From IMG/VR virus record IMGVR_UViG_3300017722_002753, positions 14,249 to 78,248 of that record: DNA of 64,000 nt; one strand, given 5' to 3'. The translations under genes were made by a program, and so were the position numbers. This stretch comes from a virus (Duplodnaviria; Caudoviricetes). Position 1 is the first letter of the stretch. Each line of letters opens with the position of its first letter. This document shows, piece by piece, positions 1 to 64,000 of the stretch. The notes under the pieces were generated by a model that had not been told where the DNA came from, ran no database searches, and saw nothing but the letters and a program-made list of their open reading frames with translations.

Positions 1-84
1 CCTGTAAAAAACTAAGGAAAATAATTGATAAAATCAAGTCCTTTTGAATAATAAACGAAAAAAAAATTATTTTGATTTAGGATA

Positions 85-92
85 TATTTATA
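85..92 (+). promoter_or_regulatory. TATTTATA putative late-promoter box upstream of the tail tube gene
   Basis: One of 12 intergenic TATTTAT(A/T) boxes just upstream of structural, lysis or resolvase genes, or of the sRNA candidate (see findings). Confidence 0.55.
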
Positions 93-131
93 AGAAAGTA
101 AAAATAACAAAAAAAACTTAACAAATACAAC

Positions 132-620
132 ATGGCAGATTTATTAATGAAAATGCCGGCTCCATATGAGCCGAAAAGGGTTAACCGATTTATCGTTAGA
201 TTCGACTCATCTTTGGGTATCAACGAATGGTTCGTAACTTCAGCAGCTAGACCTAGTGCAAAAATAAACTCAGTTGCAATTCCTTTCTTGAATACCTCAA
301 CCTATGTTGCAGGAAGATTTGAGTGGAATGAGATTAGAATAACATTTAAAGACCCAATTGGTCCTTCAGCATCTCAAGCATTGATGGAGTGGTTCCGTTT
401 ACACGCAGAATCAGTTACAGGTAGAATGGGATACGCAGCTGGATATAAGAAAAACGTAGATTTAGAAATGTTAGACCCAACAGGTGTTGTGGTTGAAAAA
501 TGGAAATTAGAAGGATGTTTTATTACTGATTTGAACTTCAATGAACTTGACTATTCAAGAGATGATTTAGCTTCAATCACGACTTCTTTAAGAATGGATA
601 GATGTATCCAAATTTACTAA
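132..620 (+). CDS. Tail tube protein (T4 gp19-like)
   Basis: 162 aa with EPKRVNRF, GRFEWNEIRITFKDPI and VVEKWKLEGCFITDLNFNELDYS motifs typical of contractile tail tube proteins; first gene of the tail module. Confidence 0.88.
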   Translation: MADLLMKMPAPYEPKRVNRFIVRFDSSLGINEWFVTSAARPSAKINSVAIPFLNTSTYVAGRFEWNEIRITFKDPIGPSASQALMEWFRLHAESVTGRMGYAAGYKKNVDLEMLDPTGVVVEKWKLEGCFITDLNFNELDYSRDDLASITTSLRMDRCIQIY

Positions 621-645
621 TAATAAAATAATCTGTCATATAAAG

Positions 646-675
646 AAAGGTGTTATTCATATAACACCTTTTTTA
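646..675 (+). terminator. Intrinsic terminator after the tail tube gene
   Basis: Perfect 11-bp stem aaaggtgttat/ataacaccttt, loop tcat, followed by a T-run. Confidence 0.85.
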
Positions 676-685
676 TTTTATAAAC

Positions 686-716
686 TTTACTTTACAATAG
701 TTATTAGTTAAATTTA
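686..716 (+). promoter_or_regulatory. Possible host-type (Bacteroidota-like) promoter TTTAC-N18-TAAATTTA
   Basis: Resembles the -33 TTTG / -7 TAnnTTTG consensus and lies directly upstream of ATG 721; imperfect match in AT-rich DNA. Confidence 0.35.
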
Positions 717-720
717 GAGT

Positions 721-1470
721 ATGGAACAATTAAGAATAGACCCCTCAATCGCATACGACGTTGTTGAACTACCAAGTAAAGGTATTCACTACGCAAATAA
801 GAAGAAATCATTACGAGTTGCGTATCTTACCGCATCCGATGAAAACATATTAGCTGCACCAAGTTTGGTGTCAACAAACAGTGTTGTTACAGAATTACTT
901 AAAAGAAAAATTTTAGATAGGGACATCTCAATAGATGAGATTGTTGAGGAAGATAAACAAGCAATATTAATATTCTTAAGAAATACGGCCTTTGGTTCGG
1001 ATTATAAAATTACAGCAATTGACCCTAAAACAGAACAACAATTTACGTTCGATGTTGACCTTTCTTTACTTAAAGTGAAAGACTTTAATTTAAAAGAAGA
1101 TACTAACGGTGAATATGTTTATTTCATGGAAAGGTCTAAAAAAGAAGTGACCTTTAAATTTTTAACACAAAAACAAGAAAACGAAATAAAGGACATCGAA
1201 AAAAGTTGGGTAGGATTAGGTATAGCACCAATCATCACAAAACAACTTGAGATGATGATTCAATCAGTTGGTGGTGTTAGAGATAATATGTCAATTAGAG
1301 ATTTTGTTGAAAATTTACCAATTAAAGATTCACAAGATTTTAAGAAATACGTTAGAGAAAATAAACCTGGTCTTGATTTGACCCAAACAGCAACCACCCC
1401 GTCAGGAGACAAAATCCAAGTTGAAATTGGGTTCGGGGTTGAGTTTTTTCGTCCTTTCTACGGATTATAA
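721..1470 (+). CDS. Tail/baseplate assembly chaperone (T4 gp26-like)
   Basis: 249 aa; VELPSKG...LTASDENIL and a C-terminal FFRP-like end resemble gp26-like proteins; sits between the tube and tape measure genes. Confidence 0.65.
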   Translation: MEQLRIDPSIAYDVVELPSKGIHYANKKKSLRVAYLTASDENILAAPSLVSTNSVVTELLKRKILDRDISIDEIVEEDKQAILIFLRNTAFGSDYKITAIDPKTEQQFTFDVDLSLLKVKDFNLKEDTNGEYVYFMERSKKEVTFKFLTQKQENEIKDIEKSWVGLGIAPIITKQLEMMIQSVGGVRDNMSIRDFVENLPIKDSQDFKKYVRENKPGLDLTQTATTPSGDKIQVEIGFGVEFFRPFYGL

Positions 1471-1600
1471 AAAAGGACAATTAGACGAATTTTTATTCCT
1501 AATTAAAAGAGGTTTCACATATGGTGATATTCTCACAATGCCTGTATGGGAAAGACGTTACTATGTCAACTATTTAATAGAATTAGAAAACAAGAAATAA
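1439..1600 (+). CDS. Small overlapping ORF, T4 gp51-like; either TTG-initiated or the frameshift extension of 721..1470
   Basis: Missing from the ORF track. Frame 2 reads ...FFVLSTDYKKGQLDEFLFLIKRGFTYGDILTMPVWERRYYVNYLIELENKK*; MPVWERRYYV resembles the gp51-like MP(W)ERxxYV motif. The only ATG is internal, at that motif; upstream there are only TTGs at 1421, 1427 and 1439. Confidence 0.7.
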   Translation: MSFFVLSTDYKKGQLDEFLFLIKRGFTYGDILTMPVWERRYYVNYLIELENKK

Positions 1601-1602
1601 TC

Positions 1603-1610
1603 TATTTATA
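1603..1610 (+). promoter_or_regulatory. TATTTATA putative late-promoter box upstream of the tape measure gene
   Basis: Exact motif ending 3 bp before ATG 1614. Confidence 0.5.
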
Positions 1611-1613
1611 GTT

Positions 1614-3551
1614 ATGGCAGCACCTAGTGATGATTTAGTAAAACGAACCGCAATCCAATATGGAAATGAAGGAAAAAGTGTATCCCAATTAGATGATTGG
1701 TTGAGAACTAATAATGCAACACCATCTCAAAGTTTTAGTGCTGGAGTTGAATATAATAAAGCCGTTGCCACTAGAGCGGCATCTGCGGGTTCTAGAAGAA
1801 CATCATCATCAAGTTCATCATCAAATGTTGTAGGTAATATATCTCAAGGACTTCAAGGTGCTTTAGATGTTTTTAAATCAAATTCCGCATATGGTAATGT
1901 TAGTAAAGATAAAGAAGAATACAATATATCAAGTGTTTTAGAAACCATATCTAAAAACGGTTTATCTGTTAACACATTAATGAATGGGTCGAAAGATATT
2001 ATCCAACAAATATCAAATCAATTAGCAATTGAATCACAATTAAGAACCGATATTAATGAAAAAACGGGTCTTGCGGGTGATTTATCAAAGGACGTTAGAG
2101 AACAAATGGTTCAATCAACAAGTTTGGCTATGAGATTTGGTTATGGTATCGATGATATAACAGGTGCATATCAGAATTTAATAGAGGAAAGTGGTAGATT
2201 TAATGTGATTAACCAAACAACATTAGAGGGTGCATTAGGTGTTTCTAGAGCGTTTATTGGTGATTTTAAAGAGGTTGGTAAAGTCTATAACGAGTTTGAG
2301 AAAGTTGGTTTTGGTGCTAGAAGTGCAATCGAAGCAATTGATAAAGCTGGTAGAGAATCACAAGGAATTGGATTAAGGGGTAAAACCACAGTTAAAGACA
2401 TACGAGATAATATTGAAAAATTAAATCAATATGGTTTTCAAAAGGGTATTGATGGTTTAGCTCAAATGTCAAGAAAGGCCGCTGAATTTAGAATGAGTAT
2501 GGGTGAAGCTTTTAAGGTTGCAGAAAGTGTTATGGACCCCGATAAGGCAATTGAATTATCAGCAAATTTACAAGTTTTAGGTGGTGCTATTGGAGATTTT
2601 AATGACCCATTAAAATTGATGTACATGGCCACAAATAACGTCGAGGGTTTACAAGACGCATTAATTGAGGCGGCAGGTAGTTTAGCAGTTTATAATAGTG
2701 AACAAGGTAGATTTGAAATTACAGGTGTTAACCTAAGAAGAGCCCAAGCGATGGCTAAAGAATTAGGTGTTGATTATAAAGAACTCACAAGAGGTGCAAT
2801 TGCATCACAAGAAAGATTAGCTGCGAGTAGTGATTTAATGGCTAAAGGATTTGATATGAATGAAAAGGACAAAGAATTCCTTATTAACATGTCAAGAATG
2901 GACGGTGGTAGAATGGTTATCGACGTACCAAAAAGTTTACAAGAAAGTTTAGGTATAAAAGATACTCGAGTGGCATTAACGGATTTAACGGATACACAAG
3001 CACAAGCATTAAAGAAATATGGAGAAGACATGAGTAATATGTCTTCAGAAGAGGTTGCTAGAGACCAATTCGAATCAATCACCAATATCCAAAGAGATGT
3101 TAACGCAATGGTTACCATGGCGAGAATTAGAATTACAGGTGGAATTAAGGGAAAAGATGGTTTGGATATTGATAATATAACTGCGGGTCTAAAAGAACAG
3201 GTTACAAGATACACAAATGAAATTCAAAGCGGAACAAATGGTCCTGTCTTAGAGGGAATGAAAACTCAGATTCAAGGGGTAATTGATTTGGTTAAATCAA
3301 CAAACGCTGGAGGGGCGGCTCTTGAAGCGATAAAAAGTTTAGAAACAAAATTACAAACGGCTTCCGGTGCAAATAACCCTAATAACACTACCGCACCAAC
3401 CACACCTTTACAACCTAAAGAAATTAATCTTAATATGAAAGTGTCCGCTTCACAAGCAATTACGGATGTGGCGTCTCAAGCGTTTTTGCAAAATAAAGAT
3501 GTTTGGTCGGATATTTTAAAAAGACAGGAAAAGGATTACTTGTCATTATAA
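1614..3551 (+). CDS. Tape measure protein
   Basis: 645 aa, Ala/Gly/Gln-rich and helical-looking; canonical position after the tube and chaperone genes. Confidence 0.75.
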   Translation: MAAPSDDLVKRTAIQYGNEGKSVSQLDDWLRTNNATPSQSFSAGVEYNKAVATRAASAGSRRTSSSSSSSNVVGNISQGLQGALDVFKSNSAYGNVSKDKEEYNISSVLETISKNGLSVNTLMNGSKDIIQQISNQLAIESQLRTDINEKTGLAGDLSKDVREQMVQSTSLAMRFGYGIDDITGAYQNLIEESGRFNVINQTTLEGALGVSRAFIGDFKEVGKVYNEFEKVGFGARSAIEAIDKAGRESQGIGLRGKTTVKDIRDNIEKLNQYGFQKGIDGLAQMSRKAAEFRMSMGEAFKVAESVMDPDKAIELSANLQVLGGAIGDFNDPLKLMYMATNNVEGLQDALIEAAGSLAVYNSEQGRFEITGVNLRRAQAMAKELGVDYKELTRGAIASQERLAASSDLMAKGFDMNEKDKEFLINMSRMDGGRMVIDVPKSLQESLGIKDTRVALTDLTDTQAQALKKYGEDMSNMSSEEVARDQFESITNIQRDVNAMVTMARIRITGGIKGKDGLDIDNITAGLKEQVTRYTNEIQSGTNGPVLEGMKTQIQGVIDLVKSTNAGGAALEAIKSLETKLQTASGANNPNNTTAPTTPLQPKEINLNMKVSASQAITDVASQAFLQNKDVWSDILKRQEKDYLSL

Positions 3552-3603
3552 GTGGATGATAAAGTTTTTACCTAATAATCTATTTATAATAAAAGAATAA
3601 CTA

Positions 3604-6600
3604 ATGCCAAGTTACTTAAATTTCGACTCAACAAAATCTGAAAGGGACAAACTTTTAGCTAAGAATCTTAAGAATCCTAGCGGAGGACCCCAATTGTTTA
3701 CGCAAAGTAGTTATTCGGTGTCATCTCAGAATGAATTCTCGGTAAAGAATTCACCACCCGTTGATAGTAATAGAAAAAATGATTTAAGTCAACCAACAAA
3801 TCTTAATGTTTTTAAACCTGAAAATTTTGATATTTTTGAGACATTAGATACCTCAATTAGAAGAGCAAATTTAGAATTATACCCATATTTTAACACCAAT
3901 TTAAATCACACCTTTGTTAGTTTGTTTACGAATACTAATAATGCTGGTGATTCTGAATTAATAAAGTTCGCGTCAAATCATATGAGGTCTAGTAATGGAC
4001 CCGTGTTATCTAGAATTAGACAAAATCTAATAAAGGTAACCGATGGTAGAATGAGAATTAGTGAGGCGTTAAGTGGTGATATAAGTACAATATCAGATAT
4101 TGCTACGGGTAAACAACCCTTTATTTTACCTAACTATAAAATAACAGTTGCAAAAACCTTACCGGGAAAAGCGATTGATTTTGTACAAACAATTGCAGGA
4201 ATAACTTTTCCGTTTTCAGAAATACCTGGAGATTACCTATCTGACCCTGAAAACCCAACACCAAATTTTAGACCACAGGTAAAAACTGAAGTTGGTAAAT
4301 TGTGGCAAGATGTTACAGGTGCGTTAGGTTCATTATTAGGTATTCAAAGAAGGCCAAAATTATCAAGAAAACCATCTGATTTATTAATTGAATATATGGG
4401 TGAGGGTCAAAAACAAACCCTATATAGAAATTTATCATTTTCAAAATACGCTCCCGATTACACAACAAGTGCGAGGTCACAAAATTCATCCAAGATTTTC
4501 GCGTTTGCAGATAACTTCGCAGAAGGTGTAAAAAATATATTAGGATTGGAAGCACCAAGAGGTGTTGCATATATTGGTGATGATAGAGGTACAGACGTTC
4601 AATTTGCTATGTCAGATTTCAACGGTAGACCCGTTAGAAGTAGTTATTATTTGAGTTTAATGTTTGACCCTGTTGCCGCGGAATTGTTCCATAGAGACGT
4701 TAATATTAACGAAGGAGGACCAATCAGTGGTAACCTTACATGGATTAGTAAAAATTCACAAAACAAGTTAGGTCTTGAGAATATGGAGTATGGTGAAGAG
4801 TCTTCTAATTTAGAAAAATCTTTATCTACAAAATATGGTTTCAGGGAAGATTCAATATTAGGAGAAACACAAAAAATATTAAATTCTTTACCGTCTGACG
4901 GTTCAGGGTTATCACACGTTGCAAATATTATCGACCAAACAAGTAGAGCATTTAAAGATGGTGACATCTTAATGTCAAGAGGTTCGGCAGTTAAATATGT
5001 AGATAGAGCAACAGGAGAAGAAAGCGGTGCAGAATTTTGTAGAGTATGGACTAAAGATAGACCATATTTTAACTTCTCTGACACAATGAAAAGAACTGCA
5101 AACATTAGAAAGTTTGACGATAGTGTAATGGGAGGTACAAGTAGACCTTGGAACATTAACATGGGACCAATGTCTAATGGTAATAAATCTTTCGAAGGAT
5201 CATCAAATATTTTTGACAAATATAAATTTGGACAAGATTATAACGGTAAAAGTTTTTATGCGAAAAAATACATGTTCTCAATTGAAAATCTTGCATGGAA
5301 AACATCGACAAGACCAGGTTTTACTGTTTTAGATTTACCATATTGTGAAAGAGGACCAAACGGAGGTCGTGTTATGTGGTTCCCACCATATGATTTAAAA
5401 GTATCAGAACAAAATAGTGCGAAATGGGAAGAGAATACTTTTTTAGGTAGACCGGAACCAATTTATACGTACAACAACACATCAAGAAGTGGACAAATTT
5501 CATTTAAAGTTGTTGTCGATCACCCAAGTATTTTGAATTTATTAGTTAGAGAACATTTTAAAGATAAATCAGATAAGGATGCTGATGAATATATCAATGC
5601 ATTTTTTGCGGGTTGTGTTGATGTTGATTTTTATGATTTAATTAGAAGGTATACAACATTAGATGCTGATGATGTTAATTTAATTATTAAATTTTTAAAT
5701 TCGGGTAAAAATCCAGATGAAATACAAAAATATAAATCTGTTTTTACTCCACCGACAAGAACTAGTTCAACTACATTACCTATTGACCCGAACGCTGAGA
5801 CTATTAAATTAGATATTAATTTAAAGTTTTTAAACGATAAACCAGAAATCTCAAACAAGAAAGATTTTATATCTAACGAATCATATAAAGATTTATATGA
5901 TAATGTTATTAATAGTTCAGGAAGAACCGTTACTGAATTAACAAGTGAGTTAACTAAATTACTAGACCCAACAAATACAACATATAATAAAACAAAATAT
6001 AATAAAGATAGAAAACTTTTATATAACTCAGACCATCCGACTGGCGATATTACAGAAAATGTTAATAAAAAAGTTACAGATTTAACAACTGTAATTACAA
6101 ATGCCGTAACAGGTTACACAGATTTTAACACAAAATTAGAAACACTTAAAAATGATATAAAAGAAAAAACTTGTGGAGATGTTACAATAAACATCCTATC
6201 AAGTTGCTCTGCAGCTGCGGATAATAAATATAACTTTAAACTTTCAATTAGAAGATCACACGCAATAATTAAAAATATTTTATCTAAAGTTGCTAATGAT
6301 GGTGCAAAATATGGATCAAGAGACTGGTGGTCATTCACAGATTTACCTGTTGATTCTTCCAAAGAAAAATATGAAATTAAAAAAGAATTTTCATATAAGG
6401 ACGATTTAGGTTTTGAAAGAGAAGGTAAACTTATCATTATTAGTAAAAATGCGGGTGAAGAGGTTATTAACGAAAATAACCAAAATTGTCACAAAGAAGA
6501 ATTTGTGAGTGAAGTTTTTAGAAAACATTCACCAGTTGCATTTGGTTGTAGACAATCATATGTTAGAATGGAGTATCAAAAAACTCCTAAAAAAGAAGAC

Positions 6601-8385
6601 GTATTACCAATAGAAAATATATCGCCTGGAGAAGAAATACCAAAAAGTAGATTAATACCAGGAGAAAAAGTACCAATACCAAGTGATTATAAAAAACCAA
6701 CAATTGATGTAATGAAAAGAATTATCATGAAGACATTGTCTGAGTGTTATTATTTCAAAACAGTTGAGGAAAACACACCATTGGTATTCAAGTCGTTAGT
6801 TGAAAAGTTAAAATATTTTCATCCAGGTTTTCACTCAACAACACCTGAGGGATTAAACGCACGTTTAACTTTCTTACAACAATGTGTAAGACCGGGAGAC
6901 ACCATTCCTATTAAAGGAATTTCAGATGATAGTGATTTAAATGCGAGAAATACGACATTTGGACCACCACCAATTTGTGTTCTTAGGGTCGGTGATTTCT
7001 ATCACTCTAAAATTGTGATAAGAGATGTCAATATTACATTTGAGGACTCTACGTGGGATTTAAACCCCGAAGGAATTGGAGTTCAACCGATGATTGCTAA
7101 CGTATCATTACAAATTAACTTTATTGGTGGACAAGGATTAAAAGAACCAATATCAAGATTACAAAATGCGTTATCATCTAATTTCTATGCAAATACGGAA
7201 ATGTATGATGAGAGATCTGAATCCACAAATGAAAAAATAGGGGGTGTAGATGCCGCAGTTTTTACTAAGGATTTTTTAGAAGAAATAAACGCAAACGGAA
7301 AACGATTAAATGAAGTTCCTGATGATATAAATGGTAAAGGTATTAAAGAAGGAAGCTACATTGGTGAATATGTTAAAACAGATAGCACAAGTACAATTGA
7401 ATATAAAACATTAATAACAAATATTTTTGACAAGGTAAAAGATTATTTTGATACCTACCAAAAAACATACAACATAATAGTAAAAGAATACGGAACCAAA
7501 ATGGCGAGCGTATACTTCTCACCAAATTATAGGAGTGTTAAAGATTTAACTGTTCAAACAAGTGAATCAAATACAGAAAATGTTGAATTATTAGGGGCCT
7601 ATCCGTCAGGAAAAGAAATTGCGGTGTTAATGAGAGGTTTTAAAGCTGCGTTAGATTCAAAAGTGGAAACTTCAGACTTTGTTAGTATTTTAAATTTTAA
7701 TGGAATTTTACCAAACTCAATTGAAGCAAACGCAAATAAGTTATTAAAAAAGAAATTTAAAGAAATTTTAATTGAGGGAGATAATTCATTGGTTGGTAAG
7801 ATGTTAAGTAATTCATCAATCAAAACACTTGAAGATACAAGAAATGAAATAATCACATTAATAGATAAAGCAAACTACATTGTAAAATATAAAGAGGATG
7901 GATCAATTAGTGGTAGTACAGCATCAAGTGCATTATTTACGTTACCAGGAATCACAAGTAGTACAGAATTTTATGGTAAGTATTCTGATGTAATTTCTTA
8001 CATTAAGAAACACCATAAAGATTTTACTGAAGATTTAGATTTATCAATAAACTTTAATAGTTCATCTATTAGTGAGGGCAACTTTGAAGAGGTGTTAAGT
8101 ATTGTTATGAAAGACCCAATATTAATTGGTGATGTTATAGACGTGTTTGGAACCGAAGTTGACACTTCGAAGATGGAGAAAAAACTTAAAAAGTTTGCAA
8201 CTCAACCAGAAGAAAAGAAATTCAAGGCACATAAAGAAGCAAAAATTAAAACCTCATTAGAGGAGGTTATTTATGATATACAAACAACAGATACAATTAC
8301 TGACACATCAAAGAAAGGTGAATTAGAAAAAATATTTAAAAATAAAAATAAAGTAGGTTCTACATTAAATTACTATAAACCATGA
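3604..8385 (+). CDS. Large baseplate/tube-initiator fusion protein with a degenerate OmpA_C-like insert
   Basis: 1593 aa. Two tube-initiator-like segments (GRPEPIYTYNNTSRSGQISFKVVVD; PPICVLRVGDFYHSKIVIRDVNITF...PMIANVSLQINFIGG) flank an OmpA-like YNFKLSIRRSHAI motif. Confidence 0.6.
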   Translation: MPSYLNFDSTKSERDKLLAKNLKNPSGGPQLFTQSSYSVSSQNEFSVKNSPPVDSNRKNDLSQPTNLNVFKPENFDIFETLDTSIRRANLELYPYFNTNLNHTFVSLFTNTNNAGDSELIKFASNHMRSSNGPVLSRIRQNLIKVTDGRMRISEALSGDISTISDIATGKQPFILPNYKITVAKTLPGKAIDFVQTIAGITFPFSEIPGDYLSDPENPTPNFRPQVKTEVGKLWQDVTGALGSLLGIQRRPKLSRKPSDLLIEYMGEGQKQTLYRNLSFSKYAPDYTTSARSQNSSKIFAFADNFAEGVKNILGLEAPRGVAYIGDDRGTDVQFAMSDFNGRPVRSSYYLSLMFDPVAAELFHRDVNINEGGPISGNLTWISKNSQNKLGLENMEYGEESSNLEKSLSTKYGFREDSILGETQKILNSLPSDGSGLSHVANIIDQTSRAFKDGDILMSRGSAVKYVDRATGEESGAEFCRVWTKDRPYFNFSDTMKRTANIRKFDDSVMGGTSRPWNINMGPMSNGNKSFEGSSNIFDKYKFGQDYNGKSFYAKKYMFSIENLAWKTSTRPGFTVLDLPYCERGPNGGRVMWFPPYDLKVSEQNSAKWEENTFLGRPEPIYTYNNTSRSGQISFKVVVDHPSILNLLVREHFKDKSDKDADEYINAFFAGCVDVDFYDLIRRYTTLDADDVNLIIKFLNSGKNPDEIQKYKSVFTPPTRTSSTTLPIDPNAETIKLDINLKFLNDKPEISNKKDFISNESYKDLYDNVINSSGRTVTELTSELTKLLDPTNTTYNKTKYNKDRKLLYNSDHPTGDITENVNKKVTDLTTVITNAVTGYTDFNTKLETLKNDIKEKTCGDVTINILSSCSAAADNKYNFKLSIRRSHAIIKNILSKVANDGAKYGSRDWWSFTDLPVDSSKEKYEIKKEFSYKDDLGFEREGKLIIISKNAGEEVINENNQNCHKEEFVSEVFRKHSPVAFGCRQSYVRMEYQKTPKKEDVLPIENISPGEEIPKSRLIPGEKVPIPSDYKKPTIDVMKRIIMKTLSECYYFKTVEENTPLVFKSLVEKLKYFHPGFHSTTPEGLNARLTFLQQCVRPGDTIPIKGISDDSDLNARNTTFGPPPICVLRVGDFYHSKIVIRDVNITFEDSTWDLNPEGIGVQPMIANVSLQINFIGGQGLKEPISRLQNALSSNFYANTEMYDERSESTNEKIGGVDAAVFTKDFLEEINANGKRLNEVPDDINGKGIKEGSYIGEYVKTDSTSTIEYKTLITNIFDKVKDYFDTYQKTYNIIVKEYGTKMASVYFSPNYRSVKDLTVQTSESNTENVELLGAYPSGKEIAVLMRGFKAALDSKVETSDFVSILNFNGILPNSIEANANKLLKKKFKEILIEGDNSLVGKMLSNSSIKTLEDTRNEIITLIDKANYIVKYKEDGSISGSTASSALFTLPGITSSTEFYGKYSDVISYIKKHHKDFTEDLDLSINFNSSSISEGNFEEVLSIVMKDPILIGDVIDVFGTEVDTSKMEKKLKKFATQPEEKKFKAHKEAKIKTSLEEVIYDIQTTDTITDTSKKGELEKIFKNKNKVGSTLNYYKP

Positions 8386-8705
8386 GTAGGGATTATTTTG
8401 ACAGGTATCAGTTTTTCATAGAAGAAGGAAATTTTAAAATTGTCCCTGGTATAGAATTGCCGATTAAGGGAACTGACAAATATCTTAATTACAAAAAAGG
8501 TAAAACCAGATTGGATAAAGTTTCACAAGACTACTATGGTACACCTGTTTTTGGATGGTTAATTTTACAAGCAAATCCACAATCAAGTAGTATAGAATTT
8601 GAGATTCCCGATAATTTCTTATTAAGAGTCCCGTTTCCCCTAACAAGCTCTTTACAAGATTATAAAAGAGGTGTAGAATTGTATAACTTATATTATGGGG
8701 AGTAA
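8382..8705 (+). CDS. LysM-like baseplate wedge protein (gp53 / tail protein X-like)
   Basis: 107 aa; YKKGKTRLDKVSQDYYGTPVFGWLILQANP...LLRVP is the LysM-type tail motif; ATGA overlap with the upstream gene. Confidence 0.8.
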   Translation: MSRDYFDRYQFFIEEGNFKIVPGIELPIKGTDKYLNYKKGKTRLDKVSQDYYGTPVFGWLILQANPQSSSIEFEIPDNFLLRVPFPLTSSLQDYKRGVELYNLYYGE

Positions 8706-11700
8706 CAGAGAAAAGCATAGTGAGGATATTTTAGTGAAGGTCGATCAGAATAATCTGATGTACATCGACCCTAATAGTGTTATAAGTAAAAAGGGAGAAA
8801 TTTTACCTAGAGGTATAGACCAAGAAAACTTAGTAATGTATGTAAATCTCGAAGCAGATTTAATACCAAGGTCAACATTACTAGCCACTAACGATAAAAA
8901 TACCATGACAGAAATTGTAAAGGGAACTTTAAATTTTATGTCAAACAATGGTAAGGATTTTGATTCAACTTGGACAAACTCATATAACGGTACCGACACC
9001 CCGAGTAAATTTGATAGTGAAGGTAACCCAACAGAATTTAAAGTTACAGACACAAATTTTGATGCATCGGCACAATCATTTGGTATCCAAAGTATTAATA
9101 TAACGGTAAAAGGATCGAACTTTGTACCACAAGTACAAATAAACTTTGTTGACGTTAGAGGTAAAACATTATTTGAATCACCAGAAAATTCACCATATAA
9201 AGCATTCTTTCATATTCCTTGGCCAATATTTTATTTAACCGTTAAAGGTTATTACGGTAAGGCGATAAAATATAGATTACACTTAGTTAAATTCAGTAGT
9301 AAATTTAATCCTGCAAATGGTAATTTTGAAGTTACAACAACTTTTGTAGGATCAACGTATGCTTACATGAGTGACATACCTTTAAAGGCGGCATTATATG
9401 CACCATTTATGTTTGGTATTGAAAGTGTCGACACTCCCCAATTTAATGAAGGAAGTCAAAGTTATATACAAAAGGTTTCCAAGTCATCAAGAGGGTATGC
9501 ATTATTAAATTCGGTTTATTCCGAATACAAGAGAAAAAATTTAATACCAAAAGACTTCCCAACTAAAACACTAAAAGAAGTTGGAATTATTGCAAAATCA
9601 TTAGATAAACTTTTAGAAAAAGAAATATTTGATGAGGTTGTAGATATGAAACTTTTTGCGGCCTTAAAAGAATTTGGTGATAGAATCACATCTTTTGAGA
9701 ACGACATTAAATCTTGGGCAAAAAGAACATTGAGTCAAACACCCATTCCTAAAAATGATATTCTTTATTTTGAACTATCATCGGTGAATAAATCTGAAAT
9801 GACAAATATCACTGGTAGTACATCAACAACAACCTTAGAAAAATTAATTAACAATAATAAAATTAAGGTTAAAGAGAGTCAATTATTAACTTTAAACGTA
9901 ACCAATAAAACAGGAACCAATTTTAATTCTCAAACTATTTTATCGAGAAATGTGGAGGAGGTAGGAAACTACTATATAATAGAAAACGGTGGTAAAGTAT
10001 TGGTTGCAATAAATAAATTAATTGACGACATCGGAGGTATACGTACAACATTTAATCAACAAAAACAGAAATTACAGGATTTTGTTGAACAAAAAATGAA
10101 TACCATCGTTAAAAGAAATGGACCTGGTACTTTAGGTTTTGAACCAACGGTTAGAAATGTTTTTGCAATTATATTAGCCAATGCTGAAGTGTACATCAGA
10201 TTAATGAAAGATATACACCAACGTGCAATCGATGTTGGACAAGAAAGAAAAGACGTAATAAAAAATTTTAGTAAAGAAAGTAAAGGAGACTCAATTTATC
10301 CTTGGCCCGAAATAAAAAAACCTTTCTCCAACGGAAAACAAAATATAATTGCGTATCCTGCCGACGCTGAATTAGTTAGTAAATTACAATCTAACAATCC
10401 TGTCTTGTGGCCTGAAGTTGACTTTATAGAAAACTATATTGGAATTACTACAAATCGATATGACCCATTAGGTAATAAAGAACAAGGTGCAAATAACATC
10501 TCATATATTTTTGAAGGAAGTGATTTTGACGAAACAAAAATAAAACCAATTAGTACATTATTGAATGTTAACGGTTCATTTCCATATACAGATAAAACTC
10601 ACACCGCTTTGTTATATGAAATATGGGAAAGGTCAAAATATGCAACATTAATCGATTCATTTAATACATCAACAGTACAAGAATTGGCACTTAATGAATT
10701 TGGAAACATTTACCAATGTATTCAAGACGACGATGATTTATTAGGGGTACTTTATAATAACGTTAATTCAGATATAGATTTGGAAACGTTATTACCGGGA
10801 CTATCTGTTTTTGATAGATACCCATATAAAAAGGATAATTTACCAACTACACCATCGATTGTTGACGTGTTTGATTTTCCATTCTCAATAAAGCAATATA
10901 CAAATTTAAATAAAGCGACTTCGGTTGCGGATAATTACACAGGTTTAACTGAAAATTTAATATCATATTCGGGACCCGAATATAGAACAAACGTTTATCC
11001 ATTTAACACACCAACATATCTATCCTATATTAATAAAACTAATTTTGATACCGATGAGTTAAAACCAAATGGTACTCTTAGTTTAAACTTAAGTGAAGGT
11101 TTTATATGTTCACCAATTGATGGAAAGGCATGGGTTAAGAGTATATATACCGAAAACTTATTTGGTCAATATTTTAAAATATCAAATAGTAAAACGGAGA
11201 CATCAACAAGTATTTTAAACACACCTTATTTTCATAAACAACTACATGATGATTTCATTAAGAGTAGTCCATATGGTAAATTTGCAACATCCGCTTACCT
11301 ACTTTTAAACTCGTTACCATTTAAAGACTTAAATGATGAAATCGAATTTAATGGTAATAAGACAAGAATGTCTACCATGTTTAGAGAAGTTGGAGCAACA
11401 CACTTTATTCCATATTATTTAATATTAAAATGGGGTTCCATATATCACAGATATAAAACATATATTAACGTCGAAAATATTGGTTTTAATGATATTTTAA
11501 GTGGAGCAACTACACCAATTGACACTCAATTATTTTTTGGTGTGTCCGGAGAAACCTCAACACCGATAACCACATTTACATATACTGATGAATCGTCATC
11601 ACCTGTGACTATAAATTACAGTGACAGTGTGGGGGTACATCCATTTTATGACGCGTTATATCACCAAATTGTAAAAGGAACTAACCACTATGTTGTTAGC

Positions 11701-14523
11701 GGGGGTACAACCGCATTTCAAGATAGTATTGATGAAAAAGTTATTAGAATAAGTAAAAGAAATATTTTTAACAAAACTAATTTTGTAACTCAATTTGTTG
11801 ATAACTCACAATTTGCAGGAAACGGTTCGGATTCAACATACACAATATTACCATGTGATGGTGGAAATATATATAGTGGTAAGAAAGTTGAAACGTTCAA
11901 CAAGGAGACCGCAAGAGTTTTAGGTACAATTGCTGGATCAGCAGATATAACAGGAAATAATATTGCAACTGAAGAACAATTAAATTTTAGAGTTATTTGG
12001 TCTGACGATACAATTAATAACGACTACAGTGGTGTGACGTTACCATCGTATGAAGAATATTTCTCAACAACGGGTAACACATACGAAACAGGAAACTATA
12101 AAAAAGTATTAGATTTAATTGCAACTTTCAGTCCAATTTTATTAGATGAATTTGAAAATATATTTTTAAATTTTGCAAGTGAGAGATTAGTGGAGGAGTT
12201 ACCATATAAAACATTCGATAAGGTAAAATATTATAAATTTCAAGATTTATTAGAAAGTATTCTAACGGTTGAAAAAAAGGCAGGAGACGACTCTCTACCA
12301 ATTACAGAGGTTATTAAAAGTATTAAAGAAAGACAAGTTGAAAAATTAAAACAAGTAAGTAATGATTTATTGGTAAATGATTCTTTATTAAAGGTAACAC
12401 TTGGTAATCCAAAAGAAATTAATCCACATGTTTTGGACGGTTTTTGTGAAATTAGTACAGATAACACATTTAGTTATAATCGTTATTATATTAACGAATC
12501 ATTAGGTAATCAAGGAGATATTAATAGAGATTATTTAAATCTTTATTTAGGTCCAAACAAATTAACTGATGTTGAAAAGGTCTTATCTGACCCAATCACA
12601 GGACTTTCATTTTACGAACAATTCTTTATTGTTAATGATGTTGAATTTAAACCCGAAAACATTTTACAATTCAGACCAATCATTCAACTTTATGCGGGAT
12701 GGGCAAATAGTGGATACACCGCAAACACTGGATTTACCCCAACATCGAATGATTTTAAATCATTTTTAAGATTATCAATATTTGATGGTAACGATGGTTC
12801 AAAAAAGAGACAAACTGATTTTTTACAAAAATTAATACCGTTGTTTGATTATTTAAAAACAAAACAAAGGGTCGGAGGAATAAAATTAGATAATGGTTAT
12901 AATAACGAATTATTAAAACTTGAGATATATAATCACTTTAAATCATTTAATGACAAATGGGTTGCGGGTAATTCTATTGGGCAAAGAACATTATTAGAGG
13001 AGTTTTTATTTTTAGATAAAGCCAATAGAGATATTGGAGATAAGGTTTTCTTGAATTTAGATAAATTAATTGACATCACCGATGAAAAGAATGGAAAACT
13101 AAATTTATATGGAGCGTTAGGAGCATTGATTGCGGGAACAGGATTTGACATGAGAGCCCTACCGGCTTATGTTAATTTCTATGGAACCAACTTTTCAAAT
13201 AAAACCAAAATTACACCATCTAAAACTGTTGCAAAAAATTTATTTGGAACATTCTTAGAAGTTGATTACCAAGAGTCCGCACCAAAAATTGTGGTACAAT
13301 ATGTCGACGGACCCGTTTCTAAACGACCGGCGGACATGGGAGAAAAATATAAATTCCAAGATGATAGTTTTAATATCGGTAACGTAAATAATAATTCATT
13401 AATTATTACAACGCCCGATGTATTCAATACTGAGAATTTATCGAAATCAAATAAAGTGGTTGCGTTTGAAGTTAGTGTTGGTGACCAAAACCAAAGTATC
13501 TTTAAGAGTATACAATTGGACCAAGCAACACTTAAAAACACATCAGAATCATTTGTGGTTTTAGAAAACTTAGCAAGATCTGAATCGGGAGCAGGAACAT
13601 ATAATGTAGACATTGGTTTATTTGATTACTATAGACAAGCGTCATATAGTTGTGAGGTAACATGTATGGGTAATGTAATGATACAACCAACAATGTTCTT
13701 TTATTTAAAAAATATACCAATGTTTAAGGGTTCATATTGGATTACTGAGGTGAGTCATCAAATTAGAGGTACAGGTATCGAAACGACTTTTAAAGGAACT
13801 AGACTTCCATCAATATCGTTACCCGACCCTAAAGATTCGTTCGTATCAAGTTATAGAACCCTGTTTGATAAAATCATGAATAAAGCGGTGGTTAAGATAA
13901 ACGAATTAAACAAAAGCACCACAACAAGTGAAATTGTAATCACTGCACAAGGAAGTTTCGTAATTGATAAAGGTGAGAAAAAAATCAATGGAGAGGAATT
14001 AATAAAAGAATCAAACGTTGATGAATTTGGTATCCCATACAATGGAGCAGAAAATGAAAAATATATCCAAAAGGTTAAATTTGGAAATAAAGAATGGTAT
14101 AGGGCGGTTGCAATTGAAATGGGAAGTGAAAAATACCCAATACCGGCTGACACAACTATGTCAATCGTTAATTTAGAAGGAACTTTAAAACATATTAAAT
14201 GGTCGGGAATTAAGGATAATGGTCAGAAATACTACTCAACCAAATTTATACCGTCATCTACACCTGCTAAATTATTACTTTCTAATCAGACCCAAACGGT
14301 GTTTTTAAATCCTGAAAAACCTAGCGATGAAATAACATTAGACCACTATGTAAACCAAGTATTAGAGAACGATGTGGTAAAATATGACCAATCAACATTC
14401 CAAGGTCCAATTAATATAGGACCAAATGTTATAGGTTATGGTATCGGATTATCCAAGAAACTGATGGATGATTTAAAAGTTTTTCCAGGTGGAGTCCTTT
14501 ATTTCCGAATAAAAAAGAAATAA
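8695..14523 (+). CDS. Large baseplate hub protein (gp27 / late control D-like with long insertions)
   Basis: 1942 aa; SFGIQSINITV...VDVRG near the N-terminus and YSCEVTCMGNVMIQPTMFFYLKNIPMFKGSYWITEVSHQI...TTFKGTR near the C-terminus; follows the LysM gene. Confidence 0.68.
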   Translation: MGSNREKHSEDILVKVDQNNLMYIDPNSVISKKGEILPRGIDQENLVMYVNLEADLIPRSTLLATNDKNTMTEIVKGTLNFMSNNGKDFDSTWTNSYNGTDTPSKFDSEGNPTEFKVTDTNFDASAQSFGIQSINITVKGSNFVPQVQINFVDVRGKTLFESPENSPYKAFFHIPWPIFYLTVKGYYGKAIKYRLHLVKFSSKFNPANGNFEVTTTFVGSTYAYMSDIPLKAALYAPFMFGIESVDTPQFNEGSQSYIQKVSKSSRGYALLNSVYSEYKRKNLIPKDFPTKTLKEVGIIAKSLDKLLEKEIFDEVVDMKLFAALKEFGDRITSFENDIKSWAKRTLSQTPIPKNDILYFELSSVNKSEMTNITGSTSTTTLEKLINNNKIKVKESQLLTLNVTNKTGTNFNSQTILSRNVEEVGNYYIIENGGKVLVAINKLIDDIGGIRTTFNQQKQKLQDFVEQKMNTIVKRNGPGTLGFEPTVRNVFAIILANAEVYIRLMKDIHQRAIDVGQERKDVIKNFSKESKGDSIYPWPEIKKPFSNGKQNIIAYPADAELVSKLQSNNPVLWPEVDFIENYIGITTNRYDPLGNKEQGANNISYIFEGSDFDETKIKPISTLLNVNGSFPYTDKTHTALLYEIWERSKYATLIDSFNTSTVQELALNEFGNIYQCIQDDDDLLGVLYNNVNSDIDLETLLPGLSVFDRYPYKKDNLPTTPSIVDVFDFPFSIKQYTNLNKATSVADNYTGLTENLISYSGPEYRTNVYPFNTPTYLSYINKTNFDTDELKPNGTLSLNLSEGFICSPIDGKAWVKSIYTENLFGQYFKISNSKTETSTSILNTPYFHKQLHDDFIKSSPYGKFATSAYLLLNSLPFKDLNDEIEFNGNKTRMSTMFREVGATHFIPYYLILKWGSIYHRYKTYINVENIGFNDILSGATTPIDTQLFFGVSGETSTPITTFTYTDESSSPVTINYSDSVGVHPFYDALYHQIVKGTNHYVVSGGTTAFQDSIDEKVIRISKRNIFNKTNFVTQFVDNSQFAGNGSDSTYTILPCDGGNIYSGKKVETFNKETARVLGTIAGSADITGNNIATEEQLNFRVIWSDDTINNDYSGVTLPSYEEYFSTTGNTYETGNYKKVLDLIATFSPILLDEFENIFLNFASERLVEELPYKTFDKVKYYKFQDLLESILTVEKKAGDDSLPITEVIKSIKERQVEKLKQVSNDLLVNDSLLKVTLGNPKEINPHVLDGFCEISTDNTFSYNRYYINESLGNQGDINRDYLNLYLGPNKLTDVEKVLSDPITGLSFYEQFFIVNDVEFKPENILQFRPIIQLYAGWANSGYTANTGFTPTSNDFKSFLRLSIFDGNDGSKKRQTDFLQKLIPLFDYLKTKQRVGGIKLDNGYNNELLKLEIYNHFKSFNDKWVAGNSIGQRTLLEEFLFLDKANRDIGDKVFLNLDKLIDITDEKNGKLNLYGALGALIAGTGFDMRALPAYVNFYGTNFSNKTKITPSKTVAKNLFGTFLEVDYQESAPKIVVQYVDGPVSKRPADMGEKYKFQDDSFNIGNVNNNSLIITTPDVFNTENLSKSNKVVAFEVSVGDQNQSIFKSIQLDQATLKNTSESFVVLENLARSESGAGTYNVDIGLFDYYRQASYSCEVTCMGNVMIQPTMFFYLKNIPMFKGSYWITEVSHQIRGTGIETTFKGTRLPSISLPDPKDSFVSSYRTLFDKIMNKAVVKINELNKSTTTSEIVITAQGSFVIDKGEKKINGEELIKESNVDEFGIPYNGAENEKYIQKVKFGNKEWYRAVAIEMGSEKYPIPADTTMSIVNLEGTLKHIKWSGIKDNGQKYYSTKFIPSSTPAKLLLSNQTQTVFLNPEKPSDEITLDHYVNQVLENDVVKYDQSTFQGPINIGPNVIGYGIGLSKKLMDDLKVFPGGVLYFRIKKK

Positions 14524-14562
14524 TAACAATATTGGGATATTTATACTTATAACATTAATAAT

Positions 14563-14766
14563 ATGGAGAACAATAAAATGAACAACAGTATTAATCAATT
14601 CTTAAATCCAAAACAAGTTAAGACCGTATCTGACGATGGAATGGAGAGAGAAGAATGTGATTTAGTAACAGGAGAATGTTACACAATTAGAGAAAAAGAC
14701 GGAATCGTTGAAAGAATAAATAAAAGGTACATCACAAATGATGGTAGACAATTATTACAAGACTAA
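14563..14766 (+). CDS. Hypothetical protein (67 aa)
   Basis: Compact ORF preceded by a TATTTATA box (14538-14545); contains ECDLVTGEC. Confidence 0.7.
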   Translation: MENNKMNNSINQFLNPKQVKTVSDDGMEREECDLVTGECYTIREKDGIVERINKRYITNDGRQLLQD

Positions 14767-14770
14767 AGCT

Positions 14771-15430
14771 ATGTTAGAACAAAAATTATTAGAAGAACTT
14801 AATCGTCACAGAGCAATTAACAAATATGCTAAGAAAATGATTATGGAACAGGATGCACCTCCAGCACCACCAACAGATGATGCTGCAATGCCACCGGCTG
14901 ACGACTCAGCATTACCTCCAATGGATGATACCACGACTCCTCCGGCTGATGATGCATCGGTACCACCACCACCAACTGATGATTTAGATGGGGATATGGG
15001 TGGAGACACTGAAGAAATTGATATTACAGATTTAGTTAATATGACTAAAAGTATTAAAAAGGATATTGATGACAATAAAAATGACAACAGTAATGTGATT
15101 GGACAAATGGATTCTGTTTTCAGTAAGTTAGGTGATTTGGAACAAAAATTATCTAGCATGGATTCAGTGATTGCAAAAATTGACGAGTTGGGTACTAAAA
15201 TACAAAACATGAAAGAACCAACCGCTCAAGAAAGACTTGAAATGCGTTCATTGGATTCTTATCCGTTCAATCAAAACCCACAACAATTCTTCGCCGCAAA
15301 ACAAGGTGAAATGAGACAAAGTGGTAAAAATGAATATGTATTAACAAAACAAGACGTACAAGATTATTCAGCCGATACTGTAAAAACTTCATTTAATCCT
15401 GAAAACCAACAAGATGAATATCGCTACTAA
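14771..15430 (+). CDS. Acidic Pro-rich/coiled-coil protein, possibly a head or scaffold-type late protein
   Basis: The track starts at 14738, but ATG 14771 just after the upstream stop is more likely. MLEQKLLEELNRH..IMEQ, then a Pro/Asp-rich linker and a heptad-like segment. Confidence 0.6.
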   Translation: MLEQKLLEELNRHRAINKYAKKMIMEQDAPPAPPTDDAAMPPADDSALPPMDDTTTPPADDASVPPPPTDDLDGDMGGDTEEIDITDLVNMTKSIKKDIDDNKNDNSNVIGQMDSVFSKLGDLEQKLSSMDSVIAKIDELGTKIQNMKEPTAQERLEMRSLDSYPFNQNPQQFFAAKQGEMRQSGKNEYVLTKQDVQDYSADTVKTSFNPENQQDEYRY

Positions 15431-15779
15431 TGTAAATTTTTTATTGGGATTACAAATGCAGATGAGAATTAATCATTGGCAAACAAAAGGTTTTGCTAGA
15501 CACAATGCTTTTGGAGGATTTTACGAAGTTTTGGATGGTTTAATTGATACCTTTATTGAAGCTTCAATGGGAAAATATGGAAGATTCACATTAGATGATG
15601 AAACCAAAACAATACAATTAAATAACTTATCAGATATAGATATGAAAGGATTAATCACAACTGTTAGGAGTGCATTCGTACAAATGGAATTAGACCCTAC
15701 AGATACTGATTTATTGAATATTCGTGACGAAATGTTAGGTGAATTAAATAAATTAAGTTATTTATTAACTTTAGAATAA
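15414..15779 (+). CDS. Ferritin/Dps-like four-helix protein (DUF5856-like)
   Basis: 121 aa; HWQTKGFARHNAFGGFYEVLDGLIDTFIE resembles the Dps/ferritin HWNxxG..HxxFxxxYxxLxxxxDxxxE pattern. Confidence 0.6.
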   Translation: MNIATNVNFLLGLQMQMRINHWQTKGFARHNAFGGFYEVLDGLIDTFIEASMGKYGRFTLDDETKTIQLNNLSDIDMKGLITTVRSAFVQMELDPTDTDLLNIRDEMLGELNKLSYLLTLE

Positions 15780-15793
15780 AATAATTAAGAAAA

Positions 15794-16270
15794 ATGATTT
15801 CAGGTTCATTCGCAACAACAGGTTCAACACAAACAAGAACTAGTTTATCATACATAAATGAATTAGTTACGGGTGCAACAGCACACGGTCGTTATTATAT
15901 AGTGGTTCCAAATCAATATATGGATGACAGTATGGCCAATGTATTAAGAAGTACATATGGATACAAAGTACAAGCTAAAAACAGTTCAATGGGTACTTCC
16001 GACGATTATACAATATCATGGGGATTACCAATACCAACTGCAACGCCTACATCAACAGCATATCCAACATCCACACCAACCAATACTCCAAATCCAACAC
16101 CTAACCCGACTGAAACTAATAATCCTACCGCAACTCCAAGTAGTACACCAGCACCAACGGCAAGTCCTACACCAAGTAGTACTCCGGCGCCAACTCCAAG
16201 CAGTACACCAGCACCAACGGCAAGTCCTACACCAAGTGGTACTCCGTCACCGAGTCCTACCGCAACGTAA
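15794..16270 (+). CDS. Small virion-type protein with a C-terminal Pro/Thr/Ser tail
   Basis: About 76-aa globular-looking N-terminal part ending YTISW, followed by about 80 aa of PT/PS repeats. Confidence 0.7.
16131..16246 (+). repeat. Tandem duplication with a 60-bp period inside the PT tail
   Basis: 16131-16186 and 16191-16246 are identical apart from two mismatches. Confidence 0.9.
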
Positions 16271-16298
16271 CAAATTAAAAATATTTTAAAAATAATTT

Positions 16299-16328
16299 AA
16301 CCTGGATTTTATAATTCGGGTTTTTTTA
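16299..16328 (+). terminator. Intrinsic terminator ending the tail/late block
   Basis: Stem aacctgga/ttcgggtt (with G-U pairs) followed by a T-run. Confidence 0.65.
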
Positions 16329-16373
16329 TGTATCTTTTTTTATAACTGAATTTATAATTAAAATTTAAAAATT

Positions 16374-17216
16374 ATGTCAACATTTGATGCAGTACTAGCA
16401 CAGTACGAGAAAAGCAAAAACGCCACAAGTGGCAATGCAAACAAATTTAACCAAGAAGACAGAATGAAGAAATACTTCACAACTGTACTTCTTAAAGGTT
16501 CTAAGGGTGAAGAGAGAAGAATTCGTATTCTTCCTACCCAAGATGGTTCCTCACCATTTAAAGAGGTGTATTTCCACGAAATTCAAGTAGGTGGAAAATG
16601 GGTAAAACTTTTTGACCCAAAACAAGAAGGAAAACGTTCACCATTGAACGAAGTTAAAGAAGGTTTAGAGATGACTGGTGTTGACTCTGACCGTGAATTA
16701 GCTCGTCAATATCGTTCACGTAAATTCTATATTGTTAAAGTTATCGACCGTGACCACGAACAAGATGGTCCCAAATTTTGGAGATTTAAGCACAACGCAA
16801 AACAAGATGGTATCTTAGATAAAATCTTCCCAATCTTCCAAAAGAAAGGTGACATCAGTAATCCTGAAAATGGACGTGATTTAACCTTGTTCTTAACCCT
16901 AACTAAATCGGGTACAGGTAAAGAGTACACAACAATTAATTCTATTATCCCTGAAGACTCCTCACCTCTTAATACAGATGAGGCGGTTGCAAAAGTATGG
17001 TTAGGTGATGAACTAACATGGTCTGATGTATATTCCAAAAAACCTGAAGAATATCTTGAAATGGTTGCAAGAGGTGAAGAACCACGTTGGGATAATGATT
17101 CTAAGAAGTGGGTTTCAAATGCACAAGGTGAAGAAGTATTATCGGCGCCAAAAACGGCAACTCCTGTGGTTGACCCACAAGAAGAAGACGATACGGATTC
17201 GGATTTACCATTCTAA
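16374..17216 (+). CDS. Single-stranded DNA-binding protein (T4 gp32-like)
   Basis: 280 aa; RIRILP...FKEVYFH, FYIVKVIDRD, PKFWRF, GRDLTL and an acidic DDTDSDLPF tail; precedes RecA. Confidence 0.78.
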   Translation: MSTFDAVLAQYEKSKNATSGNANKFNQEDRMKKYFTTVLLKGSKGEERRIRILPTQDGSSPFKEVYFHEIQVGGKWVKLFDPKQEGKRSPLNEVKEGLEMTGVDSDRELARQYRSRKFYIVKVIDRDHEQDGPKFWRFKHNAKQDGILDKIFPIFQKKGDISNPENGRDLTLFLTLTKSGTGKEYTTINSIIPEDSSPLNTDEAVAKVWLGDELTWSDVYSKKPEEYLEMVARGEEPRWDNDSKKWVSNAQGEEVLSAPKTATPVVDPQEEDDTDSDLPF

Positions 17217-17228
17217 TTAATTCATAAT

Positions 17229-17260
17229 ATGTTCCCGACACTAATGTCGGGAACATCTTT
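17229..17260 (+). terminator. Perfect 12-bp hairpin between ssb and recA (terminator or processing site)
   Basis: atgttcccgaca-ctaa-tgtcgggaacat followed by ctttt. Confidence 0.7.
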
Positions 17261-17273
17261 TAAAAACAACAAC

Positions 17274-18254
17274 ATGGCAGGAATTAAAAAAACAGATTTC
17301 TCGGCGATTAAGAAGAAATTCTCAAAAGAGGCCGAATATAAACCAGACCGTTTCTTCGATTTGGGAGATGCTTTCTTGGATGCAACGGGTATACCTGGAC
17401 CTGCAATGGGACACATCAATATGTTATTAGGACATAGTGATACGGGTAAAACAACCGCACTTGTAAAGTCAGCAGTAGACGCACAAAAGAAAAACATTGT
17501 TCCTGTGTTTATTATCACAGAACAAAAATGGAGTTGGGACCACGCAGAATTAATGGGTTTTGATAGAAATGGAGATTATCTTTTCAATAGTGATTTTGAA
17601 TATATCGAACAAATTACAGAATATATCAATGAATTGTTAGATGCACAAGAAAAGGGAGATATACCTCACGATTTATTAATCCTTTGGGATTCGGTAGGTT
17701 CGGTTCCATGTAAGATGACTTACGACGGTAAAGGTGGTAAACAACACAATGCATCGGTATTAGCTGACAAAATTGGAATGGGTATCAACCAACGTATCTC
17801 AGGGTCAAGAAGGACAGATAAACCTTATACAAACACATTAATCATCGTTAATCAACCTTGGGTAGAATTACCTGACAATCCTTTTGGACAACCAAAGATT
17901 AAAGCAAAAGGTGGAGAAGCAATTTGGTTAAACTCAAGTATTGTATTCTTATTTGGTAATCAAAAAGGAGCGGGTACAACTAAAATTTCAATCACTAAAG
18001 ATAAGAGAAAAGTTAAAATTGCAACAAGAACAAAAATCTCTATCATGAAGAACCATATCAATGGTTTGGGATATGAAGATGGACGTATCTTGGTTACATC
18101 ACACGGATTTATGAGTGGAAGAGAAGAAGGTGAAGAAAAGAAATCTCTTGAAGAATACAAAAAAGAGTGTGGTGAATACATCAGTAAGATGTTAGGTGTT
18201 AATGTTACAGACATCGAAGACGTAGAAGTTGTAACAGAAGAAAGTGACCTATAA
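17274..18254 (+). CDS. recA: RecA/UvsX-like recombinase
   Basis: Walker A GHSDTGKTT, LILWDSVGS, LIIVNQPW, KAKGGEAIW. Start moved from 17229 (inside the hairpin) to ATG 17274 (MAGIKK). Confidence 0.9.
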   Translation: MAGIKKTDFSAIKKKFSKEAEYKPDRFFDLGDAFLDATGIPGPAMGHINMLLGHSDTGKTTALVKSAVDAQKKNIVPVFIITEQKWSWDHAELMGFDRNGDYLFNSDFEYIEQITEYINELLDAQEKGDIPHDLLILWDSVGSVPCKMTYDGKGGKQHNASVLADKIGMGINQRISGSRRTDKPYTNTLIIVNQPWVELPDNPFGQPKIKAKGGEAIWLNSSIVFLFGNQKGAGTTKISITKDKRKVKIATRTKISIMKNHINGLGYEDGRILVTSHGFMSGREEGEEKKSLEEYKKECGEYISKMLGVNVTDIEDVEVVTEESDL

Positions 18255-18267
18255 TATAAATGAATAA

Positions 18268-19287
18268 ATGTCTGTTTTATTAGTTGATGGAGATAATCTA
18301 CTTACAATTGGTTTCTATGGTCTTAAGAATCACTTCTATAAAGGAAAGCACTTTGGAGCATTGTATCATTTTATTAATACTCTTAGGAGATCGTTTGAGA
18401 TATACCATTTAGACAAGATTGTCGTATTTTGGGACGGAGAAAACGGACACCAACCAAGAAAACAGATATATCATTTATATAAAGAAAATAGACGGTCTCG
18501 TTTAAGAACCGACGAAGAAATCAATTCGTACAATACCCAAAGACAAAGAGTCAAACAATACTTAGAAGAATTATTTGTAAGACAAGGAGAGTATCCATTG
18601 TGTGAAACGGACGACAGTATCGCATATTACACGCAAAATTCACCAAACGAAAACAAAATCGTTTACTCGAGTGACGGAGACCTAACTCAACTTGTTTCTG
18701 AAAAAACACAAATTTACAACCCTTCACATCAGAAACTTTATAAGGTAAATGATACCATAGTTTATAGTCATGAAAACATTTTAATTGAAAACGTTAAATT
18801 GGTTAAGATGCTATGTGGTGACCCATCTGATAATATATCTGGAATCAAAAATATGGGGATAAAGAGACTTATTTCCATGTTCCCTGAGGTTAAGGATAGA
18901 AAGGTAACCTTAGAAGAAATCAGAGAAAAAACAAACCTTTTATTTGAAGATGACAAACACAATTGGTTACTTAGGAATTTACTAACAGGTGTAACCAAAC
19001 ATGGTGTTTTTGGGGAGGAGTTTTACGAAATCAATAACAGAATTGTAAGTCTTGATGAACCCTTATTAACAGATGAAGCAAAAGAAAATATAATTGCATT
19101 AATCAATGAAAATTTAGACCCCGAAGGACGGTCATATAAAAATACTATGAAAATGATGATGGAAGACGGACTCTTCCAAGTATTACCAAAATCAGACGAT
19201 GCTTGGACTAATTTCTTAAATCCCTTTCTTAGATTAACAAGAAAAGAAAAAAATAAAAGGACAATTAAAATTAAAAACTATGAGTAA
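18268..19287 (+). CDS. 5'-3' exonuclease (Pol I N-terminal / T4 RNase H-like)
   Basis: LLVDGDNL, VVFWDG, ETDDSIA, SSDGDLTQL and LCGDPSDNISGIKNMGIK (helix-hairpin-helix). Confidence 0.9.
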   Translation: MSVLLVDGDNLLTIGFYGLKNHFYKGKHFGALYHFINTLRRSFEIYHLDKIVVFWDGENGHQPRKQIYHLYKENRRSRLRTDEEINSYNTQRQRVKQYLEELFVRQGEYPLCETDDSIAYYTQNSPNENKIVYSSDGDLTQLVSEKTQIYNPSHQKLYKVNDTIVYSHENILIENVKLVKMLCGDPSDNISGIKNMGIKRLISMFPEVKDRKVTLEEIREKTNLLFEDDKHNWLLRNLLTGVTKHGVFGEEFYEINNRIVSLDEPLLTDEAKENIIALINENLDPEGRSYKNTMKMMMEDGLFQVLPKSDDAWTNFLNPFLRLTRKEKNKRTIKIKNYE

Positions 19288-19729
19288 CCAACAAATGGAC
19301 ATCACAAAATTCGAATTTCTACTTAGTTTAGGTGGGAACATCGTATGTCAAAGATTCTTTAATGTAAAAGATCATAATCCACAAGCAAGAAGATCGATGG
19401 ATATGCATTATTACATAAAAAATATTTGCGAAGATATTAGCGAAGATTTGAAAATAAAAACTTCCGATTATATGAGTGAAAATCAAAACTTTATCCTCTC
19501 TTCTGAGTATGTGGAAGATTCGAATGAGCAAGAAAAAGAACACTTTTTATTGGAAATAAAGTTAGGTGACGACGTATTTATTTCTAGGATATTTCCGGCG
19601 TACTATTACCACCCAAAGGTTAGATACACGGTAGATATTCGTCCAAAACTTAAGAGAGTTTTGTCAGATTTAACTGACATTTTATCCGCTTATGATTTAG
19701 AGACGACGTATTTACACTACGAACTGTAA
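19280..19729 (+). CDS. Hypothetical protein (149 aa)
   Basis: Overlapping, co-oriented ORF in the replication operon; no motif recognised. Confidence 0.75.
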   Translation: MSNQQMDITKFEFLLSLGGNIVCQRFFNVKDHNPQARRSMDMHYYIKNICEDISEDLKIKTSDYMSENQNFILSSEYVEDSNEQEKEHFLLEIKLGDDVFISRIFPAYYYHPKVRYTVDIRPKLKRVLSDLTDILSAYDLETTYLHYEL

Positions 19730-19758
19730 AATTTAAAAATTTATATAAAATAATAGAC

Positions 19759-21135
19759 ATGGAAGAAAAGAATTTTGGTTATTTAGGGTTTTCATTTCAG
19801 CAATCGCTTATTAAGGCAATCATAGAAGATAAAAAATATGGTGAAACAATTATCGATGTTTTAGAGAGTAAGTATTTTGAGAACAATTCCTTTAAATTTT
19901 TAATGGAAAACATTAAAGAATTGTATAAGACATACGAAAAGTTACCCGATTATCACACATTATCTCAAAAAGTTATGGCTGAAGGTGGAAACAAAGACTC
20001 CTCCAAAGTTCACGTTGACACATTAGAGGCGATAAAGGACGATTCAAAAGATACTGCATACGTTAAGGATACCGCCTTGAATTTTTGCAAACAACAAAAC
20101 CTTAAAAGGGAATTAAAATCTGTACAAAATATTATTGAAAACGGACAATTCGAAGCTTATAGTAAAATTGAAGAGATTATCAAAAAGGCTTTACAGGTTG
20201 GTATTTCAAATGACGAGGTCCTTGACGTTTTTCACGATATAGACGCAGCATTAGAAAAAGACTTTAGACTACCAATTCCAACAGGAATTGTGGGTGTTGA
20301 TAATTTATTAAAAGGTGGTTTAGGTAGAGGTGAATTAGGTGTAGTACTTGCTCCAACTGGTACAGGTAAAACAACCTTATTAACAAAATTCGCCAACACA
20401 GCATATAATCTTGGTTTAAACGTTGTTCAAATATTTTTTGAAGATAACGTTGGTAACATAAAACGTAAACACTATACTATTTGGTCAGGTATTGCTCCTG
20501 ATGAACAACCTGAACATATAGAAGAAGTAAAAGAAAAGATTAAAGAGGCACAAGAAAGATCAGTAGGAACTATTAATCTTATGAAATTTCCGTCTGATAA
20601 CATTACAATTTCAGATATTAAATCTAGATTGAGAAAAATGACATCGGATGGTATTAAAGTTGATTTATTAGTATTAGATTATGTAGACTGTCTTACCGCC
20701 GAAAGAAGTACAAACGGAGAAGAGTGGAAAGGTGAAGGATCTATTATGAGAAGTTTAGAGTCTATGACTGGTGAGTTTAACATGGCAATATGGACCGCCA
20801 CACAAGGTAACCGAGAATCAATTTCTTCTGAAGTTGTAACAGGAGACCAAATGGGAGGTTCAATCAAAAAAGCACAAATCGCACACGTAATATTATCGAT
20901 TGCAAAATCGTTAGAACAAAAAGACCAAAACTTAGCAACACTTACGTTAGTTAAGTCACGTATCGGTAGAGATGGTGTGGTATTCACCAACTGTAAATTC
21001 AATAACGAATTTTTAGTTATTGATACGGATTCACAAAATACATTATTAGGTCACGAACAAGATAGAGTTCGAAATAATGTAGATAGGGCAGCAGAAGCCT
21101 TCCAAAGAATACAAAAAGTAAAACCAAGAGTTTAA
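19759..21135 (+). CDS. dnaB: Replicative DNA helicase (DnaB/gp41-like)
   Basis: Walker [27 protein letters not shown] and KSRIGRDG; no intein visible. Confidence 0.9.
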
Positions 21136-21151
21136 CAATCAAAAAAAAATT

Positions 21152-22126
21152 ATGATAGAAAAAATATTACAAGATAACCCTGGACGCTTTGTCCTTTTTC
21201 CAATCGAACATCACGATTTATGGAAACTATATAAACAACAAGAAGCGTGTTTTTGGACCGCAGAGGAAATCGATTTAGCTCAAGATATTAACGATTGGGA
21301 TAATAAATTGAATGATGACGAACAACATTTTGTTAAACATGTATTAGCGTTTTTTGCAGCATCAGATGGTATTGTTAACGAGAACATTGCGATGAATTTT
21401 GTTAATGCGGTTCAATACACAGAGGCAAAATTCTTTTACGGTTTTCAAATTATGATGGAAAATATTCATAGTGAAACGTATTCATTATTGATTGATTCAT
21501 ATATTAAAGATAAAGAAGAACAAAATAAGTTATTTCGTGCGGTAGAAACAATACCAGCCATTAAAAAGAAGGCCGATTGGGCAATGAAGTTTATTGAGAA
21601 AGGTAGTTTTGCCGAAAGACTTATTGCATTTGCCGCGGTTGAAGGTATTTTCTTTTCAGGTTCATTCTGTTCAATCTTTTGGTTGAAGAAAAGAGGTTTA
21701 ATGCCGGGTTTAACATTTTCAAATGAATTGATTTCTCGTGACGAAGGTATGCATTGTGATTACGCTTGTCATTTATATAATAACCATATTGATAATAAAC
21801 TTTCAAAAGAAAGAATTAAAGAAATCATTTGTGGGGCATTGGAGATTGAGAAGGAATTTATTCTCGAAGCATTACCTGTTCGTTTAATTGGTATGAATTC
21901 AGATTTAATGGCTCAATATCTTGAATTTGTAACGGATAGATTGTTAGATGCATTAGGTGTACCTAAAGTTTATAATTCTGAAAATCCATTTGATTTTATG
22001 CAAAATATCGCATTACAAGGTAAAACTAATTTCTTTGAAAAAAGAGTTGCAGAATATCAAAAGGCTGGTGTTAATAATGTTGCTGAAGATTTAAATTCAG
22101 CATTTGATGAGGATATGGATTTTTAA
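21152..22126 (+). CDS. nrdB: Ribonucleotide reductase class Ia beta subunit
   Basis: [39 protein letters not shown] and [11 protein letters not shown] diiron/tyrosyl-radical motifs. Confidence 0.96.
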
Positions 22127-22142
22127 AATTTAAATAAAGAAG

Positions 22143-24572
22143 ATGAAAGTAAAAAAAAGAGATGGATCCTTGGAGGAAATGAGGTATGACAAAATAACGA
22201 GAAGAATTAGTGTATTTTGTAGTGATTTAAATTTAGAATATATTGACCCAACATATGTTACTTTAAAAGTAACTCAAGGTATATATGACGGCATAACTAC
22301 AACTGAGTTAGATGTGTTGGCTGCGGAAACCGCCGCAGCAATGGTTACCACACATCCTGATTATGCAAAATTATCAGGTCGTTTAGCGGTATCTAATTTA
22401 CATAAGACAACACATAAAAAGTTTTCACAATGTATTAAAGAACTATATTCTTTTGTTGAACCGAAAACAGGTAAAGAGTCTTCATTGATTGACGATGACG
22501 TTTATAAGTTTGTAATGGAAAATAAAGAATCTTTAGATGGTGCAATTCACCAAGAAAGGGATTTAGATTTTGATTACTTTGGATATAAAACATTAGAAAG
22601 GTCTTATCTTTTAAAGATTGCCAATAGAGTGGTTGAAAGACCTCAATACATGTATATGAGGGTTGCTGTTGGTATTTGTAAAGGTAATTTAGAAACCGCA
22701 CTTAGAATATATGATGATTTATCACAACACTTTTATACACATGCAACACCCACATTATTCAACGCGGGAACTCGTAAGGCACAAATGTCTTCTTGTTTCT
22801 TAATTGGAAATAAAGGTGATGATATTGATGGTCTATTTGATACCATTAAAGATGTTGCAAAGATTTCTAAGTGGGCTGGTGGTATTGGATTACACGTACA
22901 TGATGTTCGTGCTAAGGGCTCATATATTAAAGGAACTGGTGGACAATCTGATGGTTTATTACCGATGATGAAAACTTATAATGAAGTTGCTCGTTGGATT
23001 AACCAAGGAGGAAAACGTAAAGGTTCATTTGCCATTTATCTTGAGCCATGGCATTCAGATATTTTTGAATTTATTGATTTAAGAAAAAATCACGGTAAAG
23101 AAGAAATGAGAGCAAGAGATTTATTCTTGGCGATGTGGACACCTAGCCTTTTCATGGAGAGAGTGGAATCTGATGGAGAATGGACATTGTTCTCACCTGA
23201 CGAAGCGCCAGGTTTATCTGAAGCATATGATTCTCCGGAAGATAAAGCATTTACTCGTTTATATGAACAATACGAACAAGAAGGTAAAGGTAGAAAAGTT
23301 ATTAAGGCAAGAAAATTAATGGACGCCATTTTAACTGCGCAAATTGAAACGGGAACACCTTATATGTTATATAAAGACCCGGCAAATTACAAGTCAAACC
23401 AAAAGAATTTAGGAACTATCAAGTCATCAAACTTGTGTACCGAGATTATTGAATATAGTTCACCAACTGAACAGGCAGTTTGTAATTTAGCATCAATTGC
23501 CTTACCTAAGTATATTCTCAATGGTGAATTTAATCACGACTTACTATATGAATACACATACCAAGTTGTTAAGAATTTAAATAATGTTATTGATTTAAAC
23601 TATTACCCAACCGAAGAAACAAAACGTTCTAACTTTAGACATCGTCCTGTTGGGTTAGGTGTCCAAGGTTTAGCGGATGTATTTTGTATTTTAGAGTTAC
23701 CATTTGAATCTGAATCGGCGGATAAATTACAAACGGATATTTTTGAAACAATCTATTTTGCTGCAATGACATCTTCAAATGATATTGCAAAAGAAGTCGG
23801 TGCGTATGAGTCAATATCAAATTCTCCAATCTCAAAAGGGATATTCCAATATGAGATGTGGGGTAAAAAAGATAAAGATTTATCAGGTCGTTGGGATTGG
23901 AAATCGTTAAGAAAAGACGTAGTTAAATTTGGTGTAAGAAATTCATTATTGGTTGCACCAATGCCGACGGCATCGACAGCTCAAATTTTAGGTAACAACG
24001 AAGCGTTTGAACCGTTTACAAGTAACCTTTATTCTCGTAGAACATTGAGTGGTGAATTTATCATGATAAACAAACACTTAGTTAGTGCGTTATTAAAGTT
24101 AGGATTGTGGAGTGATTCAATCAAGAATAAACTAATCATGGAAAATGGTTCAGTTCAAAATATTCCCGAAATACCAACACAATTAAAAGAGGTATATAAA
24201 ACCGTTTGGGAAATGTCTCAAAAAAGAATTCTCCAAATGGCGGCAAACAGAAGTATTTTTATTGACCAATCACAGTCATTAAATTTATTTATTGATAATG
24301 CAACCAAACCTAAATTATTAGCGGCACATTTATTTGGTTGGAAATTAGGTTTAAAAACGGGTATGTATTACTTAAGAACAAGATCTGCGGTTGATGCAAT
24401 GAAAGGATTAGGTATTAATACGTCAACAGAGAAACCCGTAGAACAAACACCATCTATAAATAATGTCGAGGTACCAACCAATACATTAATTAGTGAAAGA
24501 ACACCTGAGGTTGTAATGACATCAGAAAGACCAACAGACTCACCATTCGAATGTGAGGGATGTGGTTCATAA
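22143..24572 (+). CDS. nrdA: Ribonucleotide reductase class Ia alpha subunit with ATP cone
   Basis: MKVKKRDG cone start, TPTLFNAG, SSCFL, SNLCTEI, CNLAS, APMPTAST, KTGMYYLR and C-terminal CEGCGS. Confidence 0.97.
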   Translation: MKVKKRDGSLEEMRYDKITRRISVFCSDLNLEYIDPTYVTLKVTQGIYDGITTTELDVLAAETAAAMVTTHPDYAKLSGRLAVSNLHKTTHKKFSQCIKELYSFVEPKTGKESSLIDDDVYKFVMENKESLDGAIHQERDLDFDYFGYKTLERSYLLKIANRVVERPQYMYMRVAVGICKGNLETALRIYDDLSQHFYTHATPTLFNAGTRKAQMSSCFLIGNKGDDIDGLFDTIKDVAKISKWAGGIGLHVHDVRAKGSYIKGTGGQSDGLLPMMKTYNEVARWINQGGKRKGSFAIYLEPWHSDIFEFIDLRKNHGKEEMRARDLFLAMWTPSLFMERVESDGEWTLFSPDEAPGLSEAYDSPEDKAFTRLYEQYEQEGKGRKVIKARKLMDAILTAQIETGTPYMLYKDPANYKSNQKNLGTIKSSNLCTEIIEYSSPTEQAVCNLASIALPKYILNGEFNHDLLYEYTYQVVKNLNNVIDLNYYPTEETKRSNFRHRPVGLGVQGLADVFCILELPFESESADKLQTDIFETIYFAAMTSSNDIAKEVGAYESISNSPISKGIFQYEMWGKKDKDLSGRWDWKSLRKDVVKFGVRNSLLVAPMPTASTAQILGNNEAFEPFTSNLYSRRTLSGEFIMINKHLVSALLKLGLWSDSIKNKLIMENGSVQNIPEIPTQLKEVYKTVWEMSQKRILQMAANRSIFIDQSQSLNLFIDNATKPKLLAAHLFGWKLGLKTGMYYLRTRSAVDAMKGLGINTSTEKPVEQTPSINNVEVPTNTLISERTPEVVMTSERPTDSPFECEGCGS

Positions 24573-24578
24573 AATAAT

Positions 24579-24660
24579 GGGAGACTCCCCCAGAGTTACT
24601 AAGTATCTTGGACTTCCAGGTTTTGAGAATAAAGGGGGTGAATATCAAAACACTACATTA
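24579..24660 (+). ncRNA. Candidate pseudoknotted RNA in the nrdA 3' UTR
   Basis: CCCCC(24587-91)/GGGGG(24634-38) and GTTTTGA(24620-26)/TCAAAAC(24645-51) form crossing stems; GC-richer than the surroundings; no family recognised. Confidence 0.4.
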
Positions 24661-24684
24661 ATCCCGACTTCGGTCGGGATTTTT
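24660..24684 (+). terminator. Intrinsic terminator with a UUCG tetraloop ending the nrd operon
   Basis: aatcccgac-ttcg-gtcgggatt followed by ttt. Confidence 0.9.
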
Positions 24685-24711
24685 CGTTTATTAATATTTT
24701 AGTTTAGTTTA

Positions 24712-24719
24712 TATTTATA
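24712..24719 (+). promoter_or_regulatory. TATTTATA putative late-promoter box upstream of the gp25-like gene
   Basis: Exact motif between a terminator and ATG 24723, at the start of the baseplate block. Confidence 0.6.
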
Positions 24720-24722
24720 GGT

Positions 24723-25175
24723 ATGAATGTAACATATGGTATAGATTTTCCATTTAGAGATAGTCCAAAGGGGGCTTACCTAAAGATGACAGAAACACCT
24801 GAAAGGGAAGTTCGTGCAAATTTGATTCATCTATTATTAACTAGAAAGGGAAGTAGATACTTTTTACCAGATTTTGGTACTAGATTATATGAATTCATTT
24901 TTGACCAAAACGACGTGGTTACATTTAATTTAATTGAAGAAGAGATAAGAGAAGGGGTTAGAAAATACATTCCTAATTTAGATATTAACTCAATTAACAT
25001 TATGTCAGCTGAGGATGACCCCGATAGAGATAAATTGTTTTCACAAGATGAAGACGCAAGATTATTTAGAGTTTCGGATGACTCGACAAGACCGTATACG
25101 GCTAAAGTAAAAATAGACTATACAGTCAATAATGGAACATTTAGTTCTTCCGACTTTGTAATTATAAACATATAA
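24723..25175 (+). CDS. Baseplate wedge / sheath initiator (gp25-like)
   Basis: GIDFPF, NLIHLLLTRKGSRYFLPDFGTRLYEFIFD. Confidence 0.9.
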   Translation: MNVTYGIDFPFRDSPKGAYLKMTETPEREVRANLIHLLLTRKGSRYFLPDFGTRLYEFIFDQNDVVTFNLIEEEIREGVRKYIPNLDINSINIMSAEDDPDRDKLFSQDEDARLFRVSDDSTRPYTAKVKIDYTVNNGTFSSSDFVIINI

Positions 25176-25176
25176 G

Positions 25177-27009
25177 ATGGCAAAAAAAATAACATACGCA
25201 ACAAGAGATTTTGCGGGTTTAAGGGAAGAACTTGTAAACCTGACTAAAGATTATTATCCTGATTTAGTAAAGAATACTAATGACGCATCCATTTTTTCAG
25301 TATTACTAGATTTAAATGCTGCGGTTACGGATAACCTACACTTTCACATTGATAGAGTTTGGCAAGAAACAATGTTAGATTTTGCTCAACAAAGACAATC
25401 ATTATTTCATATTGCAAAAACATACGGTTTAAGACTACCAGGTAATAGACCTTCAGTTGCGTTATGTGACTTTTCAATTAACGTACCAGTAAAGGGTGAT
25501 AAAGAAGATGAAAGATATTTGGGAATTGTTAAAGGAGGTGCTCAGGTTTCAGGTGGAGGTCAAATATTTGAAACATTAGAAGATATTGATTTCTCTAACC
25601 CGTTCAATAGTAAGGGTGAACCAAACAGATTAAAGATACCAAACTTTGATGGTAACAATAAAACCATATCATACACAATCACTAAGAGAGAGGCGGTTGT
25701 TAATGGAGTGACTCGTATTTTTAGAAAAGTTATTACTCAATTTGACCAAAAACCATTCTTAAAGATTTTCTTACCAGAACAAAATGTTTTAGGCGTTGTG
25801 TCGGTTATCCATAAAGATGGTACAACATACGCGGGAAACCCAACCAACTCAGAATTTTCTGAAATTGGAAATAAGTGGTATGAGGTTAAATCATTGATGC
25901 AAGATAAGGTGTTTGTACCTAATCCAACGAGTTCATCAGATAAAGATAATTTTAAAGCAGGAAAATACATTGACGTTAATAATAAATTTACCACCGAGTA
26001 TACCCCCGAAGGTTACTTCTCAATGATATTTGGTTCAGGATCGGTTAATCCAATGGATAATCTTGATAACTACATAACAGGTCAATTAAAAGTAAATTTA
26101 GCAACATATCTTAATAATCTTTCATTGGGTGCAATACCAAAGAACAACTCCACACTATTTGTGAAATATCGAATTGGTGGGGGTAAAGATTCGAATTTAG
26201 GGGTCAACGTTATTACAAGTATAGATACTGTCGAAGTTAGTATAAACGGTCCCTTATCAGGAACAAATACACAAGTTGAACAATCGTTAAGAGTGACTAA
26301 CGTAACACCAGCGGTAGGTGGGGCGGATCAACCTACAATTGAAGAAATTCGTAATATGATTTCTTACAATTTTGCGGCACAAAACAGAGCGGTTACATTA
26401 AACGATTACAAATCATTAATTGAAACAATGCCATCAACATACGGAGCACCAGCTAAGGTTAACGTAATGGAAGAGAATAATAAAATAAGAATTAAATTAT
26501 TATCATACGACGAAAGAGGTAATTTAACTGACACAGTTTCTAACACATTAAAAAATAATATTTTATCATATCTTTCTGAATATAGAATGATAAATGACTA
26601 TTTGGATATTGTAAGTGGAGAAGTTATTGATTTAGGATTAGAAGTTGATTTAATTGTTGATAAGAATGAAAGTCAAACTGATATTATAAAATCAGCAATT
26701 GAAGGAATTATTGAATTTTTCAGAATAGAAAAAAGAAAAATGGGAGACCCATTATTAGTGGGCCAATTATCAAAAACAATAGGTAACACGCCAGGTGTTG
26801 AAAACGTAGTAGAAGTAAAAGTGTTTAATAAAACGGGCGGTGAATATTCTTCAGCACAAGTATCACAAGCATATGTGAATACCTTGACAAAAGAGATACG
26901 TCAGTCAGATAATGTGGTCTTTATGAAGAACAATCAAATCTTTCAAATTAGATTCCCTAATAAAGATATTAAGATAAGGGTTAAAACTATCGATTCGCCT
27001 TCATACTAA
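25177..27009 (+). CDS. Baseplate wedge protein (T4 gp6 / baseplate J-like)
   Basis: YATRDFAGLREEL, FGSG, YRIGGGKDSN, AVGGADQPTIEEIR and AQNRAVTLNDY. Confidence 0.9.
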   Translation: MAKKITYATRDFAGLREELVNLTKDYYPDLVKNTNDASIFSVLLDLNAAVTDNLHFHIDRVWQETMLDFAQQRQSLFHIAKTYGLRLPGNRPSVALCDFSINVPVKGDKEDERYLGIVKGGAQVSGGGQIFETLEDIDFSNPFNSKGEPNRLKIPNFDGNNKTISYTITKREAVVNGVTRIFRKVITQFDQKPFLKIFLPEQNVLGVVSVIHKDGTTYAGNPTNSEFSEIGNKWYEVKSLMQDKVFVPNPTSSSDKDNFKAGKYIDVNNKFTTEYTPEGYFSMIFGSGSVNPMDNLDNYITGQLKVNLATYLNNLSLGAIPKNNSTLFVKYRIGGGKDSNLGVNVITSIDTVEVSINGPLSGTNTQVEQSLRVTNVTPAVGGADQPTIEEIRNMISYNFAAQNRAVTLNDYKSLIETMPSTYGAPAKVNVMEENNKIRIKLLSYDERGNLTDTVSNTLKNNILSYLSEYRMINDYLDIVSGEVIDLGLEVDLIVDKNESQTDIIKSAIEGIIEFFRIEKRKMGDPLLVGQLSKTIGNTPGVENVVEVKVFNKTGGEYSSAQVSQAYVNTLTKEIRQSDNVVFMKNNQIFQIRFPNKDIKIRVKTIDSPSY

Positions 27010-27063
27010 GCAAAATTTTCCTTATTATAATAGAAAATCAACTGCTTTCTATTTATTAAAGGA

Positions 27064-30000
27064 ATGGTACAGAAACACAGAATCTCAACAAATATTGGTA
27101 AAGACCAAGTACTAAAAGTCGAGTTAAAACAAGATTTTGATTTACTTGAAGTATTGTCTTTAAAATTTACACAAAAAGATGTGTATACATCACTTTGCGC
27201 TGATTACGGAGTAGTTTGTGGTAGAATTAGTGTAAATGGAGGTTTCGGTATTCCAAACGCAAAGGTTTCAATATTTGTACCTTTAACATTAGATGACGAA
27301 CAAGACCAAGTAATTTCTACCTTATATCCATATAAGTCTACGGATGGTAGAAACGATAATAACTATCGTTACAACTTATTACCAAAAAGAAAACAACACT
27401 CAGGTCATACTCCAACAGGTACATTTTTTGACCAACAAGATATATTAGCTAGAGAGGAATATTTGGAAGTGTATGAGAAATATTACACATACACAGTTAA
27501 AACAAACGACTCTGGTGATTTTATGATTTGGGGAGTACCACTTGGTACTCAAGTTCTACATGTCGATTTAGATTTATCTGACATGGGATGTCAATCTTTA
27601 GTTCCTTATGATTTAATGTATGAAGGTATTTCGGAGGAGAAATTCGAAAACAAATACACATACATGGCTTCAGATAATCTGAACGCATTACCTCAAATTA
27701 TTTCATTTGACAAAACAGTTGATGTGTACCCTTTTTGGGGTAGTGAAGATTTATGTGAAATTGGAATTACAAGAGGAGACTTTGATTTAGGAGAGAAGGG
27801 TGTAAGATTAGAACCATATGCAATAATGATGGGTTCAACATTTTCAGATGCCGCTGAAGATTCAATGGGGGTTAACTGTAATGTAGATAACCAACAAGGT
27901 GAGAAATGTAAACTTACCACCAAGAAAGGTGATATTGAAGCAATTAGATTTACTGGTGAATATCAAAAAGACACCAACGGTAATCCTAATATGTTAAAAC
28001 CTATCCTTGAAAAGTTACAAATAGATAGTAAAATAGGTGATGACGGAATATTTTTCTTCAGAGTCCCAATGAACATTGGTTACATTACCACAAATGAATT
28101 TGGAGACATTGTCGAATCAAAAGATAAGAATATTGGTATTCCAACTAAAGGAAATTATCGTTTTAGAATTACATTAAACGAAGATACTGGAGAAGAGAAT
28201 AGAAACGTTGCAAAAATATTAATACCAAATGTTAGAGAATACCATCAAGGTGATACTCTTTATCATGGTAGTTATACAACAATTGATGCAAAATCATATT
28301 CGTTTAGTACGAATATCGACGACTATCCGGTGAATGCGTTAAAAGAAATTGCGGGGCTAAGTACTTGGGCACAAGCCAATAACAGAAAGAGTGTTCCACA
28401 AGATTATTTCTACCAATTTAGATATGGTAGAGTTTACAGTGCGTCTCAGTTTATTAATAGATTTGAGAAAGCAGGTAGTTGGGAAAAGGTATTTAAATTT
28501 TTTGTTAGAGATAGAAATGAATCATTCATTGGTATAAAAGAAATATGGCCAGCTGAGGGGGATTGCTCAAACAATATAAATTATTTTCCGGTTAACGATG
28601 CTGTAAGAAACCATAAATTTGGATTCTTTATTACAACAATTATAAGTTTCGTTGAATATATTGGATTAAGAATAAGTTTATTCTTTAAGGAATTAGTTTT
28701 AGCCGTATTCGTGGGAATTGCTGAATTATTATCAAGTACTGGTGTTTCTAATAAAGCGGCTGCAAAAATGTTTCAAAGGGCAAAAGAATATCAGTTTAAT
28801 AATATAATGGTTCTAAGTTTAGTAACATATCCTGATTGTTATGACTGTAGTGAAGATGATACAGCTAATAAAACTACTAGTAGTGTCCCACCTGTTGATG
28901 TTGATACAGTTAAATTAGGTACACCTATTGCAACAAATTTTTATTTAGAAGAAAACTACACAGTTGCACGTGCCGCTGGTACTTGTGATAAGTATACATT
29001 TGTTAATACGACAGGAACCGATGTTACAATTAACTATTTAGATTGTGATAATGATTTTAGAACATTAACAATTTTAGGTACCGATACTGCGGCCTATTCT
29101 GTAAAGGCAAAACCAAATCAATCACAATCAGGATGGGCGATAACGCCAACAATTGTTGTTGATTTTTATACGGGTGCAAATGGGTTTAATGGTGATGATG
29201 ACTTATATTTTAGACCAACGGGCGGAGGTTTTACAGGGTTTGTACCAACACCACCTACAGGACAGTTAACTAATGATAATGCAGTATTAGCACAAACATA
29301 TGTAGCGGAATTAGATGTAATTGGGGATGGAACTTTAACATACCTAACTTTAGGTATGGGGCAACAATATCAAATTATTTGGGACTCTATTTTAGGTGTA
29401 TGGAAAATTAAAGGGGCGTATAGAGTTATTATCGATGCAATATCATTGGCTTTCAATACACCATTAGATCAAGTAGTCACCGGAACAGCACACGAGAATG
29501 ATGGATATATTAAAATTACTAAATTATGGATTGCGGATTCTAATATTACATCTTCAGACACGACAACTACTGAATTGGAAGAAGGTTGTTCAAAATATGA
29601 TACAATTATAGAGGATGAATTAGGTAGAGGTGGTGACATGAAATTAAAAGGTTTAATTTTTCCATTAACAGGACAAACAATAGGTGGTACTGCCACTATA
29701 TTGAATACTTATGTCGATGCTAAAAATTACCTTAGTACTCGTCGACCAAGTCCATATCCGAGATTTGTATTAAAACCTTATGACCAATTAGATGCAACTT
29801 ATAATACAAAGATTATTGGTGCAAATATTAAGGACTGTGAAGAAAGACCATCATATAACGTTGGAGCGGTAGCATCTACATTTGCAAAATGGCCACTGGT
29901 AGATAATAATAGTTTTGAAAATCAAACTGTTAGATGTATATACAAAGGGGAATATTATGGACAAGTAAAGAAAAAAGGTCCATATTGGGTTGAAGAACAA

Positions 30001-31437
30001 TTAACATTAAATGGAACAGTTTCAGGATGGTCAGAATTTAGAGATGGAGTTTTTAGAATTATTCCTTGCGCAGGAAGAACAGGAGAACTTTTAAACAATT
30101 ATAGAAGAAGAAAACTTTTTGGAAAGATTATGTGTGGAGGTGTAACATCTTACACATTTAGTAACTCATGGTTAAACGGAGCACTGTATTTCTTTCAATT
30201 TAAAAAGAAAGGTGCCGATAAATTTTGTGGTGAATGTGTCTATAAAAAAGTTGAGAGCGATGGTACTGTAAATTATTACTATCGATCAACACCATATAAC
30301 GACGACTACAACCACGATGAATCCCAAACAAGACCGGGTTTTGATGGAGATGCGATTATACCGTCCGACCCAAATGCGATTGGTTATGATGGTAAATCGG
30401 CAAACATTAGATATGAGGAAAAATCTACAGGATTCTACGGTGTAAGAAAATCATTATCAATATCAATATCAAGGGTTTATAGTAATGTAACAGGAGGACT
30501 TGTAGATGGATGGACAGGATGGTATCAAGCCCTTGGAGACGGAACGGGAGGAGGTAGAATAAAAAGAGAAATCAATTTTCCAACAACAATTATAGACTTA
30601 GGACCAAGGCAAACATGGATTGATGAAATTTGTGTTGATCCCGAAATGGATGTGAATTGTTCAATAACAAGAAGTATCGGTTCCACAACATACAAAGGTA
30701 TTGATGATTTAATGGAATATGTGATACAGTCAAAAGAAATAAAAGAAAAAGGGAGATTAGATATTCAAGATTTATTCGATAAAAGAGGTAGAGGAAGAAT
30801 TGATGGTGACATTGCTCAACTTCTAAACTTTAATACTCAGGTTGGAATTTATCCATTTGAGATTGAAGAACTTGATTCACCATACACCGCAAATTATGCA
30901 AATGTATTTGACGGTAAAGGTGCGGTTGGTCTTGACTTAGTTTTTAGTGAAGATGACCCTGATACACCGGCAACCGTTGAAGTAAAAGGTGACTTAATAA
31001 GAAAATGTTTGAATACAAAAGGAAGATTAGGTGATAAATCACAAAGGGTTCCATATTACATGTGGGATACATATGGACACGGTTTTGGTGAGTTTGAAGG
31101 TGCCGATGCAGGATACAGTGAATCACAAAGTTATTACACAGGTAGAATTTATAATCAACCAATTCAAGAAATGAGGGGTAACCTTAATGAGGACCCTAAT
31201 GGAAATACAATTTTAACTGATAACAATTATTTTGACCCATATATTTTACCACCTATTAGAGACTGTATTGAGGTATCAGGAGTTAAAGTTAAAAGTAATG
31301 ACAACTATAAAGAATACATGGTTAATGGACAACCAAGACATTTAATGGAAATTGGTACACCATTCCATTATCAATTTGGTTTAAAGAAAGGTGCAACTGC
31401 ATTTGATAAGTTCGTAGAAAATTTTGGACCTAAATAA
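27064..31437 (+). CDS. Large virion structural protein (peripheral baseplate)
   Basis: 1457 aa following gp6; N-terminal carboxypeptidase-regulatory-like beta motif (GVVCGRISVNGGFGIPNAKVSIF; TVKTNDSGDFMIWGVPLG); variable Thr/Gly-rich centre. Confidence 0.65.
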   Translation: MVQKHRISTNIGKDQVLKVELKQDFDLLEVLSLKFTQKDVYTSLCADYGVVCGRISVNGGFGIPNAKVSIFVPLTLDDEQDQVISTLYPYKSTDGRNDNNYRYNLLPKRKQHSGHTPTGTFFDQQDILAREEYLEVYEKYYTYTVKTNDSGDFMIWGVPLGTQVLHVDLDLSDMGCQSLVPYDLMYEGISEEKFENKYTYMASDNLNALPQIISFDKTVDVYPFWGSEDLCEIGITRGDFDLGEKGVRLEPYAIMMGSTFSDAAEDSMGVNCNVDNQQGEKCKLTTKKGDIEAIRFTGEYQKDTNGNPNMLKPILEKLQIDSKIGDDGIFFFRVPMNIGYITTNEFGDIVESKDKNIGIPTKGNYRFRITLNEDTGEENRNVAKILIPNVREYHQGDTLYHGSYTTIDAKSYSFSTNIDDYPVNALKEIAGLSTWAQANNRKSVPQDYFYQFRYGRVYSASQFINRFEKAGSWEKVFKFFVRDRNESFIGIKEIWPAEGDCSNNINYFPVNDAVRNHKFGFFITTIISFVEYIGLRISLFFKELVLAVFVGIAELLSSTGVSNKAAAKMFQRAKEYQFNNIMVLSLVTYPDCYDCSEDDTANKTTSSVPPVDVDTVKLGTPIATNFYLEENYTVARAAGTCDKYTFVNTTGTDVTINYLDCDNDFRTLTILGTDTAAYSVKAKPNQSQSGWAITPTIVVDFYTGANGFNGDDDLYFRPTGGGFTGFVPTPPTGQLTNDNAVLAQTYVAELDVIGDGTLTYLTLGMGQQYQIIWDSILGVWKIKGAYRVIIDAISLAFNTPLDQVVTGTAHENDGYIKITKLWIADSNITSSDTTTTELEEGCSKYDTIIEDELGRGGDMKLKGLIFPLTGQTIGGTATILNTYVDAKNYLSTRRPSPYPRFVLKPYDQLDATYNTKIIGANIKDCEERPSYNVGAVASTFAKWPLVDNNSFENQTVRCIYKGEYYGQVKKKGPYWVEEQLTLNGTVSGWSEFRDGVFRIIPCAGRTGELLNNYRRRKLFGKIMCGGVTSYTFSNSWLNGALYFFQFKKKGADKFCGECVYKKVESDGTVNYYYRSTPYNDDYNHDESQTRPGFDGDAIIPSDPNAIGYDGKSANIRYEEKSTGFYGVRKSLSISISRVYSNVTGGLVDGWTGWYQALGDGTGGGRIKREINFPTTIIDLGPRQTWIDEICVDPEMDVNCSITRSIGSTTYKGIDDLMEYVIQSKEIKEKGRLDIQDLFDKRGRGRIDGDIAQLLNFNTQVGIYPFEIEELDSPYTANYANVFDGKGAVGLDLVFSEDDPDTPATVEVKGDLIRKCLNTKGRLGDKSQRVPYYMWDTYGHGFGEFEGADAGYSESQSYYTGRIYNQPIQEMRGNLNEDPNGNTILTDNNYFDPYILPPIRDCIEVSGVKVKSNDNYKEYMVNGQPRHLMEIGTPFHYQFGLKKGATAFDKFVENFGPK

Positions 31438-31438
31438 T

Positions 31439-32131
31439 ATGTGGATAAAAGATTTATTTAAAAAAAGAAAACCTAATCATTTAATTGTATATGTTTTATA
31501 CAAGAAAGAAGAAAAATTATTATATAAGATTCTTTCTAAATTAACATATAGTGTTGGTCCGTTTTTTTCAATCGATGATTCAATCGAAGGAGTAAAGAAA
31601 TTTATTGAGAAATATCCAGATAAATTAAAACAAATTAACATTACAAGTTACGGTTCTGGAAAGTTTTTAGTTCAAACAACCGATTCACAATCAAAAGTTA
31701 ATGAATTAGTTGAAACGTTAAAACCACTTATGAATAGTGAAACTCGATTAATGTTTACTACATGTTTTAGTGGAGTGTCATCAAGAAAAGTGGTTGAGAT
31801 GTCAGAAGAGTTAAATGGTATTGAAGTTTCGGCAATGAACGGTTCATATAGTCTTAATGGTAAAATGACAAAATGTAAATGCGGTAACAAAGGTTATAGC
31901 GAAAGTATTGTTGAAACCCTTCCCAAAAGTAAAGAAGGTTTGAGATACGATGAAAAACAAATTGTAGATATTCTGAGAAGAGACGAAGGAGAAGAAATAA
32001 ATTGGAAGACATCAGGGATGGCGTACGAATATAATAAAATAATGATAGAAAATGGTATATGTACTATTGGAAAACAACCATACACCTTACTAAAATCAAT
32101 TAGAAATTATTTATTTAATATCCAAAGTTAA
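31439..32131 (+). CDS. Hypothetical Lys-rich protein with a possible DUF4347/caspase-like fold remnant
   Basis: The track starts at 31424; ATG 31439 is more likely. Motifs INITSYGSG and LMFTTCFSG; composition unlike the neighbouring virion genes. Confidence 0.55.
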   Translation: MWIKDLFKKRKPNHLIVYVLYKKEEKLLYKILSKLTYSVGPFFSIDDSIEGVKKFIEKYPDKLKQINITSYGSGKFLVQTTDSQSKVNELVETLKPLMNSETRLMFTTCFSGVSSRKVVEMSEELNGIEVSAMNGSYSLNGKMTKCKCGNKGYSESIVETLPKSKEGLRYDEKQIVDILRRDEGEEINWKTSGMAYEYNKIMIENGICTIGKQPYTLLKSIRNYLFNIQS

Positions 32132-33960
32132 TGAACAAAAAACAAATACTATTACCAAGTAAAAAATTCTTCAAAGCGGAGGAGGAAAGTTTAAATTTAC
32201 CTGTAAATTTAGATGAGAGCGAAACTTTGCTTAGGGAAGGTGATAGAAACATCGTATTGGATATTGCAAAACTTTTTGATAAAGAAAGAAACGAAAGTAA
32301 AAAATATAAAATACATGGGAAGTTAAAGATGGTGTTTAGAAATCTATACACTGGTTCAACAACTTACGACCCACTAAAAAGTAATTTATTTTATAATTCA
32401 TACGGAACCGACATAAATTACGATGGTGCGATGCCATATAATGAATTTGCGTTTTTAAGAAAAGATGTTTTAAGAGAAACGTTCGTAGGTCAAACGGGAT
32501 CAACATTAACTGAAGATTACAATCCTGAACAACAATTAGTGTTAACGGGAATAACATACACCGGACACACAACTACAACCTCAATAGAGGCTCCATATAA
32601 AAATTGGAACGTTTATCTAACATATGTTAATGGTCAAGATGAAAACTACCCGATGGCATATACGTTATCAGGTAATACTGTTTTTAATTTTAAGGCTAGT
32701 GACGGAATACCATTTAGAGTTGTTAATAACGGAATATATTATACATTAATATCGCCAGTTGAACATGGAATGAAAGCAGGAGAATATGTCACACTTTCAA
32801 CAACAGGAAGTACGTACTACTCATATTCTGGTGACCCAAGAGTTAGACATATAACTACAACAGAATTTAATAGAACCTTCTATATAGAAAGTGTGGGTAA
32901 TGAAATATTTCGTTCAGAAAAATTTGTTATTAATATTCTTAAAAAAGAATTAGTATCAGGAACAACATTTAACACTGTTGTTTTTGGTAAACGATGTTTA
33001 AACAAATTCAAATTAGAAAAGACAACATCAACATATTATGTTCATAAACATAAGACATTAACTGAAGTAAAAGATTATATATTAGATAAATCTGGATTTG
33101 AATCTTCAATATGGGAAGAAGAACGTGCATTAATGTACGAAAATAGTAATGGGATTGACAATTATTTAGTTGAACAAAACAGAATGGAAAGTTTAATTTA
33201 TGACTTTAAAGAACCATTTATTTTAACGGGTTTAACTAATAATTTAAATTACACACCAACAGAAGTTTATGTGACCGTTTTATTAAGAAATGAAAATGGA
33301 TACTTTAATTACCCACCCAAGGTTGGGTTTAAATTTAATTTTCACAATACTTGGATTGATAGTCATTTTGAAGGAACGGGGTCAACAGAAACAAATATAC
33401 CGAACCACACATTTACAAGTAACAATGCAACAACAGGATTCATTGGTGGTTCAGAATTACCTTTAGGGACTTCAGGATTAACCGGCGCATTCATCGAATA
33501 TAATAGAAGTGAATTACAAGAAAGAGTAATTAGTGAAGGTTATCACAAATTCACGTGTAAATCTACGATTTTTAACCACGGACAGATTTCAAATGTCACC
33601 GAAGACGGAGTGGTAATATTTTCAGGAGCAACCGCGTTTAATCCATTCGGTTATTTCTACCAACCACATCACAGAATCAAATTGAGAGAACTTTCACCAT
33701 ATGTAGAATCATATAAAACAAATGAGATATATGGTTTACCTGAAAATGCAAGATATTTTCCTGATGAGAAGTTATGGAAATGGAGAGACCTATATGATAA
33801 TGGATTTCTTGATGCAGATGGATTCGGAACAAATTATCCATTCATAAATGGGATACATTACATTAAAAAAGATATTAATTTCTATTTAAGAAATGAGGTT
33901 ACATTTAAAAATAAGGAAGACGGAGTAATTAAGTTTACAAATTTAAGTTTTGATTGTTAA
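32131..33960 (+). CDS. Virion structural protein (baseplate-associated)
   Basis: 609 aa, TAATG-coupled within the structural operon; rich in [ST]GxT. Confidence 0.65.
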   Translation: MNKKQILLPSKKFFKAEEESLNLPVNLDESETLLREGDRNIVLDIAKLFDKERNESKKYKIHGKLKMVFRNLYTGSTTYDPLKSNLFYNSYGTDINYDGAMPYNEFAFLRKDVLRETFVGQTGSTLTEDYNPEQQLVLTGITYTGHTTTTSIEAPYKNWNVYLTYVNGQDENYPMAYTLSGNTVFNFKASDGIPFRVVNNGIYYTLISPVEHGMKAGEYVTLSTTGSTYYSYSGDPRVRHITTTEFNRTFYIESVGNEIFRSEKFVINILKKELVSGTTFNTVVFGKRCLNKFKLEKTTSTYYVHKHKTLTEVKDYILDKSGFESSIWEEERALMYENSNGIDNYLVEQNRMESLIYDFKEPFILTGLTNNLNYTPTEVYVTVLLRNENGYFNYPPKVGFKFNFHNTWIDSHFEGTGSTETNIPNHTFTSNNATTGFIGGSELPLGTSGLTGAFIEYNRSELQERVISEGYHKFTCKSTIFNHGQISNVTEDGVVIFSGATAFNPFGYFYQPHHRIKLRELSPYVESYKTNEIYGLPENARYFPDEKLWKWRDLYDNGFLDADGFGTNYPFINGIHYIKKDINFYLRNEVTFKNKEDGVIKFTNLSFDC

Positions 33961-34817
33961 TGGAAATATTATTTAAAAATAGTAACATGAACTTGGTTAT
34001 AAACCAAGAACAAGATTTTAAAACAGATCTTGGATGGCAAGAAAACGCACAAGAACTTGAAGACCAAACTCTTGAAAAAATTATTAATCCTGTTGATAAT
34101 TATGAAACTGTTAGATACATACATCAACCATACAATTCATCATTATCAGGATTAACAATATCACAATCGGATATATGGTTTAAGTTTCATTTTTTAAGTG
34201 GAAGTACATATGTTACCGATTACGAACCAACAGGTTTATCATTTAAAGAAAATAATGAAATTAGAGAATTTTTTAAAAGGAGTTTTTTTAGATTAGAATT
34301 TTATAAAACACCAAATGGTGAGGCACCAACTAGAGCAAACAGAAGATTGGTTTTTACAAAAAATTTACCACTAACATCTGGTGAACAATATAATTTTTAC
34401 AATGAAACCCTAACAGGTGTGACGGATGTAAAAATATATAAACCTGTCTTTATGGGTACGAACTACAAAAATTCAGAAAACTTATATATATTCTGGTTTC
34501 AAGACGATTCACCATTTGAAGAATCTAATTTAATTGGAAATATATTTTACATGACAGCAAAATTTTTTAATGCTGAAAATGGTGAAATAACTGACTTCGT
34601 TACCAATTCAGATGTTGATGTTGATATTGACCAAGGTAGATATGGAATTCGTACCAATCCTATTCAATTTTTTGAAAAAGATAATAGTGGCGGGCAAATA
34701 ATTGAACCTGATGACATGTATTACTGTGTTACAATTGATAGAACCGATTTTAGTTATGTGGTTAATAGTGACTGTAGTTGTGTGTTCACGGGAGGTTCCG
34801 CAAATTTAAATGGTTAA
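33960..34817 (+). CDS. Virion structural protein
   Basis: TAATG overlap with the upstream stop (the track starts at 33954); C-terminal CSCVFTGGSA. Confidence 0.65.
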   Translation: MEILFKNSNMNLVINQEQDFKTDLGWQENAQELEDQTLEKIINPVDNYETVRYIHQPYNSSLSGLTISQSDIWFKFHFLSGSTYVTDYEPTGLSFKENNEIREFFKRSFFRLEFYKTPNGEAPTRANRRLVFTKNLPLTSGEQYNFYNETLTGVTDVKIYKPVFMGTNYKNSENLYIFWFQDDSPFEESNLIGNIFYMTAKFFNAENGEITDFVTNSDVDVDIDQGRYGIRTNPIQFFEKDNSGGQIIEPDDMYYCVTIDRTDFSYVVNSDCSCVFTGGSANLNG

Positions 34818-34820
34818 TAA

Positions 34821-36062
34821 ATGAAAAAAGATAGATACGAAATTTTAAGAAAGAATGTACAACAAGTTGAACTCGCTTCATTGACTGGTCAAACTTGGTT
34901 AGATTCTTATGGAAGTTTAGTTCCTTGGTCAGGAAGTAACCATTCTGGTAGTGTCTACATAGGGCCAAACATAAATGACATTGTAGATAATGTAACAGGA
35001 AGTGTTGCAAAAGGTTACTACAAATGGGGTGGAACATCATGGACTAAAATAACTGGTGCAACCAAATACGACATAAGCGGTAGTGTTTACGGTTCATACC
35101 AATTCCCATTATTTTTAGACGGTTCACTTGATGAAATGGGGGTAATGGTTGGTATTGCAGACGTTAATGGAGAATCATATATGGAACAAATCGAACAATT
35201 GGTTAATTTTCATTATACCCAAACAGGTTCATTTGTAAAACTATTCAGTACAACTAATCCTGATAAACTTAGAAACATTATAGGTCAAGTATATACAGTA
35301 TCATGGGGTCATAATAATCAAACATCGTCATTGGCAATTAATAATGGCGTTATTGGTACAAATTTCCCAACGGCATCATATACATACCCAACAACACCAA
35401 ACACATATACAATCTCATTGTCTTTAAATTCTCCATGGAATAGAGAAAAGATTAGTAAAAATATTACAATTCCCCAATTTAGTGGAACACCTCAAAACAT
35501 TTTAGGTTCAATTACGGGTATAACAGTACCATATAGTAACCCAACTACGGGTCAAACATTAAATTATTTAAATGACTTAGATTATACGGACAATTATGGA
35601 CCGGTAACCGTTAGTGGGTCAATGTTCAAATATTCTGCGTTTGGTAAAAGTAAAATTACCGATTTTAATAAATACGGAGGAGGAATAAACAGTTCTTCAT
35701 TTACATATAGTACATCAGGTGAGACATCACAATGGACAGGATATACATTTACACATACAGGTAGCTTTATTAGTGGAACGTCATATAATATGGTAACCCT
35801 ACATTATAGGGATTATGATGACGGAATCACAACAATTACGGGTACAACTACAGGATTTACAAGAGAGGAAGTTTTTAATGAAGCATTAACAAGAAATGAA
35901 CATTTTCTTGGTTTTGTCGACGAACCATCAATCTATTCCGACATTTTTGTAGAGAGGGGAAAACAGGGAGTTTTAGAAAAAACACGAAGACTTGGAGAGG
36001 TAGACTCGGTTGGCGAATTAGATATTTACGGAAATGGTTATTTTAAAGTGAGAAAACAATAA
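34821..36062 (+). CDS. Virion structural protein, Thr/Ser/Gly-rich
   Basis: 413 aa; C-terminal SDIFVERGKQGVLEKTRRLGEVDSVGELDIYGNGYF; very dense in [ST]G dipeptides. Confidence 0.65.
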   Translation: MKKDRYEILRKNVQQVELASLTGQTWLDSYGSLVPWSGSNHSGSVYIGPNINDIVDNVTGSVAKGYYKWGGTSWTKITGATKYDISGSVYGSYQFPLFLDGSLDEMGVMVGIADVNGESYMEQIEQLVNFHYTQTGSFVKLFSTTNPDKLRNIIGQVYTVSWGHNNQTSSLAINNGVIGTNFPTASYTYPTTPNTYTISLSLNSPWNREKISKNITIPQFSGTPQNILGSITGITVPYSNPTTGQTLNYLNDLDYTDNYGPVTVSGSMFKYSAFGKSKITDFNKYGGGINSSSFTYSTSGETSQWTGYTFTHTGSFISGTSYNMVTLHYRDYDDGITTITGTTTGFTREEVFNEALTRNEHFLGFVDEPSIYSDIFVERGKQGVLEKTRRLGEVDSVGELDIYGNGYFKVRKQ

Positions 36063-36087
36063 AAATTATATTTATTAATAAAAGTTT

Positions 36088-36996
36088 ATGGCAGTAGGAA
36101 GTTACGGAATTGTTAGACCAGCGGATGTATCACCAGATGATGTGGATATATTCTATCACCATTCGGCAGATAGGTTAGTATCGTCCGCGGTTACATTAAA
36201 AAAACTTGACGCAAAAACAATTTTAACTCCTGTTTTTCACAACGATGATACAGGAGGAAAAAAAAATGTTGAGGTTTTGGGTGGATTATATAATTTAAAA
36301 TTAAATGCTGCGGATTTTACGGATTTAGGGGTTTACACACTTCATATTAGACCAAAACAAGTAAGAACTACAATTGCGGATTGCGGAGTTTTAGCGGCAT
36401 TACCATCAGTTAGAGGTTTAGTTATTGATTTAAGTAACGTACCTGCTGCAGATAGAAATAAATTTACACCACAAGGACTTGTGGGATATAGAATAGAGTA
36501 CATCAACCCAACAGATAATAAAAAAACTCCAAATTTTTATAGAGTGGTGACTTCATCATTCTACTGTACACCAATTGTTTCGAATTTGACAAGTACAAAT
36601 TCAAAAGCAAAAAGATACCAATATTCAGATGCATCAACAAGCATGTTGTTTTTAACTGTAACTCCGTCTTCAGCACCATCAAATAAACCAAATACCGTTC
36701 CTTTTATAGGTCAACAAGGCCAAACCATTATTTTGTCAAATACATACTTTAACCCAACAACAATTGAAGTTGAGATGGTTGAACACGATTCATCAACATT
36801 GGCAAATGCTCTGTACGGTAACCAAACTAAAGCGGTTACTCCGGGTATTTACACAATCTATGATAAAGATAACAATATCTACAAACAATACAACTTGTAT
36901 GAAGTTAAAGACCAATTTAATGAAACATTATACGAAGTTAGAGAAGGTAGAACAGATATTGATGAGACATTAAACTTTGATGATATTACACAATAA
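36088..36996 (+). CDS. Virion structural protein (302 aa)
   Basis: Preceded by TATTTATT (36069-36076); translationally coupled to the following giant gene. Confidence 0.65.
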   Translation: MAVGSYGIVRPADVSPDDVDIFYHHSADRLVSSAVTLKKLDAKTILTPVFHNDDTGGKKNVEVLGGLYNLKLNAADFTDLGVYTLHIRPKQVRTTIADCGVLAALPSVRGLVIDLSNVPAADRNKFTPQGLVGYRIEYINPTDNKKTPNFYRVVTSSFYCTPIVSNLTSTNSKAKRYQYSDASTSMLFLTVTPSSAPSNKPNTVPFIGQQGQTIILSNTYFNPTTIEVEMVEHDSSTLANALYGNQTKAVTPGIYTIYDKDNNIYKQYNLYEVKDQFNETLYEVREGRTDIDETLNFDDITQ

Positions 36997-39900
36997 TGGC
37001 AAGAAGGAAAGTTCCAAGTCAGGCTGCTTCAGGTGCTGAAACATTCAGCGATAGTTTAGTCGGTGGTCAAATCACTGACGGTAGCAGTCAATTGACTAAT
37101 ACGAACTTTGCTCTTGATAGGTTAATTCCAGAAAAAGATAGTAAAACATTCAGAACAACTCCGTTTTCGGAGTTTTTAACTTTGGATGATTTAAAATCGG
37201 AAGAGAAGGATTCACAGACAACACAAACAAAATCAGAAAAAAAGAGGTCAATCTCATTTAGAGGTGCAAAAGACGATGCGGGAAAATCATTATTTGGTTC
37301 TTTAAAATCAAGAATTGCTGCATCAATCAGTAATATAATTGAGAAGTACCCCGCTGCTATCATGGTGGACAAAGATAGTTCATCAAGTATTAGTGGTAAG
37401 ACAGCATACAACGTTTCATATGACGTATCAACAAAAACAACCGAATTCGATATTGAAACTGGTATGTTTTATAATACGTTTGATTTATCGTATGAAGCAC
37501 CAAATAGTAATACAACACCTGAGACAACCAACCCACTTAGAAATTTCTATTCATCATTTAAAAAATATGTTGTTGAAATAAGTGGTGTAACTTATGATAT
37601 TATTGATTACGAACAACCGGATGTAAATAATATTATTACGTTAACGGTTAGTGGTAAACCATTTACAGGTACAACATATGACCAAAGTTTTATTATCAGA
37701 CCAAACAATGGTTTAACTGAAGAGTTCTTCAGTGGTCTTGATGATTTAGAGGAAATATTACTTAACAGAGAGACAAATCCAAAATATAGAGCATCATTTA
37801 GAGTCCCAAGAGATACATCTGGTGGAAGTAAAACAGATTTAATTACTGTAGAATATATTTGGCCGGTTGCAAAAGACGGATGGAACTTACAGGTTGTTGG
37901 TTTAGCGTTTGATTCTTATACATCAGGATTAAGTGATGTAGCTGAGGAGATAGATGATTATAAATCTAACTTATTTGTTAGATTCATGTCAGCACCTCAA
38001 TTATTTGAGTTTGATAGTGAAGATAAAAAAGCGGAAGCGTTATTCCAATTATATGGACAGGCTTTCGATAAGGTAAAAAAATACATTGATAACATTGCTT
38101 ACATGAGAAATGTAAGTTATGATGGTATTAACAACTTACCCGATTTACTTCTTAAAAATTTAGCTAACAATTTAGGTCTTAACACAATCAAATTATTTGA
38201 TGAAAAAGATTTAGATGAAATTTTATATACTCGTAATGATGTACAATATTCAGGTTTAACAATTGGTAAAACATTGGTGGATGCTGAATATGAATTCTAC
38301 AGAAGAATTCTCGTTAACTTAGCTTACATATACAAATCAAAAGGTACACGTAGCTCGATAAAATTCTTACTAAGATTTATCGGAGCACCCGACCCAATGA
38401 TTAAAATTGATGAGTATAGATATGATATTGTTTCATATCCAAAGTCTCATAATATTGATGATGATATTCGTGATTTAATTAGAGGTAATAAAACATTTAA
38501 TACCGGAATATTCAACGCGACGACATATCAATATACCATTCAAACTATCACAGGTTCAACAACACTAACAAGAGACAATTACCCTGTTGAAGAAGTTACC
38601 GCAAGTGCGAAGAAATATGAAGACTTATCAAACGATACCTTTTTTCAAATGGGGTCTGGTTGGTATGATTTAACATTAGACCACAGATCACCTGATATAT
38701 TAGACGAGGACATCTCAATAACAACTGGTAGAACTAAAACGTTACTAACTAAACCAAAAGGTTACACTTTTGGTGAAGATTATTTTGATTCATATAGAAC
38801 TTTACCAGGTTTAGACACGGGTTATGAATTAGTACCTGTTATTGACAATAACCAAGGAGAAGTTGTAAATTCAAATTCAGAGTTAACCTTCAATAGAAAA
38901 AATATAAATGCATATCTTTCTTCTGCTCAGGCAATTGATTATGACATCTATACGAAATCAAGAAATTTAAATTTATCATTCGGAAGCGCAACATTAGAAC
39001 CACAAACGGGAGTAACGTTTGCAGAATTTGCGGATAAATTATTACATGAACAAATTTTAAATTCTAACATTATTAGATATAAGAAAAATTATATCAAGTT
39101 AGAAGACATATATCAATCTTATATTAAATCAAATTCATTTACACCATACAATTTTCCCGATGTAAATGAATTTATTAACAGAATGGGTCCTTATTGGACT
39201 CAAATTTTAGACCAAATTATTCCATCCACAACATTATGGACAGGCGGTAATTTAATTGAAAACAATAAATTTAAAAGATCAAAATACTCATATAAATTCG
39301 GATGTCAACCAAAAGAATTTATCGAGGAATTATTCCCAAGTTTTGAAAATGCAATTGAAGAAGATTTTGAAACCTTATTAGGTGAAGAAGATAATTTCAG
39401 AGGTCTTTTAAATCTAACAGGTTATACATATAATCCTGTTATTGAAATCGACGGTATCCAATATGTGGGAGATAGTGTTATCGTTAGTGGTAACACATCA
39501 ACAGCAACAAGTGCAAAATTATTTAACACTTTTCCACAAACGGGATGTACAAGTCTAAACGAAGGTTCAACTCTTCCGTTAATTTGTGATTATAAGGATT
39601 ATTTAAGTCCTGATGTAACAAAAATTAAAGAACTTTGGAAAACATCGTTAACAAATTTAATCAATGAGATTAATAACGAAGAGACCATGGATGGTCCTGG
39701 ATGTATTGATTCATATGCACCATATACTGCAGCAACAAGTGGTGCAACATGTACTCAAGTTGCGAAACCAAAATTAGAATACACATATTATACTGATGTA
39801 GATGGAATTGAAAAAATTAAATTTACAACTATAAAGTATGGTCCTGACGATTGTTCAGTTAAAGATTATTTCACATATAGTTTTGATTCAGTTTACACAT

Positions 39901-42900
39901 CAACACCAGGTTGTTATTTAGATATTGAATTTACCACACCATGTGACATTTATTCGGGAACAACTGAAGATGGTTGTTCATATGATACACAAGTTAATTG
40001 TATTTTAACTAGTGATATAGTTGTTAACTTTAGTGGTATAACTGGTGTACAAAAAGGTGATGTTAAAAATTTACCAAATGTATATGTTTACAAAAATTGT
40101 GAACCAATACATAATCAATATACAGGGTACACAACGGGAGGAACGTCATTTTATAACGTAACTGAATGTACATACATCTTAAATGATGTTAGAGACGTTG
40201 ATGAAATTGATTTATTATTTTTAGACGCCGCGAACTGTGAAACAAAAGTAAAAATCCAAGGATTTGATACCCAAATGGTTTCAGGCGACACAGGTAATGG
40301 TTACAAAACCGGTTTTAAAATTGTACCAAAAGTACAATATAGAAACTCATATAACTATGGTTTAAAATCAGATACTAAAGTCATTATTGTAAGTGGAGCA
40401 ACTATCAGTAATAGTACAACACCAACAGATATTGAAAATTATTTATTAGCTGGTACGTTAGTTAAAACTAATGTAAGTGGTGTTACAAATGGTAATGTTA
40501 TATTAACTGCCGAGCATTTAAATTGTTCAGGTTTTACCCACCAAGATTTTAGAAGTGCTAATTTAAATAATGACTATTCATTTAGTTTTAATTATAAAAC
40601 ATCTGTTGTAACAGATAAAGAGTGTTTAGGTTCAGTTAGAAAAAGTATAATCTCAGGTTTAACAGTAAACGAACAAGTTGTTGTTTTTGAATATCTACCA
40701 ACGAGTAAGTTAAGAGTTTACACTAAAAAAGAAGTTAACGAAACAACATCAGCGGTAACTTTAAGAAAAAGTTATTTCTTCGATGATAGATTCCCTGAAT
40801 TTTTACAAGTAAAACCAATACAAATTGAACCATGTTGTGATCATTCGGAAGATTATTACGAACATGGTGACTATATTATAACAGAGAAAGGAGAATTAAT
40901 TGAGGTATTAGCGGTTGATTTAAATTACTGTGAACCAAATTTATATTTCAGCATTAATGTAACGAGTGATTCATCAATTGAAAACTTAGTTTTATTTAAT
41001 GGTAACGGAAACTTCGAACCATTAATACAACACAAGTATGATAATCACATGCCAATTGTTGTTGATATGGGTGAACAACAATATTACACAAATAATACAT
41101 GTTGTACATATGATGAAGATATTCATGGTATTGAGGTTCTAACAAGAGACCTATCAACACCGTGTGTTACTCCTTATCCTATTATAGTACCATGTGGTAC
41201 AGTGTACCCAACACCAATGCCGACGGTAACTGCGGGACCAACACCAACACCTAGTGGTACACCGATGCCGACTCCTACACCAAGTAGTAGTGCGACACCG
41301 CCTCCAACAGGAACGGCAACACCTACACCTACTTTAACAGGAACGGCAACTTCAACCCCTACACCGACTCCGAGTACCACATCAAGTGCTACTCCGACTC
41401 CTACTGGAACGAACACACCAACTCCTACATTAACAGGAACTAACGAACCAACTGCAACTCCGACACCTACACCAAGCGCAACTCCAAACTGTGAGTTTGA
41501 AGTAACTGCATTTGTTGCAACTCCAACACCAACGCCAACAGTAACAGAGAATTGTAATTTTGAAGTGACCGCATTTGTTGCAACACCTACACCAACTGGC
41601 ACGAATGAACCAACTCCAACTCCAACAGAAAATTGTGATTTTGAGGTAACAGCATTTGTTGCAACACCAACCCCTACGCCGACAAATACAAATACACCAA
41701 CACCGACAGAAAATTGTGATTTTGAGGTAACGGCATTTGTCGCGACACCTACACCAACTGGTACTAACGAACCCACCCCAACTTCAACGGAGAATTGTGA
41801 ATTTGAAGTAACAGCATTCGTAGCAACTCCAACTCCAACAGGAACAAACGAGCCGACAGCAACTCCTACATCAAGTGTAACACCTACCCCAACTCCAACT
41901 GAGAATTGTGATTTTGTTGTTACAGTAGACATTGCAACGCCAACTCCTACACCAAGTAATACACCAAGTAGTACTCCTGACCCAAGCTCAACTCCAACGC
42001 CGACCCCAACAGAAAACTGTGAGTTCGAGGTGACTGTCGATATTGCAACGCCAACTCCTACACCAAGTAGTACACCTGACCCAAGTGCAACTCCAACACC
42101 TAGTCCAAGTGGAACTAACGAACCAACTAATACCCCTACTCCAACTCCAACTGAAAATTGTGACTTTGAGATTGTGGTAGACATCGCAACGCCAACACCA
42201 ACAGGAACGAGTGAACCAACTCCTACTCCTACATTAACAGGTACTAACGAACCAACTAACACACCTACTCCAACTCCAACTGAAAATTGTGAGTTTGAGG
42301 TGATAGTTGATATTGCAACACCCACACCAACCCCTACATTAACGGGAACAAATGAGCCGACAGCAACCCCTACATTAACAGGAACCAACGAACCAACTAA
42401 TACTCCGACGCCAACTGCAACAGTAAATTGCGACTTTGACGTTGATATAAATGTTGCAACCCCAACCCCTACGGGAACAAGTGAGCCGACTCCTACTCCT
42501 ACATTAACTGGTACTAATGAGCCGACACCAACAGGAACAAGTGAACCAACTCCTACTCCTACATTAACCGGTACTAACGAGCCAACTAATACTCCGACAC
42601 CAACACCAACTGAAACAAACGAGCCAACACCAACTCCAAGTAATGATTTGTGTGATGTCATCATTGATATATTACCTGACTCAACTTCAACACCAACTCC
42701 TACATTAACAGGAACAAGTGAGCCGACTCCAACTCCTACATTAACAGGAACTAATGAGCCGACTCAAACACCAACACCATCTGGTACAAATGAACCAACA
42801 CCTACGGCAACTGCGAATTGTAATTTCGATGTTGATTTAAACATTGCAACTCCAACTCCTACACCAACGTTAACAGGAACTAACGAGCCAACACCAACTG

Positions 42901-43085
42901 AAACAAACGAGCCAACACCAACACCAACTCCAAGTAATGATTTGTGTGATGTTATTGTTGATATTTTACCTGACCCAACACCAACTCCAAACCCAACGGC
43001 AACACCTGACGTGTTTGGAATTATAACAGAAGATGGTATTTATATAATATCAGATGAAAATGGAAATACACTAATACCTGAATAA
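36996..43085 (+). CDS. Baseplate wedge gp7 / P2 gpI-like giant protein with a mucin-like C-terminal repeat array
   Basis: 2029 aa; RRILVNLAYIYKSKGTRSSIKFLLRFIG is the gp7/gpI-type motif; the last about 620 aa are PT linkers with 13 single-Cys modules. Confidence 0.65.
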   Translation: MARRKVPSQAASGAETFSDSLVGGQITDGSSQLTNTNFALDRLIPEKDSKTFRTTPFSEFLTLDDLKSEEKDSQTTQTKSEKKRSISFRGAKDDAGKSLFGSLKSRIAASISNIIEKYPAAIMVDKDSSSSISGKTAYNVSYDVSTKTTEFDIETGMFYNTFDLSYEAPNSNTTPETTNPLRNFYSSFKKYVVEISGVTYDIIDYEQPDVNNIITLTVSGKPFTGTTYDQSFIIRPNNGLTEEFFSGLDDLEEILLNRETNPKYRASFRVPRDTSGGSKTDLITVEYIWPVAKDGWNLQVVGLAFDSYTSGLSDVAEEIDDYKSNLFVRFMSAPQLFEFDSEDKKAEALFQLYGQAFDKVKKYIDNIAYMRNVSYDGINNLPDLLLKNLANNLGLNTIKLFDEKDLDEILYTRNDVQYSGLTIGKTLVDAEYEFYRRILVNLAYIYKSKGTRSSIKFLLRFIGAPDPMIKIDEYRYDIVSYPKSHNIDDDIRDLIRGNKTFNTGIFNATTYQYTIQTITGSTTLTRDNYPVEEVTASAKKYEDLSNDTFFQMGSGWYDLTLDHRSPDILDEDISITTGRTKTLLTKPKGYTFGEDYFDSYRTLPGLDTGYELVPVIDNNQGEVVNSNSELTFNRKNINAYLSSAQAIDYDIYTKSRNLNLSFGSATLEPQTGVTFAEFADKLLHEQILNSNIIRYKKNYIKLEDIYQSYIKSNSFTPYNFPDVNEFINRMGPYWTQILDQIIPSTTLWTGGNLIENNKFKRSKYSYKFGCQPKEFIEELFPSFENAIEEDFETLLGEEDNFRGLLNLTGYTYNPVIEIDGIQYVGDSVIVSGNTSTATSAKLFNTFPQTGCTSLNEGSTLPLICDYKDYLSPDVTKIKELWKTSLTNLINEINNEETMDGPGCIDSYAPYTAATSGATCTQVAKPKLEYTYYTDVDGIEKIKFTTIKYGPDDCSVKDYFTYSFDSVYTSTPGCYLDIEFTTPCDIYSGTTEDGCSYDTQVNCILTSDIVVNFSGITGVQKGDVKNLPNVYVYKNCEPIHNQYTGYTTGGTSFYNVTECTYILNDVRDVDEIDLLFLDAANCETKVKIQGFDTQMVSGDTGNGYKTGFKIVPKVQYRNSYNYGLKSDTKVIIVSGATISNSTTPTDIENYLLAGTLVKTNVSGVTNGNVILTAEHLNCSGFTHQDFRSANLNNDYSFSFNYKTSVVTDKECLGSVRKSIISGLTVNEQVVVFEYLPTSKLRVYTKKEVNETTSAVTLRKSYFFDDRFPEFLQVKPIQIEPCCDHSEDYYEHGDYIITEKGELIEVLAVDLNYCEPNLYFSINVTSDSSIENLVLFNGNGNFEPLIQHKYDNHMPIVVDMGEQQYYTNNTCCTYDEDIHGIEVLTRDLSTPCVTPYPIIVPCGTVYPTPMPTVTAGPTPTPSGTPMPTPTPSSSATPPPTGTATPTPTLTGTATSTPTPTPSTTSSATPTPTGTNTPTPTLTGTNEPTATPTPTPSATPNCEFEVTAFVATPTPTPTVTENCNFEVTAFVATPTPTGTNEPTPTPTENCDFEVTAFVATPTPTPTNTNTPTPTENCDFEVTAFVATPTPTGTNEPTPTSTENCEFEVTAFVATPTPTGTNEPTATPTSSVTPTPTPTENCDFVVTVDIATPTPTPSNTPSSTPDPSSTPTPTPTENCEFEVTVDIATPTPTPSSTPDPSATPTPSPSGTNEPTNTPTPTPTENCDFEIVVDIATPTPTGTSEPTPTPTLTGTNEPTNTPTPTPTENCEFEVIVDIATPTPTPTLTGTNEPTATPTLTGTNEPTNTPTPTATVNCDFDVDINVATPTPTGTSEPTPTPTLTGTNEPTPTGTSEPTPTPTLTGTNEPTNTPTPTPTETNEPTPTPSNDLCDVIIDILPDSTSTPTPTLTGTSEPTPTPTLTGTNEPTQTPTPSGTNEPTPTATANCNFDVDLNIATPTPTPTLTGTNEPTPTETNEPTPTPTPSNDLCDVIVDILPDPTPTPNPTATPDVFGIITEDGIYIISDENGNTLIPE
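41208..43010 (+). repeat. Coding Pro/Thr repeat array with interspersed NC(D/E)FxVxxxxA modules
   Basis: Seen in the translation; degenerate DNA with some near-exact duplicated blocks (e.g. ccaagtaatgatttgtgtgatgt twice). Confidence 0.92.
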
Positions 43086-43111
43086 AAAAATTATAAAAAA
43101 AAGAAGTTAAA

Positions 43112-45022
43112 ATGGCACTAATAAAAGTTTCCGAATTAAGTAGTACGGGTTCCGTAAAAATAGATGATTTATTACTAATCTCAACAACTAGCGGTAGTGG
43201 GTACACATCAAATCATATATCAATTAGCGACTTAGTTTCAAGTCAACCATTCCTTGATTTAAATGGTTCATCAGGGACTAGTGGAACTTCTGGTGCCGAT
43301 GGTTACACACCACAATTTGGTGTTGACTATTTCAATGGAACAGATGGTACTTCAGGAACAAGTGGTTTAGATGGTATATCAGGAAATGATGGTGCGTTTT
43401 CGGGTAGATGGTTTTATGGTTTAGATTCCTTACCGGATGGTATGACCACAACTTCATATTTTTGGACAAATTCCAGTATCTCAGGTGAACCTTATAGTCT
43501 TTCAGGAGTCAATCAAATCGCAATTGACACATTTTCTATTAGTGGTAATTATTTTGGGTGGAAGAATATATTATATAATCAGACATTATCGGGAAGTACC
43601 AAACCATACATTCAAATAACCGAAGTTGGGAATAATAACATAATTGGATTATATCAGCCTATAAGTGGTGAATCCGTTCAAAGTACAACGATATATTTAG
43701 TTAATACTATCTCAGGAGAAGGATCATTCACCATTGATAAAGAATATACCATTTCTTTTGTTTTAAATGGTAATGATGGTTCTAGTGGAACATCAGGAAC
43801 AAGTGGAGATTCAGGTTCTAGTGGAACGTCTGGTTCTTCTGGAACATCAGGAAGTTCAGGTACAAGTGGCACATCAGGTTCTAGTGGAACAAGTGGAACG
43901 TCAGGTATTGACGGTACATCAGGAACTTCAGGTGAAGATGCGTTATGGAACTTTTTAGGTCCGTATAATGGTGGTCAAATTTATAATATAGGTGCTATTG
44001 TAACTCATGGTGGTGAAACTTGGTATTGTATTCGATATGCACCAACTGGTTATGGCCCATACGGCGGTTATATTGATGATTATTGGACTTTAATTGCTGC
44101 ATCAGGTTCAGATGGTTCGTCAGGAACATCTGGTGATTCTGGTTCAAGTGGAACATCTGGTGTAGACGGAAGCTCAGGAACATCTGGTAATTCCGGTTCA
44201 AGTGGAACATCAGGTAGAGACGGTATTGGTGGAGAAGTTAGAAGTTTTACGAACTCAACAACATGGAATGTTAATCATAATTTAGACATATTGTACCCAA
44301 TTGTAACAGTATGGGATAATAATAATAAAGTAATAGTACCAACTCAAATTACCTCAATCGATAGTAATAATTTAACCGTATCGTTTAGTTTATTAACATC
44401 AGGTTATGTAAATGTGGTTAAAGGTGGTGATATAATTTCAGGATCAACTGCAATTGCGGGATCAAGTGGAACTTCTGGTATCAATGGTAGTTCTGGTACT
44501 AGTGGTATAAATGGTACTTCAGGAACATCAGGTTCTTCTGGTGTATCTGGTACTAATGGCTCATCTGGAACAAGTGGAACATCAGGTTCTTCAGGTTCAA
44601 ACGGTAGTTCAGGAACTAGTGGTTCATCAGGAACCACTCCGGCAAATGTTACATTAAAAACAACGGGGTCTTGGACAGTACCAGCAGGAGCATCTACACA
44701 AAGTTTTACAGTAGAAGGTGGACATAGTTATTCAATGTGGGTAAATGGTAATATTCCAAATGGTATTATAACTTGGAACGCAACTGTAACAACATCAAAT
44801 ACAAATGTTCCAGCAGTTGGTTATCAATATGGTTGGTATTACACACCGGGTAATGCATTAGTTTTAACTGCAATGCCTGACCAAATTATAGGAACAAATG
44901 GTAGTATCGCAAATACACCAACATCATACGTACCAAATACTTCAAATGTGTTTAGTTTTGGAATAACAAACAATAGTGGGGCACCGCAAACAATTAATTA
45001 CGGATATATAAAACTATCATAA
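43112..45022 (+). CDS. Collagen-like (Gly-Ser/Thr) tail fibre protein with interspersed globular modules
   Basis: 636 aa; four G-X-Y blocks (GTSGSS type); CBM5/12-like WNFLGPY..YNIGAIVTHGGETWYC..YW and a WNVNHNL..P.VTVWD module. Confidence 0.75.
   Translation: MALIKVSELSSTGSVKIDDLLLISTTSGSGYTSNHISISDLVSSQPFLDLNGSSGTSGTSGADGYTPQFGVDYFNGTDGTSGTSGLDGISGNDGAFSGRWFYGLDSLPDGMTTTSYFWTNSSISGEPYSLSGVNQIAIDTFSISGNYFGWKNILYNQTLSGSTKPYIQITEVGNNNIIGLYQPISGESVQSTTIYLVNTISGEGSFTIDKEYTISFVLNGNDGSSGTSGTSGDSGSSGTSGSSGTSGSSGTSGTSGSSGTSGTSGIDGTSGTSGEDALWNFLGPYNGGQIYNIGAIVTHGGETWYCIRYAPTGYGPYGGYIDDYWTLIAASGSDGSSGTSGDSGSSGTSGVDGSSGTSGNSGSSGTSGRDGIGGEVRSFTNSTTWNVNHNLDILYPIVTVWDNNNKVIVPTQITSIDSNNLTVSFSLLTSGYVNVVKGGDIISGSTAIAGSSGTSGINGSSGTSGINGTSGTSGSSGVSGTNGSSGTSGTSGSSGSNGSSGTSGSSGTTPANVTLKTTGSWTVPAGASTQSFTVEGGHSYSMWVNGNIPNGIITWNATVTTSNTNVPAVGYQYGWYYTPGNALVLTAMPDQIIGTNGSIANTPTSYVPNTSNVFSFGITNNSGAPQTINYGYIKLS
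43260..44640 (+). repeat. Gly-X-Y low-complexity repeats (X, Y mostly Ser/Thr)
   Basis: Blocks at about 43260-43400, 43770-43940, 44100-44235 and 44455-44640. Confidence 0.9.
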
Positions 45023-45131
45023 AATTTATTATTACAAGTATTATTAACTCAAATCGGAATAACAAGATAATTATACATAGAAGGATTGGTTTAAAAAATA
45101 AAAAATAGAGTAAAAAAAAATATAAGATAAG

Positions 45132-47645
45132 GTGCCAATAGTAATAATAAGGAGTGATAATTTTAGCGGACAAACTGCCGACGTAACTTTTTATCCGGCA
45201 ACGGGAGGCACCGTAAATTTTAATGGAGTAACAATTCCATATCAGTACCAAACTGATTATCCGTATGGTACATATTCAGTACATTTTATCGATAGTAACA
45301 ATACATGTCCTTATGAAATTGTCGAAACTACGCCAACTCCAACTCCAACAGGAACCAACGAACCGACACCAACATCAACTGCGAATTGCGACTTTGATGT
45401 TGACTTAGATATTGCAACACCTACACCAACTCCAACACTAACGGGTACATTTGAACCAACGTCAACCTCAACTCCTACTCCTACATTAACAGGAACTAAC
45501 GAGCCAACTCCAACTCCAACAGAAAACTGCGAGTTTGTGGTGACAGTTGATATTGCAACCCCAACTCCAACAGGAACTAATGAGCCGACACCAACACCTA
45601 CTGCTACAGATGATTGTGAATTTATTATCACAATTGACATTGCGACACCAACACCTACACCAACATTAACAGGAACTAACGAATCAACACCAACACCAAC
45701 AGGTACATCTGAACCAACTCCAACACCTACCACAACTACAAATTGTGATTTTGATATTGATTTAGATATTGCAACGCCTACACCAACTCCTACATTAACT
45801 GGTACTAACGAGCCAACTCCAACTGAAACTAATGAGCCGACACCTACAGGAACAAACGAGCCAACACCAACTGGTACTAACGAACCTACTCCAACAGCAA
45901 CTGCAAATTGCGACTTTGATATTGACTTAGATGTTGCAACAGCAACACCGGAGCCCACTGGTACACCAACACCAACTCCTACTCCGAGCAACACTCCAAG
46001 TAGTACTCCGGGCCCAACATCTCAACCAACAGCAACACCTACACCAAGTGTAACACCTGGCCCAACTGAAACAGAAAATTGTGAGTTTGAAATAACGGCT
46101 ATTGTTGCAACTCCAACACCAACACCAAGTAATACTCCAAGTAGTACTCCAGATGTTACGGCTAATCCGACAGCAACACCTGACTCTACACCGAATCCAA
46201 CACCAAACCCAACATCTGAACCAACCCCGACACCAAGTAATACTCCTGATGCAACAGCAACTCCTACATCCACACCGAATCCAACTGCAACTGTAAATTG
46301 TGATTTTGTTGTTAGTGTAGATATTGCAACACCAACACCTACTCCGAGCCACACTCCAAGTAGTACACCAAATCCAACACCTAATCCAACGGCAAGTAGT
46401 ACACCGGAGCCAACTGAGAATCCTACTGCAACACCTAATCCAACGGCAACACCAAATCCTACACCAGACCCAACACCTGACCCTACACCAAATCCAACAC
46501 CTAATCCGACTGCAAGTAGTACACCAAACCCTACCGCAACACCAAATTGTGAGTTCGTGGTAATTGCAAATATTGCAACACCAACACCTACTCCGAGTCA
46601 TAGTGCAACACCGGCAGCAACACCTAATCCAACATCTAATCCAACGGCAACACCTAACCCTACACCCGATCCTACACCTAACCCAACAGCAAACCCAACA
46701 GCAACACCTGACCCTACACCTGGTCCAACACCTAACCCAACACCTGACCCTACACCGAATCCAACATCAACACCTAATCCAACATCAACACCAAACCCTA
46801 CTGCAACACCTAACCCAACGGCAACACCTGGCCCAACTCCAAGTCCGACAGTTGCAATTAGTGCAACTTTAACACCTAGTAGTGTTAGTTGTAATGCGGG
46901 AAGTAATGGTACTATCACAGTTAGCGGAGTGAGTGGTGGTTTAGGTGCAACATACCAAATTAAACTTGGTGCGGGTGGAACATACACTAACTACCCTACA
47001 ACAAATTCATATTCAAATTTAACTGCTGGTTTTTACACTATATACGTTAAAGACTCAGGTGGATTTGAAAGTACATTTGGAACTACAATAACAGAACCAT
47101 CAGCACAATCGGCATCACTTACAGTAGTTGCACAACCAAGTTGTGGAGTAAGTGACGGTATATTACAATTATCATCTAGTGGTGGTGTGTTCCCTAAGAC
47201 ATATAGATTATATGCTGACACATCAGCACCTTATACATCATGTAGTGGTGATTTAATATTCAGTGGATCAACATCAACATACGGAACTACATTCAATGTG
47301 ACAGGTTTAACATTTGTCGGATACTGTCTTGAAGTAACAGACGCAAACGGATGTGTTACTAATAGCGGAATCACAGTATTAAATGAACCAACACAATATT
47401 ACAAGTATCAAGTTCTTGTATGTAGTAATAGTCAAGCAGTATATATGACATCACCAGATTTATTACCAAGTTCATTCTTAGGCGGAACTAAAGTAATCAA
47501 AATTGACAACATTTGTTATCAAATTGATTACCACATCTCAACAACATGTACACAAGAATTTTTACACTTAACTGATGGTCAATATTCAACAATTTGGAAC
47601 TCATGTAATGATTGTACCGGTGGTGGTGGAGGAAATCAAATTTAA
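45132..47645 (+). CDS. Mucin-like PT-repeat fibre/decoration protein with SprB-type repeats
   Basis: GTG start; 8 single-Cys modules in PT linkers, then [20 protein letters not shown] (SprB-repeat-like) and a Cys-rich C-terminal domain. Confidence 0.7.
45330..46860 (+). repeat. Coding Pro/Thr(Asn) repeat array with NC(D/E)F modules
   Basis: Same module family as 41208-43010; shifts from PTGTNEPT to PNPTPDPT linkers along the array. Confidence 0.92.
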
Positions 47646-47665
47646 CATATTTTGAAATAAACATG

Positions 47666-47673
47666 TATTTATA
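47666..47673 (+). promoter_or_regulatory. TATTTATA putative late-promoter box
   Basis: Intergenic, 22 bp before ATG 47696. Confidence 0.5.
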
Positions 47674-47695
47674 ATAAAAGAAAAAAACTAAAAAA

Positions 47696-49195
47696 ATGAC
47701 AGTTACATTCACATTAAACTCAATATATTTGGGTACGGAAGCGGGGCCATTTAATATATCAGGAACGACCGATTCAAACGCTACCACAGAATTAACAACA
47801 AATTTAAGTCTTGCTAGCTTGACCTCTGGTTACACTATTAGTGGAATCGACGATAACACAACAGGATTTACGATACAAAGTGTTGGAACATGTGTAAACT
47901 ACATCGTTAAACCCGTATCACAAATTATACCTTACGCACCTTGTACCGACGGTATGGACGTTGTATTCTTAGTTGACTATACAGGTAGTATGGGTGGTGC
48001 AATCAATGGAGTTAAAACATCAATTGCTAACATCGCATCAACAATTGTTACCGAGTCAAATAGTAACTATAGATTAGGTTTGGTTATTTTTGATGAATAT
48101 GCAAGTGCAACTAATTCAAATTATGATGATAAAATTGCATACACATCATTACCATTGGCTCAAAGACACATTAACACTGGAGTACCACCATTTTATCAGT
48201 GGATAACTGCGGTTGAAGTAATGTCATCAAATAACGAAGCATCATTTACAACTCAATTAAATAAATTAAACACAGTTGATTTTCCGTTAGGTGATGGTCA
48301 AAATGCACCTGAACCATCTGACATGGGTGTTGATTTAGTTGGTTTAGAAAGTTTTGCGGGAGCATTTAGAAACAACGTAGCTAGATTAATAGTATTGATT
48401 ACCGATAATACTCCAGGTGGTGACGATGACACTTACAATGCAACTGACGTTAATTTTGTAAATGGTTTAATTCCACAATTAGTTAATCAAGGAGTTAGAG
48501 TTTTATTAATGACAACCGCAGGAACTAACGTACTTTACGATTTAGCAACTGGAACTAATGGTGTAGTATCTGCAGGTTTCTCTGGTTCAGATATTATAAC
48601 TGCAATTGAAGAAGTATGCGTTCCTCAATATCAATATACCGTTCTTCTTAACGAAAACCCAACATTAGAACAAACATGTAACAACGATGGTTCAGGTGGT
48701 AATAGTTCATTATTTAGTACGTCAAATGCGTTAAGTATTGGTGATATATTATATTACTCAGCTTCTCCGGGTACATATTACGTAACTAGTAACGAAGGTT
48801 ATTCGGTAAAAATTACAAATACAACAACAGGTACTGTATATGCTGTTGAGTTTGATTTAAATACGGGTGTAATAACTGCCGTACAAGAATGTACCGCACC
48901 ATCGGCAACCCCAACTCCAACGGCAACCACCTCTTTTGATAGTGAATTTGTTGCGTTCGGTTCAAATAGAACAATTGCTTGTGACGAGTTAACTAGTCCA
49001 AGTACAACTGTTTACTTCACAGCTGCGGATTGGAACTCAATTCAATTAGGGGATGTTTTATATACTTCCGACTTAGTAACACCTGTAGCTAATGGGTATT
49101 ACTATAACGTATCAGCAACACAATATTTGGAAGTTGTTAGAATGTTAGGTGGTGAAGTAATAGCAATTACCAACTGTGCAGGAGCAACCGCATAA
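47696..49195 (+). CDS. von Willebrand factor A domain virion protein with two Cys-bracketed C-terminal domains
   Basis: DVVFLVDYTGSM (MIDAS-like), RLGLVIFDE and LIVLITDNTP. Confidence 0.85.
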   Translation: MTVTFTLNSIYLGTEAGPFNISGTTDSNATTELTTNLSLASLTSGYTISGIDDNTTGFTIQSVGTCVNYIVKPVSQIIPYAPCTDGMDVVFLVDYTGSMGGAINGVKTSIANIASTIVTESNSNYRLGLVIFDEYASATNSNYDDKIAYTSLPLAQRHINTGVPPFYQWITAVEVMSSNNEASFTTQLNKLNTVDFPLGDGQNAPEPSDMGVDLVGLESFAGAFRNNVARLIVLITDNTPGGDDDTYNATDVNFVNGLIPQLVNQGVRVLLMTTAGTNVLYDLATGTNGVVSAGFSGSDIITAIEEVCVPQYQYTVLLNENPTLEQTCNNDGSGGNSSLFSTSNALSIGDILYYSASPGTYYVTSNEGYSVKITNTTTGTVYAVEFDLNTGVITAVQECTAPSATPTPTATTSFDSEFVAFGSNRTIACDELTSPSTTVYFTAADWNSIQLGDVLYTSDLVTPVANGYYYNVSATQYLEVVRMLGGEVIAITNCAGATA

Positions 49196-49220
49196 TTTTC
49201 AACACATTAAATAATAATTT

Positions 49221-49250
49221 AAAAACCCCATTTAATATATGGGGTTTTTT
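49221..49250 (+). terminator. Intrinsic, possibly bidirectional, terminator
   Basis: aaaaaccccat-ttaatat-atggggttttt, with A- and T-tracts on both sides. Confidence 0.85.
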
Positions 49251-49283
49251 GTTTAAATTTTAAGTGGTTGTATTTATAGTATT

Positions 49284-49742
49284 ATGGGATTAAACATTAG
49301 AATTCACGACATTAACGTACCCGCTTCATTCGAGTTATTTTACAAAACAGGTAATACGCCTGGTAATATGACTGTGATTGAAAATGGTTACACACAATTT
49401 GGTGGAATATATCCATCGAGTACTAATGAAGTTGTTTTCACTGATGCAACGTTTAACACCCAATATTGGTTTAAGATTCAATATACAGGAGTAACAGGAC
49501 AAGAAAATTCGGTAGGTTATATCATTGAAAATATTAAAACACACCAACCTGTAGGTCACATTTATTATGCACTACATTGTTGTGATTTTTCAGGTGGAAC
49601 TGCAGAGTTTTACACAGGATGTACGTTCTCAGGAGGTATGGTTGTTTACGGTGTAAGTTTAGACCCAACCGCAACCCCGACAGCAACTGCGCTCGATTGT
49701 TCATTTGCTTCAGGTTCTGTGGTATATAATTCATCGACTTAA
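49284..49742 (+). CDS. Small virion/decoration protein with a PT linker and CxF motifs
   Basis: 152 aa; own TATTTATA box (49271-49278). Confidence 0.6.
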   Translation: MGLNIRIHDINVPASFELFYKTGNTPGNMTVIENGYTQFGGIYPSSTNEVVFTDATFNTQYWFKIQYTGVTGQENSVGYIIENIKTHQPVGHIYYALHCCDFSGGTAEFYTGCTFSGGMVVYGVSLDPTATPTATALDCSFASGSVVYNSST

Positions 49743-49772
49743 TTAAAATAAAAGAATTAATATTTATAAGAT

Positions 49773-51104
49773 ATGTCATTTTCAGCAACAGTAAATTTAG
49801 GAACAGTAGGAGTAGCAATTACTTCAGTTAAATTGTACGGATGTACAGGTATCAGTGGAGGTAGTTGTACCGGTTGTACCGCATTAACAGGATACGAAAG
49901 TGTGAGTGTAAGTACATTCCCAACATCAGGATTAACAGTAAGTGGTATACCAAACGGTGTAACTTACATTCAAGCGGAAGCTTTAGGTGCGTGTAGTGAC
50001 GACCTTGTTAAACAATGTATTTCAATATCAGGAATACCCGGTGCAACACCAGCTCCAACAAGTACTCCTACACCGACACCGACAGGAACATCAGCACCTA
50101 GTGCAACAGCAACCCCAACACCAACAGCAACTGCTGGTCCAACAGCAACACCAACACCAACAGCAACAGCGGGGCCTGGTCCAACAGCAACACCAACACC
50201 AACACCAACAGCAACTGAAACACCATATTATTTACAATTGAGTCGTTGTGATTCTGAACCCAATACAGTTACAGGATGGACGATAAATACATATGTACAA
50301 TCACAAATAATGGTTGGTGATATATTTTATTCTGCGGGTGGATTTTATTACCAAGTAATTAATTATCAAACAGCACAACCAAGTCCAGCTGGAACTATAG
50401 ATGGTTCAAAAGCATCTGAAGAATATCAAAGTTGTGATGATACACCAGAACATTATGTTGCACCACCTGTCAACCCAGGGGTAACATTATTAATTCATAC
50501 GGGTCAAACATTTAATAACACAACAGAACCTTGTGCTATGTATGAATCGGCAATTCAGACCAATAGTTTAAATGTTTATTTAAGTGGACACACAATACCA
50601 GCAAATGGTGATTACGCATATACAACGGCGGTTTGTAATGAAACATATATTGGAAATTCAGAATATTATGCATCATTGGTGAGTGGTGCTAGATATGTGT
50701 TTACAATTGGTGAATTTGGTTATATTAATAATGTAACTCTTTGTAGTGCAATACCAACCGCAACGCCAACGCCAACCCCTAGTCCAACAGCAACATCAGT
50801 AGTGTTATATGGAATATTTAGATCTACAGGATTATCGACTTCTAATGGTCATTGTAATAACAACTATGTAACCAATGCTCAATTCTATGGTCAAACAACA
50901 TCACCTAATAGTCTATATGGAACCATTGTGTATGCAGATACAGAATATACACCATTTGACGGTGGTAGTTTATGGTATGCTTTAGGTAATAATAGTCTAT
51001 CTAATACAAATGATTTACCATACTATTCAATACAAATCATTAGTACTGGTGAGGTAACTAGTGTACAATATTTAACAAGTTGTTCTAGTGGTTCTGATGC
51101 ATAA
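49773..51104 (+). CDS. Modular Cys-rich virion/decoration protein with PT linkers
   Basis: 443 aa; TATTTATA at 49761-49768; shares N- and C-terminal domain patterns with 47696..49195. Confidence 0.65.
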   Translation: MSFSATVNLGTVGVAITSVKLYGCTGISGGSCTGCTALTGYESVSVSTFPTSGLTVSGIPNGVTYIQAEALGACSDDLVKQCISISGIPGATPAPTSTPTPTPTGTSAPSATATPTPTATAGPTATPTPTATAGPGPTATPTPTPTATETPYYLQLSRCDSEPNTVTGWTINTYVQSQIMVGDIFYSAGGFYYQVINYQTAQPSPAGTIDGSKASEEYQSCDDTPEHYVAPPVNPGVTLLIHTGQTFNNTTEPCAMYESAIQTNSLNVYLSGHTIPANGDYAYTTAVCNETYIGNSEYYASLVSGARYVFTIGEFGYINNVTLCSAIPTATPTPTPSPTATSVVLYGIFRSTGLSTSNGHCNNNYVTNAQFYGQTTSPNSLYGTIVYADTEYTPFDGGSLWYALGNNSLSNTNDLPYYSIQIISTGEVTSVQYLTSCSSGSDA

Positions 51105-51131
51105 TATTAAAACAAAAAATAGATATAAAAT

Positions 51132-53261
51132 ATGAGCTTTCTTGATAGTAATAACTTAGAATTTTTAGCGGCAAAAATCACCCAAAAAGGGAGAAATGCA
51201 ATTGCTAAGGGTAATTTTAAAATTGATTATTTCCAAGTTGGGGATTCTGAGTATGATTACACAACACCATTTAATGTTTTAACAGGACAAACAACACATC
51301 AAAAAGTTATGGCACCATTTGACAAAGACAGTGGTGTGAAATATCCATTTGGTTTGGACTCAAATGTTATAACAACATATGGTGTACCGGTTCAAAATTC
51401 ATTAACAACAACAATTAGAAATATTATGGGTCCTGCGGGATTTGTTTCTAATTATTTAGAATATGATGCGGTTGAGTGTACAGGTACAACAGTTGAGTGT
51501 GTTGCAGATGAAGTATCGTTATCGAGCATTTCAGGAGGAACTTCAATTAATATTACAGACGGAGAAGAGTTTCAAAATTGTGGTTATATAACATTAGTGT
51601 TCGATAGATTCAATGGACCAACTGCGGTCATCACAGGTAACACAAACTCATTAGTTTATAAAGTTTTAAGTATATCAGGTAATACCCTTAATTTAGATAG
51701 AGCATTACCAAATCTTTCATCGTTAAGTGGTTATGCACAAGTTGTATGTAATAGTTGTGAACAGGAATACCCTATCACGGCAACAACTGCAAGTGTATGT
51801 TCACCAAACGATATTGACACAACACAACAATTAAATTCTTGGACACTTAATATTGTTTGGGATAAAAAATTAATAGGTACTGATGTCGGACCATTAGACG
51901 AAACATTATCAGGATACACTGGTAACAGATATGTTTCAGTTAAAGAATTATTGGGATACACTTCAACAGGACAAACGTTCACAAACATGACAGGAGGAAC
52001 TGTTGATTACCCAACATCATATAAAAATACGTTGGGCGAACAAATATTAGTTAAACCTAATGAACAAAGATGTATTGCGGTAATTCATTATTCAGAAGTC
52101 GGTGATTTAAGAAATGACCCCGAAAGATTTTTCAGATACGATGATTACATTAGTTATAAAACAGGAATTACAGGTTCAGATATTTCATTAGTTGATGATG
52201 CCGACGGAAACCCAATAAGTGATACTGAATATTTTGAAGTTTATTTACCATTCTTATTATATCATAGAAGTACAGGTACAACAATCGGAGCAAAGTTTTT
52301 AATGGATACAACTGACTACTACGTCAAGTCAACTAAAAACGAAAGACATCAGTTGATGTTTAGATTTTTATTAGATGAAATGGGTAATAGAGTTGGTAAA
52401 GTATTCACTAAAAATAAAATAGTAGTATTCGATGACCAAGAGTTAGTTGCAATTTTAGATTATAGAAGTAATAGAAAATATACATTACCTTCTCCTAAAG
52501 TCAATACCGTTGCAAGTGATGATGTTGAAGCGAATTCATTATTCTCAGGAACAACAGGACAAACATTTTTTGTTACCTATATGTTTAGTGATACACCATA
52601 CGGTACAAGTTCAGCGTTTAATGGATTACCATGCAACTATTTTACATCAATTAGTGGAGTAAAAGTACCATCAAGTTTAACAATCAAATTTAGTGGAACA
52701 TCATTCCAACATATGGAATCAACATTAAATGGATTTAGAAGTGGATTTAACGCAAAATATTTTTACGTATTAATTCAAGAAACCGACCCCGAAGAATCAC
52801 CAATATCTTTTAGTTGGACATTAATCGACAAAACAAGTAGTTTAACAACAACAGGTGGATACATCGTACCATCAAGTTTAACAGGTAATACCATTGTAAT
52901 TACACAAGATGATTTTGATAGTGGTGTTAATTTTGATTTAGAGACTCATATGGGTTTAGATTATTTAGGTTCACTAACATCTACAACACAACCACAATTT
53001 GGTGATGAACAACCATTTCCCGGTAGTATTCGTTTATTGAGAGCCATGGATATTGAAGAATTAAATTTCTTAGTTAACCTACCATCAACACAATTTACAA
53101 CAACACAAAACCCTACGTTTGTTAGTGGAACTGGAAATTATCCAATGATGACTGAAGTTGCTTTATTAGATAGTAATAAAGAAACATTAGTAGTAGCTAA
53201 AGCAACAACCCCAATAAAAAGATTGGGTACACAAGTTTTTGCGGTTAAGTTAGACTTCTAA
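51132..53261 (+). CDS. Tail-collar/fibre attachment-like structural protein with a large insert
   Basis: N-terminal KITQKGRNAIAKG..DYFQVGDSE and C-terminal TEVALLDSNKETLVVAK..PIKR resemble the two halves of the tail-collar fibre domain. Confidence 0.55.
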   Translation: MSFLDSNNLEFLAAKITQKGRNAIAKGNFKIDYFQVGDSEYDYTTPFNVLTGQTTHQKVMAPFDKDSGVKYPFGLDSNVITTYGVPVQNSLTTTIRNIMGPAGFVSNYLEYDAVECTGTTVECVADEVSLSSISGGTSINITDGEEFQNCGYITLVFDRFNGPTAVITGNTNSLVYKVLSISGNTLNLDRALPNLSSLSGYAQVVCNSCEQEYPITATTASVCSPNDIDTTQQLNSWTLNIVWDKKLIGTDVGPLDETLSGYTGNRYVSVKELLGYTSTGQTFTNMTGGTVDYPTSYKNTLGEQILVKPNEQRCIAVIHYSEVGDLRNDPERFFRYDDYISYKTGITGSDISLVDDADGNPISDTEYFEVYLPFLLYHRSTGTTIGAKFLMDTTDYYVKSTKNERHQLMFRFLLDEMGNRVGKVFTKNKIVVFDDQELVAILDYRSNRKYTLPSPKVNTVASDDVEANSLFSGTTGQTFFVTYMFSDTPYGTSSAFNGLPCNYFTSISGVKVPSSLTIKFSGTSFQHMESTLNGFRSGFNAKYFYVLIQETDPEESPISFSWTLIDKTSSLTTTGGYIVPSSLTGNTIVITQDDFDSGVNFDLETHMGLDYLGSLTSTTQPQFGDEQPFPGSIRLLRAMDIEELNFLVNLPSTQFTTTQNPTFVSGTGNYPMMTEVALLDSNKETLVVAKATTPIKRLGTQVFAVKLDF

Positions 53262-53299
53262 GCTTTACATTTCTAAAAATATTATTTATATATTTTTAT

Positions 53300-53911
53300 A
53301 TGGATAATAAACTAAAGAATAAGCCAAAAATTTTAGGTCTCGATATTTCGACCAAAACAATTGGGTGGGCCTTGTTTGATATGACAGGTTCAAAATTGTT
53401 GGAATTAACTCACTTCTCACCGAAGGTTAAACCACAACCAGAAGATAAGATTGAAGAGTTGTTAAAAAAAGCGGATGCTTTTAAAGAACACTTAGAAAAT
53501 TATAGAGACATGGGAATCACTCGTGTTATTATTGAGGAACCGTTGTTACAATCTAATAACATTTACACAGTTGGGACTCTATTAAGGTACAATACTTTGA
53601 TTTTAAAGAATTGTTATGACATTTTAGGTATAGTACCAACATTCATCTCAACATATAATGCAAGAAAATATGCATTCCCTGATTTGGTTGGACCAAATGA
53701 TAAAGGACGTAATGTTTTATTTGGTGGATACCCAAGAGACATTGATAAGAAACATGTTATTTGGGAACACGTAAACACTGTGTGTCCCGAGGTTACTTGG
53801 TTGTACGGTAAAACAGGTGCACTTAAAAAAGAAAATTATGATATGGCCGATGCTGCAACTGCGGTGATTGGTTTTGTTAATATGTTAAAGTTAGAAATAT
53901 CCGGCAACTAA
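53300..53911 (+). CDS. ruvC: RuvC-like Holliday junction resolvase
   Basis: ILGLDISTKTIGWALFD, IIEEPL and DMADAAT acidic active-site pattern. Confidence 0.8.
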   Translation: MDNKLKNKPKILGLDISTKTIGWALFDMTGSKLLELTHFSPKVKPQPEDKIEELLKKADAFKEHLENYRDMGITRVIIEEPLLQSNNIYTVGTLLRYNTLILKNCYDILGIVPTFISTYNARKYAFPDLVGPNDKGRNVLFGGYPRDIDKKHVIWEHVNTVCPEVTWLYGKTGALKKENYDMADAATAVIGFVNMLKLEISGN

Positions 53912-53950
53912 TATTTTACATTAGGAAAAATTTAGGATATATTTATTAAT

Positions 53951-54022
53951 AGGACGGGACCTGTAGAAATACAGGTTTGGTTGGTGTTCCCCGGGGAGTG
54001 GTGTTCCCGGGGATTTTTTTTT
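53951..54022 (+). ncRNA. Candidate small RNA of about 70 nt
   Basis: Preceded by TATTTATT (53940-47); GAAA-tetraloop hairpin 53957-53978; ends in a 10-bp hairpin plus T9; GC-rich island. Confidence 0.5.
53988..54022 (+). terminator. Intrinsic terminator
   Basis: tccccgggga-gtggtg-ttcccgggga followed by 9 T. Confidence 0.85.
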
Positions 54023-54051
54023 GTCAATACTTTTCCTTATATTTTTTCTAT

Positions 54052-54990
54052 ATGAACAAAGGAATCGAATTTGAACCTGTTATTGAGATTTTAGAAGACA
54101 TATTTGGTGATTATAAATTGCATAGCGATTATAAGGGTCAAATATCGTTCGATTGTCCTGTTTGCTCATATGATATTAAACAATTAGAACACGGAGACGG
54201 CAAAGGAAATCTTGAAATAAACTATAGAAGAGGTGTTTATAAATGTTGGTCGTGCGCTGAGACACATGAGACTCACGGGTCAATCTATAAGTTAATTAAA
54301 AAATATGGTAATCCTAGACAAAATAAAAAGTTCTTACTATTGATGCCCGAAGAGGTTGATGAGGTTAAAAGAATTTATAAAAAAGTTTATCTACCAAAAG
54401 AGTTTATTTCATTTAAAGACGTAAGTCAAGGTTTAAAATTAACACCCCAATTTAAACAAGCTTGGAATTATATTAAGAAAAGAAATATAACAGATGAAAT
54501 GATTGAGAAATTCAACATCGGATTCTGTTATAATGGTTTATATGAAAATAGAATCATAATACCATCTTATGATACCGAACTAACTTTAAATTATTTTATT
54601 GCACGTTCTTACTTATCAAAAACAAAATTAAAATATAAAAATCCCGAAGTACAAAAGGAAATCATCATATGGAATGAACACTTGATTAATTGGGAAGAAA
54701 GGTTATATATAGTTGAAGGAGCATTCGACAGTATTTTTGTACCTAACTCAATACCAATGCTTGGAAAGTTTATGTCTGACAATCTTTTTAAAACAATTTA
54801 TACTCAAGCCAAAAAAGATATTGTAATTGTTTTAGACCCCGATGCGTGGAATGATGCAACTAAATTGTACCATAAAATGAATTGTGGAAAATTAATGGGT
54901 AGGGTGTTTGTTGTTAAACTAGAAGGTGATGAAGACATTGCGGACCTAAAGGGTGATTTAGGTAATTATAAAATTAAACAAATAGATTAG
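54052..54990 (+). CDS. dnaG: DNA primase (zinc finger + TOPRIM)
   Basis: CPVC...CWSC, RIIIPSY, YIVEGAFD and VLDPDA. The track start at 53977 runs through a terminator; ATG 54052 is preferred. Confidence 0.9.
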   Translation: MNKGIEFEPVIEILEDIFGDYKLHSDYKGQISFDCPVCSYDIKQLEHGDGKGNLEINYRRGVYKCWSCAETHETHGSIYKLIKKYGNPRQNKKFLLLMPEEVDEVKRIYKKVYLPKEFISFKDVSQGLKLTPQFKQAWNYIKKRNITDEMIEKFNIGFCYNGLYENRIIIPSYDTELTLNYFIARSYLSKTKLKYKNPEVQKEIIIWNEHLINWEERLYIVEGAFDSIFVPNSIPMLGKFMSDNLFKTIYTQAKKDIVIVLDPDAWNDATKLYHKMNCGKLMGRVFVVKLEGDEDIADLKGDLGNYKIKQID

Positions 54991-55860
54991 ATGAATTTAT
55001 TAGACATCTCAAAAGAGATAAACGAACTATTAGAAAATAGAAGAAAAGAATTAGAATTAACTTTTATAGAAGAAGAACATATCTATTATATGAAAGATTT
55101 AGATGGTGAAATAAAAAGAAATTTTCCGTCTGTTTCTAAAATTATAAAGAAGTTTCATAAGCCATTTGATGCTGAAGGGATGGCATTAAAAATGTCAAAA
55201 GGTGACCCTGAAGGTCAAGCACAATTACTTGCCGAATGGAGACAAGCTGGAGACCTATCAACTAATATGGGTAGTCGTGTCCATTTTGAATTAGAATCTG
55301 ACACTATCGGTCGTTTTGGTAACTATAAAGAAGTTAGACAACCCATATTCGAAATTAACGAAGAACAACAACGTAAGAGCGATAACATGATTATCGCAGG
55401 AAAACAATTCCTTGATTTAATGTTAGAACGAGGTGGTGTTTTGTTAGATACTGAAATTGTATTAGGTGACCCAACAGAGCAATACACCGGACAACCAGAT
55501 AAAGTATGGTTGATGCAAACCAAAGACAAGGATAGTTTTGGGTTTGTTATCACAGATTGGAAAACAAACCAACCAAAGAACTTTGAGGTACATCATTATA
55601 CAGATAAATTATATCCACCATTTAACAATTATCATAATAACGCATTAGGACATTACTATCTACAACTTCCTTTATACGGAAGATTGTTGCGTAAGATGTT
55701 GGAGAACACAAAATATAGTGACACAAAATTATTAGGTAATGTGGTAGTTTTACTAAAAGAAGATGGAACGTTTGTAGAATATAAGGTTCCATCACAAATT
55801 AATAACGCAATCCAAGTAATGGATTTATCAAAATACATTTCAAGATGGTCAAAAAAATAA
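54991..55860 (+). CDS. PD-(D/E)XK exonuclease (RecB/Cas4-like superfamily)
   Basis: GSRVHFELE, TEIVL..GQPDKVW, ITDWKT and YYLQLPLY. Confidence 0.85.
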   Translation: MNLLDISKEINELLENRRKELELTFIEEEHIYYMKDLDGEIKRNFPSVSKIIKKFHKPFDAEGMALKMSKGDPEGQAQLLAEWRQAGDLSTNMGSRVHFELESDTIGRFGNYKEVRQPIFEINEEQQRKSDNMIIAGKQFLDLMLERGGVLLDTEIVLGDPTEQYTGQPDKVWLMQTKDKDSFGFVITDWKTNQPKNFEVHHYTDKLYPPFNNYHNNALGHYYLQLPLYGRLLRKMLENTKYSDTKLLGNVVVLLKEDGTFVEYKVPSQINNAIQVMDLSKYISRWSKK

Positions 55861-56663
55861 TTCACATTGCAGATATTCATATCAGAACAATTCAATTACA
55901 CGAATTGTACAAAGAACAATTTACAGAATTGTTAGGTGAATTAAATAATAAAGTATACGAGTGGAATGAAGAGGGAGTTAATTGGGATGAAATTAGAATT
56001 GTAATCGCGGGAGACCTTGCACATCAGAAAATTAACATATCAAATGAGCAATTAATGTTAACAAGTTGGTTCCTAAAAGAATTAACTGAATTTGGTAAAG
56101 TTATTATTATACCGGGTAACCACGACTTTTTAGAAAATAACACACAACGTATGGATAGTATAACACCCGTTGTTGAATTATTGAATAGTCCACATATCCA
56201 ATACTATAAAGATAGTGGCGTATATGAAGATGATAACATCAATTGGATAGTCTATTCGTTATACCAACATAACGCAAGACCCGAGTTTAAAAAAGAAGAA
56301 GGTCAGTTTAATGTTGGGTTATTTCACAGTCCAATACAAGGGATGTCTACAGATTTAGGTTATGAGTTTGAAGATGCATATGACCAATTAAACTTTGTCG
56401 ATTTGGATTTATTATTATGTGGTGACATACACAAAAGACAACAATTTACACTACCAAGTGGAGGAAGAGCCATTATGGTTGGTTCATTAATACAACAAAA
56501 TTTTGGTGAAACAGTTAGACATCATGGTTACGGCGTATATGATATGAAGAGTGATGAATATACATTTCACGATTTACAAAATGAGAAACCATTTCTTCAT
56601 TTTAAAATAACAGACATTAAAGATATTGAAAATGAAAAAGAAGTGCTCGTTAACCTTGGATAA
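55845..56663 (+). CDS. sbcD: Metallophosphoesterase nuclease (SbcD/Mre11/gp47-like)
   Basis: HIADIH, IAGDL, PGNHD, FH and CGDIH motifs. Confidence 0.88.
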   Translation: MVKKIIHIADIHIRTIQLHELYKEQFTELLGELNNKVYEWNEEGVNWDEIRIVIAGDLAHQKINISNEQLMLTSWFLKELTEFGKVIIIPGNHDFLENNTQRMDSITPVVELLNSPHIQYYKDSGVYEDDNINWIVYSLYQHNARPEFKKEEGQFNVGLFHSPIQGMSTDLGYEFEDAYDQLNFVDLDLLLCGDIHKRQQFTLPSGGRAIMVGSLIQQNFGETVRHHGYGVYDMKSDEYTFHDLQNEKPFLHFKITDIKDIENEKEVLVNLG

Positions 56664-57159
56664 TGAGTTTCTTCTTTATTGTGAATTAAACAATATAGAT
56701 GACACTGATAAACTTGCAAAGGAAACCTTCGAGAGAGGGTTTTCTTTATTGAAATATGGAGAAACCCCTACAGGAAACAGTACGGTAAAAGAAAAGATTG
56801 TTATAAAGGAAGTCCCCGTCGAAAAAATTGTTTATCAAGAGGTCATCAAGGAAGTTGAAGTGATTGTTGAGGTTATAAAGGAGGTCCCTATCGAAAAAAT
56901 TATCGAGATAATCAAAGAAGTCCCAATTCAAATAAAAGGTAATACCAAGGTAGTAACGAAAGAAATAATCAAAGAGGTCCCCATTGAAAAAATTGTATAC
57001 GTAACAAAAGAAGTGGTTGATACAAAAGAAATTGAAAAATTAACAGAAGAAAATAAAAAATTGAAAGACGAACTTGCAAAAATAAATACCTCATTAGAGA
57101 AGTTGAATAAGGGTAGGTTCCTTAAAAATAGTGATTTAGGTTCACTCTATAGTGAATAA
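56626..57159 (+). CDS. Hypothetical protein with (I/V)KEVP(I/V)EKI(V/I) repeats and a C-terminal coiled coil
   Basis: Repeats visible in the translation; overlaps the end of sbcD. Confidence 0.7.
   Translation: MKMKKKCSLTLDNEFLLYCELNNIDDTDKLAKETFERGFSLLKYGETPTGNSTVKEKIVIKEVPVEKIVYQEVIKEVEVIVEVIKEVPIEKIIEIIKEVPIQIKGNTKVVTKEIIKEVPIEKIVYVTKEVVDTKEIEKLTEENKKLKDELAKINTSLEKLNKGRFLKNSDLGSLYSE
56790..57020 (+). repeat. Coding EVIKEVP/EKIV repeats
   Basis: Several degenerate copies of aaggaagtccccgtcgaaaaaatt. Confidence 0.8.
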
Positions 57160-57225
57160 ATTCCGGCAATATATTTCCATTTACAAAAAAAATTACTTAT
57201 TCTTTACTAATAAACATTATACGAT

Positions 57226-57531
57226 ATGATTTTACTTTTTTGGGTTTTAGCGGCATATGGAATGACATCCATATTAGTTTGGGGTTCTATTTTTGAACCC
57301 ATGAGAATTTTTATAAAAAAACATTCTAAATTTTTTGGTGACCTAATTGAATGTACACTATGTACCTCAACATGGGTTGGTTTTTTTATGTCATTAGTTT
57401 TGGGTAGTTTAAGTAAACAATTTTTCGATAATTTTTTCATTGTTAATTTGTTTTTTGATGGAATGCTCACCGCTGGTTCGGTATGGGCATTAAATGCAAT
57501 AATCGAGTACTACGAAAACGCGGGTAAATAA
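57226..57531 (+). CDS. Small membrane protein (DUF1360-like)
   Basis: Hydrophobic segments and CTLCTSTW (CxxCxSxW). Confidence 0.7.
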   Translation: MILLFWVLAAYGMTSILVWGSIFEPMRIFIKKHSKFFGDLIECTLCTSTWVGFFMSLVLGSLSKQFFDNFFIVNLFFDGMLTAGSVWALNAIIEYYENAGK

Positions 57532-57566
57532 CCAACGTAATCGGCTCGAAAGAAAAAACAAACAAA

Positions 57567-58199
57567 ATGTTAGAAAATTATAACGATGAATACGTTTTAG
57601 TTAAAAAAAATAGTGTTGAACATTTAATATTATTAAGTCTCCATAGACAAATTGAATTAGACAATAAAAGAGAAATTGGTAAATGTTTACAGTTAGCTTG
57701 TGAGTACGTTTGTAAGAGTTTTATTAATGAACAAACAAGTTTAACATGTTTACTTAGAGAAGAATCGGAAGAAATTAAAACCGATAAGAATGCATCAGGT
57801 TTCGATTTAGTAACAACGGAAACATTGTTAACTATAAATGCAAAATGCAGAACCTCACAACTTCATATGGCACCAAGTGGTAGAAGAATGAGTTTCAAGA
57901 ATCAAAAAAGTTTAGACCAAGGTTACTCTCGTTATGCAATCGGCGAGTGTGATGTGTACATGATAGTGATACCAAACGATGATTATTTGGATTATACAAA
58001 ATGGGATTTCATAGCAATACCAGAATATGAATTATACGACTCAAAAATCCCTGGTTATCTTATAGGAACAGTACCAAAAGATATTGCAGAAAAATACAAA
58101 GGAATTGAAAAATCAATCTTAACTTTACAAGAGTTAAACGAAAAAAAGAAACAAATAATATTAGAAATTTCTAATGAAATACAACAATCCATTTATTAA
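57567..58199 (+). CDS. Hypothetical protein, possible restriction-endonuclease-fold nuclease
   Basis: EIGKCLQLACE helix, GFDL...TINAKCR and ECDVYMIV..WDFIAIP fit a PD-(D/E)XK-type layout with a non-canonical N-x-K. Confidence 0.5.
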   Translation: MLENYNDEYVLVKKNSVEHLILLSLHRQIELDNKREIGKCLQLACEYVCKSFINEQTSLTCLLREESEEIKTDKNASGFDLVTTETLLTINAKCRTSQLHMAPSGRRMSFKNQKSLDQGYSRYAIGECDVYMIVIPNDDYLDYTKWDFIAIPEYELYDSKIPGYLIGTVPKDIAEKYKGIEKSILTLQELNEKKKQIILEISNEIQQSIY

Positions 58200-60516
58200 A
58201 GTAACTTGGGACGATGTTCCCGAAAACTTTACTCCTGAAAAAATCAGAAGAGTAAAATCCTACTTTCAAGACAAATACAAAACAAAAAATATTCAAGTTA
58301 TTACCAAAAGTTTAACTAACACCTCTGATATTAATTTAGTGTCGTTAGAGGCTTCTGACAGTATACTTGATCATCAGTACCAAAAAAAATTGATGAAGGA
58401 TTTCATCAAAGAAAACGATTTACAAACAAAATGGGATTTAGTTGATAGGTTAGATAATAAGGTAAATGTATCCATAGATAAGTTGAATGAGAATAAGGTG
58501 CGTTATAATAAATGGTACATTAAGAAAATTGAGTTTTCAAATTTTCTTTCATTTGGAGACAACAACGTCATTGATTACACAACTCTTGATGGTATTACAG
58601 TTATTGAATCCACCCCAAAAAACTTTGGAGGTAAATCTACATCATCAGTTGATTTATTAATGTTCCTATTTTTTAACTCAACAACCAAAACTAAAACTGG
58701 TTCTGAAATATTCAATAAATTTAGTGACAAAGATGAAGTTAGTGTAAGAGGTGAAATAACAATCGATGGTGATGACTATGCAATTGAAAGAAAACTATCA
58801 CGCAAAAAAAGTAGGTCAGGTGAATACACAGTAACTAATAAACTTGAATTCTATAAAAGGAATGAAGACGGTACGATTGAAAACTTGTCAGGGGAACAGA
58901 GAAGAGAAACTGAATCATTTATATCTTCGGCAATTGGTACTGAAGAGGACTTCTTAACAACCATTGTTACAACAGGGAATAACTTAGAGCAATTGATTGA
59001 ATCCAAACCAACTGCTCGAGGACAAATACTTACTAAATTCATGGGACTCGAAAGTCTAAGGAATAAAGAAGATATTGCAAAAGAGATGTTTAATGAGTGG
59101 AGTAGAAAACTCGTATCAAACACTTATAACATCACTCAATTAGAAATTGATAACGGTGACTTTAAAGAAAGTATTATTAACTCGGAGAGTGAAATCGAAA
59201 GGTTAACAGTTGAACTTTCTAAATTTGAGAAAGATTTAAAAAAACTTGAGAAAAAAAGAGATGATACATTATCGTCAAAAAACAATGATGTCGATAGAGA
59301 CCTAATCAATACCAACCCTATACTTTTAGAAAGGGAAATTAATAATTTAGTAGGTTTAAAAAATACCAGTCAAAAAAACGCAGATGATGTGAACGTGGTC
59401 GAACCATCAAAATATTATGATGAGGATGATCATTCTGAATTAATTAAAGAAAAAAATAAATTAAATTCAGATTTAATTTTTACACAAAAAGACATCACAA
59501 ATAAGGAAAAACTTATTAAGCAATTTGAGGAAGGTTCAGTTTGTCCTACTTGCAACAGAGCGTTAGAAGATGTTGACCATACGGATGAAATTGAAAAAAT
59601 TAAAAAAGAAATTGAGGATTTAAAAAAGACAGAACAGAAGTTAATAAAAAACATTGAGAAAAAGGAGAAGGAAGAACTTAAATATGTTACATTAAAGTCA
59701 GAATTTGACACTTATGAGAAAAATAAATTACGTAAAGCAAGATACGAATTAGAGGTTGAACAGAAACAATTAGAAATTGATTCCAAACAATTGAAGTTGG
59801 ATAGGTACGACGAGAACAAAAAGAAATTAGAAGAGAATCAGAGAATTGATGCTGAAATAATTTCAATCAGAACGAAGATAGAGACCGCTAATGGGGATAT
59901 TAAAGTAACCACCAAGTCGATTGAAAACCACAATGGTAACATCCTTTTGATGAAAGAAAAAATCAGAGTGAATGACGAACTAATTGTTAAAATCAAATCT
60001 GAAGAAGAATTATTGGCCGTATTCAAAACATACTTAACAATTTACGGTAAAAATGGTATCTCTAAAATCATAATGAAAAATATGATTCCATTAATCAATC
60101 AAGAGTTATATCGTTTGTTGGTGGATAGTTGTCATTTCATATTAGAATTAAATGTAAACGATAAGAATGAAGTTGAGTTCATCATGATTGATACTGAGAC
60201 TCGCATCATCAAACCACTTAATGCTGGTTCGGGTTACGAAAGAACAATATCATCGTTAGCACTTCGTAGTGTACTAACTAAGATTTCATCATTACCAAAA
60301 CCAAACATTGTGGTAATGGACGAAGTGTTCGGGAAAATTGCAGACGAGAATTTAGAAATGGTAGGAGAATTCTTCAAAAAGATTAAAGATTACTTTGAAC
60401 ATATTATTGTCATATCACACAATCCTTTAATACGTAATTGGTCTGATAATATAGTAATGATTAAAAAAGATTCTAATATATCAACAATCGATTTTATCAC
60501 CACAAAAATTTCTTAA
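58174..60516 (+). CDS. sbcC: SbcC/Rad50/gp46-like ATPase with an N-terminal extension
   Basis: IEFSNFLSFG, Walker A NFGGKST, coiled coil with CPTC hook, signature AGSGYER and Walker B VVMDEVFG. Confidence 0.9.
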   Translation: MKYNNPFIKVTWDDVPENFTPEKIRRVKSYFQDKYKTKNIQVITKSLTNTSDINLVSLEASDSILDHQYQKKLMKDFIKENDLQTKWDLVDRLDNKVNVSIDKLNENKVRYNKWYIKKIEFSNFLSFGDNNVIDYTTLDGITVIESTPKNFGGKSTSSVDLLMFLFFNSTTKTKTGSEIFNKFSDKDEVSVRGEITIDGDDYAIERKLSRKKSRSGEYTVTNKLEFYKRNEDGTIENLSGEQRRETESFISSAIGTEEDFLTTIVTTGNNLEQLIESKPTARGQILTKFMGLESLRNKEDIAKEMFNEWSRKLVSNTYNITQLEIDNGDFKESIINSESEIERLTVELSKFEKDLKKLEKKRDDTLSSKNNDVDRDLINTNPILLEREINNLVGLKNTSQKNADDVNVVEPSKYYDEDDHSELIKEKNKLNSDLIFTQKDITNKEKLIKQFEEGSVCPTCNRALEDVDHTDEIEKIKKEIEDLKKTEQKLIKNIEKKEKEELKYVTLKSEFDTYEKNKLRKARYELEVEQKQLEIDSKQLKLDRYDENKKKLEENQRIDAEIISIRTKIETANGDIKVTTKSIENHNGNILLMKEKIRVNDELIVKIKSEEELLAVFKTYLTIYGKNGISKIIMKNMIPLINQELYRLLVDSCHFILELNVNDKNEVEFIMIDTETRIIKPLNAGSGYERTISSLALRSVLTKISSLPKPNIVVMDEVFGKIADENLEMVGEFFKKIKDYFEHIIVISHNPLIRNWSDNIVMIKKDSNISTIDFITTKIS

Positions 60517-60532
60517 TTTAATAAAAAATTAG

Positions 60533-60540
60533 TACATTTG
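60533..60540 (+). promoter_or_regulatory. Bacteroidota-type -7 box TACATTTG upstream of clpP
   Basis: Exact TAnnTTTG match 21 bp before ATG 60562; the -33 box is weak. Confidence 0.5.
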
Positions 60541-60561
60541 TAAACCATTAAAAATTATAAC

Positions 60562-61236
60562 ATGACACCAAAAGATTACCAAGGATTCGGACTTTATGCA
60601 AAGGATAATGGCATTAGTTCATTAAAATTAGATTACTACAACAAACGTATTGAGAATAGTTTAACTCCATACATTTTGGAAGAAAGACAAATGAACGTAA
60701 CTGTTATGGATGTGTTTTCACGTTTAATGATGGAACGTATTATTTGGGTTGCGGGTGGGGTAGATGACCACATGTCAACAATTGTTCAAGCACAGTTAAT
60801 GTTCTTAGACAGTATCGACAAAACGGATATTACAATGCACATTGACAGTCCAGGTGGGTCTGTTAAGTCGGGTTTATCAATGGTTGATGTTATGGATTAC
60901 ATCGGTTCCGATATTAGAACCATTAACACGGGAATGGCAGCCTCTATGGGTTCAGTCCTACTTGGGGCAGGTACCAAGGGTAAACGAGGTTCTTTGAGGT
61001 TCTCACGTACCATGTTACACCAATCTTCAGGAGGTGCGGGTGGTAACATTCAAGATGCTCGTATTACCTTCAAAGAATGGGAAAAGATTAACGATACTCT
61101 ATTTGAGTTATTGGGTGGATATTGTGGTAAGACTGCGGAACAAGTTAAAAGTGACGCATCTCGAGACTTATGGTTAGATTCCGAAGAAGCGTTAGCATAT
61201 GGAATTATAGACGAAATAGTCAAAAAGAAAAAGTAA
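60562..61236 (+). CDS. clpP: ATP-dependent Clp protease proteolytic subunit
   Basis: IDSPGGSV, AASMG (Ser), MLHQ (His) and RDLWL (Asp); LTPYILEERQMNV..MDVFSRLMMERII N-terminus as in Bacteroidota ClpP. Confidence 0.95.
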   Translation: MTPKDYQGFGLYAKDNGISSLKLDYYNKRIENSLTPYILEERQMNVTVMDVFSRLMMERIIWVAGGVDDHMSTIVQAQLMFLDSIDKTDITMHIDSPGGSVKSGLSMVDVMDYIGSDIRTINTGMAASMGSVLLGAGTKGKRGSLRFSRTMLHQSSGGAGGNIQDARITFKEWEKINDTLFELLGGYCGKTAEQVKSDASRDLWLDSEEALAYGIIDEIVKKKK

Positions 61237-61240
61237 GTAA

Positions 61241-61268
61241 AAGGGGACCTAAAGTCCCCTTCTTTATT
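61241..61268 (+). terminator. Intrinsic terminator after clpP
   Basis: aaggggac-ctaaa-gtcccctt followed by ctttattt. Confidence 0.8.
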
Positions 61269-61295
61269 TCTTCATATTTATATAAAAAGACTAAT

Positions 61296-61631
61296 ATGAA
61301 GATAAATAAAACCGACATTTTATTGATTATCATCGCCCTTTTGGCGGGATATACTATTTTTCAAATGAATGGTATAAAAACCGACGTAGCGGGATACAAT
61401 GCAAAAATCGAATCCTTACAAAAGGAAATAGACTCAGTTTATACTGCAAATAAAGAAATCGACAATCAAATTGAAAAGGTTGATAATCACATTGTTAATG
61501 TCGATAAAGAAATCGATAATGTGACAAAAAACATAACTATTATTAAAAACAACACAGATGAAAAAGTTAATTCTATTACCACTATTGGTAATGTTGAGCT
61601 TGAGCAGTTATTCGCAAACAGATACAACTAA
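61296..61631 (+). CDS. N-terminally anchored coiled-coil protein (i-spanin-like)
   Basis: Start moved to ATG 61296 after the terminator and the TATTTATA box (61275-82); TM segment DILLIIIALLAGYTIF, then heptads. Confidence 0.55.
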   Translation: MKINKTDILLIIIALLAGYTIFQMNGIKTDVAGYNAKIESLQKEIDSVYTANKEIDNQIEKVDNHIVNVDKEIDNVTKNITIIKNNTDEKVNSITTIGNVELEQLFANRYN

Positions 61632-61983
61632 AGTTATAGTATTGGATACTACTAAAGTTATCCTACCAACAAAAGTTGCAAGATTGGCTTTCCAAGACTT
61701 ACTTCGTTATGACGGAGCAAAATTGGAAATTGTTGAATTAAATAATGTTATTGTTTTAAAGGACCAACAAATAAATTTATTTAAACAAAAAGACACACTA
61801 AAGGATTTAAAAATTTCTAATTTAGAGGTAATCATCAATAAGAAAGATGAACAATTTGGTTTAGAAAGACAAAAATCTGAAAGTCTATTAAAAGAATTGA
61901 AAGGACAAAGAAGAAAAACATTCCTATATAAGATTGGTTCATTTGTTGCAATAATTACAACCTCTATGCTTTTGTTAAAGTAA
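61558..61983 (+). CDS. Secreted coiled-coil protein with a C-terminal TM segment (lysis cassette)
   Basis: Signal peptide MKKLILLPLLVMLSLSSYS-Q with no lipobox Cys; overlaps the upstream gene by 74 bp; hydrophobic C-terminus. Confidence 0.55.
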   Translation: MKKLILLPLLVMLSLSSYSQTDTTKVIVLDTTKVILPTKVARLAFQDLLRYDGAKLEIVELNNVIVLKDQQINLFKQKDTLKDLKISNLEVIINKKDEQFGLERQKSESLLKELKGQRRKTFLYKIGSFVAIITTSMLLLK

Positions 61984-61984
61984 A

Positions 61985-62647
61985 ATGAAAAAATACTTAG
62001 AGATAAAAAATATCATCATTACAATATTAATAATTCTATTATTGTTAGTATCTTTTGACCCATTTGGTGTTATGCCGAAAAGAATTAAAACAGTTGAAAA
62101 AATTGTTAAGGTTGAAGGACAAACATTACACCCAATAGAAGATTCTGTAACGGAAGAAGAACCAATTGAAGACCATGTTTGCCCTGAGAATATTGTTGAG
62201 GTTGAAGTAACTAAAGAAGTTCCTGTTTTACAACTTGTGGATACTGTAGAAATATTGAAAATATATTATGCAAAAAGTACGCAAAAAGATATTTTAACGT
62301 TACCTAATAATATAGGAACGATAACTTTGATTGATACTATCTCACAAAACAAAGTAGTAGGTAGAAGTTTTGAATCTAAAGTTAAAAAACAAATAGTAAA
62401 AGGTGATACATTAAGAATACCTGAGTCACCTAAGAATCTTTTGTATGTTGGGTTTGAAACTAATTTAGACAGACCGGATTTAATTAGTAACCTTGGTTTT
62501 GGATTAATGTTTAAAACCAAAACTGAAAAAATATACAAATTGAATGTGGGGGTTAACAATAGAGTTGTAGGTGGAACGACTACGGGAGCATTTACTCCTT
62601 ATATAGGAGGGGGAGTATATTGGAAAATTAATTTAAAGAAACACTAA
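61985..62647 (+). CDS. N-anchored protein with C-terminal amphipathic beta-strands (lysis cassette)
   Basis: TM IIITILIILLLLVSF; C-terminal LYVGF..LGFGLMF..YIGGGVYWKI. Confidence 0.55.
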   Translation: MKKYLEIKNIIITILIILLLLVSFDPFGVMPKRIKTVEKIVKVEGQTLHPIEDSVTEEEPIEDHVCPENIVEVEVTKEVPVLQLVDTVEILKIYYAKSTQKDILTLPNNIGTITLIDTISQNKVVGRSFESKVKKQIVKGDTLRIPESPKNLLYVGFETNLDRPDLISNLGFGLMFKTKTEKIYKLNVGVNNRVVGGTTTGAFTPYIGGGVYWKINLKKH

Positions 62648-62651
62648 AGAT

Positions 62652-63098
62652 ATGAAGACATTCATACTTTTTATTTTCGGGATGTTCGAGGATCACGAAG
62701 ATGTTGAATTTTTTTGTACCGAAGTACTCGGCGACACAAAGTCAATAAAGTCTTTAAGATATATCATCGAGAATTCACAAAATATAATTGTTATATTTGA
62801 TTCTGATACTGAATATTTCGCGTTATCCAAAGATTTATTCGAATCACTCACAATAGAAAACGTTAAGTTTTATTTCCTAATTGAACGTGACACATTAGTC
62901 ACCGCACACTTACCAGCACAGGTTAAAGACTTCATTTTTAAACCACAAACCGAAAATAGTGCAATGTTTCTTGAGTATATGAAAAAAGAAGAGGACGTAC
63001 CACTTATGGATTTAGACGAGGTATTGGATAAAATTGAAAAATGGGGAATTGAAAGTTTAACATTGGATGAAAAAAACTTCTTAGATAATTTTGAATAA
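62652..63098 (+). CDS. Hypothetical protein with a C-terminal DUF6576-like motif
   Basis: LDEVLDKIEKWGIESLTLDEKNFL resembles the ID.ILDKI...G..SLT..EK.FL motif. Confidence 0.6.
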   Translation: MKTFILFIFGMFEDHEDVEFFCTEVLGDTKSIKSLRYIIENSQNIIVIFDSDTEYFALSKDLFESLTIENVKFYFLIERDTLVTAHLPAQVKDFIFKPQTENSAMFLEYMKKEEDVPLMDLDEVLDKIEKWGIESLTLDEKNFLDNFE

Positions 63099-63120
63099 TC
63101 GAAATTATTTTGTATCTTTA
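63090..63120 (+). promoter_or_regulatory. Bacteroidota-type promoter TTTG-N19-TATCTTTA upstream of the sigma gene
   Basis: TTTG at 63090-93 and TATCTTTA at 63113-20; spacing fits the known 19-21 bp. Confidence 0.6.
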
Positions 63121-63150
63121 GTTATATCATAACTTACTAACAAACCAGCC

Positions 63151-63960
63151 ATGAAAAAATCCATTATCACCAACACGGATGAGATTCAACAGTATATAAA
63201 AGATATACGAAAAATTCCCGTAATTTCTCACGAAAAACAAGAAGAGATTTTTACTTTACTTAAAAGTAAAACAACGACGAAGCGAGAAAAAGAAAAACTC
63301 TACAATGAGTTGGTGGTCGGTAACTTACGATTTGTCATTTCTGTTGCAAAGATGTACCAAAACCAAGGAATGGATATTATGGATTTAATTTCCGAAGGTA
63401 ATATTGGTTTAATGAAGGCAGCTGAGAGATTTGACCCTACAAGTGGATTTAAATTTATTTCTTATGCGGTATGGTGGATAAAACAATCAATGATGGCATC
63501 GTTAAATGACAATGCAAGAACGATTCGTATTCCGTCAAATTTAGTACAAGAGGCACAAAAAAAGAAAAAAGAAGAAATATCTCAAGAAGACCAATTCTAT
63601 ATTAGTAAGAATGACGAACCCGTTGCAACTGAATTACCATATTGTATTGGTTTATATTCAGAGATTAACGAAGATGGTGACACATTGATTGACATGATTC
63701 CAAACAAAAATGCTGACGACCCCGAGGCATTTATCAACTCACCTGAAGAAATTAAGAAAAAAGTAAATCTTATGTTGGGTGTGTTGGACGAAAGAGAAAA
63801 AATTATAATTGAGAGATATTATGGTTTGACAGGAGTAGAATCTAACTTAGAAGACTTAGGGGATGAATTCGGATGTACTAAAGAACGCATTAGACAATTA
63901 CGTGATAAGGCCATTAAAAAATTACGTAATGAGAGTTTTGGCCTACTAAACTATTTATAA
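63151..63960 (+). CDS. rpoD: RNA polymerase sigma-70 factor, Bacteroidota primary-sigma-like
   Basis: NLRFVISVAKMYQNQG, GFKFISYAVWWIKQS and region 4 LEDLGDEFGCTKERIRQL; 269 aa, no region 1.1. Confidence 0.9.
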   Translation: MKKSIITNTDEIQQYIKDIRKIPVISHEKQEEIFTLLKSKTTTKREKEKLYNELVVGNLRFVISVAKMYQNQGMDIMDLISEGNIGLMKAAERFDPTSGFKFISYAVWWIKQSMMASLNDNARTIRIPSNLVQEAQKKKKEEISQEDQFYISKNDEPVATELPYCIGLYSEINEDGDTLIDMIPNKNADDPEAFINSPEEIKKKVNLMLGVLDEREKIIIERYYGLTGVESNLEDLGDEFGCTKERIRQLRDKAIKKLRNESFGLLNYL

Positions 63961-64000
63961 ATTATAATATTATGAAAAAGGTAATCGAATTAATAAAAAC

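Follow-up and report, generated by a model that had tools for sequence, protein, structure and literature searches.

The tail region of an uncultured jumbo phage raises the question of why one five-residue tag, hydrophobic-Ser/Thr-Gly-x-Thr, recurs at about eight times its chance frequency on outward-facing tail, baseplate and fibre proteins. The window analyzed here is the whole stretch of 64,000 nucleotides, a fragment of about 25% of a ~300-kb genome. A first-pass annotation had counted strict [ST]GxT motifs by hand in several of its proteins and had taken them for candidate sites of protein modification. We computed the counts for each protein, with expected values given as the mean of 2000 residue shuffles per protein. 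The proteins concerned are as follows.

8695..14523, + strand: hub-like or central baseplate protein, 1942 aa; 9 tags against 1.54 expected (p 0.0005), all at residues 373-1345
32131..33960, + strand: outer baseplate protein, 609 aa; 11 tags against 0.69 expected
33954..34817, + strand: 287-aa protein; 3 tags against 0.20 (p 0.001)
34821..36062, + strand: 413-aa protein; 8 tags against 1.12
36996..43085, + strand: fibre-like protein, 2029 aa; 20 tags against 4.24
47696..49195, + strand: 499-aa protein with a weak VWA match; 3 tags against 1.26 (p 0.12, not significant)
49284..49742, + strand: 152-aa protein, the smallest tag-dense protein; 4 tags against 0.40 (p 0.0015)
49773..51104, + strand: 443-aa protein; 5 tags against 1.83 (p 0.04, weak excess)
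51132..53261, + strand: 709-aa protein, the last of the structural block; 13 tags against 1.33

Extent of the tag excess

The computed counts reproduced the manual ones, and the excess survived comparison with the shuffled controls, with p values of 0.0005 to 0.0015 in seven proteins (709, 609, 413, 1942, 2029, 287 and 152 aa). Many motifs had also been claimed for four further proteins; the excess is clear in the 2029-aa and 152-aa proteins, weak in the 443-aa protein and not significant in the 499-aa protein. The window's 45 ORFs carry 95 tags, 76 of them preceded by a hydrophobic residue or Thr. When all a-b-x-c patterns were scanned without bias, SG.T and TG.T ranked highest after the Pro/Thr linker and Cys-bead repeats.

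Apart from Walker A loops, [ST]GxT is absent from the replication proteins in the window: the single sites in DnaB, already recognized as such, and in UvsX are both the Walker A TGKT. NrdA, SbcC, the tail tube and gp6 have none, in agreement with the first-pass annotation. The tape measure had been listed with them; if it is the 1593-aa protein (3604-8385), it has 3 against 1.2 expected. The 645-aa protein has 0. The excess also extends past the range first described. Upstream of the window on the same contig, the sheath has 8 tags against 1.2 expected and a 535-aa protein has 5 against 1.2. The tag excess is real and stronger than first reported.

Most tagged proteins match no family in Pfam or PHROGs. 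The 609-aa protein has more than 1000 metagenome homologues, and proteins 97% and 93% identical to it are encoded on contigs of 229 kb and 294 kb. In the 2029-aa protein the tags fall within the first 1220 residues, which are followed by Cys beads joined by Pro/Thr tracts. The tail tube aside, tags are internal and scattered, and the capsid protein of relatives carries only 2-4.

Residue specificity, site turnover and structural context

The position before G.T is occupied by Ser 40 times against 5.3 expected and by Thr 49 times against 7.0, while Asn and Asp are not enriched. Only Gly is favored at position 2 (89 against 12 expected) and only Thr at position 4 (89 against 12); Ser at position 4 occurs 12 times against 9.3, and Val and Ile show no enrichment. 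The residue at position -1 is Ile, Leu, Val, Tyr, Phe or Thr, and never Asp, Glu, Ala, Pro or Arg. This specificity is tighter than turn propensity predicts. Comparison of 380 sites revealed no conserved context past position -1, and the tagged proteins have no mutual BLAST similarity, ruling out a shared domain or repeat. A DNA-level motif was likewise ruled out: codon choice at tag sites is that of the background and draws on both families of Ser codons, so selection acts on the protein rather than on the DNA. A swap for deamidation-prone NG and DG turns is excluded by NG and DG counts that match expectation.

Tag sites turn over between orthologues while their density stays constant. In the 609-aa family (32 orthologues) the tag is found in at least one sequence at 38 alignment columns, six of which are conserved; between 26 and 30 of the 32 orthologues retain sites 74, 180, 225, 276 and 366. 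Orthologues of the 413-aa protein have 11, 8 and 9 tags, with two sites invariant and the rest shifting, and those of the 709-aa protein have 13, 18 and 10, with four sites common to all four genomes and many private. The 1942-aa orthologues carry 14 tags in G001 and 10 in G003. In the N-terminal variable region of the sheath, tag positions are genome-specific in four of four genomes, yet each sheath has 7-8 tags. Across the sheath family, variable inserts carry 1.19 tags per 100 aa and the core 0.22.

Mapping of the sites on predicted structures placed those of the sheath model (pLDDT 86) at a hairpin tip (site 306), in two loops, at a helix end and at a helix N-cap; the contexts differ and all are non-regular. 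The AF2 model of the 609-aa protein was poor (pLDDT 52 with 32 close homologues), and its only usable part, residues 160-310, is a common six-stranded barrel whose best Z of 7.1 is not diagnostic. Within this confident part, [ST]-G-x lies in coil just ahead of a strand at all three sites, and the final Thr is either the first residue of the strand or part of a bridge. Where the tag-positive clade has T-G-x-T at sheath site 590, the tag-negative clade has D-G-[IV]-T, an isosteric Asx turn. Because of the strand or bridge position of this Thr and the substitution at site 590, some tags are ordinary turns that could be explained structurally.

These sites, together with the hairpin tip and the fact that Gly is the best conserved tag position, favor a local structural idiom, an ST-turn plus Gly followed by a strand-starting Thr, which the clade would favor for loop stability of long-lived particles with no enzyme to read it. 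Such an idiom should be universal, however, and the homologous sheath, capsid and baseplate proteins of T4, immuto, Mel-JY01, XacN1 and G008 fold with no need of the tag. Also against it, Asn and Asp at position 1 and Val, Ile and Ser at position 4 show no enrichment, NG and DG show no depletion, the sheath-model contexts vary and positions turn over at constant density. We consider it unlikely. All the computable tests fit a motif that is read in trans better than one needed for folding.

Distribution across phages and candidate glycosyltransferases

The comparison set comprised 27 related records (G-numbered) and phages such as T4, immuto and XacN1. Counts against expectation showed no tag excess in T4, Flavobacterium phage immuto, LR756508, Microcystis phage Mel-JY01 or tuntematon, nor in XacN1 (74 against 71.6 expected) or G008 (58 against 47), a complete genome from a sister clade of jumbo phages. 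In the orthologous virion proteins of G008, x-G-x-T occurs at chance and Ser/Thr is not preferred. Together these seven phages rule out a generic feature of fibres or β-proteins. The distant lineage G018 has 174 tags against 48 expected with the same fine specificity, and the sheath of G017 (74% complete) is rich in tags, 15 against 3.6.

Glycosyltransferase (GT) and sugar-nucleotide genes, which the first-pass annotation had suggested looking for, were sought on the 78-kb contig, window included, and none was found; the contig is about 25% of the genome. Relatives do encode candidate phage GTs, one of which co-occurs with the tag. Their genomes have a conserved GT-A gene and two GT-B genes at 5-12 kb on the upstream side of the syntenic block. 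Only five of the 367 genes of G005 are present in G001, G003 and G018 but missing from G008 and XacN1; a 407-aa GT-B is one, and the 709-aa tagged protein is another of these five genes restricted to tag-positive genomes. Full-length orthologues of the GT-B (35-61% identity) occur in 17 records. They are found in all 13 tag-positive records except G017 and the small fragments G020 and G027, and also in G021 (weakly positive), G023 (ambiguous), and G004 and G013 (tags not counted). The orthologue search found none in G006-G011 or XacN1. In G017 the GT-B was not found in spite of the tag-rich sheath (record 74% complete). On the sheath tree the co-occurrence comes down to about a single gain and a single loss, and it is therefore confounded by phylogeny.

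Among relatives whose DNA polymerase is 82-86% identical, 36 loci extend far enough upstream, and in 18 of these the GT-B precedes the polymerase by at most 10 kb. In relatives the gene sits some 7 kb ahead of the point where this contig starts. The G018 orthologue matches PF00534 (Glycos_transf_1) at 39.9 bits against a cut-off of 26.4, consistent with the GT-B assignment, and the G005 protein has weak matches to PF13439 and PF13692. Its neighbours in the atlas are clusters of the GT1 or RfaG-like kind with viral members only. This putative virus-only GT-B (GT1/GT4-like, ~407 aa) is the best candidate for the writer enzyme; given its dUTPase and PhoH gene neighbours, it could act on DNA instead.

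Other GTs fit less well. Relatives encode a GT60 homologue (PF11397, E 3e-72), present in G001, G003, G004, G005, G012-G016 and XacN1. It was ruled out as the writer on co-occurrence, as XacN1 has it without a tag excess and the tag-rich G018 and G017 lack it; it tracks (Pro-Thr)n linkers rather than the tag. Virion glycoproteins have been reported for XacN1, itself a jumbo phage (PMC5852040), which sets a precedent for glycosylated particles. A two-domain GT2 with PF13712 is confined to the main clade; G017, G018 and G022 lack it, which excludes it as a general writer. The GT-A (263 aa) and an AmGGT-like GT-B (355 aa, PDB 8xsg) occur in both tag-positive and tag-negative clades and so do not discriminate, although they could still extend a glycan. 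GT41 was rejected because PF13844 is absent from G001, G003, G004, G005 and XacN1 while control genomes matched. GT9 is sporadic: of five records, G003 and XacN1 alone have PF01075.

The tag might also be read in trans by something other than a GT, through phosphorylation, nucleotidylylation or ADP-ribosylation, or by docking of a decoration protein, assembly chaperone or host factor. It does behave as a short linear motif, and in a comparative screen 243-aa and 231-aa proteins and a thioredoxin share the GT-B distribution; in G018 the GT-B gene is adjacent to those for the thioredoxin and the 243-aa homologue. Scans of proteins from part of the relatives' genomes revealed no domain of the kinase, Fic or ADP-ribosyltransferase type. 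As two hydroxyl residues are required and one recognizable enzyme, a GT, shares the distribution, glycosylation is the simpler reading; a reader of another kind is quite unlikely.

A proposed sequon and comparison with known systems

The original reading of the tag as a modification site is supported in part, by its strict specificity, its location in loops and variable outer domains, site turnover, lineage restriction, absence from sister-clade orthologues and co-occurrence with a GT; against it, the contig carries no GT. We give an even chance to the tag being a sequon that directs O-glycosylation of virion proteins in the cytoplasm. Modification of the tag as such, its nature as a sugar, the acceptor residue and the writer enzyme are all inferred from these patterns. 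Selection would keep the tag in exposed loops of the sheath insertion domains, the hub-like protein, the outer baseplate, the fibres and, weakly, a capsid protein. A phage-encoded cytoplasmic glycosyltransferase would recognize it as an acceptor address, and Ser/Thr would be O-glycosylated before or during assembly, yielding a sugar-coated tail. More tentatively, and with somewhat less than even confidence, we propose that in a large clade of T4-like jumbo phages, uncultured and from fresh water, the virus-only GT-B reads hydrophobic-[S/T]-G-x-T in exposed loops and coats sheath, baseplate, fibres and a capsid insertion domain with sugar. The sites would then evolve much as glycan-shield sequons do in animal viruses.

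We found no described [ST]GxT sequon on phage particles in the literature. Should the tag prove to be a sequon, no acceptor motif would have been defined before it for the glycosylation of tailed-phage particles, and this would be the first case of a coated contractile sheath and baseplate, beyond capsid and tube. Its excess would offer a simple sequence read-out predicting glycosylated virions in metagenomes, and enzyme and tag would form a compact pair for cytoplasmic glyco-engineering. It would also give a handle on tail shielding in abundant lake phages; threats that such a shield might counter include proteases, grazers, non-productive adsorption and lectin-like defences of the host.

General O-glycosylation in Bacteroidota is host-encoded and periplasmic and uses the sequon D-(S/T)-(A/I/L/V/M/T). 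The likenesses are a sequon of three to five residues enriched in surface proteins and, probably, the same host phylum. The parallel drawn by the first-pass annotation does not apply, as Asp stands at position -1 in 0 of 89 tags and Gly follows the Ser/Thr. The same mismatch, and the assembly of tail parts in the cytoplasm, argue against a host enzyme modifying a host sequon displayed by the phage, with tag-negative clades infecting hosts that lack the system. The nearest cultured relatives infect Flavobacteriia, which glycosylate proteins, and the G+C of the tag-negative clade (0.39 against 0.27-0.34) is higher and suggests another host; the tag-positive lineages themselves span 0.27 to 0.37, probably reflecting several hosts. 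We regard a host enzyme as very improbable.

In EOGT, the O-GlcNAc site on EGF repeats is C-x-x-G-x-(T/S)-G-x-x-C, which resembles the tag in placing the acceptor Ser/Thr directly before Gly and after an aromatic or hydrophobic residue. EOGT differs in being a eukaryotic luminal GT61, without a homologue here, that needs a folded EGF cysteine frame, and its site has no Thr at +3. Aah and TibC (BAHT family, GT9) reportedly heptosylate the repeats of the autotransporters AIDA-I and TibA. They share with the proposed system a cytoplasmic O-glycosyltransferase, a short Ser/Gly strand-loop-strand element, β-rich surface proteins and many sites per protein; their sites lie in a 19-residue repeat, whereas here there is no repeat and GT9 is not clade-wide. 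GT60 polypeptide α-GlcNAc transferases include Dictyostelium Gnt1 and the enzyme of Thr-specific mucin initiation in T. cruzi (PMC3769586). The family acts on protein Thr and has a strong homologue in relatives, but does not track the tag.

The virions of Che8-type mycobacteriophages are said to be O-glycosylated by phage-encoded glycosyltransferases. In those phages Ser/Thr-rich extensions at the C-termini of capsid and tail-tube subunits serve as acceptors, whereas here the tag is an internal 5-mer, the tube has 0 and the capsid few, and a virus-only GT-B of another kind is the putative writer. Virion glycosylation of this type is echoed in a further report (PMC11256854). In both cases a tailed phage would coat its own structural proteins in the cytoplasm by means of its own glycosyltransferases, here as a proposal made from sequence and comparison.

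The [ST]GxT tag and the phage that carries it

The [Ser/Thr]-Gly-x-Thr ([ST]GxT) count of each protein was tested against 2000 residue shuffles. All motif counts of the first-pass annotation were reproduced, and the enrichment it had proposed persisted against the shuffled controls, as in the 609-aa and 709-aa proteins, confirming a tag excess in the window's proteins.

[ST]GxT in window proteins (position; observed; expected from shuffles)
8695-14523, 1942 aa; 9; 1.54
32131-33960, 609 aa; 11; 0.69
33954-34817, 287 aa; 3; 0.20
34821-36062, 413 aa; 8; 1.12
36996-43085, 2029 aa; 20; 4.24
49284-49742, 152 aa; 4; 0.40
51132-53261, 709 aa; 13; 1.33

The near-absence of the motif from replication and nucleotide-metabolism proteins likewise held, the exceptions being the TGKT Walker A loops of DnaB and UvsX and one RNase H site. 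When all a-b-x-c patterns were ranked without preselection, SG.T (33 versus 4.9 expected) and TG.T (43 versus 7.9) came just below two repeat types of the 2029-aa protein, its Pro/Thr linkers and Cys beads. Upstream of the window, the sheath contains 8 tags (1.2 expected) and a 535-aa protein contains 5 (1.2 expected).

The window covers 64 kb of a single-contig virus record of 78,248 bp with an estimated completeness of about 25% (CheckV). It encodes a T4-like contractile-tail module (gp19-type tail tube, gp25, gp6/Baseplate_J protein), gp32, UvsX-like RecA, RNase H, DnaB, NrdA, an SbcCD-like pair, a ClpP-type prohead protease and a late sigma factor; the part of the contig upstream of it encodes a family-B DNA polymerase, an SNF2 helicase and the 956-aa sheath. 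The record is collinear with 44-115 kb of G005 (IMGVR_UViG_3300017917_001524), a relative whose complete genome spans 310 kb and has terminal repeats, which makes the phage a jumbo myovirus of ~300 kb. The capsid, portal, terminase and all glycosyltransferase (GT) genes are located off the 78-kb contig. The phage is frequent in lake metagenomes, and its closest cultured relatives, Flavobacterium phage immuto and Maribacter phages, are distant. A variable fibre cassette occupies 43112-51104, a block that G005 lacks. Within this block are a collagen-like 636-aa tail fibre protein (43112-45022; Pfam Collagen, E 2e-26), in which [ST]GxT occurs at chance (4 versus 4.3) though the protein is very S/T/G-rich, and a 499-aa protein (47696-49195) whose residues 88-136 weakly match von Willebrand factor A (E 8.5e-5, just below the Pfam cut-off).

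The specificity of the tag was read by swapping each position in turn and comparing observed with expected counts.

Residue preferences of the tag (observed versus expected)
Position -1: I, L, V, Y, F or T; never D, E, A, P or R
Position 1: S 40 versus 5.3, T 49 versus 7.0; at chance, N 5 versus 4.5 and D 2 versus 3.6
Position 2: G 89 versus 12.2
Position 3: free, with few acidic residues and few Pro
Position 4: T 89 versus 11.9; S 12 versus 9.3, V 9 versus 7.6, I 3 versus 7.3

Over 380 sites in four genomes there was neither conserved context beyond position -1 nor strand periodicity around the tag. No homology was detected among the tagged proteins, codon choice at tag sites, where both Ser codon families occur, follows the background, and NG and DG turns show no depletion. 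Because the specificity is tight and there is no wider context, no homology and only background codon usage, the tag is a five-residue element that stands on its own and is under selection at the protein level. A domain footprint, a repeat and a DNA signal were ruled out by the lack of homology and context together with the codon usage.

Lineage distribution and turnover

Genome-wide, the tag is in excess in G005 and in three further relatives, including the distant lineage G018.

Genome-wide [ST]GxT counts (observed; expected)
G005: 133; 41
G001: 184; 71
G003: 201; 114
G018: 174; 48

The excess in G005 is located in 11 ORFs, comprising the sheath, the gp7-like protein, outer baseplate proteins, fibres and a few others. 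In G005 the 413-aa protein has a 301-aa orthologue with nine tags. Capsid proteins of the relatives carry 2-4 tags (~0.6 expected). Sheath homologues number roughly 8000; in a set of 150 family representatives, near relatives show an excess of about fourfold and more distant ones a patchy one. G018, with a G+C content of 0.27, has an identical specificity profile, in which Ala is a minor substitute for Gly.

No excess was found in T4 virion proteins (gp18, gp10, gp12 and gp34 included), in LR756508 and Microcystis phage Mel-JY01, the top matches to the phage's gp6, in the jumbo phage XacN1 (AP018399; 74 versus 71.6) or in E. coli phage tuntematon (29 versus 23.8). The baseplate and fibres of immuto also lack an excess, barring the familiar GDGSGLTGI fibre motif. 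In the immuto fibre/spike proteins (L108 32835-38454) a repeated N-terminal F-x-G-D-G-S-G-L-T-G-I motif accounts for nearly all [ST]GxT matches; it is unrelated to the tag.

A coherent sister clade, G006-G011, shows no excess, its complete genomes G007 and G008 included (G008 genome-wide, 58 versus 47). In the capsid, sheath, hub-like, gp7-like and fibre orthologues of G008, x-G-x-T occurs at chance (51 versus 48) with no S/T preference; therefore these families fold without the tag. The same families in G005 contain 82 versus 47.5, and the surplus is entirely S/T at position 1.

Within tagged families the sites turn over. In a sample of 32 sequences of the 609-aa family (58-93% identity to the query), the tag occurs in at least one sequence at 38 alignment columns, of which 6 are conserved and about 20 sporadic, and each protein carries 5 to 18 tags. 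At core sites the Gly is (near-)invariant, Ser and Thr interchange at position 1, and position 3 drifts. The sheaths of four genomes have 7-8 tags each, at positions that are private to each genome in the N-terminal variable region. The gp7-like 1457-aa protein (27064-31437) contains 2 tags, compared with 11 in each of its G005 and G001 orthologues, with which ~600 residues are alignable at 50% identity; tag load thus swings widely inside one protein family. Tag positions shift while density stays, a mode of evolution typical of short linear motifs, sequons among them.

Structural contexts of tag sites

The AF2 model of the 609-aa protein was poor overall (pLDDT 52) and its confident part alone was read. 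At three confident sites, [ST]-G-x is modelled as coil, and the closing Thr either opens a strand or forms a bridge. A good sheath model was obtained from 91 diverse homologues (pLDDT 85.9, pTM 0.84). Three of its tags fall within a poorly modelled variable insert, and five others could be placed.

Predicted contexts of sheath tags (residue; context)
306; hairpin tip
512; irregular loop
590; irregular loop
655; helix end
732; helix N-cap

The modelled contexts are varied and every one is non-regular. Family-wide, sheaths carry 1.19 tags per 100 aa in variable insertion regions versus 0.22 in the conserved core. The variable domains of T4-type sheaths are outward-facing.

At residue 590 of the sheath (gene at contig 11155-14025), in a conserved loop, T-I-T-G-[AT]-T of the tag-positive clade is matched by [ST]-V-D-G-[IV]-T in the tag-negative one, a Thr/Asp swap at position 1 with the rest of the turn kept. 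Some sites are thus plain turns, as the D-G-x-T of the negative clade at this loop illustrates, and the tag could be a purely structural idiom. We consider this unlikely, as the specificity is strict and calls for hydroxyl residues at two positions, the loop sites occur in differing structural contexts, the sites turn over with density kept, and homologous proteins of other clades lack the tag. Strict specificity, loop sites, turnover and absence from homologues instead favour a motif read in trans.

Candidate enzymes and the case for glycosylation

A search for glycosyltransferase genes found none in the window or on the 78-kb contig and several in relatives. These have 3-9 GT2 matches each, a strong GT60 (PF11397, E 3e-72; in G005 immediately after two tag-rich genes), and a conserved gene block in which a 263-aa GT-A, a 355-aa GT-B and a 407-aa GT-B (G005 36554-37777) are interspersed with PhoH and dUTPase genes. 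The 355-aa GT-B resembles an Actinobacillus glucoside glucosyltransferase (PDB 8xsg; PMC12159676).

Each candidate was compared with tag presence or absence across records. GT60 was rejected, as XacN1 has it without the tag and the tag-rich G018 and G017 lack it. The 263-aa GT-A and 355-aa GT-B occur in both tag-positive and tag-negative clades, the PF13712 two-domain GT2 is limited to the main clade, GT9 is sporadic and GT41 is absent.

GT60 pairs with (Pro-Thr)n linkers, which are plentiful in this clade (window 36996-47645 and 49773-51104) and in the XacN1 lineage (GT60 gene, ORF334). Apart from this clade, homologues of the GT60 polypeptide GlcNAc-transferases are confined, among 50,697 cultured phage records, to four jumbo Xanthomonas/Stenotrophomonas phages. 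Since both GT60-bearing groups are (Pro-Thr)n-rich and at least two glycoproteins have been reported in XacN1 virions (PMC5852040), GT60 fits mucin-like linkers and not the [ST]GxT tag. In XacN1 (219791-223508) a carbamoyltransferase (ORF333) directly follows the GT60 gene, which suggests a decorated sugar.

An unbiased screen of 367 G005 genes for a homologue in G001, G003 and G018 and none in G008 or XacN1 returned five: the 407-aa GT-B, unknown proteins of 243 and 231 aa, a thioredoxin and the 709-aa tag-rich protein. The thioredoxin, 243-aa protein and GT-B all have a tag-positive distribution; their genes are adjacent in G018 (145134-148003; L298:5134-8003) and dispersed in G005. The GT-B family is virus-only with a GT1/RfaG-like fold. 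Full-length orthologues occur in 17 records, a count that includes G004 and G013, whose tags were left uncounted. Thirteen are tag-positive (G001, G003, G005, G012, G014-G016, G018, G019, G022, G024-G026), G021 is weakly so (86 versus 40) and G023 is ambiguous (locus ratio 1.7). The GT-B is absent from XacN1 and from 6/6 negative-clade records; the one exception is G017 (74% complete), where it was not found despite a tag-rich sheath. In relatives with a polymerase 82-86% identical to that of this phage, 18/36 loci that extend far enough upstream have the gene in the 10 kb preceding the polymerase, a position just past the left end of the 78-kb contig.

The only recognisable enzyme that matches the tag distribution is a glycosyltransferase. 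Another kind of trans-acting reader is quite unlikely, and modification by a host enzyme is very improbable. The protein-modification sequon of the first-pass annotation is supported in part: the tag behaves as a trans-read motif and the GT-B co-occurs with it, but this co-occurrence comes down to roughly a single gain and a single loss. Judging by its place among nucleotide-metabolism genes, the GT-B could act on DNA instead. On balance, O-glycosylation of the tag by a phage enzyme appears an evenly poised proposition.

Virion glycosylation has precedent in the mycobacteriophages. It is also indicated by the two glycoproteins reported in XacN1 virions. The tag and GT-B described here are known from sequence; if the chemistry holds, they would represent phage self-glycosylation, a known kind of modification, in a new form.
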